The position numbers were made by a program, and so were the translations under genes. A model generated the notes under the pieces. That model was not told the DNA's origin. It was given only the letters and a program-made list of their open reading frames with translations, and ran no database searches. Shown here in pieces: positions 1 through 64,000 of a DNA stretch of 64,000 nucleotides (position 1 is the first letter of the stretch; the number at the start of each line of letters is the position of its first letter). The DNA lies in the IMG/VR virus record IMGVR_UViG_3300020446_001812, positions 42,432-106,431 of that record, one strand, 5' to 3'. This DNA comes from a virus.

Positions 1-2
1 TT

Positions 3-632
3 AACACAAATGCATGTCCTCCGGATATTCTATGGAATATTTTTGTAGATAAAATTGTTGAATTAGAGAATAATAAATCTGTTAAAAATTTTACTTTATA
101 TACAAGTGCTGAAAGTTACGGCAGTCAAGCAGAATATGTTAGAGATGGAATGGATTTTGATTTGTTTGAAAAAAATTTAACACATTTTATACAAAAAACA
201 AAAAGGTCGAGAGTAACAATAATGAGTGCATTTAATATATTAAGTTTGCCTACATTGAAACCTTTTATAAGATGGTCAAATAAATTAAAAAGACTTTCGA
301 GAGGCAGAGTGTTTTTAGATTTTGCATATGTAAGGCATCCAGAATTCTTAGATGTTAAAATTGCAGATAAAGATTTAATAGATCAGTATATTAAACCTGC
401 TGTAGATTATATGATTGAAAAGGATGTATATACGGATTATGAAATATTTAAACTAGAAAGAATATATAAAGATTGTATTTCTAAATTAGAAAAAGAGTTT
501 GATTTCAAATTAGAAAAATATCAATTTTACCAATTTGTAAATGAATACGACAAGAGACGTAATAAAAGTTTTTTGTTAACATTTCCAGAACTAAAAAACT
601 TTTATAAAAAATGCGAGGCCTATTATGTATGA
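3..632 (+). CDS. Radical SAM protein, C-terminal part (5' end outside window)
   Basis: The frame is open from the window start (NTNACPP...LYTSAESYGSQAEYVRDGMDF). The NTN, 'S.E..G..AEY.R.G' and C-terminal 'YDKRRNKSF..TFPEL' segments match the C-terminal halves of the other rSAM paralogs here. Confidence 0.7.
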   Translation, partial: NTNACPPDILWNIFVDKIVELENNKSVKNFTLYTSAESYGSQAEYVRDGMDFDLFEKNLTHFIQKTKRSRVTIMSAFNILSLPTLKPFIRWSNKLKRLSRGRVFLDFAYVRHPEFLDVKIADKDLIDQYIKPAVDYMIEKDVYTDYEIFKLERIYKDCISKLEKEFDFKLEKYQFYQFVNEYDKRRNKSFLLTFPELKNFYKKCEAYYV

Positions 633-1308
633 TATAGCATTTATAAGTTATAATGAAAAGCAAGCTGATAAAAATTGGGAAATATTATCTAGTAAATTCA
701 AATATGCCAAAAGAACGCACGGAGTAAAAGGTATACATCAAGCACATATAGAAGCGGCTAAAAAAGCATTTACTCCAATGGTTTGGTTTGTAGATGCAGA
801 TGCTGAAATAAAAGAAGATTTTGATTTCAGCTATATTCCGCCAAGAAAAGATAGAGATGCTGTGCATGTATGGAGAAGTCAAAATCCTATAAATGATTTA
901 GAATATGGATACGGAGGCGTAAAACTTTTTCCAAGAATAGCTACTATAAATGTAGACGTTAATAAACCAGACATGACAACAAGTATTAGTAAAAAGTTTA
1001 TACCTATGCATACTATAAGTAATACAACGATGTTTAATGTAGATGAATTTAGTACATGGAGAAGTGCATTTCGAGAATGTGCAAAATTAGCAAGTAAAAC
1101 AATTGATAGACAAAACGAGGAGGAAACAAATGCAAGACTTAAAACTTGGACAACCGTGGGACACACTAGAAAGTTTGGTGAATATGCGATTCGAGGTGCT
1201 TACGATGGTATGGAGTTTGGCCTTTCTAGGGGGGCTGATCTTCGGTTAATAAACAATTACGAATGGTTAAAGGAGCAGTTTGATGCAAACACAAGAATTA
1301 TTAGATAA
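625..1308 (+). CDS. Putative GT-A-like glycosyltransferase domain protein
   Basis: MYDIAFISYNE start, 'WFVDADA' DxD motif and 'GYGGVKLFP'; resembles a common phage GT-like family. Confidence 0.55.
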   Translation: MYDIAFISYNEKQADKNWEILSSKFKYAKRTHGVKGIHQAHIEAAKKAFTPMVWFVDADAEIKEDFDFSYIPPRKDRDAVHVWRSQNPINDLEYGYGGVKLFPRIATINVDVNKPDMTTSISKKFIPMHTISNTTMFNVDEFSTWRSAFRECAKLASKTIDRQNEEETNARLKTWTTVGHTRKFGEYAIRGAYDGMEFGLSRGADLRLINNYEWLKEQFDANTRIIR

Positions 1309-2239
1309 ATTTGAAATACTTTATCCAAATGTTGCTGATTTGCGTAGGGCTTACACTGATAAAGATTTAAGTAGTATTTTTAGATTACTAGATGCAAACG
1401 ATGATTTACGCAAAGCAGTAATGGAAGAAAACTTACATAGTATATTTAGAATCATAAAAAATTATGATGTAGAAGAATTACGAAAAGCAGTCACAGAAAA
1501 AAATTTACACAGTATTTTCAGACTTGTAGATGACGAAGATTTACGTAAGTTTTTACTAGAGGATAATATATACAAATTATGGCCTTTACTACGTAGATTT
1601 ACAAATACACAATTTGTAGATGCATTTAAAAGTTTTTTTATTAATAATATTGAAATTGACAATGATTGTTTTAGCAGAGGACAATTATTAAGTAAACAAT
1701 GGTTAATTAAGGAATTGTTAAAAATTAATAAAAATTTAGGAACAGTGTATCTTTGTGCAGGATGGTATGCTACACTTGCAACAATGTTATTTGAAAGTAA
1801 TATAAAGTTAGATAAAATTAGATCTTTTGATATAGATGAAACTTGTGTGCCTATAGCAAAAATATTTAACAAGCCTTGGTTAAAAGAAAACTGGAAATTC
1901 CAAGCATCAACTATAGATATAAATGATATAGATTATAGAGAACACACGTATCAAGTAACAAGAGCAGATGGTACTTCCTGCTCTGTTACTGATCAATGCG
2001 ATACTGTTATAAACACAAGTTGTGAACATATTGGAAATTTTTCTAAATGGTATAACAATATTCCTGCAAATACAATACTTGTGCTTCAAAGCAATAATTT
2101 TAATGAAGTGGAGGAACATACAAATTGTGTCAATAATATAGAAGAATTTGACAACATGACACCTATGCAAGAAACTTACTATAAAGGTGCACTTGAACTA
2201 GACAAATATACGAGGTACATGAAAATTGGATATAAATAA
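1283..2239 (+). CDS. Class I SAM-dependent methyltransferase-like protein with N-terminal tandem repeats
   Basis: 'VYLCAGWYATL', 'RSFDID' and 'VINTSCEH' motifs; AAGGAG SD upstream; about three copies of 'SIFRL..D..DLRKAV.E.NLH'. Confidence 0.65.
   Translation: MQTQELLDKFEILYPNVADLRRAYTDKDLSSIFRLLDANDDLRKAVMEENLHSIFRIIKNYDVEELRKAVTEKNLHSIFRLVDDEDLRKFLLEDNIYKLWPLLRRFTNTQFVDAFKSFFINNIEIDNDCFSRGQLLSKQWLIKELLKINKNLGTVYLCAGWYATLATMLFESNIKLDKIRSFDIDETCVPIAKIFNKPWLKENWKFQASTIDINDIDYREHTYQVTRADGTSCSVTDQCDTVINTSCEHIGNFSKWYNNIPANTILVLQSNNFNEVEEHTNCVNNIEEFDNMTPMQETYYKGALELDKYTRYMKIGYK
1360..1575 (+). repeat. In-frame degenerate tandem repeat (about 3 x 21-24 codons)
   Basis: agtatttttaga...ttacgcaaagcagta / agtatatttaga...ttacgaaaagcagtc / agtattttcaga...ttacgtaag. 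Confidence 0.8.
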
Positions 2240-2462
2240 TTTTAGTCTAAGAAAATTGCAGACAGAAAGTTCCCGTGCTTTAAGTGCTATGCAAGCTACT
2301 AATAATAATATTCATCAATTCAATAAACAAGCTCATCATAATAGCCAAAATTGGTACAAAGCAGTAATTGAATGGTATATAAAAGAATATGGCGACATAC
2401 CAAGTAAAGTAGGTCCGGGTAAAGATGTAAAATTAGTCTTAGGAGAAAACGTTGATACATGA
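2226..2462 (+). CDS. Small hypothetical protein (78 aa)
   Basis: ORF overlaps both neighbours in operon fashion and contains the AGGAG SD for the next gene. Confidence 0.6.
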   Translation: MDINNFSLRKLQTESSRALSAMQATNNNIHQFNKQAHHNSQNWYKAVIEWYIKEYGDIPSKVGPGKDVKLVLGENVDT

Positions 2463-3399
2463 TATAAATTTACTAATTCAAGAAAAAACCAATATTATAG
2501 AATCTTGTGTCAAATATCAAAAGAGGAAATATCCTAATAGAACAAGAGATTATGACAAGTGTAGAAGAGATTTAAATTACATACTAGATGCAATGCTTTT
2601 TGATGTAGAGAATAACACAACACACAATACAATTTATATAGGAAACAAGTTTTGGATTAGAAACGAACGGCAGATATCAGTATACCAGGTAGAACTGGAC
2701 GTTTACAATAAAATGTTTTCAATTATAGAAAATAATGAAAATTTTTCTGATGAAACAGTAAAACGTATGAAAGATTTGACAGCAATACTTTCAAATATAA
2801 TTAAACAAGGACCTATGGAAGAACCAAATAGTTGGCATCATAGTGCATCGTTAAGGCTTAACACATATAATTGGCAACTTAAAGTTCCTAAGGTCGAAGA
2901 AATTAATGGCATTTTAGATGACCTTCATAACTATTCACCTAGTAAACAAAAAATGGTAAGATACCATATAGATGTATACAGGAATGATAATGATGAAAAT
3001 AAGAAAAAAATTTATCGAGCTCATGCCGCGACTACAGAAAAAAAAGCTAGACACAATCCGCAAGTATTAGCTCCTTGGTTGTTGTTTTTTCGACCAAGAG
3101 ATGAAGCAACTTTAAAGGACGATTTTAGACTTGCAGATTTTTATATGGATTTAGGTATAGCCACTAGTAATATTATTTACAGTGCCGCAAGTAGAGGGTT
3201 GGATACAGGAATATCTAAATGTATAAATTATGATGATTTGATTAAAGAGGTAATTGGATATGTTCCAGAATTAGTCATTGGTATTGGATATAGAAACAAT
3301 GATAGACGATATATGTGTTTACATTATAATAAAATAATTGAGATCCCAGATTATGATGTTCCTAAACCAGAAATGGATGAATATATAACATATGTATAA
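2452..3399 (+). CDS. Nitroreductase-family protein with N-terminal phycobiliprotein-like helical module
   Basis: C-terminal nitroreductase pattern 'SPSKQ..YHIDV', 'NPQVLAPWLL', 'DLGIATSNIIYSAASRGLDTG', 'IGIGY'; N-terminal 'YDKCRRDLNYILDA'. Confidence 0.65.
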   Translation: MIHDINLLIQEKTNIIESCVKYQKRKYPNRTRDYDKCRRDLNYILDAMLFDVENNTTHNTIYIGNKFWIRNERQISVYQVELDVYNKMFSIIENNENFSDETVKRMKDLTAILSNIIKQGPMEEPNSWHHSASLRLNTYNWQLKVPKVEEINGILDDLHNYSPSKQKMVRYHIDVYRNDNDENKKKIYRAHAATTEKKARHNPQVLAPWLLFFRPRDEATLKDDFRLADFYMDLGIATSNIIYSAASRGLDTGISKCINYDDLIKEVIGYVPELVIGIGYRNNDRRYMCLHYNKIIEIPDYDVPKPEMDEYITYV

Positions 3400-4459
3400 T
3401 TACGAAGATATTAAAACAATTCATCTAGAGGTTACACAAAATTGCCAAGCCGCATGTCCTATGTGTGATAGAAATATGAATGGTAAAGGAATAAATCCTC
3501 ATATTAATCTTGATGAGCTTTCTTATCAAGATTGTACAAATATATTTCCTGCATCTTTCATCAAACAATTACATACTATGTACATGTGTGGCAATTTAGG
3601 TGATCCTATTGTTGCTAGAGACACATTAGAAATATTTGAATATTTCCGTTGGGCTAATCCTAACATGTGGTTAAGTATGAATACAAATGGCGGAGCAAAA
3701 AATGAAATCTGGTGGCGTAAACTTGCAAAAGTTTTTAACAATAAAGGTGCAGTAATCTTTAGTGTAGACGGATTAGAAGATACTAATCACATATATAGAC
3801 AAAATGTAGTTTGGAAAAATGTAGAACGTAATATGCGGGCATTCATCGATGCAGGTGGCAGAGCAAGATGGGATTTTTTAATTTTTGAACATAACCAACA
3901 TCAAGTAGAAGAAGCAGAAGCTCTTGCAAATGAGTGGGGTTGTGAAAAATTTATGAAAAAGAAAACTGGTAGGTTCATAACACAAGATTCAAAAAAGAAA
4001 GAGTCACACCAAGCAGTAAGTAAAAAAGGAAAAACAACTAAAGAACTTAAAAAGCCTGATAGCAAATATCAAAATAAAGCATTAAAACAGCAAGATGCTG
4101 TAATTCAAAAATATAATACAATGGATACCTATTATGATAATGCCTTTATTGATTGTAAAGTAAAAAAAGATAATAGTATTTTTATTACAGCAGAAGGTTT
4201 AGCACTACCTTGTTGCTGGACAGCAGGACGAATGTACAAATGGTGGCATAAAGATCCTAAAGTAGAACAAATATGGGACTTTATACCAGATAAATCTGCT
4301 TTAGATGCACGTAAAGGTTTAGACAAAGTTTTTGATACGGGCATATTTACAAATATACAGAATAGTTGGTCCAAACCAAGTTGCAAAGAAGGAAAATTAA
4401 AAGTGTGTGCAATGAAGTGTGGCACTGAATTTGATCCGTTTGGAGAGCAATTTAAATGA
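3392..4459 (+). CDS. Radical SAM protein with C-terminal Twitch/SPASM-like domain
   Basis: CQAACPMC, 'GNLGDP', 'NTNG', 'SVDG'; C-terminal 'DCKV..SIFITAEGLALPCCW...CAMKC'. Confidence 0.9.
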   Translation: MYNYEDIKTIHLEVTQNCQAACPMCDRNMNGKGINPHINLDELSYQDCTNIFPASFIKQLHTMYMCGNLGDPIVARDTLEIFEYFRWANPNMWLSMNTNGGAKNEIWWRKLAKVFNNKGAVIFSVDGLEDTNHIYRQNVVWKNVERNMRAFIDAGGRARWDFLIFEHNQHQVEEAEALANEWGCEKFMKKKTGRFITQDSKKKESHQAVSKKGKTTKELKKPDSKYQNKALKQQDAVIQKYNTMDTYYDNAFIDCKVKKDNSIFITAEGLALPCCWTAGRMYKWWHKDPKVEQIWDFIPDKSALDARKGLDKVFDTGIFTNIQNSWSKPSCKEGKLKVCAMKCGTEFDPFGEQFK

Positions 4460-4959
4460 TATTTAATTTCGCTACAATTGATGCTAATTTTGATGTGATA
4501 AAACAGAGTAGTCAATGGTATAACCTTGTCAATGAATTTAAAAAAGCAAAAAAGATTGGCTATATAGGACATGGCGGTAATCTTGCAATCGCTGATCATG
4601 CATCAATAGACGCCGCAAGATTGACTGATAAACAAACCTTTAGTTTAGGTTCAGCAATATGGTGTACATCTTTAATTAATGATCATAAAGAAAAATGGAT
4701 TAGCAAATGGATAGGCATGACAGACGCAGATTTAGTTATACTTTTCACTGCAAGTGCGACAGATAAAGCATTTGACATAGCTGTAAACCACTGCATTCAA
4801 AAAAACATAAACTATTGTGTGATATCTGGAGTAGACAAATATCCAAAACAAATACATCTAAATTTACTAACCTATCATGAATATGAAGTAGCGGCGTTAG
4901 CGTTATCATACGAACTTTTAAATGCAGGAGGTTACCATTGTCCGGAAATAAAACAGTAG
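4456..4959 (+). CDS. SIS-domain sugar-phosphate isomerase (GmhA-like)
   Basis: 'IGHGGNLAIADHASID' resembles GmhA 'GNGGSAADAQH'; 'TSLIND', 'LFTAS', 'YHEYE'. Confidence 0.65.
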   Translation: MIFNFATIDANFDVIKQSSQWYNLVNEFKKAKKIGYIGHGGNLAIADHASIDAARLTDKQTFSLGSAIWCTSLINDHKEKWISKWIGMTDADLVILFTASATDKAFDIAVNHCIQKNINYCVISGVDKYPKQIHLNLLTYHEYEVAALALSYELLNAGGYHCPEIKQ

Positions 4960-5660
4960 CATTACAGACTGCAAGAGCAGGATCAAAAAGTATTCCAAAA
5001 AAGAATTTATTAGAAGTAGACATGCATCCATTGTTTGCCCATTCTATAATGGCAGCTACAGATTGTGATTTAATAGACAGTGTTTGGTGTAGTACTGATG
5101 ACGATACTATAAAAAGTTTAAGCACCTTTTATGAATTCAATATCATAGATAGACCTTTGGAGTTATCTGGTGATGATGACAGTCATCTAGACGTTATTAG
5201 ACACGGCGTTACACATATAGAAGATAACATAGGCACTTGCGATATAGTAGTTTTACTTTTAGGTAATGTTGTTGGAATTGATAGTAAAAGTTTGACTGAA
5301 GCAATCAAAATGCTAGATGGATTCGATAGCGTTGTTAGTGTAAGTAAATTTAACATGTTTAATCCGTTTAGGGCGATGCAAATAAAAAACGGAGAACTTA
5401 ACACATTTATTTCACAAGATCAAATACAAAGTTCTAAGCAGGCAAATGATAAAAATAGTGCTGGTGATATTTACTATTGTAACGGAAATTTTTGGATTAT
5501 GAAACGTGATATAATATTTAAAGATGACAATAAACTTCCATTTCAATGGTTAGGTAACAAGATTCGTCCTTATGTACAAGATACATTTTTAGAGTTAGAT
5601 GCACCTTGGCAAAAGGATTATGTAATACAAAGCATTAGAAATGACAAAGGTTTGAAATGA
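4938..5660 (+). CDS. neuA: Acylneuraminate/nonulosonate cytidylyltransferase (CMP-NeuAc synthetase family)
   Basis: 'TARAGSKSIPKKN', 'STDD', 'RPLELSGD', 'YYCNGNFW', 'ELD'. Confidence 0.85.
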   Translation: MSGNKTVALQTARAGSKSIPKKNLLEVDMHPLFAHSIMAATDCDLIDSVWCSTDDDTIKSLSTFYEFNIIDRPLELSGDDDSHLDVIRHGVTHIEDNIGTCDIVVLLLGNVVGIDSKSLTEAIKMLDGFDSVVSVSKFNMFNPFRAMQIKNGELNTFISQDQIQSSKQANDKNSAGDIYYCNGNFWIMKRDIIFKDDNKLPFQWLGNKIRPYVQDTFLELDAPWQKDYVIQSIRNDKGLK

Positions 5661-6577
5661 ATTTTTGGGAACAAACAAAAAATATAAGGCCAGAAGAGTT
5701 TACAGATAGTAAATTATATGGTAGACGTTTTTGGAAAAACTTTCTAAAGACGCATGATTACTTTTTTGTAGAATTTCCGTTATCTATGAAAAATTATTTT
5801 TTACCTATGGGGTATTTTTTGTATACATCAAAATCAAAGAAAGATTATTTAAAATTTGTATATAAAAAGAAGACGTATGAAGAATACGTAAATTCTTGTA
5901 AATTAATACATGATACATTATGTAATTTTAATTATGAGATATTTAAAATACGCAAAGACGATCTATTTCGTGTAAAGGAATTCCCTCAATTTTGTATATT
6001 AATTAGAGAACTATACCAAAACGGATCTTACAATTATCCTTGCTGGAGATTATCAGACGGACTTGTATGTTCGCATCCTGGCCAACATTTAAATTTTTGT
6101 AAAATATTTTTAGGTATGCCTGTTAAAGGCTGGATATCTTTTCCTAAACAACGCACACAACAAAGTTTGCAATATTTACATGGCATGAACATAATTAAAA
6201 AGATTAATAATAATGATGATATAATAGATATACTAGGAACAAATATTATTTCAGCTTGTATACAAAAATATGATGATCAACAAGTTCCAAGCCTTTATCC
6301 TAGTATACCAAGACCAATTTGGTCTGATTATGACGGAAACGGAAACACAGCTTGGCCTTGGAACGATGTATGGAATTTCAACGAACACCTGCGTAAATCT
6401 AGTTTTTTAAAAATTATAGATAAGATAATACAAAATCCAGACAGTGTTAATAAATTTGTTGAGGTTAAAGTAGATTTTCCTAGCAATGAAATTTTAATTA
6501 ATAACTTTTTTGCTTTTTTGCTTACTGAACAACAAGAAGATAATAAATTTAAATTGAAAGTTGCCAGACGTACTTAA
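5657..6577 (+). CDS. Hypothetical protein
   Basis: 306-aa ORF with ATGA overlap to the upstream gene; no motif recognised. Confidence 0.65.
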   Translation: MNFWEQTKNIRPEEFTDSKLYGRRFWKNFLKTHDYFFVEFPLSMKNYFLPMGYFLYTSKSKKDYLKFVYKKKTYEEYVNSCKLIHDTLCNFNYEIFKIRKDDLFRVKEFPQFCILIRELYQNGSYNYPCWRLSDGLVCSHPGQHLNFCKIFLGMPVKGWISFPKQRTQQSLQYLHGMNIIKKINNNDDIIDILGTNIISACIQKYDDQQVPSLYPSIPRPIWSDYDGNGNTAWPWNDVWNFNEHLRKSSFLKIIDKIIQNPDSVNKFVEVKVDFPSNEILINNFFAFLLTEQQEDNKFKLKVARRT

Positions 6578-6609
6578 CATTGGCTTTTTTGCTGATAAGT
6601 ATGTATATA

Positions 6610-8022
6610 ATGAAAAAAGAATTACCATCAAAAACCTTTTGTTTACTTCCTTGGGTGCATCTTAGCACAAGACCAGATGGAAGTATGCGTGTATGTTGTA
6701 CAGCAAATGCAAGTTCTGTAGGGCCGACTAATGACAAAGAACATGGTGGTCAAGTTGGTATTTTAAAGACAGAAGACGGAAAGCCTAATAATCTCAATGT
6801 TAGCGATTTTGAAACTGCCTGGAACAGTACCTACATGAAAAACGTAAGAATGCAAATGCTTAACGGTGAACAACCTCCTAGTTGTATAAAATGTTACAAG
6901 GAAGAGGCTGCAGGTCATAATTCGAAACGTATGTGGGAAACTGAATACTGGAGACAAAGAGTTGATCTTGACCAAATAATTGCAAACACAGCAGAAGATG
7001 GCAGTGTGCCTCCTAATCTTGCATACATTGATTTAAGATTCGGTACTAAATGTCAACTAGCGTGTGTAATGTGTTCGCCGCATGATAGTTCAGGTTGGAT
7101 AAAAGATTGGAAAGCTGTATTTCCTGCTGTAGAAAATGCAAGTTTAAAAGAAACTATGCAGTGGAAAGACAAAGGTAGTTACAATGGAAGCAGTTACAAT
7201 TGGCACAAACAAAATCCTACATTTTGGAAACAGTTTTATGAACAAATGCCAAGTATGCAACAAATTTATTTTGCAGGTGGTGAAAGTTTAATAATTGAAG
7301 AACATTATGAAATATTAGAACATGCTATCAAAATGGGTTATGCAAAAGATCTTGAACTTAGATATAACAGTAATGGAGTAGAATGGCGTGATGATCTATT
7401 TGATCTGTGGAAGCAATTCAAACTAGTACGTTTCCATTATTCTATTGATAGTATAGAAAAAATGAATGATTATATAAGATATCCAAGTGATTGGACTAGA
7501 CAAAGTCAAGTCTTTCATATACTAGATAATTATACATCTAATAATGTAGAAGTAACTGTGGCTTGTGCTGTACAAGCATTAAACATTTATTACATACCTG
7601 ATTTAATAAAATGGAAATTAAATCAAGGTTTTAAAAAAATTAACATGTGGCCGTTTGGGGCAGGAGGCGTAAATTATCACTTTGTGTATCATCCGCCGCA
7701 TTTAAATGTAAAGGTTTTACCTAAATGGTTTAAAGAAGAATGTCGTAAAAAGTATGAAGAATTTTATCCTTGGTGGGAGGCTAATTGGGAAAAAGGAGTA
7801 CCTAGTTGGCACAAAGGAAAAGTTGATTATAATAAATGGCGGAGTGCTAGTTATGGTATAAGTAGGCTGGAAGGTATGTTAAAATTTATGGAAAGCGAAG
7901 ATTGGAGCATACGTTTGCCTGAAATGAAAGAGTTTTTAGATTTGTGTGACAAACAAAGGGGCGTCACATTTTCTGAAACTTTTCCAGAAATGAAGGATAT
8001 ATTTAATGTTTGCAAAAATTAA
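6610..8022 (+). CDS. Radical SAM protein with N-terminal Twitch-like domain
   Basis: 'FCLLPWVH..DGSMRVCC...CIKC' followed by CQLACVMC, 'FAGGES', 'NSNG', 'SIDS', 'YIRYP'. Confidence 0.9.
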   Translation: MKKELPSKTFCLLPWVHLSTRPDGSMRVCCTANASSVGPTNDKEHGGQVGILKTEDGKPNNLNVSDFETAWNSTYMKNVRMQMLNGEQPPSCIKCYKEEAAGHNSKRMWETEYWRQRVDLDQIIANTAEDGSVPPNLAYIDLRFGTKCQLACVMCSPHDSSGWIKDWKAVFPAVENASLKETMQWKDKGSYNGSSYNWHKQNPTFWKQFYEQMPSMQQIYFAGGESLIIEEHYEILEHAIKMGYAKDLELRYNSNGVEWRDDLFDLWKQFKLVRFHYSIDSIEKMNDYIRYPSDWTRQSQVFHILDNYTSNNVEVTVACAVQALNIYYIPDLIKWKLNQGFKKINMWPFGAGGVNYHFVYHPPHLNVKVLPKWFKEECRKKYEEFYPWWEANWEKGVPSWHKGKVDYNKWRSASYGISRLEGMLKFMESEDWSIRLPEMKEFLDLCDKQRGVTFSETFPEMKDIFNVCKN

Positions 8023-8875
8023 TAGAATAAATGATGTTGAACCATATAAAGTGTTAGAGTATGAAAATTACATGCCAAATCTTAAAGATCAAAATGTAAT
8101 TCGAAATATAGCAGAAAATTTTCAAAAAGCAATAGCACATGATATAATGTTTGACGAAGATGATTTACAATGGCTATATGGCTTTGCATATAGTAGATGT
8201 CATACAGTGAGGCATAATGATAACGGAACAGTTTTCATAAGCGGAAATTTACAAACTATATACAAGAAGTTCAAAGATAAAATTGACAATATTATACCTG
8301 GTGCTGAAAACTCACCAGTCGTAGGTGGAAACTTTTTTATTACTCCTAGTCAATACGGTTTACATAATGATAGTACAAGAGAAAAAGATTGGCAAGATAC
8401 TTTAAAAAATACTCCTTTAGATAGTGATCGGAGACGTTTTGTTCCTTGGAGAAATGTAATTATTCCTATATATACATGTCTGCCAGGAGTTGAAAGCCAT
8501 GGCGTATTTTTTGATCAGCGTCACATAGATTTTGCCCATGTTTATCATCATGGTAGAAAACCAGATCAAAAAGTTGCTACTACATATCCATTAGTTGATG
8601 ATCATAAGGATATTGATTTTCATTTATTAGATGGAACAAAGCAAGATAGAGAAAAAAATTTATTACCATATAATGAAAATCACTTCGATCGTTACTTATA
8701 TTATACGCCTAAAAGGAGACTTACTGGGCTAACACCAGAACTAACATGCAAATGGGAAGTAGGTAAACCTATAGTGTTTGATGCTGTTCAACTACATGCA
8801 ACAAATAAAGGATTAAAGGATAGACAATGGAATACAAAAATGGGACTGTTGTTGACTTTCCTTAGAGAAATGTAA
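8006..8875 (+). CDS. Putative 2OG-Fe(II) oxygenase-fold protein (paralog of 14875-15570)
   Basis: HxD 'LHND', distal 'FDAVQLH' and terminal 'K.GL'; same pattern as the paralog. Confidence 0.55.
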   Translation: MFAKINRINDVEPYKVLEYENYMPNLKDQNVIRNIAENFQKAIAHDIMFDEDDLQWLYGFAYSRCHTVRHNDNGTVFISGNLQTIYKKFKDKIDNIIPGAENSPVVGGNFFITPSQYGLHNDSTREKDWQDTLKNTPLDSDRRRFVPWRNVIIPIYTCLPGVESHGVFFDQRHIDFAHVYHHGRKPDQKVATTYPLVDDHKDIDFHLLDGTKQDREKNLLPYNENHFDRYLYYTPKRRLTGLTPELTCKWEVGKPIVFDAVQLHATNKGLKDRQWNTKMGLLLTFLREM

Positions 8876-9543
8876 TGAAAAAACTTGCGGTATTTGGTTG
8901 TAGTTGGTCATATGGTGTTCCTGGTGTAGGTGAAAAACGTAATAGATTATATGACTGCTGGCCTATAAGATTTGCCTTGCAAAATAAGGATTATGAGGTG
9001 TATAACTTTGCTAGAGGTGGTACGTGTGTAAATTGGAGTATTGCAAGATTATTACAATTTTTACAAACACCTTTATCAAAAGATTGTAAAATTGTTTTTC
9101 AAGTTACACAACCATATAGATTTACTTCTAATGTAGATGTTTGTACACAAGGTAATTACAATTTTTTACAATACGAAAATTATTTTGTAGATAGAGGTAC
9201 AGATCCTATTACGCATATGCCTGGAAATATAGCACTTAGAAAATCCGTAGAAGCAAAACTTTATAGAAGTATGATAAAACATTATCCTGATACATATAGT
9301 TTTATTGAGCATGAAGCACAAATTGCTTACCTAAAAAATATTTGTGATTTTGTTTATAGGCATAATTCTATAAATTATAAAATTTTACCAAATTTGCAAA
9401 ACGAGCATACAAAAATATTTAATGTAAGAGAAAAACTTACTAAGGTAAAATGGAAAGAATATGTTGCTGATGCTGGTGATCATTTTGGTCCTGATGGATT
9501 AGAATGGATAGCAAACATAGTCAAGGAAAAACTTAATGACTAA
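8875..9543 (+). CDS. SGNH/GDSL hydrolase or acyltransferase-like protein
   Basis: 'FGCSWSYG' block I, 'NFARGG' block II, C-terminal 'GDHFGPDG'. Confidence 0.65.
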   Translation: MKKLAVFGCSWSYGVPGVGEKRNRLYDCWPIRFALQNKDYEVYNFARGGTCVNWSIARLLQFLQTPLSKDCKIVFQVTQPYRFTSNVDVCTQGNYNFLQYENYFVDRGTDPITHMPGNIALRKSVEAKLYRSMIKHYPDTYSFIEHEAQIAYLKNICDFVYRHNSINYKILPNLQNEHTKIFNVREKLTKVKWKEYVADAGDHFGPDGLEWIANIVKEKLND

Positions 9544-10717
9544 TACACTTTGTCCTGCACCGTGGGAACACCATTGTGTTAACACTAATGGTCGTAATAG
9601 GCTATGTTGTAATGCTGTGACAAGTGCATCTAAGTTTTTAGATGGGTTCGAAGAATATTGGAATGGAGAAGAATTACAAAAAGTCAGACAACAAATGATT
9701 GCTGGAGAGCGTCCAGACGCTTGTATAAGTTGTTGGAACAAAGAAGATGCAGGCATAAAAAGTTTACGTCAAGGAATGATAGAAGGTTTAAAAAATAGAG
9801 AAGGAGAATGGGAAAAATTTACAAATGATTTAAATTATGTTCATAAATATCCATTATCTTTGGATTTGAAGTTAGGAAACTATTGTAATTTATCGTGTCG
9901 AATGTGTAGTAGTTATAGTAGCAGTACATATGCATTAGAATTTAAAAAAATCCTTAAGGAAACAGGAATAGACCTTGGTATAAATGATTATGAAAAGTAT
10001 AATGTACAATCTAAATGGTATAACGAACCTAAATTTGTAGATACAATTAAAAAAATGATAAATGATGGATTACGACATCTAAAATTTACAGGAGGCGAAC
10101 CATTAATGGTACCATCTGTAAAAAAATTATTAAATTATTGTATTGAACAGAATAAAGCAAAAAATATAGAACTTGTACTGATAACTAATGGCACACTACT
10201 AAATCAAGAGTGGATAGATATTTTTGCACATTTCAAAAATATTTCAATAATTTTTAGTATTGACGGCACTGAGGATACATTTGAATTTATAAGACATCCT
10301 GCCAAATGGATGGTTATAAAAGAAAAATTAAATTTATTAGATAAGATACAAGATGATAAATTTTTTATATGTATTTCCTTCACATATCAAATATATAATA
10401 TACTTCAAATTAGAAATATGATAGAATTAATTAGAGAGCATAAAATTAGCATAAGTCCTACAATTTTAGATACACCTAATTATTTAGATGTAAGTTATGC
10501 ACCTGATGCTTTGAAGAATGTTGCTATCACAATGATTGATAATATTAATCCATTAAATAATACGGAAAAGATATTTCTACGGGACTGCAAAAATGCATTA
10601 GGTAGAAATATTTTTGATAAAGATAAAAGTAAAAAAATGATAGAGGTTACATTGTTGAAAGACAAGTACAAAAATCAAAACTTTAGTGACACAGAGATAA
10701 GCAAATATTATGATTAA
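9536..10717 (+). CDS. Radical SAM protein with N-terminal Twitch-like domain
   Basis: 'CPAPW..NGRNRLCC...CISC', CNLSCRMC, 'FTGGEP', 'TNGT', 'SIDG'. Confidence 0.9.
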   Translation: MTNTLCPAPWEHHCVNTNGRNRLCCNAVTSASKFLDGFEEYWNGEELQKVRQQMIAGERPDACISCWNKEDAGIKSLRQGMIEGLKNREGEWEKFTNDLNYVHKYPLSLDLKLGNYCNLSCRMCSSYSSSTYALEFKKILKETGIDLGINDYEKYNVQSKWYNEPKFVDTIKKMINDGLRHLKFTGGEPLMVPSVKKLLNYCIEQNKAKNIELVLITNGTLLNQEWIDIFAHFKNISIIFSIDGTEDTFEFIRHPAKWMVIKEKLNLLDKIQDDKFFICISFTYQIYNILQIRNMIELIREHKISISPTILDTPNYLDVSYAPDALKNVAITMIDNINPLNNTEKIFLRDCKNALGRNIFDKDKSKKMIEVTLLKDKYKNQNFSDTEISKYYD

Positions 10718-11861
10718 ATGTTGGGCAACAGAAAATAGTGTGCAAATTGATCCACAAGGTTTTGTCAGGCCTTGCTGTAAGTTTGAAGGAAATTTTGGCA
10801 AATTTGAAAACTACGATAGCATAGATGCTATACTGAATGGTAAAGATTATACTTTACTTCGTAAACGGCATTCATTAGGAAATATGACAAAAGCATGCTG
10901 GAGATGTAAAGAAGCAGAAGATAGGGGTTATAGGAGTAGACGCCAGGCATATGAAACTAGATATAGCGAAAATGATTTTCAATTAGACATAAGTCCTGGA
11001 TTATATTGTAACCTGAAATGTAGAATGTGTGGCCCTATTAACAGCACAGGTTGGTTTAGTGATAACGATAAGTTATATGATTTAGGCATTCATGGCATGC
11101 ATAGTAGTAAATATAACGTTTATAACATGCCTCAGTATGATGTAGATAAGATAGTAAAGTTTATTGAATCCAACACAAAAAATATTGATATAGAGTTGAA
11201 AGGTGGAGAGCCTTTAATGTTGCCAGCAACAAAACATTTACTCCAGACATTATCAAAATGGGGAGATAGAATCCAAATTAATATGATTACAAATGGAACA
11301 TATACTCCCGATTGGCTGCCGAACATATTGGAAAAATTTAGAATGGTAACTATAGGTATTAGTGCTGACGGTGTAGGCGAAGTTTATAATTATATAAGAG
11401 GTGATGAAGTAAAAAATACGTGGAAAGTATTTCAAAAAAATATATCTTGGTATAAAAAATTAAAATGTAAGATAAGATTTAATTTTACTTTGCAGAATAC
11501 AAATATCCATCATTTATATAAATTTGCAAATGAAGTAGGAGCAGAGAATGTACATGTTATAAATTTAGTAAATCCTAAATTTAATTCAATTAAAATTATT
11601 CCTAAACAAGCACGTGCCTATATATTAGATCAAGTAGAACCTTGGATAGATATCTTAGGTAAACATCACCTTTATTATCAAAAAAAAGATGCACTTATTA
11701 TTAAAAAAGAATTACTTAGAGACGAAGAAGTAGATTTAAAATTATATAATGAATATATTACTTACAACGCCCATTTAGATAAATTGAGATCACAAAATTT
11801 ATTAGAAGTTGTTCCGCATTTAATTACAACAGAAGGTAGAAAATTGTATGAGTCAATCTAA
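10710..11861 (+). CDS. Radical SAM protein with N-terminal Twitch-like domain
   Basis: 'KC..QGFVRPCC...CWRC', CNLKCRMC, 'GGEP', 'TNGT', 'SADG'. Confidence 0.9.
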   Translation: MIKCWATENSVQIDPQGFVRPCCKFEGNFGKFENYDSIDAILNGKDYTLLRKRHSLGNMTKACWRCKEAEDRGYRSRRQAYETRYSENDFQLDISPGLYCNLKCRMCGPINSTGWFSDNDKLYDLGIHGMHSSKYNVYNMPQYDVDKIVKFIESNTKNIDIELKGGEPLMLPATKHLLQTLSKWGDRIQINMITNGTYTPDWLPNILEKFRMVTIGISADGVGEVYNYIRGDEVKNTWKVFQKNISWYKKLKCKIRFNFTLQNTNIHHLYKFANEVGAENVHVINLVNPKFNSIKIIPKQARAYILDQVEPWIDILGKHHLYYQKKDALIIKKELLRDEEVDLKLYNEYITYNAHLDKLRSQNLLEVVPHLITTEGRKLYESI

Positions 11862-13005
11862 AACTTTTTGTATATTACCATGGATGCATCTTGCTACAAA
11901 TGCAAGCGGAAATCTGCGTGTTTGTTGTAATAGCACACCTGGCGAAAATTTTATTATGAACAACGATAAACCTTTCAAGATTCAAAAAGATGATTTAGAA
12001 GTTGCTTGGAATAGTCCTACATATAAAAAAATTAGATCTGAGTTGTTAAATGATATACGACCTAAAATGTGTACAAGATGTTTTAGGGAAGAAGATTCAG
12101 GTATTAAAAGTGCTAGACAAGGATGGAATGAAAAATGGAAAGAGGATATTGAATATATTATTAATGCACCTTTTAATATTAAGTATGTAGACATACGCTT
12201 AGGAAATTTGTGTAATTTGAAATGTAGAATGTGTAATCCTTACGCAAGTAATCAATGGGTAAAAGAATGGAACTTAATAGAAGACGCTTTAAGTCCGTCG
12301 GAATATAATAGATTAAAAAGTATGGACTGGCCTGAGAACAAAAAAACATGGCAAAATTTGTTTAGTCTTGCAAATACAGTAGAAGAAATATATTTGACAG
12401 GCGGCGAGCCTACTATAATAAAAGAGCAACATAAATTATTAGATTACTTAATAAAAAATGGACAAAGTAAAAATATTAAATTAAAATATAACACAAATCT
12501 TACTAATGTTCCTAAACACTTGCTAGATAAATGGTTGAAGTTTAAAAGAGTGCAATTAAATTGCAGTATAGATGCCACAGGTGAACTAGATAGATATATT
12601 AGATATCCTAGTAATTGGAATAAAATTGTTGAAAATTTTGAAACAGTAAGGAAGTTACCTAATGTTGGAATAGAAATACATTGTACAGTACAGATGTACA
12701 ACATACTTAGACTGCAAAATTTAATTGAATGGGCAACTCCATATAATCATAAAATTTATTTCAACATATTAAATCATCCTGAGTATTTGAATATTAGATG
12801 CTTACCTCAGGATTTAAAGGCACAAGTTCAAAGTACATTAAATAATTATATAGAATTACCTAAAGTAAAAGGAATAATAAATTATATGTTTGCAGAAGAT
12901 TGGAGCAATAAATTACCAAAATTTAAGCAATATACTGAGGAGTTAGATAAAAGCAGGAACGAAGATGTATATAAATTACTTCCAGAATTAAAGGAGATAT
13001 TATGA
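11848..13005 (+). CDS. Radical SAM protein with N-terminal Twitch-like domain
   Basis: 'FCILPW..GNLRVCC...CTRC', CNLKCRMC, 'TGGEP', 'NTN', 'YIRYP'. Confidence 0.9.
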   Translation: MSQSKTFCILPWMHLATNASGNLRVCCNSTPGENFIMNNDKPFKIQKDDLEVAWNSPTYKKIRSELLNDIRPKMCTRCFREEDSGIKSARQGWNEKWKEDIEYIINAPFNIKYVDIRLGNLCNLKCRMCNPYASNQWVKEWNLIEDALSPSEYNRLKSMDWPENKKTWQNLFSLANTVEEIYLTGGEPTIIKEQHKLLDYLIKNGQSKNIKLKYNTNLTNVPKHLLDKWLKFKRVQLNCSIDATGELDRYIRYPSNWNKIVENFETVRKLPNVGIEIHCTVQMYNILRLQNLIEWATPYNHKIYFNILNHPEYLNIRCLPQDLKAQVQSTLNNYIELPKVKGIINYMFAEDWSNKLPKFKQYTEELDKSRNEDVYKLLPELKEIL

Positions 13006-13733
13006 CAGATAAAAAAGTACCATTAGCCCAAAGACATGCACAAGCAAATTATTGGTTTAATTTCAAAAGAGATCCTTCATCTGTTGAACCTAGTGCAGAA
13101 GATATTAAATGTGAATTACAACTACAAGCATTAAGTGATTTTGAGAGATTAAAATTTGATATAGATTATGACCAGTTTAGAAAACAAATGAAACCCTATG
13201 AGGATTCGTGGGTACCTTATTTACAGCGTGAAGGTTTGAGTAATCCAAGACAAGGATTATGCTTATTTGGATTACCTGGTGATTCTTGTAGTGATAGTTT
13301 AAGTTTGCCTGAGGCTAGAATAAGAACAGGAAATAAACAATTACATGAATTAGACTTTAATACACCCACGCAACTATATAAAGATTTGACTTGCTTACAC
13401 GAGTTAGTAGGATATTGGAATCCAATAGGTCGAAGTATGCTTGTAAAAACTAACGAAGGTGGATATTTCCCTCCACATAAAGATCATCCTTTACTTAACA
13501 GAACATGTTTTAGAGTAATTGCATTTATTGGACATCACGTTGATCACGAAGCATATGAATGGGAAATGAATGGCAGGGTTTGGAGAATCAAACAGAATGC
13601 ATCTTATTATGTAGATACAAGGAAAACACACAGGACACATAGTTGGCAAAATGATAGTATACATTTAATTATGAATGTGCCTAAAACATGGGAAAACGTA
13701 ATGAAATTAATGGCAGTGACCAAAAATTTCTAG
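13002..13733 (+). CDS. 2OG-Fe(II) oxygenase, Asp/Asn beta-hydroxylase-like
   Basis: 'GGYFPPHKD' HxD, 'DTRKTH' distal His, 'IHLIMN'. Confidence 0.65.
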   Translation: MTDKKVPLAQRHAQANYWFNFKRDPSSVEPSAEDIKCELQLQALSDFERLKFDIDYDQFRKQMKPYEDSWVPYLQREGLSNPRQGLCLFGLPGDSCSDSLSLPEARIRTGNKQLHELDFNTPTQLYKDLTCLHELVGYWNPIGRSMLVKTNEGGYFPPHKDHPLLNRTCFRVIAFIGHHVDHEAYEWEMNGRVWRIKQNASYYVDTRKTHRTHSWQNDSIHLIMNVPKTWENVMKLMAVTKNF

Positions 13734-13735
13734 CG

Positions 13736-13764
13736 TTGACAAAAAAAGTGTTGTGTGTTATAAT
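13736..13764 (+). promoter_or_regulatory. Consensus sigma70 promoter, probably producing a leaderless mRNA
   Basis: TTGACA (13736-13741), 17 bp spacer, TATAAT (13759-13764); ATG at 13770 with no SD. Confidence 0.85.
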
Positions 13765-13769
13765 TATAT

Positions 13770-14897
13770 ATGAATGAAGATTTAAAATGGAGTAACTATG
13801 ACTTTACCAAAATCCCGTTTGAGGACATTGTTAGTGTCGGCCAGCGGACACTCTTATATAGAGACCTGTTTACTGTTAGCTGGCTCCTCGGAAGATTCTG
13901 TAACTACAGATGTAGCTACTGCTGGCCCTACGCAAGAAGCGACAGAAAAGATCATAGACCAACAGAACTCTGTCTTAAAACAATAGATAGTATAAAGGAG
14001 CAAGCACGTGGAAATGGCTTTAATAGTTTTCATTTTTCTCTTAGCGGCGGCGAGCCTACCTTTCACCCTGGATACTTGGACATACTCAACTATCTCGCTG
14101 ATGATGTTAGCAACACTAATTACACTAGTGTTCATATGACTTCTAATTGTTCAAGACCTATGAAATGGTTTGAACAATATGTAGAAGTTGCTAAACCTTT
14201 TCACAGGGCTAGTATTACAGCAAGTCTGCATACAGAGCATGTAAATACAAAAGATAAGATGCAAGACTTTGCAGACAAACTTATTTTTTGTCAAGAGCAT
14301 GATATACAAATTACAATTAATCAAGTTATGGTTCCGGAATGGTTTGAAAGAGATTGGGAAAACGCCCTTTTCTTTCACGAACAAGGAATCAACGTTACTC
14401 TTAAGCCGCAATCAGATCCTACTGCAAGTCGTGTTGTCGATGGTTATAAAAAAGAAGATTTAGAAAAATTATGGAATGGCATGCCTCAACGTGCATATAC
14501 TGAAAGTAAACGTAAATGGGCAGAAAGACCTAAAGCAAAATGGTTAAGTTGGAAAGATTTCAACACTGAAGAATCTGTACCGCCACATTTTCAAGTTGAA
14601 TTTGAAGATAGCAAAGGCAAAAAATGGTATATGGATCAGGCAGAAAGATTTAATGCTTTTAATTTTAACAAGTTCAAGGGCTGGAGATGTAATGCAGGAT
14701 TCAGCGGAATAATTATAAGAGAACCTGACGGTAGTATTAAAAGAAGCTATTCTTGTCATGATGATCCTTTAGGAAACATTGAAACAGGATTTAAACTTTT
14801 TAATGCGCCTCAAACCTGCATAACAGATAGTTGTGTTAGTTCGGCTGACAGTAAAATACCAAAAAGGAAAACTAATGCGTCAACAACAGCAGATTAA
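13770..14897 (+). CDS. Radical SAM protein with C-terminal Cys (SPASM/Twitch-like) domain
   Basis: CNYRCSYC, 'SGGEPT', 'TSN', 'SLH'; C-terminal 'CNAG..DGSIKRSYSC...CITDSC'. Confidence 0.9.
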   Translation: MNEDLKWSNYDFTKIPFEDIVSVGQRTLLYRDLFTVSWLLGRFCNYRCSYCWPYARSDRKDHRPTELCLKTIDSIKEQARGNGFNSFHFSLSGGEPTFHPGYLDILNYLADDVSNTNYTSVHMTSNCSRPMKWFEQYVEVAKPFHRASITASLHTEHVNTKDKMQDFADKLIFCQEHDIQITINQVMVPEWFERDWENALFFHEQGINVTLKPQSDPTASRVVDGYKKEDLEKLWNGMPQRAYTESKRKWAERPKAKWLSWKDFNTEESVPPHFQVEFEDSKGKKWYMDQAERFNAFNFNKFKGWRCNAGFSGIIIREPDGSIKRSYSCHDDPLGNIETGFKLFNAPQTCITDSCVSSADSKIPKRKTNASTTAD

Positions 14898-15570
14898 CAA
14901 AATAAAACAAACTCATAGTGACCCTACACAGTTTGTAAATATTCTTTCTGAAGATAAGATAAATTTTTTAATTGAACATTATGAACAATCGGATAAAAAA
15001 ATAGAAAAAAATACAGGACCGATTATGCTTACTGTAAACGAAGGTGATGGCATAATAGATGATATATTAAAATTACTTAGACAAATGTATGGAAATTTTA
15101 ATGTGCGTTCTGCCCATTTTTTTGATGTGAAAGATCCGCATATCATACATGTAGATGATGGCAAGGAGTTACCAGATAGTTTTAAAGCATTTACAATTCC
15201 TTTACGAGTAATTGGCAATGATGCAAGTAAGGCTAAATTAATTATGTTTGACCAATATTACTATGGCGGTGCAGCCAAGTTTATGAAAAATGGTCCTGCA
15301 GTCAAAAAAACTTTTTATAATACGCATTTGTACATTTATGACGATGTGCAAGGGTTGAATGACAAAGGTATTCCCGAAGAATATAAAGGCATGTTAAGTC
15401 ATCTCAAAGAATCTTGGTATGATGGCTTGAGTATTAAAAGTTATTTTCCATGGACTATCGGATCTATAATTTGTTTTGATAGTTTAAGATTACATTGTGC
15501 AAGTAATTTTAAGACAGAAAATATAGAAAGGAAACTAGGCCTAAGTATTTTTACCACTCAGCCTAATTAA
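14875..15570 (+). CDS. Putative 2OG-Fe(II) oxygenase-fold protein
   Basis: 'IHVDD', 'FTIPL', 'FDQ', 'FDSLRLHC', 'KLGLSIFT'. Confidence 0.55.
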   Translation: MRQQQQINKIKQTHSDPTQFVNILSEDKINFLIEHYEQSDKKIEKNTGPIMLTVNEGDGIIDDILKLLRQMYGNFNVRSAHFFDVKDPHIIHVDDGKELPDSFKAFTIPLRVIGNDASKAKLIMFDQYYYGGAAKFMKNGPAVKKTFYNTHLYIYDDVQGLNDKGIPEEYKGMLSHLKESWYDGLSIKSYFPWTIGSIICFDSLRLHCASNFKTENIERKLGLSIFTTQPN

Positions 15571-15572
15571 TT

Positions 15573-16040
15573 ATGGAATTAGTAATTAGTGAATTACATT
15601 TGAAAAAGCCACCTTGGACTTTGAGAAATAAATTAATTGCAGAACATTTAGAACCAAATAAATCTGTAATTGATATAGGAGGTGGAGCCGGAGATATTTT
15701 GAAATATTACAAGCCTAGTAAATATTGTAATATTGATGGGATGCCAGTTGATAATGTTGATATTATTTTAGATTTAGATTCAGATTATCATTTGGAATTA
15801 GAGGAAGGTTGGGATTATTCTATCAACAGTGGCATCTTAGAATGGGTAAAAAGGGTAGACTATTTCTTAGACAAACAAAAAAATTTAGCAAACAATTATA
15901 TTTTTACATGGCATCACGATCCATTATGGGGAAGGATGAGTTTTAGTCGAATAGAAAGTATAATTAATGAAAATTATATTATAAATGATACCATACCTTG
16001 GGGCGGTAAGCAAAAAATATATAAATGTAAAGCAAAATGA
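15573..16040 (+). CDS. Class I SAM-dependent methyltransferase
   Basis: 'SVIDIGGGAG' motif I; 'SGILEW'. Confidence 0.75.
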   Translation: MELVISELHLKKPPWTLRNKLIAEHLEPNKSVIDIGGGAGDILKYYKPSKYCNIDGMPVDNVDIILDLDSDYHLELEEGWDYSINSGILEWVKRVDYFLDKQKNLANNYIFTWHHDPLWGRMSFSRIESIINENYIINDTIPWGGKQKIYKCKAK

Positions 16041-17059
16041 AGAAATGTGTCTATCCTAATAATATTTTAATTGTAGGTAACGATGGTTACACTGATTCCT
16101 GTCCATTAGAAACTGCTAATTTACGTTTAGAAAATATTAATCAAGGAATACAAAAATCCTGGCAAAGTCCAAAGTATGCTGATTTTAGAAATAATTTAGA
16201 AGAGTATCTTAATAATAAAGATAAAATATGTTGGCAGTGCAACATGCTAGAAAAAAATGGTGGTATTAGTTTAAGAACAGAAACACCATTAATCACAGAT
16301 TCTCCAGAACTGAAGGCTATCCAGTTTAAGTTAAGTAATCGTTGTCAACTTGTTTGTGCTCATTGCGGACCTAATTTAAGTAGTAGTTGGGGTAAATTTG
16401 TTGGCCAAAAAAATTATATTAAGCAGTTTGAAATCAAGGATCATGTATTAGATGAACTTAAAACATTAGTCCCACAAATGAACTTTATAAGATTTACAGG
16501 TGGAGAACCATGGATGGATCCAATGCATTGGAAAATACTTAAATCCTTAAAAGGTATAGATAAAAAAGACTGTGAATTACATTATATAACCAACGGACTA
16601 TCAACTATAAGACCTGAACTATGGGAGGGTTGGAAGAAAATACAAATTATGTTAAGCGTTGATGGGTTTGGTGAAAGCTATGAATGGTTCAGAAGACAGG
16701 CATTGTGGAAAGATCTTTTACAAGCATATGAAAATTTATCTAAGCATCCAAATGTTAAATTAAAAATTAATTTTTCACTTACACCATGGACAGTAGATAG
16801 TCTAGCATCTGCGAAAGAATATTTTCAAAATCCATTTTTAGTTGTTCCGATTATGTCACCTTGGCATTGTAGTTTAGGAAGTTTGACCGAAGACGAATAT
16901 AATAATTTGGGCTTGACAAAGTACGTAGAATATAGTAAAATAATAGGAAGTAATCCAAAAGGTGCAAAATATTTAAAGACCTGGGCGTTAAGTTGGGACA
17001 ATAGATGGAATACACCAGGATTAGCAGAAAAGGTACATCCATGGTTGAACAAAATATAA
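16037..17059 (+). CDS. Radical SAM protein with N-terminal Twitch-like domain
   Basis: 'KCVYP..DGYTDSC...CWQC', CQLVCAHC, 'FTGGEP', 'TNG', 'SVDG'. Confidence 0.88.
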   Translation: MKKCVYPNNILIVGNDGYTDSCPLETANLRLENINQGIQKSWQSPKYADFRNNLEEYLNNKDKICWQCNMLEKNGGISLRTETPLITDSPELKAIQFKLSNRCQLVCAHCGPNLSSSWGKFVGQKNYIKQFEIKDHVLDELKTLVPQMNFIRFTGGEPWMDPMHWKILKSLKGIDKKDCELHYITNGLSTIRPELWEGWKKIQIMLSVDGFGESYEWFRRQALWKDLLQAYENLSKHPNVKLKINFSLTPWTVDSLASAKEYFQNPFLVVPIMSPWHCSLGSLTEDEYNNLGLTKYVEYSKIIGSNPKGAKYLKTWALSWDNRWNTPGLAEKVHPWLNKI

Positions 17060-17661
17060 CAACAGCTATAGTAAACAAAAAAACACAATCTAAAGAAATT
17101 CTTGATTTTTGCGGATATGCAAGTACATTTACTAATGATCCTGCACATGTAAATATGTACCATAAAAATTGGGCAGACAGACCAGAAACGTTGCCATACT
17201 TAATTTATATAAGTGAACGATTTAGAAATAATAACGGCGACTTTTATGTTTTAAAAATTAATAATGTAATTAAGGCAATATCGGGCGTACAAATTAGTCC
17301 ATTTGATACTAATGTAGCAATGGCAGGCATAAGGAGTTGGATAGATCCTAGTCTACGAGCTAAAATGTATATAGGACACCACCTTTTACCTTTACATTTA
17401 TCTTGGGCAAAAGAAAAGGATTTAAAAACTATTTTGTTATCTTTTAATAGTTATAACAAACGGTTGATGAATTATTTTAAAAGATCAGGTATGGGAGTGC
17501 CTAAACAGCGTAATGAAACAAGATTATTTAATAACGGTGTACATGAAGTTCCGTTTAGTGTAGATATACAATATACAGAGCAATGGGTGTTGTACCACAA
17601 AATAGACGAGTCTTACGAACCTGATTGGAAAAAAATAATGTGGAATAAAAATAGTCGATAA
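17041..17661 (+). CDS. Putative GNAT-fold acyltransferase
   Basis: 'GIRSWIDPSLRAKMYIG', 'WAKEKDLKTILLSFNSYN' GNAT-like motif A/B arrangement. Confidence 0.5.
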   Translation: MVEQNITTAIVNKKTQSKEILDFCGYASTFTNDPAHVNMYHKNWADRPETLPYLIYISERFRNNNGDFYVLKINNVIKAISGVQISPFDTNVAMAGIRSWIDPSLRAKMYIGHHLLPLHLSWAKEKDLKTILLSFNSYNKRLMNYFKRSGMGVPKQRNETRLFNNGVHEVPFSVDIQYTEQWVLYHKIDESYEPDWKKIMWNKNSR

Positions 17662-17664
17662 ATA
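17658..17664 (+). promoter_or_regulatory. T4-late-like promoter box ATAAATA
   Basis: ATAAATA lies 5 nt before the ATG at 17670; the same box recurs before many genes. Confidence 0.55.
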
Positions 17665-17669
17665 GCTAT

Positions 17670-18428
17670 ATGCAAGATATTATAAAATCAAACACCAACA
17701 CTTTATCTTATATACAATACATTGCATTGTTCATTGTTGTTGTAGGGTTTGTCTATGTGGATTTTACCTGGCAATTCATTGCATTATCGATATTAAGTTT
17801 TTATATATTTTCTATACTTGGTTTGAGTTTGACGTTGCATAGATATTATAGTCATAAGAATTTTGAATTCAAGAACAATATTTTGCGTAAATTATTTACA
17901 TATATTGCTATATTAGCAGGTAGGGGTAGTCCGTTAGGATGGGTCTACATACATAGAATACATCATAGGCATGCTGATACAGAATCAGACCCGCATGGAC
18001 CTAAGACTACTGGTTTAAGATTTTTTGGATTCAAACCTAAAGATACAGAAAATAAAATGAAGGTTTTTTTAGTAAAAGATTTACTTAATAAAGAACAATT
18101 ATTTTATCATAATTATTATTTGTTGTTTATTTTAGGATTTATGGCTATTCTTGGTATAATAAATTTTGATTTTTTATATTTTGGTTACGCTATTCCGTTA
18201 CTTGGTATACAATTTAGTCAAAACTTTTTTAACTTTTTTGCACACAAATTAGGGTATAGAAATCATAATACTAAAGATGATAGTACTAATAATATTTTAC
18301 TATGGCCTCTTATTTGGGGAGATGCATGGCACAATAATCATCACAACAATTTAGCTAAATTTACTACAAAAGAAAAATGGTGGGAATTAGATCCTGTTGT
18401 GAGTATAGCAGGAGTAATTAAAAAATGA
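17670..18428 (+). CDS. Membrane fatty acid (delta-9-like) desaturase
   Basis: His boxes HRYYSH, HRIHH, HNNHH; TM segments; 'WWELD'. Confidence 0.9.
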   Translation: MQDIIKSNTNTLSYIQYIALFIVVVGFVYVDFTWQFIALSILSFYIFSILGLSLTLHRYYSHKNFEFKNNILRKLFTYIAILAGRGSPLGWVYIHRIHHRHADTESDPHGPKTTGLRFFGFKPKDTENKMKVFLVKDLLNKEQLFYHNYYLLFILGFMAILGIINFDFLYFGYAIPLLGIQFSQNFFNFFAHKLGYRNHNTKDDSTNNILLWPLIWGDAWHNNHHNNLAKFTTKEKWWELDPVVSIAGVIKK

Positions 18429-19195
18429 ATTATTTAAAAAGTAATACAATAGTTGCACAAATAGTTCTTGCTATATCATTAGCTGGAACAATTTTTGGTT
18501 ATTACAGTTACGGCATTACATTAGGAACCGTATTACTGCCTATATTAGGATACTTTTTATATGTAGGTTTAGGAATAAGTGTTACCTTTCACAGACAACT
18601 TACGCATAGATCATACAAAACACATCCTTGGATTATAAAATTAGGAACAATTCTTGGAACATTAAGCAACACAGGAAGTAGCATTGTGTGGGTAGCAATA
18701 CATATGAATCATCATAGACACGCAGATACTGAAAAAGACCCTCATAGTCCAAGACATCAAGGATTAAAAACTTTTGCATTAGAGTATGATTTAGACACAA
18801 GCCGAGTGAAATGGAAAATGAAACATCTAATAGGAGATCCATTTCATATGTTTCTACACAAATATTATTTTGCAGTAATTGCTCTATGGAGTTTAATTCT
18901 ATATATTATTGGCGGATTTTATCTAATGGTATTTCTACATTGGTTTCCAATGATAATAAGCGGAGCAATGAGTAATATTGTAAACTATATAGGGCATAAA
19001 CCTAATTGGTGGGGTGGCTATCGTAGATATAATACACGAGATGATAGTATAAACAACTGGCTATGGGCGATTCCAAGCTGGGGAGAAACATTACACAACA
19101 ATCATCATAAAAGACCTTATTCATACAGCCATGGTGAAAAGTGGTGGGAAATTGATATTGGGGCATATATTGTTAAGCTAATAAAGGCTAGATAA
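18425..19195 (+). CDS. Membrane fatty acid (delta-9-like) desaturase, second copy
   Basis: His boxes HRQLTH, HMNHH, HNNHH; 'DPHSP'; 'WWEID'. Confidence 0.9.
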   Translation: MNYLKSNTIVAQIVLAISLAGTIFGYYSYGITLGTVLLPILGYFLYVGLGISVTFHRQLTHRSYKTHPWIIKLGTILGTLSNTGSSIVWVAIHMNHHRHADTEKDPHSPRHQGLKTFALEYDLDTSRVKWKMKHLIGDPFHMFLHKYYFAVIALWSLILYIIGGFYLMVFLHWFPMIISGAMSNIVNYIGHKPNWWGGYRRYNTRDDSINNWLWAIPSWGETLHNNHHKRPYSYSHGEKWWEIDIGAYIVKLIKAR

Positions 19196-19198
19196 TAT

Positions 19199-20821
19199 AT
19201 GACGCAAGTTATTATTTTTACTGGGACATCCCGAACTGATCCCAAAAATAAAATTTATTCTCAACAAGACATGACAGCAAGTATCTTGATGCGACCATTA
19301 GGTGCGTATCAGATTGCTTCTATATTAAGAGCAAATGGATATACAGTACAGGTTATAGATCGCTTCCATTGGTTAATTAGAGAAAAAGGTCGTGAATTTT
19401 ACCGGGAAGTTATCCGGCCTCATATAGGAGCTGATACATTATGGATAGGATGGAGCAATACCTTTTGGGAAGGTGAACCAAGAGCTGGGCCTGAAGATTT
19501 AAAAAACATAGGATATTTGGCAGAGGCAGCACGTTCTGTAGGCATGCGAGAAGAAGGGTTGCAGGCAATGCAAAACTATAGGCAGGAGATAAATCCAAAT
19601 ATTAAATTTGTAGTTGGTGGCGCAAAAACTTGGAGATGGAGTCAACAGGATTTTAAGTTTTTTGATTATTATGTAGAAGGCTATGCTGATGTAATGGCTT
19701 TAGAATTGACCAATTGGTTAGCTGGCAAAGGAGATAAGCCTGCTTGTAGACCTAACGATGACGGTTCTGAAATACTAGATTACGATAAACGTGGTGATAA
19801 ATTTGACTTTGTAAATCATGTTCATAGATGGCATCCTACAGATTATTTAAATCAAGGAACTTCTTTACCTATAGAAATTGCAAGAGGTTGTATATTTAGA
19901 TGTGCTTATTGTAGCTTTCCGTTAAACAATAAAAAGAAATTAGATTTTATTAGAGAACCAGAGCAACTGAAAGAAGAATTTGTAAGAAACTACGAAGAGT
20001 ATGGAGTGACAAAATATTACTATGGAGATGATACTCATAATGATAGTGTAGAAAAACTAGAATTTTTGTATGATAAAGTATACTCTCAGCTACCTTTCAA
20101 AATAGAATTCGCAACATATCTAAGATTAGATTTGCTTGCCGCACATCCACAAACTATACCATTGCTGTTAGAAAGTGGATTAGTAGGAACATTTTTTGGT
20201 ATAGAAAGTTTCAACAAAGATGCTAATAAAACCGTAGGCAAAGGAGCTACAGAGGAAAAAATTTATGAAAATTTATACAAATGTAAAGATGTTTGGAAAG
20301 ATAAGGTCCACATTCACGCTGGTCTAATAACAGGTTTGCCTAATGATAGCGAAGATACTATACTAGATTGGGGAATGAGAGCTACTAGTAAAGAATCACC
20401 TATTGACTATGCTATGATTACTGAATTACATTTATTTCCTAAATGGGGTAAAGACACTCATTGGCTTAATAAAATGGAATTAAATCCTGCTTTTTATGGT
20501 TATGAGTTTGAAGAAGATGGCATTCAATATACAAATAATGTAGGATTAACAAAAAGCAGAGCGGCTCAACTAGCAGTTCATTTATTAAAAAATATGGATG
20601 AGCAAAAAAAGGGCAAAGATTGGTCTATGAATAAGAGTCAAATGCAAGGATGGTATAGTTTTGCACATGCCGCAAATTGTGGTATGACCACCCATGAATA
20701 CTTAAATAAGGGTCGATTAGATATTTTAAACCGTAGAGAAAGTATTTTAAATAATTATTATGCAAAATTAAAAAACGGTGCTAAAATAGAACAAAACAGA
20801 AAGGATAGTTATGATGGCTGA
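19199..20821 (+). CDS. B12-binding-domain radical SAM protein
   Basis: N-terminal Rossmann-like domain ('RPLGAYQIASILRANGY', 'VVGG', 'GYAD'), then 'EIARGCIFRCAYC', 'GIESF', 'ITGLP'. Confidence 0.85.
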   Translation: MTQVIIFTGTSRTDPKNKIYSQQDMTASILMRPLGAYQIASILRANGYTVQVIDRFHWLIREKGREFYREVIRPHIGADTLWIGWSNTFWEGEPRAGPEDLKNIGYLAEAARSVGMREEGLQAMQNYRQEINPNIKFVVGGAKTWRWSQQDFKFFDYYVEGYADVMALELTNWLAGKGDKPACRPNDDGSEILDYDKRGDKFDFVNHVHRWHPTDYLNQGTSLPIEIARGCIFRCAYCSFPLNNKKKLDFIREPEQLKEEFVRNYEEYGVTKYYYGDDTHNDSVEKLEFLYDKVYSQLPFKIEFATYLRLDLLAAHPQTIPLLLESGLVGTFFGIESFNKDANKTVGKGATEEKIYENLYKCKDVWKDKVHIHAGLITGLPNDSEDTILDWGMRATSKESPIDYAMITELHLFPKWGKDTHWLNKMELNPAFYGYEFEEDGIQYTNNVGLTKSRAAQLAVHLLKNMDEQKKGKDWSMNKSQMQGWYSFAHAANCGMTTHEYLNKGRLDILNRRESILNNYYAKLKNGAKIEQNRKDSYDG

Positions 20822-21179
20822 ACATTGGGGTTACCATGCTTTATTTGATTGTGCTGAATGCAATTTGCCTAGTGTGACTAGTAAAGATAATGTGCTTAAT
20901 TTTCTAAAAGAGCTTGTTTTAGAAATAGATATGGTGCCTTTTGGTGATCCATTCATTGAACACTTTGCTACACACGATCCGCAAAAAGCAGGTATTAGTT
21001 TTTTTCAAATGATTGAAACAAGTAACATAAGCGGACATCTTTGTGATATAAATGGTGATGCATATATAGATGTTTTTTCATGCAAAGAATATGATGTAGA
21101 GAAAGCACAGGCAGTAGTACAAAAATATTTTTCACCTAAGAAAATTAGATTAAATTATATCACTAGATCTGCAAGTTAA
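20811..21179 (+). CDS. speD: S-adenosylmethionine decarboxylase (pyruvoyl-dependent) family
   Basis: 'WGYHALFD', 'GISFFQMIETSNISGH' autocleavage-site region, 'YIDVFSCK'. Confidence 0.85.
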   Translation: MMAEHWGYHALFDCAECNLPSVTSKDNVLNFLKELVLEIDMVPFGDPFIEHFATHDPQKAGISFFQMIETSNISGHLCDINGDAYIDVFSCKEYDVEKAQAVVQKYFSPKKIRLNYITRSAS

Positions 21180-21185
21180 GGATAT

Positions 21186-22634
21186 GTGATGATTCTTTTG
21201 TTCACAGATGTTAGTCATACTCCTGGTATAGGCAAATATGCTGGAACATATAAAGTTGCGACAGAATTACGCAAAAATAAGTTTGATACCCAAGTTATTG
21301 ATTGTTTTAAATACTTGGGTATTAAAAGGTTGAAAAAGATTCTTGATAAGTTCTTAACAAATAAAATTATTTTGATTGGTATTAGTAATACCTTAATGTA
21401 TAATCAAAAATTTATGTGGGGCATCACTGACAAAGAATTCGAGGAATTTGTAACTTATGCAAAAAAAATAAATCCTAACATAAAATTTATGGTAGGAGGA
21501 GCAGGCGTTACACAATATTCTAATTGGCCATATATAGATTATTCTATAATAGGTAAAGGCGACTCAGCCATAGTTGCTTTAGCTAAACATATTTATTCTG
21601 GCACACCATTGATTTATAGACAAAATGCTTTTACTAAATTAGTAAACGGCGATGACTATTTTTATACCCAAGATGAATTTGCAAAAAGTTATATTAGGTT
21701 TGAAGATAATGATGTTGTTTTAGATGGTGAAGCATTGCCAATAGAAATAGCAAGAGGCTGTATTTTTAAATGTGCATTTTGCTTTTTTGACTTAATAGGT
21801 AAACGTAAAGGAGACTGGACAAAAACAGAGGATACTATATATAATGAAATGATGTATAATTATAAAAAGTTTGGCACTACACAATATATGGTAAGTGACG
21901 AATTGGTAAATGAAAGTGTTGAAAAAGTAAAAATGTTAGCAAGAATAGCAAACAAATTACCTTTCAAGCTAGAATATACTGCTTATGCTAGATTAGATTT
22001 AATTGTGCGATACCCTGAAATGATTCCATTGTTGCAAGAAAGCGGAGCAGTCGGACTTTCCTTTGGAGTTGAAACATTTAATCATTCTGCAGGCAAAGCA
22101 GTAGGCAAAGGTGTTGACCCTAATGTTTTAAAGGACACATTAGTTGAATGTAAAAGACAATGGAAAAATAATGTTGTCATAAGTGCAAATTTTATAATAG
22201 GTTTGCCAGGCGAGTCAAAAAAGGATATTGAGCAGACAATTGAATATTTGTTAACTGTTGATTGCCCTATTGATGCATTTGAATTAAATTTATTAACAAT
22301 TAAGGATGACAGTGATGGTAGGCACGGAAATAAAATGGGCAATGATCCAAAAAAATATGGATATACTTTAGAAGATAAACAATGGAAAAATAATCAAATG
22401 AATAGAGTTGAAGCCAATAATTTTTTAAATACTATAAAGAATGATCCTTTAGTAAAAAATAAGAGAAAATTTATGAGTGCTACATACATAGGAAGAATAA
22501 TGAGTTTAGGTTATACTATAGAAGATATTTTTGATTTAATGAACAACAAAACTTTTATAGAAACAATACAACAGGTAAATTATAAAACTTACCAAAAGAA
22601 AGAAGAATATTTTAAAAGGATTATGTCTCTATGA
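21186..22634 (+). CDS. B12-binding-domain radical SAM protein (paralog of 19199-20821)
   Basis: 'AGTYKVATELR', 'VGGA', 'EIARGCIFKCAFC', 'GVETF', 'IIGLPGE'. Confidence 0.85.
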   Translation: MMILLFTDVSHTPGIGKYAGTYKVATELRKNKFDTQVIDCFKYLGIKRLKKILDKFLTNKIILIGISNTLMYNQKFMWGITDKEFEEFVTYAKKINPNIKFMVGGAGVTQYSNWPYIDYSIIGKGDSAIVALAKHIYSGTPLIYRQNAFTKLVNGDDYFYTQDEFAKSYIRFEDNDVVLDGEALPIEIARGCIFKCAFCFFDLIGKRKGDWTKTEDTIYNEMMYNYKKFGTTQYMVSDELVNESVEKVKMLARIANKLPFKLEYTAYARLDLIVRYPEMIPLLQESGAVGLSFGVETFNHSAGKAVGKGVDPNVLKDTLVECKRQWKNNVVISANFIIGLPGESKKDIEQTIEYLLTVDCPIDAFELNLLTIKDDSDGRHGNKMGNDPKKYGYTLEDKQWKNNQMNRVEANNFLNTIKNDPLVKNKRKFMSATYIGRIMSLGYTIEDIFDLMNNKTFIETIQQVNYKTYQKKEEYFKRIMSL

Positions 22635-23263
22635 TTGATTTTACATTTTGTGCTTTTGATTTAGGAATTACTACAGAACAAAAAAATAATATGTTACAAG
22701 AAATTCTTGCTTGTCCTGATCCTTTTTGGTATTATGATAAATTTCGAGGTTGTAAAATGTTGCCAATATATAACGGAGGAAGTCTTACAAATCACACTGC
22801 TAAAGGCAACCTAATGTTTACTAAAGCTGGATTAAAATGTGATACACTTATGCACGTATTAACACATAAAGTATTTCCATTTATGGACCCAGTTGGTCGT
22901 GTTACTATTCTAAAAACTGATAAAAATACAGCACTTAATGAGCATATAGATTGTAACGAAGATGAAGTCGGTTCCTTACAGCACAAGTTTAGAATAGCAT
23001 TAAAAGGGCAGATAAATACTTTATATTTTATAGATAAGAAGTTACAAAAAGTTTACATACCAAATAGTTTTGATACATATGTGTTAGATGGTGGACATCC
23101 TCATGCACTTGATCCTGGATCTGAAGAAAAAATTACTTTATGTGTAGGAGCGCCTTGGAAAGGAAATCATATTGCTAGTTACAAAAAGGTTTTAGATAGT
23201 GCTATACATAAGTTAAAGGTAAGTAGACCAGATATAATAAAAGAGGAATGGAAGAATGGTTGA
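22631..23263 (+). CDS. Putative 2OG-Fe(II)/cupin oxygenase
   Basis: 'NEHID' HxD and 'DGGHPH' distal His. Confidence 0.55.
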   Translation: MIDFTFCAFDLGITTEQKNNMLQEILACPDPFWYYDKFRGCKMLPIYNGGSLTNHTAKGNLMFTKAGLKCDTLMHVLTHKVFPFMDPVGRVTILKTDKNTALNEHIDCNEDEVGSLQHKFRIALKGQINTLYFIDKKLQKVYIPNSFDTYVLDGGHPHALDPGSEEKITLCVGAPWKGNHIASYKKVLDSAIHKLKVSRPDIIKEEWKNG

Positions 23264-23714
23264 TATATTAATATACGTTTTTATATTTTTTGCATGGACA
23301 TTTATATTATATTGGATGCACAGAATTTGTCATTATGTGCCATACCTGAAGCAAATACATTGGCATCATCATAAATTTGTTACAGGACAACAACCAACAT
23401 GGATGTGGCAAAATCTTTTTCTTTATAGTGATGATTGGATGAGTACATTAGATATTGTTGTTACAGAAATAATTCCTACACTTATATTTTGTTATTTTAC
23501 AGGTCATTGGTGGGTAGCTGTTTGGTATTACGTCTGGACAGCATTTATTCAAGAATGGTTTGAACACAATCCTAATTTTAACCTATGGCCGTTTAGTGCA
23601 GGAAAATATCATTTGAATCATCACAAATATTGGCGATATAATTTTTCTTTATTTTTTCCTATTTGGGATATAGTATTCGGCACTCATAAACCAATTACCA
23701 CAAACAATAGTTAG
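23256..23714 (+). CDS. Sterol desaturase/fatty acid hydroxylase family membrane protein
   Basis: 'YWMHRICH', 'HWHHH', 'HLNHH', 'NFSLFFPIWDIVFGT'. Confidence 0.85.
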   Translation: MVDILIYVFIFFAWTFILYWMHRICHYVPYLKQIHWHHHKFVTGQQPTWMWQNLFLYSDDWMSTLDIVVTEIIPTLIFCYFTGHWWVAVWYYVWTAFIQEWFEHNPNFNLWPFSAGKYHLNHHKYWRYNFSLFFPIWDIVFGTHKPITTNNS

Positions 23715-23726
23715 ATATATATTATT

Positions 23727-24665
23727 ATGATACCTCTTTCTGAAAATAGTTGGAATGCTTGGAAGTATGACGACGGACCTTTATTTAGTAGGTCAAAAAA
23801 CCCACAAGAAAAATTAATTCCTGTATATAAAAAAATGGATAGAAAAATCCTATCATTAAAAGAAGAAGTAATACTTGCCGCAAAAAGCACAAAGGATCAT
23901 TTTCCAAATCAAAAATTAAATTTATTTTTCAGTGGTGGCTTGGACAGTGAATTGATGTTGAAGGCTTTTTTAGAAATAGGAGAAAAGCCTAATATTTTTA
24001 TTGTAAGATACGAGAATGACATAAACTTATACGATGTAAGTTATGCTGTTTCTATTTGCGGGTCGCTGAATCTTGACTTTAAAATTATTGATATGAATTT
24101 AAAACATTTTTTTGAACAAGATGCAGAAAAAGTTGCGGAAGATGCACAATGTGACAGACCTCGTATGCTACCTAGTATGACTTATGCGGATAATGTTGAT
24201 GGTCTATCAATATTGTCAATGGGTGATATGTATTGGGCAAGACCGCATGATAATTATAATGTAAAAGCCCAATGGGTAGCAATAGAACTTGAAAGTGATT
24301 TTGCGGCTGATCGATATAATATATTACATAATAGGCCATGTATACATTTATGGGCTAGATGGTCACCTGGCATGATGATGGCTCATACGAAATGGAAGTG
24401 GTTTCATAGATTAATCAATGATGAAATTAAAGGAAAGTTAGGAAATAGTTCTAGCAAAATGCAAGGTTGGAAAGAAGAGTTTCCACACATAATGCAAAGA
24501 GAAAAAGTACACGGATTTGAAAAAATAGATCCTTTGATAGAAGAGTTTGAAAAGTTCTTAGAAAGTAAATGGAACGGGCTTCCTTATAGAAGACAGTATG
24601 ATATGACTTTAGATGAATTATATAAAATGGTTACAGGTTTGGATTACGCTGAATATAACGCTTAG
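23727..24665 (+). CDS. Stand-alone PP-loop ATP pyrophosphatase (Asn-synthetase C-domain-like)
   Basis: 'LFFSGGLDSE'; C-terminal 'REKVHGFEK'; no glutaminase domain. Confidence 0.7.
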   Translation: MIPLSENSWNAWKYDDGPLFSRSKNPQEKLIPVYKKMDRKILSLKEEVILAAKSTKDHFPNQKLNLFFSGGLDSELMLKAFLEIGEKPNIFIVRYENDINLYDVSYAVSICGSLNLDFKIIDMNLKHFFEQDAEKVAEDAQCDRPRMLPSMTYADNVDGLSILSMGDMYWARPHDNYNVKAQWVAIELESDFAADRYNILHNRPCIHLWARWSPGMMMAHTKWKWFHRLINDEIKGKLGNSSSKMQGWKEEFPHIMQREKVHGFEKIDPLIEEFEKFLESKWNGLPYRRQYDMTLDELYKMVTGLDYAEYNA

Positions 24666-25536
24666 TTTTTGTGCCATTTACTAAATGATCTAATAAATCT
24701 TTTATCTCTATAAACATATGATTTTCTCTATAATTGTGTATCATTCCATTTACAATAAAATCTATTTTTTCACAGCCTTGATATTTTGGAAAGTATAAAA
24801 GATCATTGCTCCAGTTTTTTCCATAAAAAGTAGGTTTAATAAACAAGTCCCAATAGTTTATTATACTAATGGGTTCTTCACCTTCATAAGATAAACCTGG
24901 AATATTGTAGTAATTCCATGCATTGCACACAGAGGTCAGTGTACCCTCCATTAGCACACTTGCAAGTAAATGCTCGTCTTTTTCAAAGCCCACCACTGTA
25001 TGACGCTTATTTCGCTGTTTATAGGCCCTTAATCGTGCATATTCTACACTGTTAGCTGACTCTAATATGTAGTGTTTTCCATTATGCACATATGGATCTG
25101 GCCCGTTAAATCCTTCTATCCATGTAAGTTTATCAGATATTTTTTCTAAAAATATGCTATGTAAAATTTGGTTAGGTGGAATTTTATGTTCTTGCGATTG
25201 GGCTAGTATAGTATCTTTTTCTTTGTAAGGATCTATTTCAACTATTGTTACATCTATATTCCATTTAGATATACATTGTTGTACATTTTCATATTCGTTA
25301 TCATTATATCCCTTCATACGCATAAAAGCACAAGGAATATTGACACCAACGTCTTTGAAAGCTAGGTATGTTGCTTGACTGTCAGTGCCACCGCTAAAGC
25401 TAAGAATACAATCATTGTAGGTCTGTAAAATAGAATTAGCCCGCTCAGCAAATTCAACTCTAGGAGAACCAACTGGGCGGGCTAACGGGGTTACATCAAT
25501 ATAAAAATTATTTTTATCGTCGAACCCATATGACAT
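24631..25536 (-). CDS. Stand-alone PP-loop ATP pyrophosphatase
   Basis: 'LSFSGGTDSQ'; C-terminal 'PKYQGCEK'; 35-bp convergent overlap with the previous gene. Confidence 0.7.
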   Translation of the reverse strand: MSYGFDDKNNFYIDVTPLARPVGSPRVEFAERANSILQTYNDCILSFSGGTDSQATYLAFKDVGVNIPCAFMRMKGYNDNEYENVQQCISKWNIDVTIVEIDPYKEKDTILAQSQEHKIPPNQILHSIFLEKISDKLTWIEGFNGPDPYVHNGKHYILESANSVEYARLRAYKQRNKRHTVVGFEKDEHLLASVLMEGTLTSVCNAWNYYNIPGLSYEGEEPISIINYWDLFIKPTFYGKNWSNDLLYFPKYQGCEKIDFIVNGMIHNYRENHMFIEIKDLLDHLVNGTKTKRYIQRNPNL

Positions 25537-26049
25537 TTAGGCAGTAGTAGATTTTGGTTTTCTACCAGCCTTCTTAGGTGCTTTATCCTTTAGGCTTGGG
25601 TCAACAACTTGTGCAATTATTTTTGCCCATGGTACAACGTTCCATGTACGTTCATGTGCATAGTATAAGAACATGTTTATTGCTGTTGCTAGACCTGCAA
25701 AAATTGTTGCGTTACCCCAACTACCTGTAACAAGGAATGGGATAATAAAATTGTTTGATGTAATAACAATTCTCCAGGTAATCATCTTAGCGGCAGATCT
25801 ACCTTCTTGATCATCAAATGCTCTTGCAGGATTTTCTTTCCTCCATATTTGGAAATAATTCCAGGCTCTTTCGTGTAACCAATACAATGTACTGTTTATT
25901 AGTGTCGCCCAGCCTGCAATTTTTAAGCCCACTAAAAGACTTCCCGTAGCAAGAAAGCCATTCACTATGTGAGATATAGTAAGCAACACTCTCCAGGAAA
26001 CCATTTTAGCAATAGTTCTAGGGTGTCTTTCATTAAACTTAGTAAACAT
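25537..26049 (-). CDS. Membrane protein with two tandem DUF2061-like domains
   Basis: Two copies of 'R...K...WR...TGS...HER.WN'; AAGGAG SD. Confidence 0.75.
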   Translation of the reverse strand: MFTKFNERHPRTIAKMVSWRVLLTISHIVNGFLATGSLLVGLKIAGWATLINSTLYWLHERAWNYFQIWRKENPARAFDDQEGRSAAKMITWRIVITSNNFIIPFLVTGSWGNATIFAGLATAINMFLYYAHERTWNVVPWAKIIAQVVDPSLKDKAPKKAGRKPKSTTA

Positions 26050-26071
26050 TTTTTCTCCTTTATTTATTAAG

Positions 26072-26086
26072 TGCGTATATAACTAT
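26072..26086. repeat. Left copy of 15-bp perfect inverted repeat (TGCGTATATAACTAT)
   Basis: Exact reverse complement of 27290-27304. Confidence 0.9.
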
Positions 26087-27291
26087 TTATTCCATTTTAG
26101 ACTAGCTGGATTTATTTTTGGTACAATTGGACCTATTTTATAATTGACAGAATACACTTGTAAACCGTCTGCAAAGCCATGTTCTGTGTTAACAAACCTA
26201 CTTGCGTTTGTCTTTACATAATTAATACCTTCTTGCCAAATAGTATGGTGTTTTGTACCTTTATGGCCTTCAATATACCAATGATCAAATTCACTGTACC
26301 AATCTAGCGTTGCTTTATCAGCTTGATACCATGAATTATTCCAAGAACTATACAGTAATGGCCTAAGCTCTCGTTCATGCATAGTTCTAAATAGATCAGC
26401 TGTCATATTTTTTCCATACCAAAAAGGCTGTTTTTCTGGTGTCAATTCTAACCAGTGTTTTATTGTGTATGCTTGTTTGCATAATATATCTACACTTTCA
26501 GGCGCCCAATAAAAATACTCTACTGTGCTGTTATCATAATCTCGTATATGGTTTTCTATAGTTATGATATTAGTCGATCTATCATTAAATCTAAGATAAA
26601 AATCTCCGTTTGAGTGTATGAAAGTCCTAGGTTTTTCAATACCAAGTATCAATCCTATTTTTTTACTTTTGTCAAATTGTTTTCTAACATCATTAAAATG
26701 TATGTAATTAAACCTTGTAACATTTAATGGATTTAGTCCTTCACGCTTATCCATTATCCAACTAGCATCGCCTTTGGAAAGCCAAGAATCAAATAAGTAA
26801 TCAGACATATCTAATATTGTAATTTTTGTTTTCGGAGACAGTTTCTGTATTTCTTTTAGTCTTGGTATAGTTTGTAAATAATGCTCGGCCGCCGCATTTT
26901 TAGGATCTTTATTATTAGGGTCTATATCAGTGTAAGATAAATTTGCTTTTTCCATTGTGTTTACAATAATTTCATCTATGATCAATCCTTGCCTAATAAA
27001 ACTATTTGCTATATTTTGACTGTCACTACCTCCACTATAACTTAGTATTAAATAATCATAAGTGTCTCTTAATTGTTGAGCACGGACATCATATAATTTA
27101 TCTAATGTTTGAGTAGGCTCAATATGCCAATTGTAGTTTTTAAAAGTATCAGTATTAAAATGCCATTGTACATCTTGATTTGTAGATTGAGCAAAAAAAC
27201 AAGCCTGAATTTTGCTATCAAATTCTATATTGCCAACGGTGTAGTATCCTAATTTTTTGTTAATTTCATGCATCTCATGAGTACTTATCAT
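26083..27291 (-). CDS. Stand-alone PP-loop ATP pyrophosphatase (paralog of 30581-31777)
   Basis: 'LGYY', 'LSYSGGSDS', 'GIEKPR', 'EYFYW'. Confidence 0.75.
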   Translation of the reverse strand: MISTHEMHEINKKLGYYTVGNIEFDSKIQACFFAQSTNQDVQWHFNTDTFKNYNWHIEPTQTLDKLYDVRAQQLRDTYDYLILSYSGGSDSQNIANSFIRQGLIIDEIIVNTMEKANLSYTDIDPNNKDPKNAAAEHYLQTIPRLKEIQKLSPKTKITILDMSDYLFDSWLSKGDASWIMDKREGLNPLNVTRFNYIHFNDVRKQFDKSKKIGLILGIEKPRTFIHSNGDFYLRFNDRSTNIITIENHIRDYDNSTVEYFYWAPESVDILCKQAYTIKHWLELTPEKQPFWYGKNMTADLFRTMHERELRPLLYSSWNNSWYQADKATLDWYSEFDHWYIEGHKGTKHHTIWQEGINYVKTNASRFVNTEHGFADGLQVYSVNYKIGPIVPKINPASLKWNK

Positions 27292-27304
27292 AGTTATATA
27301 CGCA
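27290..27304. repeat. Right copy of 15-bp perfect inverted repeat (ATAGTTATATACGCA)
   Basis: Exact reverse complement of 26072-26086; followed by ATAAATA at 27306-27312. Confidence 0.9.
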
Positions 27305-27318
27305 GATAAATATTACTG

Positions 27319-28248
27319 ATGGAATCCAAAATCCCTATAATTGCAGCACCTATGAATCAAGTTTCCGATGCAAATTTAGCTATTGCCTGCCACCGAGCAG
27401 GTATAATGCCTAGTATAAGTTTTCTTAACTTTGTAGACAAAGATACCCATACATGTGATTTTGAATCTTTTTTACGAGATGTTGAATACTTTACATCTTC
27501 AACTAATACAAACAAACTTATTATAAGTGTCAGTAGTAAAACCTTACTTAGAAAAGGAATACAAGATCAAGTTGTCAAATATTTTAACAAAATAAAATTT
27601 TCTCATTTAGAAATAATATTAACAGAAAGATTAGAATTTACAAATAAAAAATTAACACAAAACGATAAAGATCTTTTTGATAGTATAGAAGAAGCATTAA
27701 AAAGTTTACCTAAAGTAAAAATTATGTATAAAGCACTTGATGTATATAGTATTATACAAATTGCAAAATATACTGAATTTATAGATTGTTATGTACTTAA
27801 ATCTAACAAAGGAGCAGGAACAATATCAAATTATACAAGCAATATATATGAAAGTATAAATTTGTTTAAAACAGAATGTCCTGGAAAAGAAATAATTGCA
27901 AGTGGCGGAATATCTACTGCTAAGGAAATAAAAAAATGTATCAAAGCTGGAGCAAAAGCAGTAGCAATAGGTACTTTGTTTGCTTTTGCAAAAGAAAGTA
28001 AAATTTCTAATGAATCAAAAAAAGTTATGATACAAAAAAATAAAAATGATTTAGACATAATTTCTGGTTATCAGAATGGAGTTGTCTTTAATAAATTAGA
28101 GAAAGATGATAGTAACAACACATTTAGTCTTATAGAAGGCATTAAATCCCCTCACAAGGGTCATTTATTTGCTGGGCATGGATTAAATAATATAACAAAT
28201 ATTTTGTCAGTGCAAGAGATAGTGGATAAATTATGGCCGAAAAAATGA
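27319..28248 (+). CDS. Nitronate monooxygenase/FabK-like FMN TIM-barrel oxidoreductase
   Basis: 'IIAAPMNQVS', 'IIASGGI', 'GAKAVAIGTLF..ES', 'FAGHG'. Confidence 0.75.
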   Translation: MESKIPIIAAPMNQVSDANLAIACHRAGIMPSISFLNFVDKDTHTCDFESFLRDVEYFTSSTNTNKLIISVSSKTLLRKGIQDQVVKYFNKIKFSHLEIILTERLEFTNKKLTQNDKDLFDSIEEALKSLPKVKIMYKALDVYSIIQIAKYTEFIDCYVLKSNKGAGTISNYTSNIYESINLFKTECPGKEIIASGGISTAKEIKKCIKAGAKAVAIGTLFAFAKESKISNESKKVMIQKNKNDLDIISGYQNGVVFNKLEKDDSNNTFSLIEGIKSPHKGHLFAGHGLNNITNILSVQEIVDKLWPKK

Positions 28249-29630
28249 AATTTAGCTTAGACAGTTTTTGTCCTGAAGCATGGAATCAAATAGAAATAGA
28301 TGCACAAGGTGATTATAAAATTTGCTGTTTAGCAAATTATGATAATGATTTCGGTATGGCTCTTGATAAAGACGGTAATGTAATGAATGTTAAAACACAC
28401 ACTATACAAGAAGCAATGAATAGTGAAACACATAAACAACATAGAAAAGAAATGAGCCAAAACATAAAGCCAAAAAGATGTAGGAACTGTTGGGATAGTG
28501 AAGAAAGCACAAGAAATCAAGAAGGTTTTGGTTATAAAGATAAATTTAAAAAATATGGCATAAGCAAAAGACAGCGTGTAATAAGAAATACGAGTAATGT
28601 AATTCCTGAGTATACCAAATGGAACGAGGCACATCTAGTTACAAGCGAAGATGGAACCTTGGATGTTGAAAATGTAAAACATGTAAATTTAGATTTGAGA
28701 TTTGGAAACTTATGTAATCAAAAATGTATTATGTGTAGTCCGCAACATAGTAATCAATGGTACGATGATTGGGTAGCAATAGGATACGGAGCTCCACAAT
28801 ATAATAGAAAAAAAGGAAGATATAAAAAAGGTAAAGCGAAAGAGTTCGAGTTTTTCTATGATGAACATAATAGAGTCAAAATGGCTGGAATGGAACCTTG
28901 GTGGGAAAGTGAACAATGGTGGACTATGTTTGAGAAACAAGCAATGGACTTAAGGTACATATATTTTACAGGAGGCGAACCATTAATTGTTCCACAAATG
29001 CAACAATGTTTAGATAGGTTAATAAACAAAGGGTATAGTAAGGACATTCAGCTAAGGTATGATACAAATTTATCTGTAATAAACCAAAAGGTTATTGACA
29101 AATGGAAAAATTTTAAAGATGTTTTTTTATGTATCAGCGTTGATGATACCGATGAAAGATATAACACAATAAGATATCCAGGAAATTTTGAAAGGTTAGA
29201 ACAAAATATTATTAAATTAAAAGAAAACGGTATAGATATACATTACATAAGCACCTGTGTTGGCATTGCAAGTCCTTACAGTGTCCAACGTATATATGAG
29301 TTTGGAAAAAAATATAACATAGATACAAATTTTAGATTTTTAGAAGGTCCTAATTGGCTTGATATTAGAAACTATCCTGCAGATGCTAAAAAAGAAATAA
29401 TTGAAAATTTACGCGATTATTCTACAGATAAAAAATATACTAGATGGGCAAACGCCGAAATAAAATTATTAGAAAAATATATGGATCATAGTGAAGAAAA
29501 ACATCTTAAAGAATTTATTAGAGTCATGGATGTTCTTGACAAACAAAGATCGACAGACTGGAGGAAAGCGATGCCAGATGTAGTAGATCTTTACAAAACA
29601 TATTGCCCCGACATATATAAGGAAAAATAA
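28233..29630 (+). CDS. Radical SAM protein with N-terminal Twitch-like domain
   Basis: 'FCPEAW..GDYKICC...CRNC', CNQKCIMC, 'FTGGEP', 'DTN', 'IRYP'. Confidence 0.9.
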   Translation: MAEKMKFSLDSFCPEAWNQIEIDAQGDYKICCLANYDNDFGMALDKDGNVMNVKTHTIQEAMNSETHKQHRKEMSQNIKPKRCRNCWDSEESTRNQEGFGYKDKFKKYGISKRQRVIRNTSNVIPEYTKWNEAHLVTSEDGTLDVENVKHVNLDLRFGNLCNQKCIMCSPQHSNQWYDDWVAIGYGAPQYNRKKGRYKKGKAKEFEFFYDEHNRVKMAGMEPWWESEQWWTMFEKQAMDLRYIYFTGGEPLIVPQMQQCLDRLINKGYSKDIQLRYDTNLSVINQKVIDKWKNFKDVFLCISVDDTDERYNTIRYPGNFERLEQNIIKLKENGIDIHYISTCVGIASPYSVQRIYEFGKKYNIDTNFRFLEGPNWLDIRNYPADAKKEIIENLRDYSTDKKYTRWANAEIKLLEKYMDHSEEKHLKEFIRVMDVLDKQRSTDWRKAMPDVVDLYKTYCPDIYKEK

Positions 29631-30233
29631 ATGCATTATTATAGAATAGGAAAACTTAAAAAAGAAATTGTGCAAGAAATGCTTGCCGCAGTGTTAGAAA
29701 AAAGTGAACCAAGTAAAGGTTATCATTGGATTGAATTTGATGATAATTTAAATTCAATGTGGAATAATATTTGGGAGAACAAAAATTTAAAAGTTAGACG
29801 CTGGGATAATAAATGGATACAAAAAGCATTTTACAGTCCTGTCGGTAAAGGTTGGAAAATACATAAAGATGGAATAGATTGTAAAGTTGCATTGAACATT
29901 GCATTACAATCAAACGAATCTGATTGGGTGCGGTGGTATGACGAAGAATTAATAAATGATCTAGCAGATATAAATGTTACAGACGGTGACAAGGGAAAAG
30001 GACATAGTAGAAATATACCTATTAATGAGTACGAAGATATTTCTTTTATAGATGAATTAAAAGTTGAACAAGGGGAAGTATATCTTGTTAATACAGATGT
30101 ATTTCATAGTTTCTATTGTGGAGGTCCTAAAGATAGAGTAATTGTGCAAACTAAATTTCAGAATAATCCAAACTGGAATACTGTATTAGAAAATGTAAAG
30201 AAAAGTAATTTTACTCTTCAAGCCCGTGATTAA
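29631..30233 (+). CDS. Putative 2OG-Fe(II)/cupin oxygenase
   Basis: 'IHKDG', 'ALNI', 'VNTDVFHS', 'DRVI'. Confidence 0.55.
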   Translation: MHYYRIGKLKKEIVQEMLAAVLEKSEPSKGYHWIEFDDNLNSMWNNIWENKNLKVRRWDNKWIQKAFYSPVGKGWKIHKDGIDCKVALNIALQSNESDWVRWYDEELINDLADINVTDGDKGKGHSRNIPINEYEDISFIDELKVEQGEVYLVNTDVFHSFYCGGPKDRVIVQTKFQNNPNWNTVLENVKKSNFTLQARD

Positions 30234-30519
30234 GACAAACAATTTCCCATGCTTCATTCCATTCTTTTTCAGCTGTCAAATTGTTTTGCCATTGATCTTT
30301 AGCCATTTCTTCTTCTAAATCTAATCCTTTATCATCTGCCCATGTAGATTTTATTTTCATCACTAATTGAGAAGAATCTGTGTATTCCATTACTCTCCAA
30401 GAAAGGCATTTTCCAGTATCTAGATATTCTGATTTAATCCATGCTTTGAATTCATCAGATGGTGTATACCATTCGGCGTCAGTATGGGGTCTCATAAAAG
30501 TTTTGCTGTAAATTGCCAT
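30211..30519 (-). CDS. Hypothetical acidic, Trp-rich protein (102 aa)
   Basis: AGGAG SD and ATAAATA box upstream. Confidence 0.7.
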   Translation of the reverse strand: MAIYSKTFMRPHTDAEWYTPSDEFKAWIKSEYLDTGKCLSWRVMEYTDSSQLVMKIKSTWADDKGLDLEEEMAKDQWQNNLTAEKEWNEAWEIVCLNHGLEE

Positions 30520-30536
30520 AATCTATCTCCTACTAT

Positions 30537-30552
30537 TATTTATCACTAAATA
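30537..30552. promoter_or_regulatory. Back-to-back late-type TAAATA boxes (divergent)
   Basis: ATAAATA on - strand (30537-30543) and CTAAATA on + strand (30546-30552) between divergent genes. Confidence 0.5.
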
Positions 30553-30580
30553 TCATGTAATAGATATAAAGAGGTTACCG

Positions 30581-31777
30581 ATGAAAGTCCCCCATAAAGA
30601 ATTAGGTTACTATATATGTGATAACAAAGTATTTACATCTAAAATACATGCTTGTATATATGCAACTCAGCATAAAAAACAAATAGAATGGGTTTTTAAC
30701 AATGATGTTTTTGATAATTTCCCATGGCAAATAGAACCTCAAGAATCACTAGATGAACTGTATTTCCAAAGGGCTAGGCAGATTAGAGAACAATATGATT
30801 ACATATGTTTGGCATTCAGTGGTGGTGGAGATAGTAATAATATACTTGAAGCATTTCTAAGACAAGGCATTTTTATAGATGAAGTCGTTACAAATGTAAT
30901 GGAAGACTTGAATAATTTGACAACTGTAAATCGCAATGAAATAAACAATTGGAACGAGGGTGCAGAATATAAATTACAAACAGAAGATAGACTAAAAGCA
31001 CTTAAGAATAGAAGTCCTAATACAAAAATAAGTGTAATTGATCTTAGTAAAGGACTTTTTGAATTATTTAATTCTTATGGTGATGCTGGATGGATTGAAA
31101 AAACTAGAGAGAGAATGAATCCTAGTGGTTTCATGAGGCATAATTTCCTCCATATGAAAGAAATACGTAAAAGATTTGATAAAGATAAAAAAATATGTAT
31201 GTTACTTGGAATAGAAAAACCTCGTACATATATCAAAGGAAACACTTTTAAAATGTGTTTTAGTGATAAAGCTGTTAATATTGCAACAGTAGGAGAATTT
31301 ATTCCTGAATATAATAATACTAGTATAGAATATTTTTACTGGCATCCAGAAGGCGCAAAAATAATTGCAAAGCAATGCCATGTTATTAAAAGATGGTTAG
31401 AACACAATCCTAATTATTTGCCATATTGGAAACCTAGAAGTATAGGAGACATATGGACTAATCATAGAAAGTATCATGAACGTATTTTAAGACCATTAAT
31501 TTATAATAGTACTTGGCACCAAAATTACTGGCAAGCAAACAAAAGCACAAAAGATTGGTATAGTGAGATAGATGATTGGTTTTGGACTGCTCATAAAAAC
31601 ACTAAAGAACATGCTATATGGAGGCAGGGTCTTGATTACGTAAAAGATAATGCAAAAGACTGGATGATGCCTGGCGATGTAGAAGGTTTAAAGGGTTTCT
31701 TGCATGCATACGAAATTGGCGAAATGAATCCTATAAAATTAGAATTACCTACAAATAATGTTGTTTTAGCTGATTAG
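30581..31777 (+). CDS. Stand-alone PP-loop ATP pyrophosphatase
   Basis: 'LAFSGGGDS', 'GIEKPR', 'EYFYW'; colinear similarity with 26083-27291. Confidence 0.75.
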   Translation: MKVPHKELGYYICDNKVFTSKIHACIYATQHKKQIEWVFNNDVFDNFPWQIEPQESLDELYFQRARQIREQYDYICLAFSGGGDSNNILEAFLRQGIFIDEVVTNVMEDLNNLTTVNRNEINNWNEGAEYKLQTEDRLKALKNRSPNTKISVIDLSKGLFELFNSYGDAGWIEKTRERMNPSGFMRHNFLHMKEIRKRFDKDKKICMLLGIEKPRTYIKGNTFKMCFSDKAVNIATVGEFIPEYNNTSIEYFYWHPEGAKIIAKQCHVIKRWLEHNPNYLPYWKPRSIGDIWTNHRKYHERILRPLIYNSTWHQNYWQANKSTKDWYSEIDDWFWTAHKNTKEHAIWRQGLDYVKDNAKDWMMPGDVEGLKGFLHAYEIGEMNPIKLELPTNNVVLAD

Positions 31778-33429
31778 TTTAAGTCTACCCAAGCTGCGCC
31801 AGTATATCCTTGGAATTTTGTTCCTGTAGTGTTAAAGATCATCATACCTGCTGTCGGGCTTGTAATTGCGGCGTCACGTGTTGCATCGTCTGCATATGTA
31901 GCTAATTTAATTGCACCACCAAATTGGACTTCTGCCGCATCTGCTTTGACTGTTATTGCAGTGTTTACTACACCAGAACCGTCCATTGTTTTGATTGCTA
32001 GTTGCGTTGGGACAATGCCTGTTGCTATTGTTCCATCAGCTTCTGCTGTAATAAATGCGCCATCTACATAATTTGTGCCATCATGTCCACCAAAAACAAC
32101 TCTGTGTAATACATCATTGTTTTGTACTGCTAGAGGTGTATCATATGTTCCTCTTGATCTACGCATTAAAAATCTAGGACCATCACTTACAACATTTGAG
32201 TTTGCAAGTGAGTAAAAAGGAATTCCTGTTGGCGCTGTTGTTCTACCATTAAGTACACCAAATGTTGTAAATGTACCTGTGTAATCAATTGTTGCTCTTG
32301 TTAGAGGTACACCTGCATTATTGTTTACTATAAATCTCATTAATCCTGGAACTACTGACGCACCAAGTGTACCATTAGGGTCAACATCAACACTTATTTG
32401 CGCCGCACTAACATTTTTACTTAATTCTCCCCAAACTATGGCACCTATATTATCACCAAGTTGTAAATCTGTAGGCGATGCCTTTGTACCTCTAGCTCTA
32501 GATATTCCTAAGTAATGTCCATCTGCGTTATCATAATAACCTGCCGCAGAAACTACTGTTTGATCTTGTGCTGTTGCTGTACCACTAATTTGGTTTGCGG
32601 CTATGTTACCAGTTGCTGTTGCGTTTCCATTTATATTAAGTGTTGTAACTGTAACAGTGTTAGAATTTACATCAGCTACAACAATACCATTTTCGCCATC
32701 TAATATCATTGCAGAGTCGTCAGCAAAAACACTGCCTTTTACATCACCTGTATGATAACCAGTTGTGTTACCTACTACATTTCCTGTAAGGTCGCCAGTT
32801 AAATTAAATGCCGCATTTTGAACTGTTGCTCCATTTAAATTTAAAGTTCCACTGAAAGCACTTGTACCTGCACTTGTGATATTTCCAACAACATCTCCTG
32901 TCATTGTTCCTGATATCTGTGCCGCTGCAATTTGTCCTGTAGCTGAATTAAAAACAACTGTACTATCGTCTGCAATTAGGTCCGCTTGTACTCTTTCAGC
33001 TGTAATTTGGCTGTCTATATTTAATTGATTAAACCATGCTTCGTTCCAGTATTTTGATGGTGAGCCTAGATTATGAGTCGCATCAACATCAGGCACTAGA
33101 TGCCCTTGTATAGCACCACCAATAACGAGAATGTCACTACCTACGCCATCACCTAAGTTAACTGTTCCAGATGCTGTAATTGTTCCGGTAATATCAATAC
33201 TACCAGTTCCATTTATGTTAAAATTATTCAGGTCAAGATTTCCGCCTAGTTGCGGTGAAGTGTCAGCTAATACAGAATCAATTGTGTTTGCAATAGTAGT
33301 TGTTCCACCTTGTGTAGAACCATCTCCTACATATAATTGCTTTGTATCGGTAACGTATATTAATTCTCCCTCTGCAGGGGTAATGCCTAATCTTTCTGCA
33401 TTTGTGCCGCGTCTTACTTGTAAAGCCAT
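31774..33429 (-). CDS. Tail fibre/virion structural protein with Mtd-N-like domain
   Basis: 'MALQVRRGT...EGELIYVTDTKQLYVGDG', 'DTSPQLGGNLD', Gly/Thr-rich TGDV.GN repeats, C-terminal 'GMMIFNTT..KFQGY.G..WVDL'. Confidence 0.8.
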   Translation of the reverse strand: MALQVRRGTNAERLGITPAEGELIYVTDTKQLYVGDGSTQGGTTTIANTIDSVLADTSPQLGGNLDLNNFNINGTGSIDITGTITASGTVNLGDGVGSDILVIGGAIQGHLVPDVDATHNLGSPSKYWNEAWFNQLNIDSQITAERVQADLIADDSTVVFNSATGQIAAAQISGTMTGDVVGNITSAGTSAFSGTLNLNGATVQNAAFNLTGDLTGNVVGNTTGYHTGDVKGSVFADDSAMILDGENGIVVADVNSNTVTVTTLNINGNATATGNIAANQISGTATAQDQTVVSAAGYYDNADGHYLGISRARGTKASPTDLQLGDNIGAIVWGELSKNVSAAQISVDVDPNGTLGASVVPGLMRFIVNNNAGVPLTRATIDYTGTFTTFGVLNGRTTAPTGIPFYSLANSNVVSDGPRFLMRRSRGTYDTPLAVQNNDVLHRVVFGGHDGTNYVDGAFITAEADGTIATGIVPTQLAIKTMDGSGVVNTAITVKADAAEVQFGGAIKLATYADDATRDAAITSPTAGMMIFNTTGTKFQGYTGAAWVDLN

Positions 33430-33460
33430 CTATTAACTCCTGAATAGTATTTGTTATTAG

Positions 33461-33467
33461 TATTTAT
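33461..33467 (-). promoter_or_regulatory. T4-late-like promoter box ATAAATA for the tail-fibre gene
   Basis: ATAAATA upstream of the CAGGAG SD. Confidence 0.6.
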
Positions 33468-33472
33468 GCCTT

Positions 33473-33784
33473 TTACTTCCTTTTCTTCATAAAGATTTCA
33501 GTACGCTTTTTTATGTCTCTTTTTACTTTTGCAGTATCAAGACGGAAGTCAACATTTTGTATATTTTTTTCGTATTGATTGAATAGGTCGTCCAAAGCCG
33601 TTTCTATATTGAGATCTGGCTTTGTTTTAGACTTTTTAACATCTATTTCCCATATTTTTCCGTCCTTAAAGTAAACTTTGACACTGTGCAGATATTCAAT
33701 AGGTACTACATCTATTTTAATATCTTTAAAAATTTCAGGCCATGCATTAACTATGTCAGGAGGAAGTACCCCTTTTTTAGCCAT
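33473..33784 (-). CDS. Hypothetical phage protein
   Basis: Operonic ORF overlapping the upstream gene. Confidence 0.7.
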   Translation of the reverse strand: MAKKGVLPPDIVNAWPEIFKDIKIDVVPIEYLHSVKVYFKDGKIWEIDVKKSKTKPDLNIETALDDLFNQYEKNIQNVDFRLDTAKVKRDIKKRTEIFMKKRK

Positions 33785-34388
33785 CTACTGTTGACTTTGA
33801 CTTGCGTTTTGTAGGAACAAGTTCTTCAGCTTGTTCTCTAAGACGCTTTGCTTCTTTAAACATTGCGTCTGCTTGCGAACGGTATTGTGCCGCAAGTGCT
33901 TCGTCAGTCAACACTTCAGAAGTAGCTTGAGTATAAGTATCTGTGGCATTTACAGGAGAAGCGTTCTCTTGAGGTTCTGGAACTGTATTTCCTGAGGTAT
34001 CTTTCAGTGCAAGATCGTTGACAGTTACGCCCTTTTGTTCAGCAATATTTTGATTGAGAACATTTAAAGGAACACTAGTAACATTATTAGGTGTCATTTC
34101 AACAAGATCTGATTTTACTTTTTGAAACTTTCCTGTTGTATGAAAACCAGCTAACATATTTCTACCATCTGGTAGTTGTGTCCTAGCCATTGCTTCACCT
34201 AGTTCGTATGAATCTTGTCCTGATGCAGATTCTATCAAGTTCATTAATGCATCGTGTTCGCCTGCATCTAAACTTTCAGTAAGTGCAATTAAACAATGCT
34301 CAGGGTCTCCAGGCAGGACTCTATATGCTACTGCACATTTTTTCTTTGTTTTTATAACTCTACCAACATGCTTGTATGCTGTCGCCAT
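33777..34388 (-). CDS. Hypothetical phage protein
   Basis: 203-aa ORF with AGGAG SD and C-terminal coiled coil. Confidence 0.75.
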   Translation of the reverse strand: MATAYKHVGRVIKTKKKCAVAYRVLPGDPEHCLIALTESLDAGEHDALMNLIESASGQDSYELGEAMARTQLPDGRNMLAGFHTTGKFQKVKSDLVEMTPNNVTSVPLNVLNQNIAEQKGVTVNDLALKDTSGNTVPEPQENASPVNATDTYTQATSEVLTDEALAAQYRSQADAMFKEAKRLREQAEELVPTKRKSKSTVDG

Positions 34389-34389
34389 A

Positions 34390-34662
34390 TTATTCTCCTT
34401 TTTTCTCTGCAGGTGCCGGCTGTTGGGCTACCGCATTGAGAAATGTTTCTAATTTACTGTATGTTGAACCAACCGTCATCATTTCGTTTGGCTTAAAAGC
34501 ACCTCTACCACTAGCAACATCAATAATCTGTTTTAAATTGCTTAAATCTTGAATAGTTAGTTCGGTAGATTGTTGTGGCGCAGAAGGTGTCGCTTGCGGT
34601 GCATCAGATGGTGCCGCAGTTGACGTATCCTTAGATACAGTAGTTTTACTTTCATTCGTCAT
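34390..34662 (-). CDS. Hypothetical phage protein
   Basis: AGGAG SD; 'IIDVASGRGAFK' core. Confidence 0.75.
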   Translation of the reverse strand: MTNESKTTVSKDTSTAAPSDAPQATPSAPQQSTELTIQDLSNLKQIIDVASGRGAFKPNEMMTVGSTYSKLETFLNAVAQQPAPAEKKGE

Positions 34663-34681
34663 TATTATCTCCTATGTAATT

Positions 34682-34703
34682 TTATAAACTACGCATATAT
34701 TTA
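34682..34703. promoter_or_regulatory. Dyad motif TTATAAAC-TACGCA-TATATTTA overlapping a late-type TAAATA box
   Basis: One of four intergenic copies of an AT-arm/TACGCA-core element. Confidence 0.6.
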
Positions 34704-34991
34704 CTTGTATTTCAAAAGTGGGCATGCCAAAGTGAAATAAGAAAGTTCTTTCGGATCTTCAAATCCTACTTTACAAACGGTTTCAACACCGCTATTAGTG
34801 CTTAAAGACATACTTTTTCCAACATAAAATCTTCCTTTTAGATTTTCTGTAATCCATTTTACAAGGCTTTGCTCTAAGTTATACTTTAAGGGCAAGTTTA
34901 TAAATTCACAATGCGGGCTAGGTAATTTTAGCCTACGTATTTCGAATAAATTATATGGATTAGGCTCTTTGACTTTCAGCATGGTCTTCAT
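34701..34991 (-). CDS. Hypothetical phage protein
   Basis: Operonic ORF; start uncertain. Confidence 0.65.
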   Translation of the reverse strand: MKTMLKVKEPNPYNLFEIRRLKLPSPHCEFINLPLKYNLEQSLVKWITENLKGRFYVGKSMSLSTNSGVETVCKVGFEDPKELSYFTLACPLLKYK

Positions 34992-36294
34992 AGTGTGTAG
35001 TTATTCCAAACGGTGCTTGTAAATTTCTGTCTCTGTTTGAATGAATTACAAATACAGTTTCACAATAGTTTTCGTCACCCCAACTATCCCAAGGATAGCC
35101 ATCAGTAAACATAATAAATTTTTTAGGTTGGATATCATTTTCTTTCATATAATTAAAATTACAATCAAAGTCAGTGCCACCGCCACCCATTATTTCATAG
35201 TCCATTAAATCTTCGCCGCCATCTGCAGTGAATTCTTGTTCATTATAAACCTTTGTATCAAAACACCATAAAACAATTTTGTAATCTTTATATTGATCCA
35301 TGATACCTTTTACTTCTGATAAAAAGTCTTTACCCTGTGCATTACCAATTGAGCCACTCATATCAATTCCGATAGCAAGATCAATACTTTCGTCAAAATT
35401 CATACCGGGTAAAACAGCACCAGTATGCCATCCTTTTCTTGATGGCCTCATAAATGTGTAATCAGTTTTAATTGTTGATTGTATCTGCTGGCGTAATATT
35501 TCTCTCCAATTCATTTTAGGTTCAGTAAGTTCTTTAATCATACGTTGCACTTCTGCTGGTGTATTTCCTGCACCTGCGGCCTGTGCGGCACTAAGCATTC
35601 CTTCTTTAATTTCGTCTTTGATCTTACGCATTTCTTCCTTAGAATACTTAGGTTTCTTTTTGCTTACATTATTACCATTTGCATCTTTTTCTTCGCCTGC
35701 ATCTCCATCACCTTCTTCATCACCTAATCCATCAAGGTGTTCATCTAACATTTCACCTAATTGTTTAAGGAATTCTTCTCCGTTCTTTTTAGCAATTTCA
35801 TATATATCATCGTATACTTCTTCTGAAATCCAACCATCATATTTAAAATCTTGATAACAATCAACAATCTTAGGTTTTTCACCAATTCGATCTCTTACAA
35901 GCAAATTGTTAACAATATAATCAGCGGCAATATTATAGATCATTGGATTTCTATCTTCTCTACGCATCAAATGATCAAATACACAATGTAATATTTCATG
36001 TGCAATAACAAATTCAATCTCTTTGTTGTTCATTGCATTGAAAAATTGTGTATTGAAGTATAAATTTCTACCATCAACTGCGGCAGTTGGCAACCAATCA
36101 TCAGCGGCAACAATACGTAAACGAGTTGCCATATTTCCAAAGAATGGATGCCTTAGTAGTAAACCTACTCTTGCAACAATTATTCTATCAAGAACCTCTA
36201 TTCTCATTTCTTCTAATTGTTCTTGAGTAATATTTGGGTCTGGGGACCAGTTCTTTAATTTGCTTGCTGTATCTTTTGTACTCATCAGTGCCAT
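34960..36294 (-). CDS. Metallopeptidase-like + VWA domain protein (DUF2201-like), MoxR partner
   Basis: HEILH zincin motif; MIDAS 'IDMSGS', 'GGGGTDF', 'FTDG'. Confidence 0.85.
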   Translation of the reverse strand: MALMSTKDTASKLKNWSPDPNITQEQLEEMRIEVLDRIIVARVGLLLRHPFFGNMATRLRIVAADDWLPTAAVDGRNLYFNTQFFNAMNNKEIEFVIAHEILHCVFDHLMRREDRNPMIYNIAADYIVNNLLVRDRIGEKPKIVDCYQDFKYDGWISEEVYDDIYEIAKKNGEEFLKQLGEMLDEHLDGLGDEEGDGDAGEEKDANGNNVSKKKPKYSKEEMRKIKDEIKEGMLSAAQAAGAGNTPAEVQRMIKELTEPKMNWREILRQQIQSTIKTDYTFMRPSRKGWHTGAVLPGMNFDESIDLAIGIDMSGSIGNAQGKDFLSEVKGIMDQYKDYKIVLWCFDTKVYNEQEFTADGGEDLMDYEIMGGGGTDFDCNFNYMKENDIQPKKFIMFTDGYPWDSWGDENYCETVFVIHSNRDRNLQAPFGITTHYEDHAESQRA

Positions 36295-36313
36295 CCTTCT
36301 AAGTTATACATTT

Positions 36314-36342
36314 ACTATAGCAATATTTACTATAAAAGTCAA
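36314..36342 (-). promoter_or_regulatory. sigma70 promoter
   Basis: TTGACT, 17 bp spacer, TATAGT with extended TG. Confidence 0.75.
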
Positions 36343-36344
36343 GA

Positions 36345-36372
36345 GAAAAAGGACGTTTTGGAGAGATCGTCC
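36345..36372 (-). terminator. Possible intrinsic terminator after the MoxR gene
   Basis: GGACG-loop-CGTCC followed by TTTTT on the - strand; short stem. Confidence 0.4.
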
Positions 36373-36384
36373 AACTCTTTCATG

Positions 36385-37476
36385 TTACACCTGTTGTGCG
36401 GCTGTGATATACTTGCCAAATCTATCATGAAATTCATCAAAACATGCAACTTCATCTGGATCAATTGGCAACGAATATTGTGTAAGAGCAAGTTTTATAC
36501 CCATTACAACCAATTCTGTATCGAAGTTATCCATTGCAAATCTTAAGAAATTGTTAACCTTGTCATCAAATTTCTTATCATTTTTATTAGATGCTTCTTT
36601 CAGTTCGTAGCAGAGTGAGACTGTTAAGGAATACATGGCACTGATTTCTTTAGCCTTCATCTCTTTTACTTTGCCGTCCAAAATATGTGTTGGGTTAGGC
36701 ATTGTTGCCGCAACCTTACGGTGTGCCATAAATTTTACTGCTAGGCCTTCGCCAACAGCACCACTTACCAAATCGGTAGTAGTTTGTTCGTCATCGTCAT
36801 CTTCAAGTAATTCTGAAACAAACGACCAGGAACGAGGTGTAGCAAAAGAACGACTAGGACTTTTTGGGTCAAAGTCATATAAGTCTTTCTTTGCAAAAGT
36901 CAAATAACCAACAACATCTGAATGTATGTTGTTCTGTGGTGCAACAGCCCATGCAAACCAATCATCAAAATCAACACGTAACTCTAAGTGTACAAATCTA
37001 TTTGCTAACGGAGCAGGCATTCTATAAGTAACACCTTTGTCAGCTTCTCGGTTACCAGCCGCTACAATAAGTACGTTATCTGGTAAATTATATTGTCCAA
37101 CTTTTCTATTTAGGATTAATTGATACGCTGCCGCTTGTACTGCCGGTGCCGCAGAGTTCATTTCATCTAAGAACAAAATAATATTTTTATATTTTTTTGC
37201 TAATTCTGCTGTTGGTAGTTCTTGTGGAGGTGCCCACATCATGCAGTTATCATTTGCCGCATAATATGGAATACCTTTAATATCTGTAGGTTCCCAAAGT
37301 GATAATCTTATATCAATTACAAGTGATTCCATTGAATCACCAATCTGGTGAATAATATCAGATTTACCAATACCTGGAGGACCCCATAAAAATATAGGAC
37401 GTTTTTTCTTAAATGCCCTAATAATACTTTTCTTTGCTCCATTAGGAGTAACAGTTCTAAGTGCCGTAGATTCCAT
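36385..37476 (-). CDS. MoxR-like AAA+ ATPase
   Basis: Walker A GPPGIGKS, Walker B 'LFLDE', 'AAGN', 'LANRF', 'TPRSW'; GAGG SD before the ATG at 37476. Confidence 0.9.
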   Translation of the reverse strand: MESTALRTVTPNGAKKSIIRAFKKKRPIFLWGPPGIGKSDIIHQIGDSMESLVIDIRLSLWEPTDIKGIPYYAANDNCMMWAPPQELPTAELAKKYKNIILFLDEMNSAAPAVQAAAYQLILNRKVGQYNLPDNVLIVAAGNREADKGVTYRMPAPLANRFVHLELRVDFDDWFAWAVAPQNNIHSDVVGYLTFAKKDLYDFDPKSPSRSFATPRSWSFVSELLEDDDDEQTTTDLVSGAVGEGLAVKFMAHRKVAATMPNPTHILDGKVKEMKAKEISAMYSLTVSLCYELKEASNKNDKKFDDKVNNFLRFAMDNFDTELVVMGIKLALTQYSLPIDPDEVACFDEFHDRFGKYITAAQQV

Positions 37477-37532
37477 TGTGTATTCCTCTTCTTTGTTTAA
37501 CAGTGCCATATCTTATTTCTAAGTATGTATAT

Positions 37533-37561
37533 AATATAACACCGTTTGAAGTAAAGGTCAA
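37533..37561 (-). promoter_or_regulatory. sigma70 promoter
   Basis: TTGACC, 17 bp spacer, TATATT with extended TG. Confidence 0.65.
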
Positions 37562-37562
37562 C

Positions 37563-37955
37563 CTATTTTGGTACTTTTTTTTGTCTTGTGAGTGCTTTTT
37601 GGAGACCGTATTTGCGTACATCTCCGCTAAAAAGACTTAATTCCATAGCCTTTTTTTCGTTGGTGACTATTATACCTTTTCTATCAAGGTAATATGGACA
37701 ATCTATAAAATTATCCATCCATATTAGAGTATTTGTAGTCAATTCAAAATTTGCAGGATAAGGTATTTGATATGTTTGTAGATCTAAAGTTTCTTTAATA
37801 AAGTCGTATCCTACATCTGTAAGTCTTAATCCACCACTATCTTTTGATCTTGTATTTTGCCACCACAAAGGTAAGTATTCTTTTACAGATAATTCACTTA
37901 CACTTTTACCGGATTGTTTTAAAAATACCTTGGTGTATGTTTCTTTCCAGTTCAT
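37563..37955 (-). CDS. Hypothetical phage protein
   Basis: Operonic ORF; 'GGLRLTDVG'. Confidence 0.7.
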   Translation of the reverse strand: MNWKETYTKVFLKQSGKSVSELSVKEYLPLWWQNTRSKDSGGLRLTDVGYDFIKETLDLQTYQIPYPANFELTTNTLIWMDNFIDCPYYLDRKGIIVTNEKKAMELSLFSGDVRKYGLQKALTRQKKVPK

Positions 37956-38242
37956 TCTTCCGTCACAGTTTCACCGCTTGTTAATTTTACAACTGTAAAT
38001 TTATCAGAATTAAAAAGATTATTTAATTTACTTGCTAAATTATGGGCATGTCCAGGATTAGAAAAACTGGTTTTTTTATATTTGGGTCCTGGATAACTAG
38101 TAAGAACATTTGAGCTTTTCAAGTTAAATGGAGCATTATCATAAAATACTGCCCATATTGCTTCTGCTTGTAAAACTTGTTCTGCTTTATATGTTTTTTT
38201 ATCAATATATTCAACAAGCACTGTTGGCTTCGGTCTACTCAT
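37952..38242 (-). CDS. Hypothetical phage protein
   Basis: 'GPKYKKTSFSNPGHA'; AAGGA SD inside a hairpin loop. Confidence 0.75.
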   Translation of the reverse strand: MSRPKPTVLVEYIDKKTYKAEQVLQAEAIWAVFYDNAPFNLKSSNVLTSYPGPKYKKTSFSNPGHAHNLASKLNNLFNSDKFTVVKLTSGETVTEE

Positions 38243-38275
38243 ATGCGTTCCTTTATTAAGTACGCATATATTTAT
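38241..38275 (-). promoter_or_regulatory. Late-type ATAAATA box plus start-codon-sequestering hairpin; dyad TACGCA motif
   Basis: - strand: ATAAAT ATATGCGT ACTTAATAAAGGA ACGCATAT G; an 8-bp perfect stem includes the AT of ATG. Confidence 0.65.
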
Positions 38276-38281
38276 CTCTTT

Positions 38282-38521
38282 TTACCAGCCTGTGCCGCCA
38301 TCCATGTTAATACTTACAACTTCTTCATTAGTCTTTTTAGCAATTAACGTTTCTAAATCACCATTTAATCTAGTCATAACAATGCCTAGTGTAAATGCAA
38401 GATTTTTAGCTTGTTGTATATTTAATTTTATTTCTTTTTCTTGTCCTGCATCTGCACTTTTAACTTGAGCAATAAATTGTTGTATTGGAGATGTGTTTAA
38501 TGGACTATTTTGCGTTGACAC
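38282..38521 (-). CDS. Hypothetical phage protein
   Basis: 79-aa operonic ORF ending 'MDGGTGW'. Confidence 0.65.
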   Translation of the reverse strand: MSTQNSPLNTSPIQQFIAQVKSADAGQEKEIKLNIQQAKNLAFTLGIVMTRLNGDLETLIAKKTNEEVVSINMDGGTGW

Positions 38522-38969
38522 GTGATAACTCCGTTCTCATTTCCAACTCAGTCTTAAATGGACCTTCATAATTATATCTTTCAATTGTAATTAATTTAGG
38601 ACAAAAACTTTTTACCCAACCTTTTTCAAATTGTATACAATAATAGCCTGCACAATATAAACTTTTAGACTTTTTGCTTTTTGTAAACAACGGCAATTTT
38701 CTTTTTACATCAAACATACTATTATAAGGATGTGTGCTTGTTGGAAATGTGTTTACTTCTTTAGTAGGTTTAGATTCTTTAATTTCTAATTGTTGCCAGC
38801 TTACACTTGTCTGTAGTGTTTTTTCTAAATCATTTGTATCGTTAAAAAATCTACTGCCAGATGCATCACTCAACATATATTGTTCGTCATTAAAACTTAT
38901 TGTTCCAATATTTTGACCTTTATCTTGAACAATCCAGAATTTATTTTTTACTATTTCTTTTGCATTCAT
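38505..38969 (-). CDS. Hypothetical phage protein
   Basis: 'LPLFTKS..SKSLYCAGYY..FCPK' conserved-looking block. Confidence 0.75.
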   Translation of the reverse strand: MNAKEIVKNKFWIVQDKGQNIGTISFNDEQYMLSDASGSRFFNDTNDLEKTLQTSVSWQQLEIKESKPTKEVNTFPTSTHPYNSMFDVKRKLPLFTKSKKSKSLYCAGYYCIQFEKGWVKSFCPKLITIERYNYEGPFKTELEMRTELSRVNAK

Positions 38970-39955
38970 ATAGGATACCTCGCTTGTAATGGTTCTGAAT
39001 ACTGACCTGCGTTATCTGCGATGCGTTGCATATCCCATTTAGCACAGAATTTCATAAGACGCATGCCAACTTGACTAATATCTTTTGGTGTCATATGTTC
39101 TTCAACAACATCATTTATAATACTTCTGATATTACCTGGCTGTGCAGTCAAGTCACATAGTATTACATTTCTATTATAATCATCTAGTACACGATGTTCG
39201 TCACCGTTATGATCTACCCAACGTTGAAGCATTAAATTATTCCAGTTGTAACCTTTTGTGTCCTTATCTGCGTATGCTTCAATAAGTCCTACTTTGTTAC
39301 GAGTCCCTTTCTTACGTACACCAGGATAAGCACTGAATACATTATCGCTAGTATCACCACGCATGCACTTCTCAAACAACATAAAAGCAGGATCAGGTGC
39401 AAGCCTAGGCTCGCCAGTTTTCTTATCTATTACAGGCTGTTTCTTCTTGTCATCAAAATAACCTTCATGTGTAATAATTGTATTGCTAACACCATTGTAC
39501 TGTTTTACGTTAGGTGCAATAAGTTGTGCAAAGTCGCCATCAGTAGAAATAATCACATGATTATCATTAGGATGTGCTTGTATCCAACCTGCAATAAGAT
39601 CATCTGCTTCTAGCTGTGGATGATGCATCATTGTACAATTTGTTTTTGTACCTACAAACTCTTTGAACTCGTCAAATATTTCCCAAAATACTTTATCTTC
39701 ATCTGCTTGTGCAGGAGTCATTGCATCACGTGTTTCTTGTCTATTGCGTTTGTAGGGCTCATAAAAATCTTTACGCCAACTGCGTCCTTCTAGGCAAAAT
39801 ACAACATGATCTGCGTCAAAGTCATTCCACGCTTTCTTAACACTGTTCAAAGTAATATGTAGTGCCATTCCTACTTTTGTATCTAGGTCACCACGTACAA
39901 CGTGTCTTGCACGGAAAAAAGTATTTGCTGTGTCTACTAATATGTATGTATTCAT
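38966..39955 (-). CDS. rnh: T4-type RNase H / 5'-3' exonuclease (FEN family)
   Basis: 'LVDTAN', 'SWRK..Y..YK.NR', 'EADD', 'STDGDF.QL', 'GDTSDN'. Confidence 0.9.
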   Translation of the reverse strand: MNTYILVDTANTFFRARHVVRGDLDTKVGMALHITLNSVKKAWNDFDADHVVFCLEGRSWRKDFYEPYKRNRQETRDAMTPAQADEDKVFWEIFDEFKEFVGTKTNCTMMHHPQLEADDLIAGWIQAHPNDNHVIISTDGDFAQLIAPNVKQYNGVSNTIITHEGYFDDKKKQPVIDKKTGEPRLAPDPAFMLFEKCMRGDTSDNVFSAYPGVRKKGTRNKVGLIEAYADKDTKGYNWNNLMLQRWVDHNGDEHRVLDDYNRNVILCDLTAQPGNIRSIINDVVEEHMTPKDISQVGMRLMKFCAKWDMQRIADNAGQYSEPLQARYPI

Positions 39956-40338
39956 GATACTGAACTCTTGCCTTTGTCTATTGGTATAACATTAATATAA
40001 CCCATTTCACGTGCTGTGTCAAGTCCTTGTTCGCCCAAAACCTGCATTGCTATTGTTTTGAACCATGCATCAACAATATCTTCTTGCTTTTCACCTGTAT
40101 AACCTGCATCAATTAGTTCTTCTATAAATTCATTGTTCCAATCTAATTCAAAAAATCCGTTCTTAATATCATCTGGATTAATTTGTGTATCTAAGACTGC
40201 AACCCAAGGTTCGCCTTTACTAGTTGCTTCAGCTTTTTCTTTGGCAAGGATATCTCTACGTTGTTCTTCTGTAGTTTTTTTTGGTTGCATAATCTTAGGT
40301 TGTATACCTATTGCTTTTTTTAATTTATTCCAATCCAT
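39952..40338 (-). CDS. Hypothetical phage protein
   Basis: 'GEPWVAVL', 'NGFFELDWN'. Confidence 0.7.
   Translation of the reverse strand: MDWNKLKKAIGIQPKIMQPKKTTEEQRRDILAKEKAEATSKGEPWVAVLDTQINPDDIKNGFFELDWNNEFIEELIDAGYTGEKQEDIVDAWFKTIAMQVLGEQGLDTAREMGYINVIPIDKGKSSVS
39994..40022 (-). promoter_or_regulatory. sigma70-like promoter upstream of rnh (inside the preceding gene)
   Basis: TTGACA, 17 bp spacer, TATATT. Confidence 0.55.
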
Positions 40339-40431
40339 TACCAACCTGCCTTTCTTATTGCATCGGAAGGATCTTTTATTTCTGCCTTCATTGCTTTCTC
40401 ATGTTGTTTGTTTTTGTATTCATTGTCATAT

Positions 40432-41361
40432 CTAGGTTCCCCAGGCATTCCCGAATAAGCTGATGTGGAGTCTTGGTGTGAATCGCCAACCTCGCTCCAT
40501 ACATGCTTCTGCAACGTCTTTAACATTGAGATTATACTCTTCCGAACGTCCGCCAAGCGGCATAAGATATACCGGACATTGTACCCCGGCACCTCTATAC
40601 GCCTCCACAGCTCTTGTAACTTCGTCAAAGTCATCTTGAGTAGCGACAACAAACTTAAGATAGATGTCACTACCAGCAACACGACTATACTGCAAAGCAA
40701 CATCAGGCTTAATAGCAGTATCCCAAGGTTCTCCGCTAACTGCAAGTTTCGGGGAACAACTCCAAGTGACTTCAAACCGACTTTGATCTGTGAGATACTC
40801 AAAGAACTCTGGGTGTAGAGTTTGTGTAGTATTTGTTTCAAATGTAACATTTTTTAGATCTCGCATACGTGGATGTTCGAACAAGTCAATATACAGCCTC
40901 TGCCACGCTAACAAAGGCTCTCCACCTGTCATTATCAAATGTATGTCTTGTCCATTGTCTTGTGTCCACTTACTATTAGGCGTAAGCGATAACAAATGTT
41001 CAACCACTTCATCTACTGTCCTTAGCATATTGAAATGTTTGAATTCTGGGTATATACTTGCATAAGTATCACAACCTGTATGTACAATAGGTAAGTCGTT
41101 AAACTCTTTTGTAGTTTGATGTACACCTTTATCAAGAAGATCCTTTACTTCATCATTATATCTTTTGCCTTCTTTGTGCAAAGTCCAACGATCTTTTTTC
41201 TCACCTGTACCAAAGTTCATACAACGAAAGTTACAACCAAAAGTACGTAGAAATACACTAGGTACTCCTACAAATTTACCTTCACCTTGTACACTATAAA
41301 ATGCTTCAGAATATCTTAATTGTTTAACCTTTTGTTTAGGTCGTTCTAGAACGTCAATCAT
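40432..41361 (-). CDS. queE: 7-carboxy-7-deazaguanine synthase (radical SAM)
   Basis: 'EAFYSVQGEG..G.PSVFLRTFGCNFRC...GCDT', 'TGGEPL', 'ETN', 'SPKL', 'PRLH'; adjacent to folE. Confidence 0.9.
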   Translation of the reverse strand: MIDVLERPKQKVKQLRYSEAFYSVQGEGKFVGVPSVFLRTFGCNFRCMNFGTGEKKDRWTLHKEGKRYNDEVKDLLDKGVHQTTKEFNDLPIVHTGCDTYASIYPEFKHFNMLRTVDEVVEHLLSLTPNSKWTQDNGQDIHLIMTGGEPLLAWQRLYIDLFEHPRMRDLKNVTFETNTTQTLHPEFFEYLTDQSRFEVTWSCSPKLAVSGEPWDTAIKPDVALQYSRVAGSDIYLKFVVATQDDFDEVTRAVEAYRGAGVQCPVYLMPLGGRSEEYNLNVKDVAEACMERGWRFTPRLHISLFGNAWGT

Positions 41362-41362
41362 T

Positions 41363-42052
41363 TTAGTTTCCGCAAGCAAATTCTTGTTGCAGTTTTACAT
41401 TATCTATAAACTCTTTTTTAGTTGCAGGATCTTGTTTGAAAGCACCACGCAATACTGTAGTTTGTGTCAAACTGCTCTTGGCTCTAATACCTCTGTTTTC
41501 ACAACAACCATGTGTCGCTTGTACATAAACACCTACATGTTCACTACCTGTCTGCTTTTGTATTTCATTAGCAATCATAACATTTAGTTCTTCTTGTAGT
41601 GTTCCTCGCATAGCACACCATTGTGCAATACGTGTATATTTACTCAAACCTAATAGCTTAGGACCAGCAATAATACCAATGTATGCTACACCTTTTACAG
41701 TTTGATGATGATGTGAACATAAACTTGTAAGTTCACTTCGTACAACCAACATACCTTCGTAACCATTTTCAATATAGTTAGGAAATGCACTTGGATTAGG
41801 CATAGGATCATAACGACCAGACATAATCTCATTGATATACATCTTAGCCATACGTCTTGCAGTATCAATACTGTTAGGATCTGTTTTAGTATCGATTAAC
41901 AACTTTTGCAATACGTTTTCAAAAGCAGGAATAGCTTCTTCAATAAGAGCTTCTTTATCACCCTTTTGAAGTACTTCGCTAATGTTATCATTAGCCCAGT
42001 ACCTTATACCTGCTTCTTCTAGTTTTTGTTTTATTTCATTTACTTTGCTCAA
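41363..42052 (-). CDS. folE: GTP cyclohydrolase I
   Basis: 'SLCSHH', 'GLSKY.RI', 'QE', 'HGCCENRG'. Confidence 0.95.
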   Translation of the reverse strand: MSKVNEIKQKLEEAGIRYWANDNISEVLQKGDKEALIEEAIPAFENVLQKLLIDTKTDPNSIDTARRMAKMYINEIMSGRYDPMPNPSAFPNYIENGYEGMLVVRSELTSLCSHHHQTVKGVAYIGIIAGPKLLGLSKYTRIAQWCAMRGTLQEELNVMIANEIQKQTGSEHVGVYVQATHGCCENRGIRAKSSLTQTTVLRGAFKQDPATKKEFIDNVKLQQEFACGN

Positions 42053-42097
42053 TTCAATTCTCCGAGTTATAGACGAGGATGTCTCATCATTGTGTTA

Positions 42098-42126
42098 ATT
42101 ATATGATATATTTAGGTTTTTGTCAA
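42098..42126 (-). promoter_or_regulatory. Consensus sigma70 promoter for folE-queE (with a TAAATA box in the spacer)
   Basis: TTGACA (42126-42121), 17 bp spacer, TATAAT (42103-42098). Confidence 0.85.
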
Positions 42127-42356
42127 CCATTAAGTACAGTTTTATCGTCACCAAAATACTTATCAAGCATTTCTAAACGATCATGTGCAGATGCCAATTT
42201 GTCTAATTCTGCAATTACTGCTTCTGTAATATCAGAATGTTCACCTATACCTGCTGGCATAGTCCTATATACTTCAATATTTGCTCTGTGTACTGAAATT
42301 TCACCTTCAGCTTGTTTCCGAGCCGCTTCTAATAAAAGATCTCCTGCTTTAGCCAT
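42123..42356 (-). CDS. Small conserved phage protein
   Basis: 'PAGIGEHSDI' motif; GGAGG SD. Confidence 0.75.
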   Translation of the reverse strand: MAKAGDLLLEAARKQAEGEISVHRANIEVYRTMPAGIGEHSDITEAVIAELDKLASAHDRLEMLDKYFGDDKTVLNG

Positions 42357-42753
42357 AATATTCCTCCTTGATGTACCTTTTCAATTCATGATCCCCAACA
42401 TTATCAGGAACCCTTCTTTTATAAAATAGTTCATAACTATCAGAACCATATTTACCTATACCATATAGTTCAGTAGCGTCTTCACCATTCCAATCTTCAA
42501 ACTGCTCACTCATTCGATATAATCTTTCTGCTCTTACTCGACGCATACCTAAAGGAGCAATAACTTCTTCTATTTCATTTTTTGTAGCATGTAATAGTGC
42601 TTTATGTGTAGGCCATTTGGCAAAAAACTTTGGTAATACTGCTTTTACTTGCTTTCTACCTGTAAGATTCAGACATATGACACCAACCATGTGTTGCCAA
42701 ACATTTTCTACCTGTTGTTGTACCATTAAATCGTCACGCATATAAGCCAACAT
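42349..42753 (-). CDS. HhH-GPD DNA glycosylase, MBD4 catalytic-domain-like
   Basis: 'WQHMVGVICLNLT', 'PLGM..RA', 'LYGIGKYGSDSY', 'DHELKRY' parallel the MBD4 'LNRT', 'LHGIGKYGNDSY', 'DHKLNKY' motifs. Confidence 0.8.
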   Translation of the reverse strand: MLAYMRDDLMVQQQVENVWQHMVGVICLNLTGRKQVKAVLPKFFAKWPTHKALLHATKNEIEEVIAPLGMRRVRAERLYRMSEQFEDWNGEDATELYGIGKYGSDSYELFYKRRVPDNVGDHELKRYIKEEYYG

Positions 42754-43270
42754 TTTCCCATGGATAAACTAACCAAATGTCTTCATCTTTTTTATTTACT
42801 TCATGTGTAGAATAGTTTACCATAAACTTAAAGTCACTTGCACCATTATCTGTCAATACTGCGAAACGAACATTTTCACACCAAACATCACGCCAGCCTG
42901 TATCACCTGGCATACAACTTTTTTCCCAATCATCTACAATCCAGTTGAATGTTGCTCCTGTATCATTTATATCATCTACAATTAAAATATTTTTTCCTTC
43001 GTTTTTCGTTTGTCCTTGTTGAAACATGCCAAAGGCATCTTCTGCCATCCAAGTGTTACTTTCTAGTTTACTGTCATCTCTTAAACTTACCTTTATAGAT
43101 TCACATGGTATTCCAGTCAAATTACTTATGATAGTAGCAGGAACATTACCTCCTCTAGTTATTCCTACAATGTAATCAGGGCGCCAATTGTCTTTATACA
43201 TTTGGTTGACTATGCTTATACACATTTTTTCAACATCATTCCAAGTATAAAAGTGTTTCTTAATTGTCAT
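42734..43270 (-). CDS. Purine phosphoribosyltransferase (Gpt/Hpt-like)
   Basis: 'VGITRGG.VPA', PRPP loop 'ILIVDDINDTGAT', 'WLVYPWE'. Confidence 0.88.
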   Translation of the reverse strand: MTIKKHFYTWNDVEKMCISIVNQMYKDNWRPDYIVGITRGGNVPATIISNLTGIPCESIKVSLRDDSKLESNTWMAEDAFGMFQQGQTKNEGKNILIVDDINDTGATFNWIVDDWEKSCMPGDTGWRDVWCENVRFAVLTDNGASDFKFMVNYSTHEVNKKDEDIWLVYPWENVGLYA

Positions 43271-43490
43271 TTTTTTTATATTCCATTTCAGTTTTTATCT
43301 CATCGCCTTCTTTATCATAAGCAATTTCTAAAGCCATTGCTTGTATGCCATCTAATATATGATTACAGGTAATTTTATCATAACTTTTTCCTGAGAGTTC
43401 GCTATATTGATTCCTTATCCTGTGTAGTTCAACTGCTTTATCATGCATTGCATTTATTTTTTGTATTAATTGTTCAATAGTGTGTTGCAT
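43260..43490 (-). CDS. Hypothetical protein
   Basis: 76-aa operonic ORF. Confidence 0.65.
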   Translation of the reverse strand: MQHTIEQLIQKINAMHDKAVELHRIRNQYSELSGKSYDKITCNHILDGIQAMALEIAYDKEGDEIKTEMEYKKNDN

Positions 43491-43804
43491 TAAAATGGAA
43501 TCTCCTCATCTTTTTCGTGATTACCTATATAATCTTGATCTACCATTTTATAAATTGCATAAAAATTTTCCCATGCTTTTTTAAGTGCAGGATAATGTTC
43601 ATTCATTTTTTCTATTCTAGTAATTTCAATACTCTTTTGAGTTAGATCAATATCATATTCAGGAACATTATAAGTAAATTCACTTCCTGTATCATTAATA
43701 CAATTAGATATATTATCTAAAGTTATTGTATGATTATTAGCCCATCCGCCTATATCTTCACTTAAATTATTAATAGTAATTGTATAATCGTTATCATTCC
43801 CCAT
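43490..43804 (-). CDS. Hypothetical protein
   Basis: Operonic ORF; 'YPALKKAWENF..YKMV'. Confidence 0.65.
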   Translation of the reverse strand: MGNDNDYTITINNLSEDIGGWANNHTITLDNISNCINDTGSEFTYNVPEYDIDLTQKSIEITRIEKMNEHYPALKKAWENFYAIYKMVDQDYIGNHEKDEEIPF

Positions 43805-44843
43805 CTGCAATCACCCTATAAAGTTTTTTACCACTGAAAAAGTGTTTGTTTAACTTACTTACTTGTTTACTAATACTAGGCAAGAAGTCTTCATAATTTT
43901 CCATATATTCGATTATTTGTTTAACAACTTTATCTCTATGTAACAAGTATGAATCATAATCTTCTGTCCATTCACTTTTATACTTGAATTCTGGCTGTGC
44001 CATTTCACTATAACTTAATCTATCAGGCACCATAGGAATAGCATCTACAAGTGCGCCTTCATACCAACTTATGCCTAATGTTTCTTGTAAATTAGCACTA
44101 AAAACAAGTTTTGCTTCTCCTAGTAAATTATGATATTCGTTTTTAGTAAGCTCTCTTTCTTGACATACTACAAATTCATACTGTGGAAGTTGTTGCGATA
44201 AATCTTTAAATATTTCAACTTGTTTTTCTGGAGCAATACGATGTGGAAATAATATTACATTTTTCTTTTCCATACCTTTATATTGTGCAAGACTGTTATG
44301 TAAATATTCCATAGGCCATCCAACAATATGATTTTTATTTTCTGAAATTCTAAATGACTTAGAAAATAATTCTAAATGGAATTTTGTTGCAAAAAAATTA
44401 TCGTCATAACAATCATACATAGATTGTTCAGCATTTCTTACCCAATCAGCGTCCCCGATCAATCTTCCTAAGAAGTCTTGTGGATCATAGCTACCAGCAT
44501 GCCAAAGACCTCCTAAAATTATATCTTTTTTAAGTAAACTTGCCATATACTTTAGTTGTATTACTGTTGGATTCCATGCATCTGTATACAAAAAGTAATC
44601 ACCATCATTTATCTGACCTTTACAAAACATTGTAGCAATTTGTTGTAATTGATTTGATTTATATACATTTGTTCCACCAAAATTGAGAAATGCCCCAGGC
44701 GTAGTAGCCTGGGGTACTTCTCCTCCACTAATTACTTTTACTTCTTCATTTGTAGCACGTTGCATTTGATTGGGTAGATACTCTTTCCATTGTTTTGTGT
44801 ACCTAGTATCAACTGCTTCAATGTCTACAATGTAAATTGTCAT
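43794..44843 (-). CDS. GT-B fold glycosyltransferase
   Basis: 'FPHRIAPEKQ', 'QETLGISWYEG', 'PDRLSY.E' are GT4-like C-terminal motifs; GGAGG SD. Confidence 0.75.
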   Translation of the reverse strand: MTIYIVDIEAVDTRYTKQWKEYLPNQMQRATNEEVKVISGGEVPQATTPGAFLNFGGTNVYKSNQLQQIATMFCKGQINDGDYFLYTDAWNPTVIQLKYMASLLKKDIILGGLWHAGSYDPQDFLGRLIGDADWVRNAEQSMYDCYDDNFFATKFHLELFSKSFRISENKNHIVGWPMEYLHNSLAQYKGMEKKNVILFPHRIAPEKQVEIFKDLSQQLPQYEFVVCQERELTKNEYHNLLGEAKLVFSANLQETLGISWYEGALVDAIPMVPDRLSYSEMAQPEFKYKSEWTEDYDSYLLHRDKVVKQIIEYMENYEDFLPSISKQVSKLNKHFFSGKKLYRVIADGE

Positions 44844-45055
44844 CAGTTCCTCCGATTATTATACTTTCTTCCAGCATTGCGTGCCTTTGCTCGCAACCAG
44901 CCTTGATGCTTTTGATACGCCTGCCAAACAGACGATTCGCTTTTATACAAATTTGCTTCATTGAAGACTTTGCCTTCAAATCTACAGTAGTCCCTAAACT
45001 TTTCCAAGTCGTTGAAAACTTTGTTGTATGCTTCACGATTGAATTTAATATCCAT
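44843..45055 (-). CDS. Small hypothetical phage protein
   Basis: AAGGA SD; 'FNDLEKFRDYCRFEG'. Confidence 0.7.
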   Translation of the reverse strand: MDIKFNREAYNKVFNDLEKFRDYCRFEGKVFNEANLYKSESSVWQAYQKHQGWLRAKARNAGRKYNNRRN

Positions 45056-45075
45056 TTTTGTGTTTTTCCTTGCAT

Positions 45076-45588
45076 CTAAATTTTAGGATATGTGATTGAA
45101 CAGCCGTTTTCGCCGTCTTCGGCAACATCAATAACAACAAACCGGCCTGGGTATCTGCTGTTAATTTGATTATATAAATCATCTGCAATCATTTCACAGG
45201 ATTTATAATCAAGCTCTATAATAGATTCATTATATAATGATTCTAACCAACGTTTAAATTGTATAAATTCAATATCGCGATCATTATGATGAACTTCTAT
45301 TTGTACTTTGAAATGAAAAATATGCCTATGTGGATAACCTAAAAAACTTACATCATACTCATCACCTGTAGCAAGTTTTGGATCTTCTAGTGCGGCTGGG
45401 TATTTATGTATGCCTTCTTTTTTAAACGTAACCCATATACTTCTTTGAACTTTATTTTCCATATATATTTTCCTATCTGCTTCACGACTTTCTCTTAACA
45501 TATAATCGTAATAGCCTTCTCTTTGGTTGACAGCATCAAAACTAGGATAACCTTTTTCAAATACTGGTTCTATATTACTTGCTTTCAT
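45076..45588 (-). CDS. T-fold QueD-like protein (possible DpdL-type CDG decarboxylase)
   Basis: 'FLGYPHRHIFHFKV', 'DRDIEFI..K', 'SCEMIA', 'EDGENG'. The true start may be a downstream Met, because a sigma70 promoter (TTGACA 45615-45610, TACAAT 45592-45587) overlaps the annotated ATG. Confidence 0.7.
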   Translation of the reverse strand: MKASNIEPVFEKGYPSFDAVNQREGYYDYMLRESREADRKIYMENKVQRSIWVTFKKEGIHKYPAALEDPKLATGDEYDVSFLGYPHRHIFHFKVQIEVHHNDRDIEFIQFKRWLESLYNESIIELDYKSCEMIADDLYNQINSRYPGRFVVIDVAEDGENGCSITYPKI

Positions 45589-45595
45589 TGTATAC

Positions 45596-46114
45596 TCATT
45601 TGATTACTTTGTCAAGCCCATATTTACTCCAATCTGTAAATTTTTGATCATCTAGCAGATTGTGTAGTCTATGGCACCAAACGCCTGGATTAGATGCCTT
45701 AAAGTCTTTGTCGTCAATTTTCAACATAGTGTTGTAATTCCACTGTCGTATGTAAGGCACAGGAACACGCAGTTGTGGAATAAAATTATCATACTCTGTT
45801 AAACCGCTTTCTAAAAAATCTTCAGCTACAGCAATAGGAATATCAAGTGAACAAAGATAACCTTCTTTCAAAAATTCTTTTATCATATTTGTCCATTCAC
45901 TCAAATGTTCAGAAGTAGTAGGATTAAAACTATGATTAGCACCAAAGAAAACATGTTCACATTTTTGTTTTGCATAATAGTACATTATGTTTTCAACATC
46001 CTGCACACCATCAACAAACAATGTTTTCAAACCATAAGCAGGTGTTTTTTCAACTTCAGTACCTACAAACAATGTAGGTGTATCCAAAGATCCTTGCTGG
46101 TAATCTCTTTTCAT
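45596..46114 (-). CDS. Conserved hypothetical protein in the deazaguanine locus
   Basis: 'FVGTEVEKTPAYGLKTLFV', 'KIDD.DF...NPGVWC', 'FTDWSKY'. Confidence 0.75.
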   Translation of the reverse strand: MKRDYQQGSLDTPTLFVGTEVEKTPAYGLKTLFVDGVQDVENIMYYYAKQKCEHVFFGANHSFNPTTSEHLSEWTNMIKEFLKEGYLCSLDIPIAVAEDFLESGLTEYDNFIPQLRVPVPYIRQWNYNTMLKIDDKDFKASNPGVWCHRLHNLLDDQKFTDWSKYGLDKVIK

Positions 46115-46269
46115 CCAGCAAACCTATCGATTAATGCTAATACAGTTACATAACCAAAATATAAAAATACACATGTAATACAGAACTTTAGGAACTTGTT
46201 CATTCCGTCATCTGCCATTATTTCCCAGTGTGGGCGTGTATCTGGTTTTCTGTTCCATGGTAGTTTCAT
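46111..46269 (-). CDS. Small membrane protein (52 aa, not in ORF track)
   Basis: MKLPWNRKPDTRPHWEIMADDGMNKFLKFCITCVFLYFGYVTVLALIDRFAG; GGAG SD; fills the gap. Confidence 0.6.
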   Translation of the reverse strand: MKLPWNRKPDTRPHWEIMADDGMNKFLKFCITCVFLYFGYVTVLALIDRFAG

Positions 46270-46271
46270 TC

Positions 46272-46445
46272 TTATCTCCCTAAAAATCTTTTAGCGGCAT
46301 TTATAGGATTTCTTAAACCTTCATATGTATCATTTATAAATCCTATATGTTTATTAAGTTTAGCATTAAGTTCATCTAAAGTCAACTGTATTTTGTCTAC
46401 TTTTTTCTTTAATTCTTCAATATCTTTTTCTAAATTTTTACTCAT
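46272..46445 (-). CDS. Small coiled-coil protein (57 aa, not in ORF track)
   Basis: MSKNLEKDIEELKKKVDKIQLTLDELNAKLNKHIGFINDTYEGLRNPINAAKRFLGR; fills the gap. Confidence 0.6.
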   Translation of the reverse strand: MSKNLEKDIEELKKKVDKIQLTLDELNAKLNKHIGFINDTYEGLRNPINAAKRFLGR

Positions 46446-46836
46446 CACGCATAGCCTTTTTTTGTAAACTTAATTTTTCTTTTGCACTCATTAAATATGC
46501 CGCACCAGCTAATACAAGTATAGCGGCCGCTTCTGCAATAAGCACCCAAGGATCAGCATCTTTAGAATGTAATACTATCAATCTACATAAAGCAGTCATA
46601 GCAATAATAATTGGTAATGTTACAGGAATTCTATTGCTTATAAAGTAAGCACCAACCATACCTACTATTTCTGTATATATAAAAAGTAAAAATAAATCAG
46701 CAAGCTCTATTTTTCTGACTAGAAACATATCATATACATCTAATCCTGCCGCAAACACAGTTAATATTCCAATTACTGCCAACATAACTTTTTCTGTTGC
46801 AACAGTTGTCCAATGTAATCTATTATTATTAAACAT
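46438..46836 (-). CDS. psiE: Phosphate-starvation-inducible PsiE family membrane protein
   Basis: 'DLFLLFIYTEIVGMV', 'RIPVTLPIIIAMTALCRLIVL'. Confidence 0.8.
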   Translation of the reverse strand: MFNNNRLHWTTVATEKVMLAVIGILTVFAAGLDVYDMFLVRKIELADLFLLFIYTEIVGMVGAYFISNRIPVTLPIIIAMTALCRLIVLHSKDADPWVLIAEAAAILVLAGAAYLMSAKEKLSLQKKAMRDE

Positions 46837-47039
46837 TATCCTAAAGCCTTTAATTCTCTTTCTATACGGTGTATTTCATCTTTTAACCATAATTTTTTTG
46901 TTTTCATCCGGTTTACAATTTCTTCTTTTTCAAAACTTTTGTATAAACTTTTTATTTCATCATCTAATGTTCGATGTTTTTTATAAAGTTCTTGCAAATG
47001 TATTGCTAACTTATTGTGTTTCTCCGTAAAGTTGCTCAT
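46836..47039 (-). CDS. DUF465-like small coiled-coil protein
   Basis: 'HRTLDDEI...KKLWLKDEI'. Confidence 0.7.
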   Translation of the reverse strand: MSNFTEKHNKLAIHLQELYKKHRTLDDEIKSLYKSFEKEEIVNRMKTKKLWLKDEIHRIERELKALG

Positions 47040-48558
47040 TTTCTAAATCCTCCAGTTTTGTTTCATCTAATACAGGTTCATCATCTTGCTCTTTGTCATC
47101 ACCAACGTCAAACATAGCATAAAATTGTGTGTCCGCATTCAAAGTTTTCTTTCCTACATTACCTCTAGTGCCAGGAATAGCCATATAAAATCTACTGTGT
47201 TCTTCAATTAATTTTAATGCCTTTTCTTTGTCATCAGTTGCAAATATTGCTTCCACAACATCTCTGAAAAATACCCTGTCAAATTGTTCTTGTACAAGCA
47301 TTTTAGGAATTGTTCCCGCATCATACTGTCTGTTTGCTTCTTGTACTGCATTTATATGACTCCAAACATTGTGTCCCATTTGTATTGCATAGCTGAAGCT
47401 ATCCCAGCTAGTTTTGCCTTCTTTACCTATTTTATTCAAGTCTCCAGGAGCATATGTACAAACGTCTGATACTTTGAGTTCTGAAGTGATAGGTGAGTCT
47501 TCAAAGTTTTTAAATATCCCATCTGATATAACAGCGTCTTTAAACAAGCGGTTGTCTGAAGCATATTTTTTATCGTCAACTGACGGCACCATTCGATATG
47601 TCCATTTCGTTCTGTCCGCAGTTTCATTTTGTATGTATAATTGTCCATTTGCGGTGGCAAGAAAAGGACTAGCACAATCAAAAGTAATAGTATAGTTTTC
47701 ATTATGATGCTTTCTTATTGCTCGTTGAATATCAGTCAGTAATACTGCCCATTCTAATTTACTTGTACCTAGAAAATGCATTATATCTTGTACACCTTTT
47801 TCTAGTAATCCATCATAACGCAATGACACAAGGCGTTTAAGTACAAGATGAACGTCACACATATTTTGTCCGCCCATTGACCAGCCATTAAAATGTTCGT
47901 TTGGATACTGTTTTGGGTCTGAATATTTTTTCATTCTCTGATACCAATCTTCTGCATCAGCATGTGTTTCACCTTGTAAAACATTTAGAAACTTACAGTT
48001 ACCATTTCTCTTTTTAATAAACCAATCATTGTTTATATAAGTACCTTCAACTGCTTCCGCATATGTTGTTATACCAGTTGCTTTTTGTCCAGCTGGAGAA
48101 CGTGCTACCCAAGCCGGAATATCAAGGATCATACCATAGTCCATATAGGCATCCATCCAAGTTAACACTTGTTCACGTTTCTTTTGTGCTTTTGGGCAGT
48201 TAGGATCTTTCCAATTGCCCTCCCAAACACCTTTACCAATTTGGAAGCCTCCTGAATCACCTAAAATCCAGCTTGTCTTCCTATCTCTGTTTCGGACCAT
48301 GTCTTCTTTTGGTGAATGTTTATTTGTATCAAGTTCAGCATGTCCTGCACTGTATAGAGTAAAATGGTAATTAAACAATCCTTGTTTTGGATTTAGATAG
48401 TTTAGACTTTCAACACCATTTGTAAAGTTAGACGGAATACGTGATTTTTCTACATATTCGTCAAACCTTTGCTTGCCTACATAAGTTGCAAAAAAGCCAC
48501 TTAGTGCAGGTAAAAAAACAGCATAATCATTTTGTGTTGCAGTTAAGTCTTTATTCAT
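47011..48558 (-). CDS. dpdA: TGT-fold base-exchange enzyme, DpdA-like (7-deazaguanine DNA transglycosylase)
   Basis: 'GDSGGFQ', 'MILDIP', 'NVLQG', 'HFLG', 'TFDCAS' TGT catalytic motifs; lacks the canonical tRNA-TGT CxCxxC zinc site; clustered with folE/queE and replication genes. Confidence 0.75.
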   Translation of the reverse strand: MNKDLTATQNDYAVFLPALSGFFATYVGKQRFDEYVEKSRIPSNFTNGVESLNYLNPKQGLFNYHFTLYSAGHAELDTNKHSPKEDMVRNRDRKTSWILGDSGGFQIGKGVWEGNWKDPNCPKAQKKREQVLTWMDAYMDYGMILDIPAWVARSPAGQKATGITTYAEAVEGTYINNDWFIKKRNGNCKFLNVLQGETHADAEDWYQRMKKYSDPKQYPNEHFNGWSMGGQNMCDVHLVLKRLVSLRYDGLLEKGVQDIMHFLGTSKLEWAVLLTDIQRAIRKHHNENYTITFDCASPFLATANGQLYIQNETADRTKWTYRMVPSVDDKKYASDNRLFKDAVISDGIFKNFEDSPITSELKVSDVCTYAPGDLNKIGKEGKTSWDSFSYAIQMGHNVWSHINAVQEANRQYDAGTIPKMLVQEQFDRVFFRDVVEAIFATDDKEKALKLIEEHSRFYMAIPGTRGNVGKKTLNADTQFYAMFDVGDDKEQDDEPVLDETKLEDLENEQLYGETQ

Positions 48559-48561
48559 CCG

Positions 48562-49290
48562 TTACTTACTCTGTGCTGGAAGAATATAATCGTATTTTGT
48601 CATGCCGCTATCTACACTTATCATCATTGCGCCTTGATCTGAAATACTCATAGTAGCATCTCCATCTAAGTTTAGGATTGCTTGTACTTGTGCAACTGGC
48701 CAACTCCATGTATGTGCAAGTGTACCTTCAATACCGTGTTGGAATACAAATTCACCTGCGTGTGTACTTGCATCGCCAAAACTAAAAACTAAATTGTTAT
48801 CTACAGTTTTAACATTGAACACAGGTTCTTCAGTATGAGCCGCACTCATTAACTTCATTCTTGCAATTGATGCTACACTTGGTTGAAAAGTAACGTTCCA
48901 AGTTGCTCCTTTAAATTTAACTGTCTTTAGTTTCTCTTCGATAATTTGTTTGTTCATAAACCTATAATCGTTTTGAAAGTCACCTGCGGCATTTTCAAAG
49001 TGAATATGCGTAGGAACAGTTTCACCATTGCGTTCTGCCTCGACAACATCAATCTTTGCATCTTTTTGATACTCAGGATTTTTTAAATGTAGTGCAAGTT
49101 TATCTAAATTTGGCATTCCGAAAGTACCTTTAAACTCAGATACTGGCGAATGTGTCTGTGCTGATAGAATAACGCTTCTATCTTCCGCCATTGAGTCTAT
49201 AGCAGTGCCTTCTTCGTTGCTTATTTTAACTAAACTTAGAAATCCTAGCGAATGTGTATGTGCTACGATATCTTGTAAAATGTCTTTCAT
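48562..49290 (-). CDS. DNA polymerase sliding clamp (gp45-like)
   Basis: 242 aa, beta-rich two-domain pattern, C-terminal 'YDYILPA'; lies in the replication module near the polymerase. Confidence 0.6.
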   Translation of the reverse strand: MKDILQDIVAHTHSLGFLSLVKISNEEGTAIDSMAEDRSVILSAQTHSPVSEFKGTFGMPNLDKLALHLKNPEYQKDAKIDVVEAERNGETVPTHIHFENAAGDFQNDYRFMNKQIIEEKLKTVKFKGATWNVTFQPSVASIARMKLMSAAHTEEPVFNVKTVDNNLVFSFGDASTHAGEFVFQHGIEGTLAHTWSWPVAQVQAILNLDGDATMSISDQGAMMISVDSGMTKYDYILPAQSK

Positions 49291-50063
49291 GTGGTTTCTC
49301 CTATTTCAAGTTTTATTATATTATCTTTATTCAAAGAAGTCAAGTAGTTTTCTACACTATATTTAGGTTTAAATCCTAATGACTTAATTTTTTCCATATT
49401 TGCACAAGTCCATTGTCTTTCATATGGTGTATTTAGGCGAACAGGTACATCTGGAGCAAAGTCTGAAATTTTAAATGGATGTCCTGTGCCTATATCTATA
49501 GTACCTGTATACTTGCTTTTCATGCAAAGTTCAATTGCATCGCATAAATCTTCTAAATGTATAAAATCTCTATAATGGGTTGTTGTATATTCTAATTTAC
49601 CATCTATAAGTTTTTGTAGAAACATACCTTGTCTTGGCGAGCTGTTATATACAGTGTGAAATCTCATACCTAATGTATTAACATATCTTTCTGCGGCTTC
49701 TTCTACACAATATTTCGAAGCGGCATATGGGTTTAGGTCTGGTTCATACGCACTGCTTGAACTTGCGTATAGTATACGTGTGTTAGGATATCTCGCAAAT
49801 AATCTTTTTGATACTTCTACATTGTTCCGCCAATAACTTGCCGGGTCATTTATACTTTCCCGTACACCGCTTTTTCCAGCAAGATGTATTATCAAATCAA
49901 AATTCTCATTTAATTCACAATCGTATAAATCATGACTATTGTTAAAATGATCTCTATCCCATCCGTCTTGTAAATCGAACCCAACTACAGAATATTTTTT
50001 TGTTAATCTCTGTAATAATCTACTGCCTATAAAACCTCTATGACCAGTAAGCATTATATGCAT
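49287..50063 (-). CDS. NAD-dependent nucleotide-sugar epimerase/dehydratase
   Basis: 'TGHRGFIG', 'HLAG', 'ASSSS', YAASK (YxxxK), 'RDFIH'. Confidence 0.9.
   Translation of the reverse strand: MHIMLTGHRGFIGSRLLQRLTKKYSVVGFDLQDGWDRDHFNNSHDLYDCELNENFDLIIHLAGKSGVRESINDPASYWRNNVEVSKRLFARYPNTRILYASSSSAYEPDLNPYAASKYCVEEAAERYVNTLGMRFHTVYNSSPRQGMFLQKLIDGKLEYTTTHYRDFIHLEDLCDAIELCMKSKYTGTIDIGTGHPFKISDFAPDVPVRLNTPYERQWTCANMEKIKSLGFKPKYSVENYLTSLNKDNIIKLEIGETT
49315..49343 (-). promoter_or_regulatory. sigma70 promoter for the clamp-dpdA unit
   Basis: TTGACT, 17 bp spacer, TATAAT; AGGAG SD downstream. Confidence 0.8.
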
Positions 50064-50755
50064 TTTAGTTTCTCCCAAGTGTCTTGCCAGCCTGTTACTT
50101 CAATTGCATGTCCTAAATCAGCATCTATAATTATTTTCTTTAACGGATAATCGTTACCCATAACATCCATCCTATCACCATAAAAATGTAATACATCATC
50201 TGGATGAAAGTCAATAACAATTTGACTTTTATCTTTGCCTTTAGGAGATATATCAATACCGGTTTCTCCTCCTGGTCTTGCAATAAGTTCTGGAAATTCA
50301 TTGTTAAACTGTTTAGCAATTATATCACGTTCTTTAGTAGCATTATCATGATTTACATAAAGTTTACGTTCACCCATTGTTGCATTACGGCCAACTACAC
50401 TAAAATTAACCATGCCAGGACGCTCTTCTATATGCAATCCTGTTCTTAAGGGAAATTTGCTTTCTTCTAGTTGTCTTATTAAAAATGCTCTTGTTATTGG
50501 TCCGATATGCCAATCATCTGTGCGTATATGTTTTTCTCCTTGCCATACATCACTGCCAGAACAGTTATATACTCTTTGTGCAAGACTATATATTTCCTCT
50601 CCTATTTGTTCAATTGTTTTTTCTTTATCGCTACCTGTGACAAGATAGACAGAATTATTAACACAAAAGTCTGAAAAAAATACAGCAAAATCTGAATCAA
50701 TTTGTCCCCTACTTGGTGTTATTGTTCCGTCAACATCAAAAATATATCTATTCAC
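50054..50755 (-). CDS. HAD-IIB phosphomannomutase (PMM-type)
   Basis: 'FDVDGT', 'VTGSD', 'E.R.GMVNFS.VGR', 'GGETGID', 'GD..GNDY'; GTG start with GGAGG SD. Confidence 0.85.
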   Translation of the reverse strand: MNRYIFDVDGTITPSRGQIDSDFAVFFSDFCVNNSVYLVTGSDKEKTIEQIGEEIYSLAQRVYNCSGSDVWQGEKHIRTDDWHIGPITRAFLIRQLEESKFPLRTGLHIEERPGMVNFSVVGRNATMGERKLYVNHDNATKERDIIAKQFNNEFPELIARPGGETGIDISPKGKDKSQIVIDFHPDDVLHFYGDRMDVMGNDYPLKKIIIDADLGHAIEVTGWQDTWEKLKCI

Positions 50756-51152
50756 AAACTCTCCTCCTAAGATCACTTGAACTAAAACGATGATCTCTTT
50801 TGTTAAAATGTATTTCTATATCTCTTTTCCTGCAAATATCTTTTCCTGTAAAATCTTTATCCCTATATTCTTCTCCAAGTATTCTTATATTAATTGGATA
50901 CATAGATAATATATCTTCTAGATCAGATTCGGTTGCATAAGGAATAATTTCATCTACATACTCAACACCTTTCAATTGTGTATAACGTTCAACAACAGTT
51001 TGTATAGGTGCATTTTTCTCGTCTCTATCAACACTTGGATCTATTTGTAGACCACATATTAAATAATCGCATTGTTCTTTTGCTTCACGCAACATAATTA
51101 CATGTCCTGCATGTAATAAATCAAATGTGCTACATGTAAATCCTACTTTCAT
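50748..51152 (-). CDS. Glycerol-3-phosphate cytidylyltransferase-like (TagD family)
   Basis: 'TFDLLHAGH' HIGH motif; 'R...SSS.LR'. Confidence 0.85.
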   Translation of the reverse strand: MKVGFTCSTFDLLHAGHVIMLREAKEQCDYLICGLQIDPSVDRDEKNAPIQTVVERYTQLKGVEYVDEIIPYATESDLEDILSMYPINIRILGEEYRDKDFTGKDICRKRDIEIHFNKRDHRFSSSDLRRRVCE

Positions 51153-51153
51153 T

Positions 51154-51756
51154 TTACACTCCGTAATTAAAACTTATACTAAATCTATCTTTGTCAGAAT
51201 TATTTTTTGTGACTCTGTGTGGTATCCAACTGCTGAATATATATAAATCATTAAGTTTACTTTTATATTGTGTTCTTGGTATATTATAAGATGTTGTTTC
51301 CTTAACTAATAATTTAGGAATATGCATTTCACTATTATCATTTCTTTCAAATACAATATCGCCTTGGTCTAAGTTTTCATCTGCTTCTAAATACCACACT
51401 CCACTAAATAGAGCTCCTAGTTTATCTCCATGATGTAAGTGGTTATGAACAGGATTGTCAACTCCCGGAGGATTCCTATTCACCCATATGTTATATAATT
51501 GAACATTATAAAATCCTACATCTTCACAAATATTTGACATACATTTATCGAGGTTAGTTACTAATTCTTGCACAGCATCACATTCTTCTAGGAAAATATC
51601 AGTACTATCCCAAGGTCTTTCATCCTTCATAAGTGGATTTGTTCTTTTTTGTTTGATTTTATCTAGCGAATAATTTTTTATTTTTTTATTATCTAAATTT
51701 CCTATATTACCCTTCCAAATAACATGAGGAAATAAAACATCACTATCTAGTATCAT
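51154..51756 (-). CDS. Putative 2OG-Fe(II) oxygenase (TIGR02466-like)
   Basis: 'WVN.N..G..N..HNH', 'SGVWY', 'FSSWIPHRV', 'RFSISFN'. Confidence 0.8.
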   Translation of the reverse strand: MILDSDVLFPHVIWKGNIGNLDNKKIKNYSLDKIKQKRTNPLMKDERPWDSTDIFLEECDAVQELVTNLDKCMSNICEDVGFYNVQLYNIWVNRNPPGVDNPVHNHLHHGDKLGALFSGVWYLEADENLDQGDIVFERNDNSEMHIPKLLVKETTSYNIPRTQYKSKLNDLYIFSSWIPHRVTKNNSDKDRFSISFNYGV

Positions 51757-52145
51757 TGTAGGCTTTCCGGCATTGTAAAAAGTGCTTTAACTCCTGATCT
51801 ATCTTCAGGTTGTTTTCTAGCAAATACGACCCACTTAGGGTTATAATCAAAAGACATTGTTCTATAATGTTCATAACAATATTCTTTAAAACTTGCACCA
51901 GTTGTATATACATCATCAACAATCATAGGTGGACCTACAGTTGCATATGGTTTCAATGCTCTTGCTAAAGGTAATCCTCCTCTAGGTATGCCTTCAACTG
52001 AACCGAAAGGTCTTGTTTCATAGTCCATAATCATACGAGCTATTCCCTTCCAATCATCTTTTGTAAGAGCATCACATTCTATTTTCCAATTCAGAGGTAA
52101 TCCTGCATGACTTATAAAAAATTTTTTTTGAAATAAATTAGTCAA
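51753..52145 (-). CDS. Phosphoribosyltransferase (orotate-PRT-like)
   Basis: 'SHAG..L.WKIECD', 'GIPRGG', 'IVDDVYTTGAS'. Confidence 0.8.
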   Translation of the reverse strand: MTNLFQKKFFISHAGLPLNWKIECDALTKDDWKGIARMIMDYETRPFGSVEGIPRGGLPLARALKPYATVGPPMIVDDVYTTGASFKEYCYEHYRTMSFDYNPKWVVFARKQPEDRSGVKALFTMPESLQ

Positions 52146-52413
52146 TTAAGTCACTCCATATTTTCAATTTTTCTTTCTTTGCACCACTTCGGGCATAAAC
52201 ATGTTTCCAATCTAAAATACCATGTTCACACATTAAATCAATCATGCAATATACATCGCCTACTTCATCTAAAAGTTTGTTTCTTTGATCGTCTTCAATT
52301 TGTTCTTTCTCATTGTATTTTCTTATTATTTTTGAACATCTTTGTGTCAATTCTCCGCATTCCTCAGCAGTGATAATCATTAATTGTTGCAGTTTGTTAA
52401 TAGGACTGTTCAT
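52138..52413 (-). CDS. MazG-like NTP pyrophosphohydrolase
   Basis: 'EECGEL' and 'DEVGDV' motifs. Confidence 0.8.
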   Translation of the reverse strand: MNSPINKLQQLMIITAEECGELTQRCSKIIRKYNEKEQIEDDQRNKLLDEVGDVYCMIDLMCEHGILDWKHVYARSGAKKEKLKIWSDLID

Positions 52414-52414
52414 A

Positions 52415-55102
52415 TTATACTCCAAAATCAAATAGTGTATTAAAAGTTGTATTTTGTTTTGTATCTTCTAATGGATAATTCAAAACACCGATTAAGTTAT
52501 CAAGTTTATTATCGATAATTGTTTCAGCCATTGCTGAATCATCAAATGGAAGTTCTTTGAACCATTCAGGCAAACGTAATTCATCTGTTGGATATGCAAC
52601 ACTTGTATAACCTAATGGATTTTGTTTTAGTTTACAAACAATAACCTTCATACCATCTACAATTTCTTGCGAATACTTGTCTCCGTTCATACGTTTTAGT
52701 GTATTCCAGTTGATGCTTGCTCTTACATGTCCAGGCATGTTGGCTTTACCTTGTTTTTCTTCAAGTCTTTGATAATGCCCAATTTTGTTTGCACGTTTTG
52801 GAGATCCTTTTTCCCATCCTGGCCTAGCAGAAAATTCTTTTCTAAATTGCGTAATTCTTTCTAGTACTTCTTCCTGCGGTTTTTCTTGTAATACCATCAT
52901 TAGTATTTCACTTAAAAATTCTTGCATGAACACAGGAGTATCAGATCTACGCAAATCTAAGCCCATTGCTTTGACTTTGCCTGGCTTGCCATCTACATCA
53001 CTTCTAAAACCTTCTACATCATAAACTAATGCCGCATAACGTTTCTTTGTAATATACAATCCGCTTTCTGCAACAATTTCTCTACCTGCCGCGATAACAT
53101 CTGCTCTGCTTTTAGGACAATGAAATGCATCATACATAAAATCTTCAAATGTAGAATTTGCTTCTTCTGCAACTTGGTCATATAGGGTAATCACATTGTC
53201 TTTTGACCAAGGCAAGTTACCGTTATCTATTTCAGTTTTTAATGTAGGATAAGCCGAAAAATATACTGAGTCAGTATCTCCATAAATTACACTTTCACCT
53301 GTATGATCATACGTGCCTGTAATTACCTTGTTTACTTCTGCACTCATATGCTTTACAATAGTTCTACCAGAAAGTGTAGTAGATTGTCCAATACGTTTGT
53401 CAAAAAATCTACAACCAGGATTAAGAATAGCACCATACAAACTGTTCAAATTAATTTTCTTAACAAGTTGTCGCTTGTCCCAATATTCAATTTCAATTGC
53501 GTTGCCTGCATCTTTTGCTTTTTTAAGTTGTGCTTGTAAGTCTTTACGTTCTGAATACCAACGTTTTAGAATACCAGGGATGACACCTTCAAATTCAGTT
53601 GTAAATATAGTGCCATTTGAACTTAACATCCAAGGCATATTACTATCGAATATTAATTTATAAATTTCTGCACCACTTAATACATCACTTGCACTACCTG
53701 CTGGCTCTTTTCCTTTTTCCCAATCTACTGTAAGTGCAACATCTTTTCTTTGTTCCATTACAGCTTCATATTCTTCTGTACTAAAGCGTCCTTCCCAACT
53801 ACCTGCAAAACTCTTCTTTTTAAGAGTCATATCTTCATGCACACGGGCTTCGCTTGTCTCTGGACGTATTTGCCCAACAATAGTTTCAGGAGCCATATTA
53901 AGAGCTCTAATAACACTAGGATATAGACTGTTCAAGTCCATTGATCCAATCCACTTGTGCAATCCTTTTTTAGGAAATGCTACGTAAGCACCTGCCGCTT
54001 GTGTATTCTCATCGTCACGTCTTGGTCTATTAGGAACCTGTAGTCCTCTATGATGTGCTTCGTTAATAATTGCTTGTTCTGTAACTGCAACTGCACCCAT
54101 AGTGGTCTGTAGCAAAACAGTATTTGCATGTGCTAGTTCGTTACTAAGATCAATAAATCTTAGTTTTTTGTCCAGCTTGTCCAATAGTGCGGTATCTTGT
54201 ATGTTGTATTCGATGAATTTTCTAAAGTCATTGTTGTACAACTGGTCCAAAGTTCCTTCATAAGGCACTTTGTTTTCACCAACTTCAACCTCACCAATGG
54301 CATCAAGCCTATAGCTGTGTCTTTCTTCATATGTGTATTTACGATATAATTCTAAACTATCTAAATGCACTCTGCCTATTAGGTCAAAGGTTACAGCTGA
54401 TTTACCATACTTCTCATATTCCCGTTTCTTAGGAAGTTGTCCCCACAAACAAAAACGTCTTGTGTCGTCCTTGCTTAGTACACGACTGGTTCTATTAACT
54501 GTGTAAGGAATATCATAACCTTCGCTGTTCCAACCTGAAAGTATATCAGCATCTTCAATTAATGTTAAGAAAGTGTCAATCATATCACCTTCTTTTTCAA
54601 ACAGCATTACATTTTCAATTCCTTCTAATTCTTTCTTTGCTTGATCCATTGTAAGAGTCTTAGGGGGAACAGCTAAACATACCATTGTTTCAAGCCATTG
54701 TAAATATACAGATATACTTGTTATAGGCATAAATGGATCTGCAGGATCAGCAAAGCCACGCTCTGGATCAAAGTCAGTTTCGATATCAAAAAACGCAATG
54801 TTTAATTTAGGAGCATCTTGATTTAGATAGTTTTCACTTAGACACTGGAATATAGGATTGATGTCGCTTTCAAAAAGCTCTTTGCCTTTGTTTATTGCAA
54901 CTTCTTTTCGAAAGTCTTTTGTATTCTTGCATACAATACGTGATAACGGATCGCCAAATACACTTTTATATTTGCCGCGATCGTCTTTGTAATAGAATGT
55001 ATATTTTGATTGATATTCGTGGAAGTGTCTTTTACCATCTTTGCGTTCAACTACACGGATCATATCTTGATCACGATCAAAGAAAGCGTCTACGTAACTC
55101 AT
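52415..55102 (-). CDS. polB: Family B DNA polymerase (T4 gp43-like)
   Basis: ExoI 'FDIET', 'WN..GYD', 'YNIQD'; polymerase motifs 'DLNSLYPS', 'KINLNSLYG', 'YGDTDS', 'KKRYA'. Confidence 0.97.
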   Translation of the reverse strand: MSYVDAFFDRDQDMIRVVERKDGKRHFHEYQSKYTFYYKDDRGKYKSVFGDPLSRIVCKNTKDFRKEVAINKGKELFESDINPIFQCLSENYLNQDAPKLNIAFFDIETDFDPERGFADPADPFMPITSISVYLQWLETMVCLAVPPKTLTMDQAKKELEGIENVMLFEKEGDMIDTFLTLIEDADILSGWNSEGYDIPYTVNRTSRVLSKDDTRRFCLWGQLPKKREYEKYGKSAVTFDLIGRVHLDSLELYRKYTYEERHSYRLDAIGEVEVGENKVPYEGTLDQLYNNDFRKFIEYNIQDTALLDKLDKKLRFIDLSNELAHANTVLLQTTMGAVAVTEQAIINEAHHRGLQVPNRPRRDDENTQAAGAYVAFPKKGLHKWIGSMDLNSLYPSVIRALNMAPETIVGQIRPETSEARVHEDMTLKKKSFAGSWEGRFSTEEYEAVMEQRKDVALTVDWEKGKEPAGSASDVLSGAEIYKLIFDSNMPWMLSSNGTIFTTEFEGVIPGILKRWYSERKDLQAQLKKAKDAGNAIEIEYWDKRQLVKKINLNSLYGAILNPGCRFFDKRIGQSTTLSGRTIVKHMSAEVNKVITGTYDHTGESVIYGDTDSVYFSAYPTLKTEIDNGNLPWSKDNVITLYDQVAEEANSTFEDFMYDAFHCPKSRADVIAAGREIVAESGLYITKKRYAALVYDVEGFRSDVDGKPGKVKAMGLDLRRSDTPVFMQEFLSEILMMVLQEKPQEEVLERITQFRKEFSARPGWEKGSPKRANKIGHYQRLEEKQGKANMPGHVRASINWNTLKRMNGDKYSQEIVDGMKVIVCKLKQNPLGYTSVAYPTDELRLPEWFKELPFDDSAMAETIIDNKLDNLIGVLNYPLEDTKQNTTFNTLFDFGV

Positions 55103-55158
55103 TTTATCTCCTCGTTGCTTGTGGCCAACTTAACCATCTACATGCCATAGGGCGTTAT

Positions 55159-55920
55159 TCATTCATATAAATTATCTTTAATAATTTTCATCATTTTACT
55201 TTTAAGTTTATGCCTTGTAAATGCCTCATATGATTCTGCTAATTTATGTGGAACAAACCACTTTGCCTTATAATGTTTGAAACTTAAACAACGTTCCATC
55301 ATTGCTCTTGTTTCTGTATTGTTACTATCAAATTTAACTAATTTTATTTTCTTATTTGTATTTACTCTATAGTATATTAACACATCGCCTCGTTTGATGT
55401 CAATAGTTTTATCTCCAAAAAATTTAATTGCAATATTCCATTGTCTTACCCAACTACTTACATCAAAAGATCCTGACAACACTCTGCAATTTTTTGTGAA
55501 TTCATTTTCTTCGTAATATGCAGGTAAACTTGTTATAGTAAGTCCTGGTTCTTCTGAAAAGAAAAGGTATGCAGGATATCTTAATTGATGTATAGCTTCT
55601 GCATTAGGTGGACCACCATATGCTTTATTGAACTCATCACCATAATCATACTTGAATGTAGCACTATCATTCTCATAATCATAAGAACAATAAAAGTCTA
55701 TTGGTGCTTTTATTGCGAAAGTCCTAATCATTTCATCAGTCATTGCAGGACATACACTTGCACTTGGCCCTAAAAATTTTTTTACATCTAATGTTCTGTT
55801 AACTGGTATCGGTTCAAAATATTTTAATTCTGATAGATCATCCGATAAATCAAAAATATTTCTTGTACCTTTTATTAGCGGTGACCAGTAAAGTGTAACA
55901 GTGTCATCCTTTACCACCAT
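55159..55920 (-). CDS. Hypothetical protein
   Basis: 253-aa operonic ORF; 'CPAMTD...KAPID'. Confidence 0.7.
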   Translation of the reverse strand: MVVKDDTVTLYWSPLIKGTRNIFDLSDDLSELKYFEPIPVNRTLDVKKFLGPSASVCPAMTDEMIRTFAIKAPIDFYCSYDYENDSATFKYDYGDEFNKAYGGPPNAEAIHQLRYPAYLFFSEEPGLTITSLPAYYEENEFTKNCRVLSGSFDVSSWVRQWNIAIKFFGDKTIDIKRGDVLIYYRVNTNKKIKLVKFDSNNTETRAMMERCLSFKHYKAKWFVPHKLAESYEAFTRHKLKSKMMKIIKDNLYE

Positions 55921-56192
55921 GATGCGGCAACTCCATATCCAAATATATTAACACATACAAACCAACCTGTTAATAACATTACCCATGCCGCTCCTCTACG
56001 CATTGAAGCATAACATTGTGTAACACTTCCTACAAAAAAAGCAGGATATACTATTAGCATGTTAGGATCTTTAGCAGTTAGTGCCAAAGTCATACTAGCA
56101 CCTACAGTGAAGATAAAACTAACAAGCTCAAATGCAAATGCAATTTTGTCAGATTTATAACTTTGTATCCAAAATTGTTTTATTTTTTGCAA
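55911..56192 (-). CDS. Small membrane protein
   Basis: Three hydrophobic segments. Confidence 0.7.
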   Translation of the reverse strand: MQKIKQFWIQSYKSDKIAFAFELVSFIFTVGASMTLALTAKDPNMLIVYPAFFVGSVTQCYASMRRGAAWVMLLTGWFVCVNIFGYGVAASWW

Positions 56193-56195
56193 AAT

Positions 56196-56456
56196 TTATT
56201 TGTCCTTACCAACAGTAACAACTAAGGTTTCTAGATCTTCGAATTCATCATTAACTCTGTCCCAGTCACCTTTTTGTGCAATTTTTATAGCTTTGTTTAT
56301 TAATCCTGGTTTTATATCTAGTTCTTCTGCTACTGCTTTTACAGTTTCTTTCAAGCCTTGTTGCAGGTCTTCTACTTCTTGCAATACTGTTACACCCTCA
56401 TTGACAAGACGCTCCAATTTTGCTTTTTCTTCGGCTCCGTAAGTACGATCGCTCAT
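56196..56456 (-). CDS. Small dsDNA-binding protein (T4 DsbA/GapR-like)
   Basis: 86-aa helical pattern 'EVEDLQQGLKETVKAVAEELDIKP..INKAIK'; AAGGAG SD. Confidence 0.55.
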   Translation of the reverse strand: MSDRTYGAEEKAKLERLVNEGVTVLQEVEDLQQGLKETVKAVAEELDIKPGLINKAIKIAQKGDWDRVNDEFEDLETLVVTVGKDK

Positions 56457-56480
56457 AGTGTCTCCTTATTAGTTTGTAAT

Positions 56481-56509
56481 ACTATATACTATAAATTAGG
56501 ATTTGTCAA
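56481..56509 (-). promoter_or_regulatory. sigma70 promoter
   Basis: TTGACA, 17 bp spacer, TATAGT. Confidence 0.8.
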
Positions 56510-56705
56510 GTGTTTTTTGGCGTTCTTCCCATGCTTTTTCGAAAGCTTCGCAGTATTCATATAAAGGAGCACCATTACTGCCAGCTATCCATAACCGACG
56601 AAAATATCCATCTGCACTTGCTATCACTGTTTCTGGGGAAGAATTAAGATGGCCCTTTACCATATAAAATAATCTGTACTGTTCTTTTAGATCATTTCTT
56701 AACAT
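56496..56705 (-). CDS. Small hypothetical protein
   Basis: 69-aa ORF preceded by TAAATA 4 nt upstream of the ATG. Confidence 0.6.
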   Translation of the reverse strand: MLRNDLKEQYRLFYMVKGHLNSSPETVIASADGYFRRLWIAGSNGAPLYEYCEAFEKAWEERQKTLDKS

Positions 56706-56747
56706 GTTGTATTTAATCTAAAGGTTTTGTTGATACGCTAACAAAGA

Positions 56748-57536
56748 CTATTTTGTAGCGTTTAGGATTTTGTAAAGTTCTTGTTTTATTGATTCTGTTT
56801 TTTTATTAGGTAAATTTTTATGTTTTGTACTTGCAAAGTCTTTTGCATCTTTTTTTGATATATCTCCTGCTACTTTGCCTGCTTCACCACCTTTTGGCAT
56901 ATCGCCTTTTTGCATTGCTCTTACTATACCAAAAAATTGTTGTTGTTTTTTGCTAACTGCTTTTTCATCTATTTCTTTATCTGTTTTGTTAACTATCCTT
57001 TTCATAGCATTCAACCTTGATAACAATCTAGGGTTTTTCATGATAGTAACAAACAAACCTACATAAGGTTGTAGTGCTTCTCTTTGTGCCATTGGAAGCG
57101 TATCACCTTGTACAGCATTAATTAATCCTGCTGTTACTAAAGATGCTGGATCATCTCCTAAATCAAGAATATTGACGCCTCTTCTAAGATCATTTGTATC
57201 CTTCTCACCTACAAGTTTATCCCTAGCAGGATGAGGAGATTCATTTCCACCTGGTGTGCTAGATTTAGTAAATGCATCTTTGCCTTTAAGTTGACCTTCA
57301 GGACCAGTTTTTTGTGCTTCTGTAACTCCTGCTAATTTTGCAAAATCAGTTATGCTATAATCTTTGTCCATAGATAAACTACCTTCTTTTACAGAAGCAG
57401 TTTCGGCTATATAATCTTTGTTTGCAACTTCTTCTGGTGCTCTGTTCACCATATTCATAAGTGCTTTTTTATCATCTTCTGGATTTGATGGAAATAAGTC
57501 CTTCATCATAGAACTCATTTTATAGAAATCTGTCAA
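56748..57536 (-). CDS. Probable capsid-internal protein with DUF3008-like basic module
   Basis: 'EKAVSKKQQQFFG...KDFASTKHK.LP'; modules bounded by xxE motifs. Confidence 0.55.
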   Translation of the reverse strand: MTDFYKMSSMMKDLFPSNPEDDKKALMNMVNRAPEEVANKDYIAETASVKEGSLSMDKDYSITDFAKLAGVTEAQKTGPEGQLKGKDAFTKSSTPGGNESPHPARDKLVGEKDTNDLRRGVNILDLGDDPASLVTAGLINAVQGDTLPMAQREALQPYVGLFVTIMKNPRLLSRLNAMKRIVNKTDKEIDEKAVSKKQQQFFGIVRAMQKGDMPKGGEAGKVAGDISKKDAKDFASTKHKNLPNKKTESIKQELYKILNATK

Positions 57537-57913
57537 ATGCCCGGTCCTTTATTCAATGCAATTCGCATAGCTCTTTTAGCATCAATTGGTTTTATTTTAG
57601 GATATTTTTGCATCAACATTTTTAGTGTTTTTTTATCTCCGTATCTATAAATATTTTTTTTGATAAACGGAATATATTCATCTTCCATTTCATCGCCTGA
57701 AAAATTACCTAAATATTTTTGTACGAAGTCTGTAAATCCTTCATTAGCAGATGTTTGTTGAAAAAATTGTAAAAATTCTTTGTGTCTTTTATGGAGTTCA
57801 GCGATATCAGGATTTTTTAGGTATACCTTAAGCCAACCTTTGTATTCAGGATCGTCTGCTAGTGTCTTTTCTTTCTTTTTGAAAAAGTCGAATATACCTT
57901 CAGATACACGCAT
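57533..57913 (-). CDS. Hypothetical (probable internal) protein
   Basis: 'MRVSEGIFDFF' and an internal 'NEGFTDF' repeat. Confidence 0.6.
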   Translation of the reverse strand: MRVSEGIFDFFKKKEKTLADDPEYKGWLKVYLKNPDIAELHKRHKEFLQFFQQTSANEGFTDFVQKYLGNFSGDEMEDEYIPFIKKNIYRYGDKKTLKMLMQKYPKIKPIDAKRAMRIALNKGPGI

Positions 57914-58569
57914 TAGCCTACCTTTACACAGTTGTCTACAGTTCTACCACCTTTTTTCTTGGTGCCTTGTAAACGATAGCCTTTCCAGCAAGCCTTTCCG
58001 TCTAAGCCTTTTTCTTTACCTTCAGCTTCTCCTATGTTAAATGTGCGCCAACTTGGCTTTCCACAATCTGGACATAATGCATCTGCTGATTCGTTTTTCT
58101 TTGCTGTCTTTGCCGCGTCTTTCCAATCTTGATCAGTAGGTGCTCCTTCTTCACCTTTCTTACGAGGTTTTTTTCCGGATTTCTTGTTTTTGTTTACATA
58201 GTAGTACAAGCCCTTAGGCTCTTCTTTTAATTTACTCTCAACTTTTTCGGAAAGGGAATTTAAGTATGATTGTTCATCAACTTGTACTTTTCTTTTCATT
58301 ATGTTTTTTGTAGATCTTGATTCAGCAAATTTCATGTCGTAATCCATTGCATGATATACTGAACCCATGTAGTCTGCAGCTTTTGTAATTTTAGATTGTT
58401 GCCAACCTTGAATGCCTTCAGCTTCGGAGACTGTTTTTAGCATATCATGTAACTTAATAGCATATTTTGCTATTTTGTACAAGTCTGCACGAGCCATTTG
58501 AACTTCGTGATCTCGTTCAGCTGCATGAGCTAGATCTCCTAAGCCGCCTTCTTTTAGTTTTTTAGTCAT
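57913..58569 (-). CDS. Probable internal head protein
   Basis: 'DHEVQMARADLY', 'GLYYYVNK..GAPT', 'CPDCG', 'CWKGY..GTKKK..NCVK' modules; ATAAATA at 58596-58602. Confidence 0.65.
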   Translation of the reverse strand: MTKKLKEGGLGDLAHAAERDHEVQMARADLYKIAKYAIKLHDMLKTVSEAEGIQGWQQSKITKAADYMGSVYHAMDYDMKFAESRSTKNIMKRKVQVDEQSYLNSLSEKVESKLKEEPKGLYYYVNKNKKSGKKPRKKGEEGAPTDQDWKDAAKTAKKNESADALCPDCGKPSWRTFNIGEAEGKEKGLDGKACWKGYRLQGTKKKGGRTVDNCVKVG

Positions 58570-58598
58570 CTTTATCTCCGAATACTTTGTAGTAGTAT

Positions 58599-59360
58599 TT
58601 ATGCTTTCTTTGTCTTCTTTGATTTCTTTTTACCGCCCAGCAAATTACCAAAATCCGCTCCGTTTTTCATTGTACCATCTGCATTATACATATTACGACT
58701 TTGCATAGTGCCTACGTTACCGCTCACTGTTGCTATTGAAGATGCATTTGTATTTTCTGGAATACTATTGAATTTTAAATTATTTGGAATAATTGGTTTA
58801 GTATATGTTTGTTTTTTGTTTTTTTGTTTTTTCGGTGTAGCTCCAGATGGCATGTTGGAAGCTCTTCGTTTCTCTCGTTCAACGTCATTAGGATTCATAG
58901 GACTTTCTTCATTACGAGCTAATTGTTGTGCTTGTTGTGCAGTAGGCTTTATATTTGTTCCTTTGTAATTTCCTTTATCGTCAAGTGATGCTTTTTCTCT
59001 GTCGGTTCTTCCATACTGTAAAGCTAGTGCTTTACTATCCGCAGCCATTTTTTGTAGTTCTGGCATTTGCGACATAATACTATCGTATGCTTTTTGCATA
59101 GTAGGTAAATCATTCGGACTATATTGATTAGTATCTATTCCTTTTTTGATTGCACCAGCCATTTTTTGCATAAATTCTAAAAGTTTGCTCCCCATGTCAG
59201 CTCTTGCCGCTGTGTAAGCCATATTTTTCATCATAGGCATCAATTTGTTAAGATCCGCATTTCCTGAATCTTTCATAGCTTTTATTTGTGCCGCATCTTG
59301 TTTTAATCTTTGTATATCTTTGTCGCTTATATTTTCTTTAAATAATTCACGTAATTTCAT
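58599..59360 (-). CDS. Probable internal head protein
   Basis: Start 'MKLRELFKE' with GAGGAA SD; basic C-terminus. Confidence 0.65.
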   Translation of the reverse strand: MKLRELFKENISDKDIQRLKQDAAQIKAMKDSGNADLNKLMPMMKNMAYTAARADMGSKLLEFMQKMAGAIKKGIDTNQYSPNDLPTMQKAYDSIMSQMPELQKMAADSKALALQYGRTDREKASLDDKGNYKGTNIKPTAQQAQQLARNEESPMNPNDVEREKRRASNMPSGATPKKQKNKKQTYTKPIIPNNLKFNSIPENTNASSIATVSGNVGTMQSRNMYNADGTMKNGADFGNLLGGKKKSKKTKKA

Positions 59361-61054
59361 GACTTCTTCCTTTTCTTTTTGCGACCACCTTTCATGTTTG
59401 CACACCAATGATACATTTTGGCACGTTCGCCGCTTGCTTTTTTTGCCTTTTTGCGTAGGCTTGTCACGCTTCCTTTACAACTAGCACCTGAACGTTTTAC
59501 ACGCCCTGGTCTGCTTTTGCCTTTTTTCTTGCCGTCTGCAAAGTTTTCTTTATATACGTTACCCCTATTCTTTACGGTAGCAATTATTTTTCCACCTTTT
59601 TTTAATACATAGCTTGGGACAGGAGTATTACGTTTTGCATAAACTTTTGCTACAGCATCGTTAAAACTATTCCATTTATCTTTAATAGTTTCACCTTCAA
59701 AATCTGTTATATCGTATTGCTTTCCGTTATCCATTACAATGATTAATCTTTGATTGTCATTGTTTGACATTTGTTCGTTATTACGTTGTGTAATAGGTGG
59801 AACTTTGGATCTTGATTTATCTTTAGGATCAGTTTCTCTTGCGCCTCTTTCTTTTGCCGCTTTTGTCAAAGTGCCTTTAACAAGATTTCCTGTTTTAGTA
59901 AAATATGTTCCTGCCGGAGCTTCTTTAGTTTCATCAACAGGGGCATTCATTTGTTGTTGGATAGCTTTTGCAGTTCTTTCAAATTTATGATCTTTATATT
60001 TGAATCCTATACCTCCTGCAGATTCCCATTGGTTAATATTTTTACCAAAGTCGTCTATGAGAATATTTGGAGTACCATCTTCTTTTGTTGCGAATTGAGC
60101 TTTATTATGTGTTATGTAAACATTTTTTGGAGGAAAGAATGCTAAATTTTTTTCTATCCATTCACGCTTGTGTGGCTCTGATCTAGGATCATCTGCAAGC
60201 GGAGAACTGCAAATATTGTATTCACCTTTTATTTGTTTAATTAAACTGAGTAGTTGTTTTGCTTGTGGAAGTAAAGGTAGTTTAAGCCAAAACTCATCAG
60301 TGTCTCTAATTTTTTGTAAAGCATCTTTAATGTCATGTTCTTTATCAATTTTTGTAAAATGATCTACTTGCATTATTTTAGCCCATTCTCCAAAAAAGTC
60401 AGCTAAAACGCCATCCATGTCTACATAAATTTCTGTTGCCTCTGCTATCTCGCCTAAATTTTCTTTCATTTGCTCAAAGTATAACACAGAATCAGGATCA
60501 TTGTCAACCGATTCTGAAAACAGGTGTGGCTTTCTATTTGCCCATTTACGCATTAGAATGCCAGCTACACTATTAGCTTCATTTTCGTCTCTACTACCAT
60601 CTGCGCCATCTAAATCGTCTTTGCTTTCTCTTTGTACAAAATGCACTAATTCATGTGCAAGAGTACGCATAACATCCATTTGATGTCTGTTGGCATAGCT
60701 CACTGTAATAGTTTTATCATCTATATCAAAATACCCAAATGTTTCAGGAAGCTCTTTTGCTGTTAATTTTATTTTAGGTCTATTGTTAGGCTGAAGTTGG
60801 TTACAACAAAAATTTACAAATTGCTTGTAATTATTAATTTTTTCTTTATCTAAAGATTCTGTAATGCCTAAGTTAAATAGGACATTTGTCTTTGGTCCTT
60901 TTATTTTTTTTGGCATGTTTGCAGGACGTCCATCTTTGTCAACAATATTACCAAACTTTTTTGCTTGAATAGAAATTTCGTTAGGTCCTACATCAACAGT
61001 TTGATTCTGTTTTGTAATACGTCCTACTCCTTCCCTTATATCGTTATACTTCAT
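59357..61054 (-). CDS. Multidomain protein: zincin-like HExxH domain + HAD 5'(3')-nucleotidase + basic modules
   Basis: 'RTLAHELVH...ENEAN'; 'YVDMDGVLADF', 'ICSSP', 'ILIDDF..N..W..AGG.G'; C-terminal 'ENFADGK...HWCANMK.G'. Confidence 0.75.
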   Translation of the reverse strand: MKYNDIREGVGRITKQNQTVDVGPNEISIQAKKFGNIVDKDGRPANMPKKIKGPKTNVLFNLGITESLDKEKINNYKQFVNFCCNQLQPNNRPKIKLTAKELPETFGYFDIDDKTITVSYANRHQMDVMRTLAHELVHFVQRESKDDLDGADGSRDENEANSVAGILMRKWANRKPHLFSESVDNDPDSVLYFEQMKENLGEIAEATEIYVDMDGVLADFFGEWAKIMQVDHFTKIDKEHDIKDALQKIRDTDEFWLKLPLLPQAKQLLSLIKQIKGEYNICSSPLADDPRSEPHKREWIEKNLAFFPPKNVYITHNKAQFATKEDGTPNILIDDFGKNINQWESAGGIGFKYKDHKFERTAKAIQQQMNAPVDETKEAPAGTYFTKTGNLVKGTLTKAAKERGARETDPKDKSRSKVPPITQRNNEQMSNNDNQRLIIVMDNGKQYDITDFEGETIKDKWNSFNDAVAKVYAKRNTPVPSYVLKKGGKIIATVKNRGNVYKENFADGKKKGKSRPGRVKRSGASCKGSVTSLRKKAKKASGERAKMYHWCANMKGGRKKKRKKS

Positions 61055-61272
61055 TTTTTACGTCCTCTGAATTGCACAGGACCTGTCATATAAGGTTTGG
61101 AAAACCAAAGTTTGAACCAGTCTGGATCACCAGGCTTTAAGCCTAATTTATCTTGTCTGGCTTTTAGTTTGGCTGCGGTTAGCGAAGGATTTTCGTCTAT
61201 TTGATACTCAGTGTAACCTTTGTATTCATTTACACCTGCAAGTCTTTTTAATTCTTCAATACTAGAATACAT
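61051..61272 (-). CDS. Small hypothetical protein
   Basis: 'ELKRLAGV', 'KPGDPDWFKLWFSKP'. Confidence 0.7.
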   Translation of the reverse strand: MYSSIEELKRLAGVNEYKGYTEYQIDENPSLTAAKLKARQDKLGLKPGDPDWFKLWFSKPYMTGPVQFRGRKK

Positions 61273-61273
61273 A

Positions 61274-62743
61274 TCATTTCTCCACCGCTTGTGTAGGAGT
61301 TTGAGGAGCTCTCATTTTTGCTATCCTAGCATTTTTATCTTTATTAGTTTTATTTAAAGAAGCCCACCATTCTTGAGCACCTGCTATTGCTTGATTAGCA
61401 GGAATACTTCTGCCGTTTTTCAAAAACGTAGCATCGGTTACAGCTAACATTTGTCGTAATTGTTTTTCATGATCTACATTGGGCATAGGTCTGCCTAATG
61501 CACTCTGTTTTGCATATGCCGCGTATTTGTCCATAGCCTTTTGTATTTTTTCCTTACCATATTTTTCTACTTTTGCTGGGTTGGATTTTAAAACTATTGT
61601 TACATCGTTAAAAGGATCAAACATTGCATCTCTTGTAGTAATACCGGACTTATCCGCACTTACTGAAAAAGTGCCAGCTCCTGCTTTTACAGAACCTGAA
61701 TCTGCTATCTTGTTTCCTTTAAAATCGTACATAGCAGTTTGATCTGTGTTGACATCTCCTTTACCAGTACCAACTTTTATTGGATCATTCGAGCCTGGCT
61801 TTCCAGGGTCAACATCTGTTTTAAAATTAGTTTTTATATTACGTTGAACATAATCATATGTATATTGTAATCCTCCTATCATAGGAGTTTTCCATTTGAC
61901 CATGCGTGAACCGTCGAATGTATATGTTCCTCCTCCGTCACTTACATGCACTAAGTTATCATCATATTTGTCCTGTATATATGTAGTTCCATCATCTGCG
62001 GTGTAACCATTTCTACTAATTGGTATTGTTGCATCTGGTGCCTTTGGTGGATTTTGCGGTTTCATTACCTTTATTTTATTTGGTAAAGTATCTTTTACTT
62101 GTTCTTTTATAGGTTCTTCTGCAGGTTCTGTACCCAATGCATCGTCTAGCAACTTACTTGCTATCTCAGCATTTCCAGGATACATTAATTCTGTAGCTTG
62201 TATTTTTTCTTCCGGAGCCATTTGCGGCCAAGCATTTCTTAATTCTGTAGCACTGCGTATTGCCATACCTTTGAAATCAAAATCTATAGTAGGGCCATAA
62301 GCCATATGTGCATGTCTATCTGCGGTAACTAAATTATCATCTGTAACATAACTTATAATATATCCTACATTGCCGTCACTTTTTCTAATTTGATCGGGCA
62401 AAGGATGACTTGTTTTATCTTTTTCACTACGCACAAAGACTAAAGCAGTTTTGCTTGTATCTCCAAGAATATTTTCGTAGCTTAAAGCATTAAAAGGTGA
62501 CTTAACTTGTATAAATTTTTGTGCAGGAACACCCGCCATAGTGGCTAATTTTTGTTTTATATCAAATGGAAAAGGTCTGCTTGTTGTATCATTTGTAGCG
62601 GCTACGTAAACATTTTGTACACCAAATGTACTAACTGCCCAATCATAAAGACTTTTATGTCCTGGATGAAATGGATGAAATCCTCCAGGCATAACTGCAA
62701 CAACCTTAGTTGCTACATCTTCGAACAGTTCCCTTAATCTCAT
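61274..62743 (-). CDS. HIGH-motif nucleotidyltransferase-like protein with C-terminal extension
   Basis: 'MPGGFHPFHPGH', 'PFPF..K', 'SATELR'; N-terminus 'MRLRELFE'. Confidence 0.7.
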   Translation of the reverse strand: MRLRELFEDVATKVVAVMPGGFHPFHPGHKSLYDWAVSTFGVQNVYVAATNDTTSRPFPFDIKQKLATMAGVPAQKFIQVKSPFNALSYENILGDTSKTALVFVRSEKDKTSHPLPDQIRKSDGNVGYIISYVTDDNLVTADRHAHMAYGPTIDFDFKGMAIRSATELRNAWPQMAPEEKIQATELMYPGNAEIASKLLDDALGTEPAEEPIKEQVKDTLPNKIKVMKPQNPPKAPDATIPISRNGYTADDGTTYIQDKYDDNLVHVSDGGGTYTFDGSRMVKWKTPMIGGLQYTYDYVQRNIKTNFKTDVDPGKPGSNDPIKVGTGKGDVNTDQTAMYDFKGNKIADSGSVKAGAGTFSVSADKSGITTRDAMFDPFNDVTIVLKSNPAKVEKYGKEKIQKAMDKYAAYAKQSALGRPMPNVDHEKQLRQMLAVTDATFLKNGRSIPANQAIAGAQEWWASLNKTNKDKNARIAKMRAPQTPTQAVEK

Positions 62744-63063
62744 TTATATTCGCCTTTTTCAATTTCTTGCATTTCTTCTGAAAAAAGTTTATCTATTAGT
62801 GCATCTTTTTCTTCTTCTGAAAAAAGTTCTTCGGGATTTTTTGCTAAGTTATATTTTTTACAATATGCACTTATGCCTTTGTCTATCATAGGTGCTAATT
62901 GTTCTTTAGCATTATATTGCTTTCCGTCGCGATGCATATCAGCTATCTTGCTAAATGTAGGAAAATATTGTTGTCTATAAAATGCAGGATCGTTTCTCAT
63001 ATAGAAACTAGTATCATCAACTATATCGAATTTTGGTTCAGTTATTTCATTTACACTTACCAT
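62740..63063 (-). CDS. Hypothetical phage protein
   Basis: 'FYMRNDPAFYRQQYFP'. Confidence 0.7.
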   Translation of the reverse strand: MVSVNEITEPKFDIVDDTSFYMRNDPAFYRQQYFPTFSKIADMHRDGKQYNAKEQLAPMIDKGISAYCKKYNLAKNPEELFSEEEKDALIDKLFSEEMQEIEKGEYK

Positions 63064-63181
63064 TTTCTTCTAACCTTTTTTTTAGTTCCTCTATTTGTTT
63101 TTGTAGTTCAGCAATTTTTTCATTTGCCTTTTTTAATTCTTCAAGGCCTCTATATCCATATTCAGTATAACCTTCTACCAT
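63047..63181 (-). CDS. Small coiled-coil protein (44 aa, not in ORF track)
   Basis: MVEGYTEYGYRGLEELKKANEKIAELQKQIEELKKRLEENGKCK fills the gap with overlaps at both ends. Confidence 0.5.
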   Translation of the reverse strand: MVEGYTEYGYRGLEELKKANEKIAELQKQIEELKKRLEENGKCK

Positions 63182-63735
63182 TTACGACAGCTCCAGTAAC
63201 GTGCCTTATGACGCGGTCCTGGATTGTCACAGTTGTGTCTTGCACGGAAACTTCTTCTTCTTTTTGGATTAGATTTTTTAATCCGCATTTTTTTATCCCC
63301 AAAGTTTACTTTGACTACATTACCTTTTGGGTTTTTCACATATACTTTAAACTTTTTGACATCGCCTGCCATAGGCTTACCAAGTTTTACTTTTCGTCCT
63401 TGATACTCCGCTTCATCAACTTCATCATCTTCGTTAAACCACATGACGCCAAATTCTTCATAAAAGTCATCGCCGTCGTATGTCACTTCAGTGACGTCTT
63501 GTTCTTGATCTGCGTTAACATAGATATCAAAATCTTCATATCCTTCTGCAAACAGATAGTTTGCTAGACGCTTTGCATATTCACCTGATTCTTGCTCTGA
63601 TAGTGTCCTCGGCAATGGAATCTGCATAACAGTTGTATCCTGTTCTGTATCAAATGTTTCGTACAAAGGAAACACAGATTCGTCTAGTTTCTTTGTTTCT
63701 TGTTTTTCCATTACTACTGTTACAAAATGTTCCAT
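63175..63735 (-). CDS. Protein with acidic N-terminus and basic C-terminal domain (probable internal DNA-binding protein)
   Basis: 'DEAEYQGRKVKLGKP...KFKVYV..VNFG..RRRSFRARHNC..ARYWSC'; ATAAATA at 63753-63759. Confidence 0.7.
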   Translation of the reverse strand: MEHFVTVVMEKQETKKLDESVFPLYETFDTEQDTTVMQIPLPRTLSEQESGEYAKRLANYLFAEGYEDFDIYVNADQEQDVTEVTYDGDDFYEEFGVMWFNEDDEVDEAEYQGRKVKLGKPMAGDVKKFKVYVKNPKGNVVKVNFGDKKMRIKKSNPKRRRSFRARHNCDNPGPRHKARYWSCRKW

Positions 63736-63755
63736 ATTAAACCCCTTTTGTATAT

Positions 63756-64000
63756 TTATCCTGTTGGTGCTGAACTCTTATATGGGTGACTCACGGGTAA
63801 AAGCGACTCTGCACCCCATTTGTGTGCTACATATCCTTCTGCTTGTTCTATGTATGTCATGTCAGTTCCTCCTGTGCCAGGCAATCCCTTCACGCTCAAA
63901 AATTCAAACATTGAACCACCAAATGTTTGACTGCCTCTGTTACGGAATATTCGCAACAGTTGGTTGTCTTTTAAGTTGTTGTCATAGTCTGTTTCAGGAG
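63756..64000 (-). CDS. C-terminal end of a probable virion structural protein (5' end outside window)
   Basis: The frame stays open to the window edge; 'EGYVAHKWG...LP..HPYKS.AP' tail is typical of lectin-like phage structural proteins. Confidence 0.55.
   Translation of the reverse strand, partial: PETDYDNNLKDNQLLRIFRNRGSQTFGGSMFEFLSVKGLPGTGGTDMTYIEQAEGYVAHKWGAESLLPVSHPYKSSAPTG

Follow-up and report, generated by a model that had tools for sequence, protein, structure and literature searches.

The host recognition cluster known from pelagi- and cyanomyophages, comprising fibres, glycosyltransferases, and radical SAM (rSAM) cassettes, is the closest published concept to the gene island described here; auxiliary genes of the desaturase and speD type are also listed in that study (PMC7029224). 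In addition, a T4-like marine genome carries 12 rSAM genes (PMC5332604). An earlier note on the present DNA had proposed a hypermodification pathway and stated that no characterised phage pathway of this scale was known. The statement holds for characterised pathways, but two genomic descriptions of comparable islands exist; as for the proposal, the island is phage-encoded and conserved, and a glycan-type pathway is favoured.

The window analysed here, a stretch of 64,000 nt, is part of a 106-kb fragment from an uncultured, Rak2/Atu_ph07-like marine jumbo phage of about 350 kb, and the nearest relatives of the DNA polymerase are jumbo phages of this type. The block of enzyme genes (Table 1), which had been put at about 32 kb and 37 genes, is real but starts about 5.8 kb before window base 1, at genome position 36620, and comprises about 37.6 kb with 44 ORFs. 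The 444-aa rSAM gene ending at 632 extends 702 nt beyond the left edge of the window. Adjacent ORFs mostly overlap by 1-65 nt and, except for a short minus-strand insert (24631-27291), are co-directional, which bears out the claim of a tight block of modifying enzymes. Three tail-fibre paralogs directly precede the first island gene, and the tail-fibre gene claimed for the other end carries an Mtd_N domain.

Table 1. Features of the island and its right-hand border (window coordinates)
Feature	Position	Strand	Evidence
N-terminal-twitch rSAM, C-terminal 209 aa of 444 aa	3-632	+	NF033640 316 bits
GT-A fold glycosyltransferase-like, core gene	625-1308	+	AF2 pLDDT 92; Foldseek; invariant DxD
Core protein, w1280 family	1280-2239	+	N-terminal 'LRKAV..NLHSIFRL' repeats; conserved C-terminal domain, invariant NTSCEH
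Conserved 78-aa protein	2226-2462	+	Only in phage versions of island
Nitroreductase-family flavoenzyme	2452-3399	+	PF00881 27.6 bits (cut-off 23.5)
rSAM, conserved-trio member 1	3392-4459	+	CX3CX2C; PF04055 E 6e-6
167-aa protein, earlier read as SIS	4456-4959	+	GHGGN..ADH motif resemblance only
CMP-nonulosonate/Kdo-type cytidylyltransferase	4938-5660	+	CTP_transf_3 42.7 bits; best NCBIfam PseF, E 7e-25
306-aa protein	5657-6577	+	No family assigned
N-terminal-twitch rSAM, conserved-trio member 2	6580-8022	+	NF033640 419 bits
Fe(II)/2-oxoglutarate oxygenase, phage core gene	8006-8875	+	AF2 pLDDT 92.5; invariant H120, D122, H264
SGNH-like candidate	8875-9543	+	GCSWSYG near N-terminus; motif only
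N-terminal-twitch rSAM paralog	9536-10717	+	NF033640 308 bits
N-terminal-twitch rSAM paralog	10710-11861	+	SPASM + Radical_SAM
N-terminal-twitch rSAM paralog	11848-13005	+	NF033640 410 bits
HxD...H candidate oxygenase, unannotated family	13002-13733	+	Invariant H159, D161, H210, H221 across 23 homologs
rSAM, conserved-trio member 3	13770-14897	+	PF04055 50 bits
Fe/2OG oxygenase, paralog of 8006-8875	14833-15570	+	hhalign 98.6%, E 5e-16; HxD + H motifs aligned
Small SAM-methyltransferase-like	15573-16040	+	VIDIGGGAG; Methyltransf_23 E 0.003, MetW E 5e-4, both under cut-off
Shortened N-terminal-twitch-type rSAM	16037-17059	+	NF033640 160 bits (cut-off 170); SPASM + Radical_SAM
GNAT-like candidate	17005-17661	+	PHROG acetyltransferase E 0.0036 only
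Two membrane di-iron His-box enzymes, FA_desaturase family	17670-19195	+	PF00487 40 and 67 bits
B12-binding rSAM	19199-20821	+	Radical_SAM 58 bits; B12-binding weak; distant PhpK/ladderane-type matches
S-adenosylmethionine decarboxylase, small pyruvoyl type	20811-21179	+	PF02675 62 bits
B12-binding rSAM	21186-22634	+	B12-binding 34 bits + Radical_SAM 62 bits
HxD...H candidate oxygenase	22631-23263	+	Motif only
Small membrane FA_hydroxylase-family di-iron enzyme	23256-23714	+	PF04116 53.6 bits
PP-loop ATP pyrophosphatase-type	23727-24665	+	SGGLDS; weak QueC-like N-terminal matches
PP-loop protein	24631-25536	-	SGGTDS; weak LarE, WbuX, PAPS-reductase matches
DUF2061 membrane protein	25537-26049	-	PF09834 98 bits
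Perfect 15-bp inverted repeat	26072-26086 + 27290-27304		2 matches vs 0.03 expected
402-aa PP-loop protein, virus-only family	26083-27291	-	SGGSDS; 45% paralog of 30581-31777
FMN-dependent TIM-barrel oxidoreductase, NMO/IMPDH-like	27319-28248	+	PF03060 52.6 bits
N-terminal-twitch rSAM paralog	28233-29630	+	NF033640 291 bits
HxD...H candidate oxygenase	29631-30233	+	Motif only
398-aa PP-loop protein, last island gene	30581-31777	+	SGGGDS; upstream TAAATA box
Tail-fibre-like protein bounding island	31774-33429	-	Mtd_N 44 bits (cut-off 26); ATAAATA box at -37

The TAAATA boxes noted before are enriched: 18 of 116 genes have one no more than 40 nt upstream, compared to an expectation of 2.8. For the canonical T4 box TATAAATA, the count is below expectation (2 observed, 15.5 expected). 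Among the genes preceded by TAAATA are those for tail fibres and the first gene of the island, which have a promoter-like ATAAATA box in common. Each copy of the 15-bp repeat is located upstream of a gene start, 25537(-) and 27319(+), and is followed by ATAAATA. The island and the fibre genes are probably transcribed together, with ATAAATA-type boxes as promoters, and late co-expression of both would be expected.

The island is genuine, phage-encoded, and non-chimeric: independently assembled genomes of related jumbo phages have it at the same site, flanked by the tail-fibre array and a DUF2201/MoxR block. Its genes are intact. This synteny extends to at least five related phage records. Each of five related IMG/VR records (14-44% complete) has between 4 and 11 genes above the NF033640 cut-off; the same fibre paralogs adjoin rSAM genes in all five, and a DUF2201 gene is found on the far side in three. 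A compact 17-kb version resides at the same site in L009/L010. Gene content differs strongly between related phages around a conserved core. In G002/G005, the rSAMs 13770, 6580, and 11848 are 81-82%, 74-87%, and 68-72% identical; with these values of 68-87%, compared to 58-78% for the DNA polymerase, the island core is at least about as conserved as the polymerase. The 78-aa protein, 61-78% identical in L006, L009, L011, L013, and L014, had no family match in the profile search.

All 11 rSAMs that had been claimed (3-632, 3392, 6580, 9536, 10710, 11848, 13770, 16037, 19199, 21186, and 28233) are confirmed and have the CX3CX2C motif. Seven are N-terminal-twitch paralogs of the NF033640 type and two are B12-rSAMs, which are paralogs sharing 34% identity. 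Six exceed the NF033640 cut-off of 170 bits and 16037 falls just below it, while 10710 was assigned via Pfam architecture and BLASTP paralogy and not via NCBIfam. The three consecutive twitch paralogs at 9536-13005 share 21-35% identity; orthologs of 11848 in related phages reach 52-72%, and an ortholog of the 3-632 protein is gp202 of Ralstonia phage RsoM2USA (35%). Within the conserved trio, 3392 has orthologs in 39 cellular loci (41-46% identity), and 6580 shares 57-87% identity with its counterparts in related phage-type loci and 55-62% with those of Bdellovibrionota. Of all island genes, conservation is highest for 13770 (75-85% in related phages, 59-67% in Bdellovibrionota), for which no homolog was found in cultured phages.

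The full trio is encoded in 22 chromosomal loci of Bdellovibrionota, predatory Bdellovibrio-type bacteria, and in eight of these phylum members' loci it is accompanied by the GT-A and w1280 genes. The w1280 family is present in 18 Bdellovibrionota loci; none of 2071 homologs of 1280-2239 has a Pfam domain, and there is no PDB profile match. One bacterial cassette (L048) holds desaturase-like (35% identity to 17670-19195), B12-rSAM, and 22631-like (37%) genes, and these types are therefore assigned to the same system. The surroundings of the cassette in five Bdellovibrionota genomes showed no Wzx flippase, nor could an initiating phosphoglycosyl transferase be located there; thus, a classical Und-PP-linked O-antigen route is not indicated, a point against the sugar reading given below.

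With respect to sugar-related functions, the claimed glycosyltransferase 625-1308 is supported by its predicted fold, as the top Foldseek matches are all GT-A/GT2 enzymes (probability 1.0), with only moderate TM-scores of 0.31-0.44; a second, paralogous GT-A gene is located just upstream of the window. The claimed NeuA-type enzyme is supported by CTP_transf_3 as a PseF-like cytidylyltransferase, the PseF match falling under the equivalog cut-off. The SIS protein claimed at 4456 is not confirmed, as no match was obtained in Pfam, NCBIfam, SIS_2, or PDB. For 5657-6577, Pfam, PHROGs, and NCBIfam gave no match.

Among the five 2OG/cupin proteins proposed earlier, 8006 and 14833 are supported by fold, but 13002, 22631, and 29631 stay at motif level. 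The model of 8006-8875 matches proline hydroxylases, GriE, EvdO2, P4H, and SnoN in Foldseek, of which EvdO2 and SnoN are sugar-modifying Fe/2OG oxygenases. No Pfam or PDB match was found for 13002-13733, to which 22631-23263 shows a weak local match at the metal motif (E 0.004). Pfam supports the nitroreductase, FMN oxidoreductase, and AdoMetDC as well as the three His-box enzymes, two FA_desaturases (35% identical paralogs with three TM-like segments each) and one FA_hydroxylase. The SGNH, GNAT, and methyltransferase assignments have motif-level or weak matches but no family-level confirmation, and 8875-9543 matched no family in profile searches. The four PP-loop ATPases (23727, 24631(-), 26083(-), and 30581) all bear the SGGxDS motif, with weak HMM matches, and the nearest Atlas clusters of 26083-27291 are 99-100% viral. 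In agreement with the earlier note, none of the domain scans detected a PKS, an NRPS, or a terpene synthase.

The block is best read as a hypervariable sugar-tailoring pathway of a host-recognition module, a reading with about an even chance of being correct. A glycan-type pathway is favoured by the two GT-A genes, the PseF-like cytidylyltransferase, and the GT2 transferases (14 loci) and NodU/CmcH carbamoyltransferase that are the commonest unrelated neighbours of the bacterial cassettes. Against a sugar as substrate stand the lack of scaffold enzymes (no NulO synthase, 4,6-dehydratase, or aminotransferase was detected in the island), the unconfirmed SIS, the moderate GT-A TM-scores, and the HMM results for the rSAMs, whose closest characterised relatives are for the most part peptide maturases, SkfB among them. 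Tail-fibre regions are also hot spots for unrelated accessory genes, which counts against this reading as well.

These rSAM relatives would suit RiPP-like hypermodification of a protein or peptide, an unlikely reading in which a ribosomal substrate, for example a virion fibre, the upstream structural protein of 4960 aa, or the 78-aa protein, would have its side chains altered by rSAM, B12-rSAM, 2OG, and PP-loop enzymes. The model system is proteusin/polytheonamide maturation, which the many rSAMs, two B12-rSAMs, and hydroxylases fit. The weaker NCBIfam matches of the twitch rSAMs and the PDB profile match, SkfB, point the same way, as do the conserved small ORF that in several phages immediately precedes the leading rSAM of the trio, the large structural proteins around the island, and the Asp/Asn beta-hydroxylase and TSP3-repeat proteins near bacterial cassettes. 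However, the peptide-maturase likeness is limited to the generic rSAM core, an RRE/PqqD domain, leader peptidase, and exporter were not found, the bacterial cassettes lack the 78-aa ORF, and the GT-A genes and cytidylyltransferase would have no role. It is similarly improbable that there is no single pathway and that a plastic region has gathered independent auxiliary genes, for example desaturases, AdoMetDC, oxygenases, and rSAMs, with several unrelated host-directed functions. Island size varies from 17 to about 55 kb with strongly differing content, GC is a little below that of the flanks, the right-hand part has its own promoter-like boxes and an inverted sub-block, and desaturases and speD-type genes are known as stand-alone phage auxiliary genes. 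This is countered by translationally coupled packing over about 30 kb, by the co-occurrence of a multi-gene core in phages and 22 bacterial loci, and by the recurrence of the supposedly accessory types in the bacterial cassette.

Remodelling of host-envelope lipids or glycolipids, in which acyl chains or lipid A-like molecules would be the targets of the di-iron enzymes, B12-rSAMs, and FMN reductase, is very unlikely. The three membrane His-box enzymes and DUF2061 would agree with it, the B12-rSAMs distantly match lipid (ladderane, hopanoid) rSAMs, and 27319 is weakly FabK-like, but the di-iron, B12-rSAM, and FMN genes lie outside the conserved core, every rSAM match to lipid families is far under cut-off, and neither an acyl carrier protein nor an acyltransferase or lipid A enzyme was found. 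Least probable is DNA hypermodification, by which at least the PP-loop part would provide the QueC-type step for the phage's 7-deazaguanine locus at 40-48 kb, or bases of the DNA would be modified by the island enzymes. A QueE-like gene is present at 40432-41379, 23727 has weak QueC-like matches, and among the 30 Atlas clusters neighbouring 26083, a single one includes QueC, on 38% of its members. However, these QueC-like matches are confined to the generic PP-loop, the C-terminal zinc-Cys cluster of QueC is absent from all four PP-loop proteins, the island lacks a DNA glycosylase, transglycosylase, and nucleotide kinase, and the bacterial cassettes adjoin glycosyltransferases rather than DNA enzymes.

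For the favoured sugar-tailoring pathway, we infer a sugar as the substrate, with virion fibre proteins somewhat ahead of a host surface glycan as the acceptor. The conserved core, consisting of the two GT-A proteins, the w1280-family protein, the rSAMs 3392, 6580, and 13770, the Fe/2OG oxygenase 8006, and the twitch rSAM 11848, most likely alters a sugar through radical and oxygen-dependent reactions. This sugar is probably nucleotide-activated, because the phage adds a PseF-like CMP-transferase, and the GT-A enzymes would move the product onto an acceptor. A variable panel of extra twitch rSAM paralogs, B12-rSAM methylases, oxygenases, PP-loop amidotransferase-like enzymes, di-iron enzymes, and acyl- or methyl-transferase candidates would diversify the decoration from phage to phage.

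The island spans about 37.6 kb and comprises 44 ORFs, 36 of which lie within the window; its genes are named here by their window start coordinates. The earlier note had placed it at 1-31777, and the right end at 31777, which abuts a minus-strand Mtd_N fibre-like gene, was confirmed. The left end had to be moved, as the plus-strand run of ORFs already begins at position 36620 of the record (window position -5811). This run continues with overlaps at nearly all junctions to 24665, where it is broken by a minus-strand block of three genes, before the plus strand resumes up to 31777. Six genes upstream of the window without identification were covered by Pfam, and five of these six also by PHROGs. 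Just before the island, there are three consecutive tail-fibre paralogs with a common N-terminal domain of ~180-300 aa (35-44% identity) and differing C-termini, one of which contains a Collar domain and another a weak match to a chaperone-like Peptidase_G2 domain. This trio of fibre genes is found again in the related phage records G001-G003. On the other side, a DUF2201 metallopeptidase/VWA protein and a MoxR-type AAA ATPase form a right boundary block that is conserved in several relatives. No tRNA or Rfam family was found within the island. In a crude hydropathy scan of the island, clear transmembrane segments were restricted to three His-box enzymes and a DUF2061 protein, the cytidylyltransferase 4938 had a single borderline hydrophobic stretch, and the remaining proteins appear to be soluble.

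The source record is a linear IMG/VR sequence of 106,431 bp with a completeness of ~30% according to CheckV, which corresponds to a genome of ~350 kb. Its DNA polymerase is 42-49% identical to polymerases of Rak2/Atu_ph07/121Q-type jumbo phages, and a megablast search against cultured phages gave zero matches. A single ORF of 4960 aa lies upstream of the window, and its residues 1-2000 have 26-29% identity with virion structural proteins of Atu_ph07, Phosso, and Pseudomonas jumbo phages. With a GC content of 29-38%, these affinities and the lack of a megablast relative indicate an uncultured, AT-rich jumbo phage of a marine type. The polymerase ortholog of the related record G005 contains one in-frame TAG, which could be a sequencing error, an intron/intein junction, or a case of stop-codon recoding.

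Coordinates of features in and around the island and in related loci (window coordinates unless a record is named; G000, whole source record)
Feature	Position	Strand	Remark
4960-aa ORF	G000 15211-30093 (L002)		upstream of the window
Three tail-fibre paralogs	G000 30738-36594 (L003 739-6595)		just before the island
First twitch radical SAM gene	starts 702 nt upstream of the window, ends at 632		444 aa
Predicted GT-A-fold protein	625-1308
w1280 protein	1280-2239		core gene
Predicted Fe/2OG dioxygenase-fold protein	8006-8875
Paralog of 8006-8875	14833-15570
Three-gene block	24631-27291	minus	breaks plus-strand run
PP-loop gene	26083-27291		bracketed by inverted repeat
Perfect 15-bp inverted repeat	26072-26086 and 27290-27304
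DUF2201 metallopeptidase/VWA and MoxR-type AAA ATPase genes	34960-37509		right boundary block
QueE-like radical SAM gene and nucleotide-sugar-epimerase-like gene	40432-41379, 49287-50078		replication-side half; QueE PHROG E 1e-52
DNA polymerase	52415-55102	minus
Polymerase ortholog of a related record	G005:C1:67316-69979		one in-frame TAG
Eight tandem radical SAM genes	L069 (OZ220490.1) 6275-17867		Bdellovibrionales chromosome

The 11 radical SAM proteins that had been counted by eye were all recovered, with the CX3CX2C motif in 11 of 11 and PF04055 above its cut-off in eight and near it in three. Seven of them belong to one paralogous twitch family with mutual identities of 21-35%. In these paralogs, a Pfam SPASM match at residues ~4-106 is followed by the Radical_SAM match, and C8, C75, C78, and the cysteines of the CX3CX2C motif are invariant in all seven. 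Five to six of the seven exceed the curated cut-off of the family NF033640 (N_Twi_rSAM; 170 bits) over their full length with 291-419 bits, among them the first twitch radical SAM protein (316), 6580 (419), 9536 (308), 11848 (410), and 28233 (291). Protein 16037 stays slightly under this cut-off with 160 bits, and 10710 was assigned by its order of SPASM and Radical_SAM in Pfam, without an NCBIfam score. Two further radical SAM proteins are B12-binding and are 34% identical paralogs of each other, and 3392 and 13770 are of neither type. A literature search found no paper on the function of NF033640, a family that is catalogued without a characterised member. As in this family, the members encoded in the island carry an auxiliary-cluster domain ahead of the radical SAM core, but NF033640 describes single enzymes and not the island as a block of genes.

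Further enzymes of the island could be assigned with differing certainty. Clear Pfam assignments were obtained for FA_desaturase (two genes), FA_hydroxylase, AdoMet_dc, nitroreductase, NMO/FMN, DUF2061, and CTP_transf_3. The last of these, the cytidylyltransferase 4938 (42.7 bits, cut-off 22.6 bits), is nearest to PseF (87.9 bits, E 7e-25) but under the TIGR03584 equivalog cut-off of 205.7 bits. For the product of 625-1308, a structural model based on a 22-sequence alignment (pLDDT 92) yielded leading Foldseek matches that are all GT-A glycosyltransferases, with a probability of 1.0 for CgT, SunS, RmlT, WrtF, A64R, and ppGalNAcT. D59 of the DxD motif is invariant in this family, D57 is so with few exceptions, and the Pfam GT2 match remains under the cut-off (20.7 vs 23.3 bits). 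According to the model, this protein has a GT-A glycosyltransferase fold. Of the 2-oxoglutarate-dependent oxygenases proposed in the earlier note, two were upheld. The model of 8006 (24-sequence alignment, pLDDT 92.5) matched only Fe/2OG dioxygenases among the top Foldseek hits, its H120, D122, and H264 are invariant, and 14833 is its paralog (hhalign 98.6%). The other three, 13002, 22631, and 29631, are candidate oxygenases with an HxD...H pattern, which is invariant in the 13002 family; support from Pfam, PF05118, hhalign, or PDB was not obtained, and an Asp_Arg_Hydrox model matched no protein of the genome at a limit as loose as E<=5.

All four PP-loop proteins contain the SGGxDS motif, in line with their first annotation, and have weak generic matches to PP-loop HMMs (QueC, LarE, WbuX, PAPS reductase). 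An identity as QueC was rejected because the zinc-binding Cys motif, a C-terminal cluster of the CxxCxxC type, is missing from all four; the best QueC match reached 16.7 bits against a cut-off of 22 bits. The previously listed SGNH, GNAT, and small methyltransferase proteins have weak or motif-level matches, and the SIS assignment of 4456 was not supported, as no Pfam or NCBIfam model, no SIS_2 match at E<=5 genome-wide, and no PDB match was obtained. Domains of PKS, NRPS, and terpene synthases were absent from the scans, as the first inspection had stated. PDB sequence searches with 8006, 13002 (as single sequence and as profile), 26083, 13770, 4456, and the w1280 profile yielded either no match or non-significant ones. 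The w1280 protein has N-terminal tandem repeats of ~20 aa (DLRKAV.E.NLHSIFRL), and its homologs are 318-559 aa long, apparently owing to the number of repeats.

The TAAATA boxes noted before proved to be enriched: of 116 start codons, 18 have a box at most 40 nt upstream vs 2.8 expected, although AT-rich intergenic DNA inflates such counts. Most boxes read ATAAATA at position -23 to -38. Among others, they precede the tail-fibre genes, the Mtd_N gene, the first gene of the island, and the sub-units at its right end. Judged from these motifs, the boxes would fit a co-expression of the island with structural genes. For the canonical T4 late promoter TATAAATA, the count is lower than expected. 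The PP-loop gene 26083 is flanked on both sides by the copies of a perfect 15-bp inverted repeat. An invertible cassette was set aside because both copies have the same orientation relative to a gene start downstream of them (25537, minus strand; 27319, plus strand) and are then followed by ATAAATA; the repeat resembles a promoter or regulatory element that is present in duplicate at a divergent gene pair.

A scan of IMG/VR with 11848 returned nine loci, and five records were tested further. These are fragments of similar large phages (14-44% complete), and two of them contain the polymerase with 78% and 58% identity; orthologs of 11848 are carried on contigs of 170-347 kb. Each of the five records has 4 to 11 NF033640 genes above the cut-off, the same fibre paralogs adjoin the radical SAM genes in all five, and on contigs that extend far enough, a DUF2201 gene forms the far side of the island. 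As this gene arrangement recurs in independent assemblies, a chimeric contig is ruled out. The size of the island ranges from 17 kb (phage-type loci L009/L010) to about 55 kb (G002), and its content varies round a core of two GT-A genes, w1280, a 78-aa ORF, 3392, 6580, 8006, 11848, and 13770. Core orthologs are 52-87% identical between phages, whereas paralogs within a genome reach 21-35%; thus, the paralogs are old subfamilies rather than recent duplicates. In tblastn searches against cultured phages, 13770 had no homolog, and 6580 had only distant matches, each to a single gene, in Ralstonia phage RsoM2USA and Vibrio phages K566/K567. The RsoM2USA locus has solely an ortholog of the first twitch radical SAM gene in common with the island, and the trio of 3392, 6580, and 13770 was found in none of the cultured phages of the collection. 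A phage-type island in phage gene order is also present in a Crocinitomicaceae MAG (L013, JBDNIA010000282.1) and a Gammaproteobacteria MAG (L014, NZGL01000008.1), with trio genes of 57-83% identity. Both contigs probably stem from phages and were wrongly assigned to bacterial MAGs, and the same may apply to L060 from an Acidimicrobiaceae bin.

Homologs of the core are also encoded in bacteria. When one genome per GTDB species was scanned with an alignment of four paralogs, 78 loci were detected; an earlier scan of genome contigs with a single protein as query had detected zero. Nearly all of the 78 loci belong to assemblies of Bdellovibrionales, Bacteriovoracaceae, Halobacteriovoraceae, and Oligoflexia, on contigs of up to 3 Mb with a GC content of 36-58%. 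Cellular orthologs are 59-67% (13770), 55-62% (6580), and 41-46% (3392) identical to the phage proteins. The full trio is present in 22 cellular loci, eight of which also have GT-A and w1280; the conserved 78-aa ORF is missing from the bacterial cassettes. Among unrelated neighbours, GT2 transferases are the most frequent (14 loci), besides a NodU/CmcH-type carbamoyltransferase, an Asp/Asn beta-hydroxylase, an HTTM protein, and a TSP3-repeat protein, and one cassette (L048) includes desaturase-like, B12-radical SAM, and 22631-like genes. Among the eight tandem radical SAM genes of a Bdellovibrionales chromosome, six or seven are of the twitch type (~445 aa). The surroundings of the cassette in five Bdellovibrionota genomes yielded no Wzx flippase, and an initiating phosphoglycosyl transferase could not be located there either. 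A maximum-likelihood tree of 13770 unites the phage sequences in a single clade (support 100/99), which groups with marine Bacteriovoracaceae/Halobacteriovoraceae (89/75) within the diversity of Bdellovibrionota; as the tree was midpoint-rooted, it does not fix the direction of transfer.

Several known systems resemble the island in part. The pse/ptm/maf islands for nonulosonic-acid glycosylation in Campylobacter and Helicobacter combine many tailoring genes with strain-to-strain variability, and to our knowledge such islands have no radical SAM arrays. They have in common with the phage island a PseF-like cytidylyltransferase, PP-loop proteins of an amidotransferase type (weak WbuX/PseA-like match), and candidate methyl- and acyltransferases. 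However, no homologs of PseB/C/H/G/I or NeuB were detected in the phage island, and the PseF match is 88 vs 206 bits. Virus-encoded machineries for virion glycosylation are represented by PBCV-1 A64R, the fibril glycan clusters of mimivirus, and mycobacteriophage glycosyltransferases; those known to us comprise 2-12 genes and lack radical SAM enzymes. A common trait is the presence of soluble GT-A enzymes and of sugar-tailoring genes adjoining structural genes, and A64R structurally matches 625-1308. In the present phage, virion glycosylation is a candidate function.

The closest published concept is the host recognition cluster (HRC) described for pelagimyophages and cyanomyophages, which has a mean size of 34-45 kb, is non-syntenic, lies within the structural region, and under-recruits reads, indicating hypervariability (Zaragoza-Solas et al. 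2020, PMC7029224). Its definition is based on T4-like phages of ~140-250 kb, in which it lies between VrlC and gp14, and the authors favoured a modification of the host O-chain (PMC7029224). Glycosyltransferase and radical SAM cassettes occur in these large fibre-associated variable islands of pelagimyophages; radical SAM families, a conserved core, and a link to Bdellovibrionota were left undissected (PMC7029224). The present island is likewise hypervariable (at least five relatives), is flanked by fibre paralogs at its left end and by an Mtd_N fibre at its right end, and contains glycosyltransferase and radical SAM genes. In contrast to the HRC, it belongs to a phage that is Rak2/Atu_ph07-like by its polymerase and giant structural protein, and it lies between a fibre array and the DUF2201/MoxR block. 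A T4-like marine environmental genome, TARA_ERS488813_N000010, has 12 radical SAM genes, which were raised only with regard to Fe-S cluster supply, with no analysis of family, arrangement, or function (Nishimura et al. 2017, PMC5332604); by description, it resembles the present phage as an uncultured marine phage with a similar number of such genes. Fibre-associated radical SAM islands and a twitch-first family are thus known already, and what is described here is an uncharacterised chemistry with a well-defined, testable core.

For the function of the island, the chances that it is a sugar-tailoring system are judged to be evenly balanced. This reading is based on the GT-A-fold transferases in the conserved core of phages and bacteria alike, the nonulosonate/Kdo-type cytidylyltransferase added in the present phage, the glycosyltransferases and the sugar-type carbamoyltransferase among the bacterial neighbours, and sugar-acting enzymes among the structural matches of the oxygenase 8006. 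A variable panel of radical, oxygen-dependent, amidating, and acyl- or methyl-transferring enzymes would then give rise to a diversified product, comparable to O-antigen and flagellin-glycan loci. As to the acceptor, we lean towards direct glycosylation of virion proteins, given that the island is embedded among fibre genes, that most of its enzymes look soluble, and that machinery for a lipid carrier is lacking.

A RiPP-like modification of proteins appears unlikely; the 78-aa ORF could be a modification substrate, and the hallmarks PqqD/RRE, peptidase, and ABC exporter were not found in Pfam scans. It is also improbable that the island is a collection of unconnected auxiliary genes. Lipid remodelling, for which fatty acid desaturase and hydroxylase domains are at hand, is given little credence, and hypermodification of DNA, with the QueE-like gene on the replication side, hardly any. 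Within the sugar-tailoring reading, a doubtful but more far-reaching proposal is that the trio, GT-A, and w1280 form an unrecognised radical-chemistry glycosylation, which would place a hypermodified sugar on the attack fibres of two kinds of predators of bacteria, namely on tail fibres of jumbo phages and on surface adhesins of Bdellovibrio-like bacteria. The twitch arrays would then provide decorations that differ between strains, adjusting the recognition of prey or host or serving to evade its defences. If so, the twitch subfamilies would each represent a new sugar-editing reaction.

The core radical SAM genes are conserved at least as well as the DNA polymerase, suggesting that the phage depends on the chemistry of the island. 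No member has been characterised of the twitch family, of w1280 with its >2000 homologs, or of several of the oxygenase and PP-loop families. Because no cultured phage carries the island, the presence of the core in predatory Bdellovibrionota offers an experimental route. If the product is a glycan of the virion or the host surface, the island would add new radical SAM reactions on carbohydrates and, for phages that are abundant in the ocean, would be relevant to host range and superinfection exclusion.
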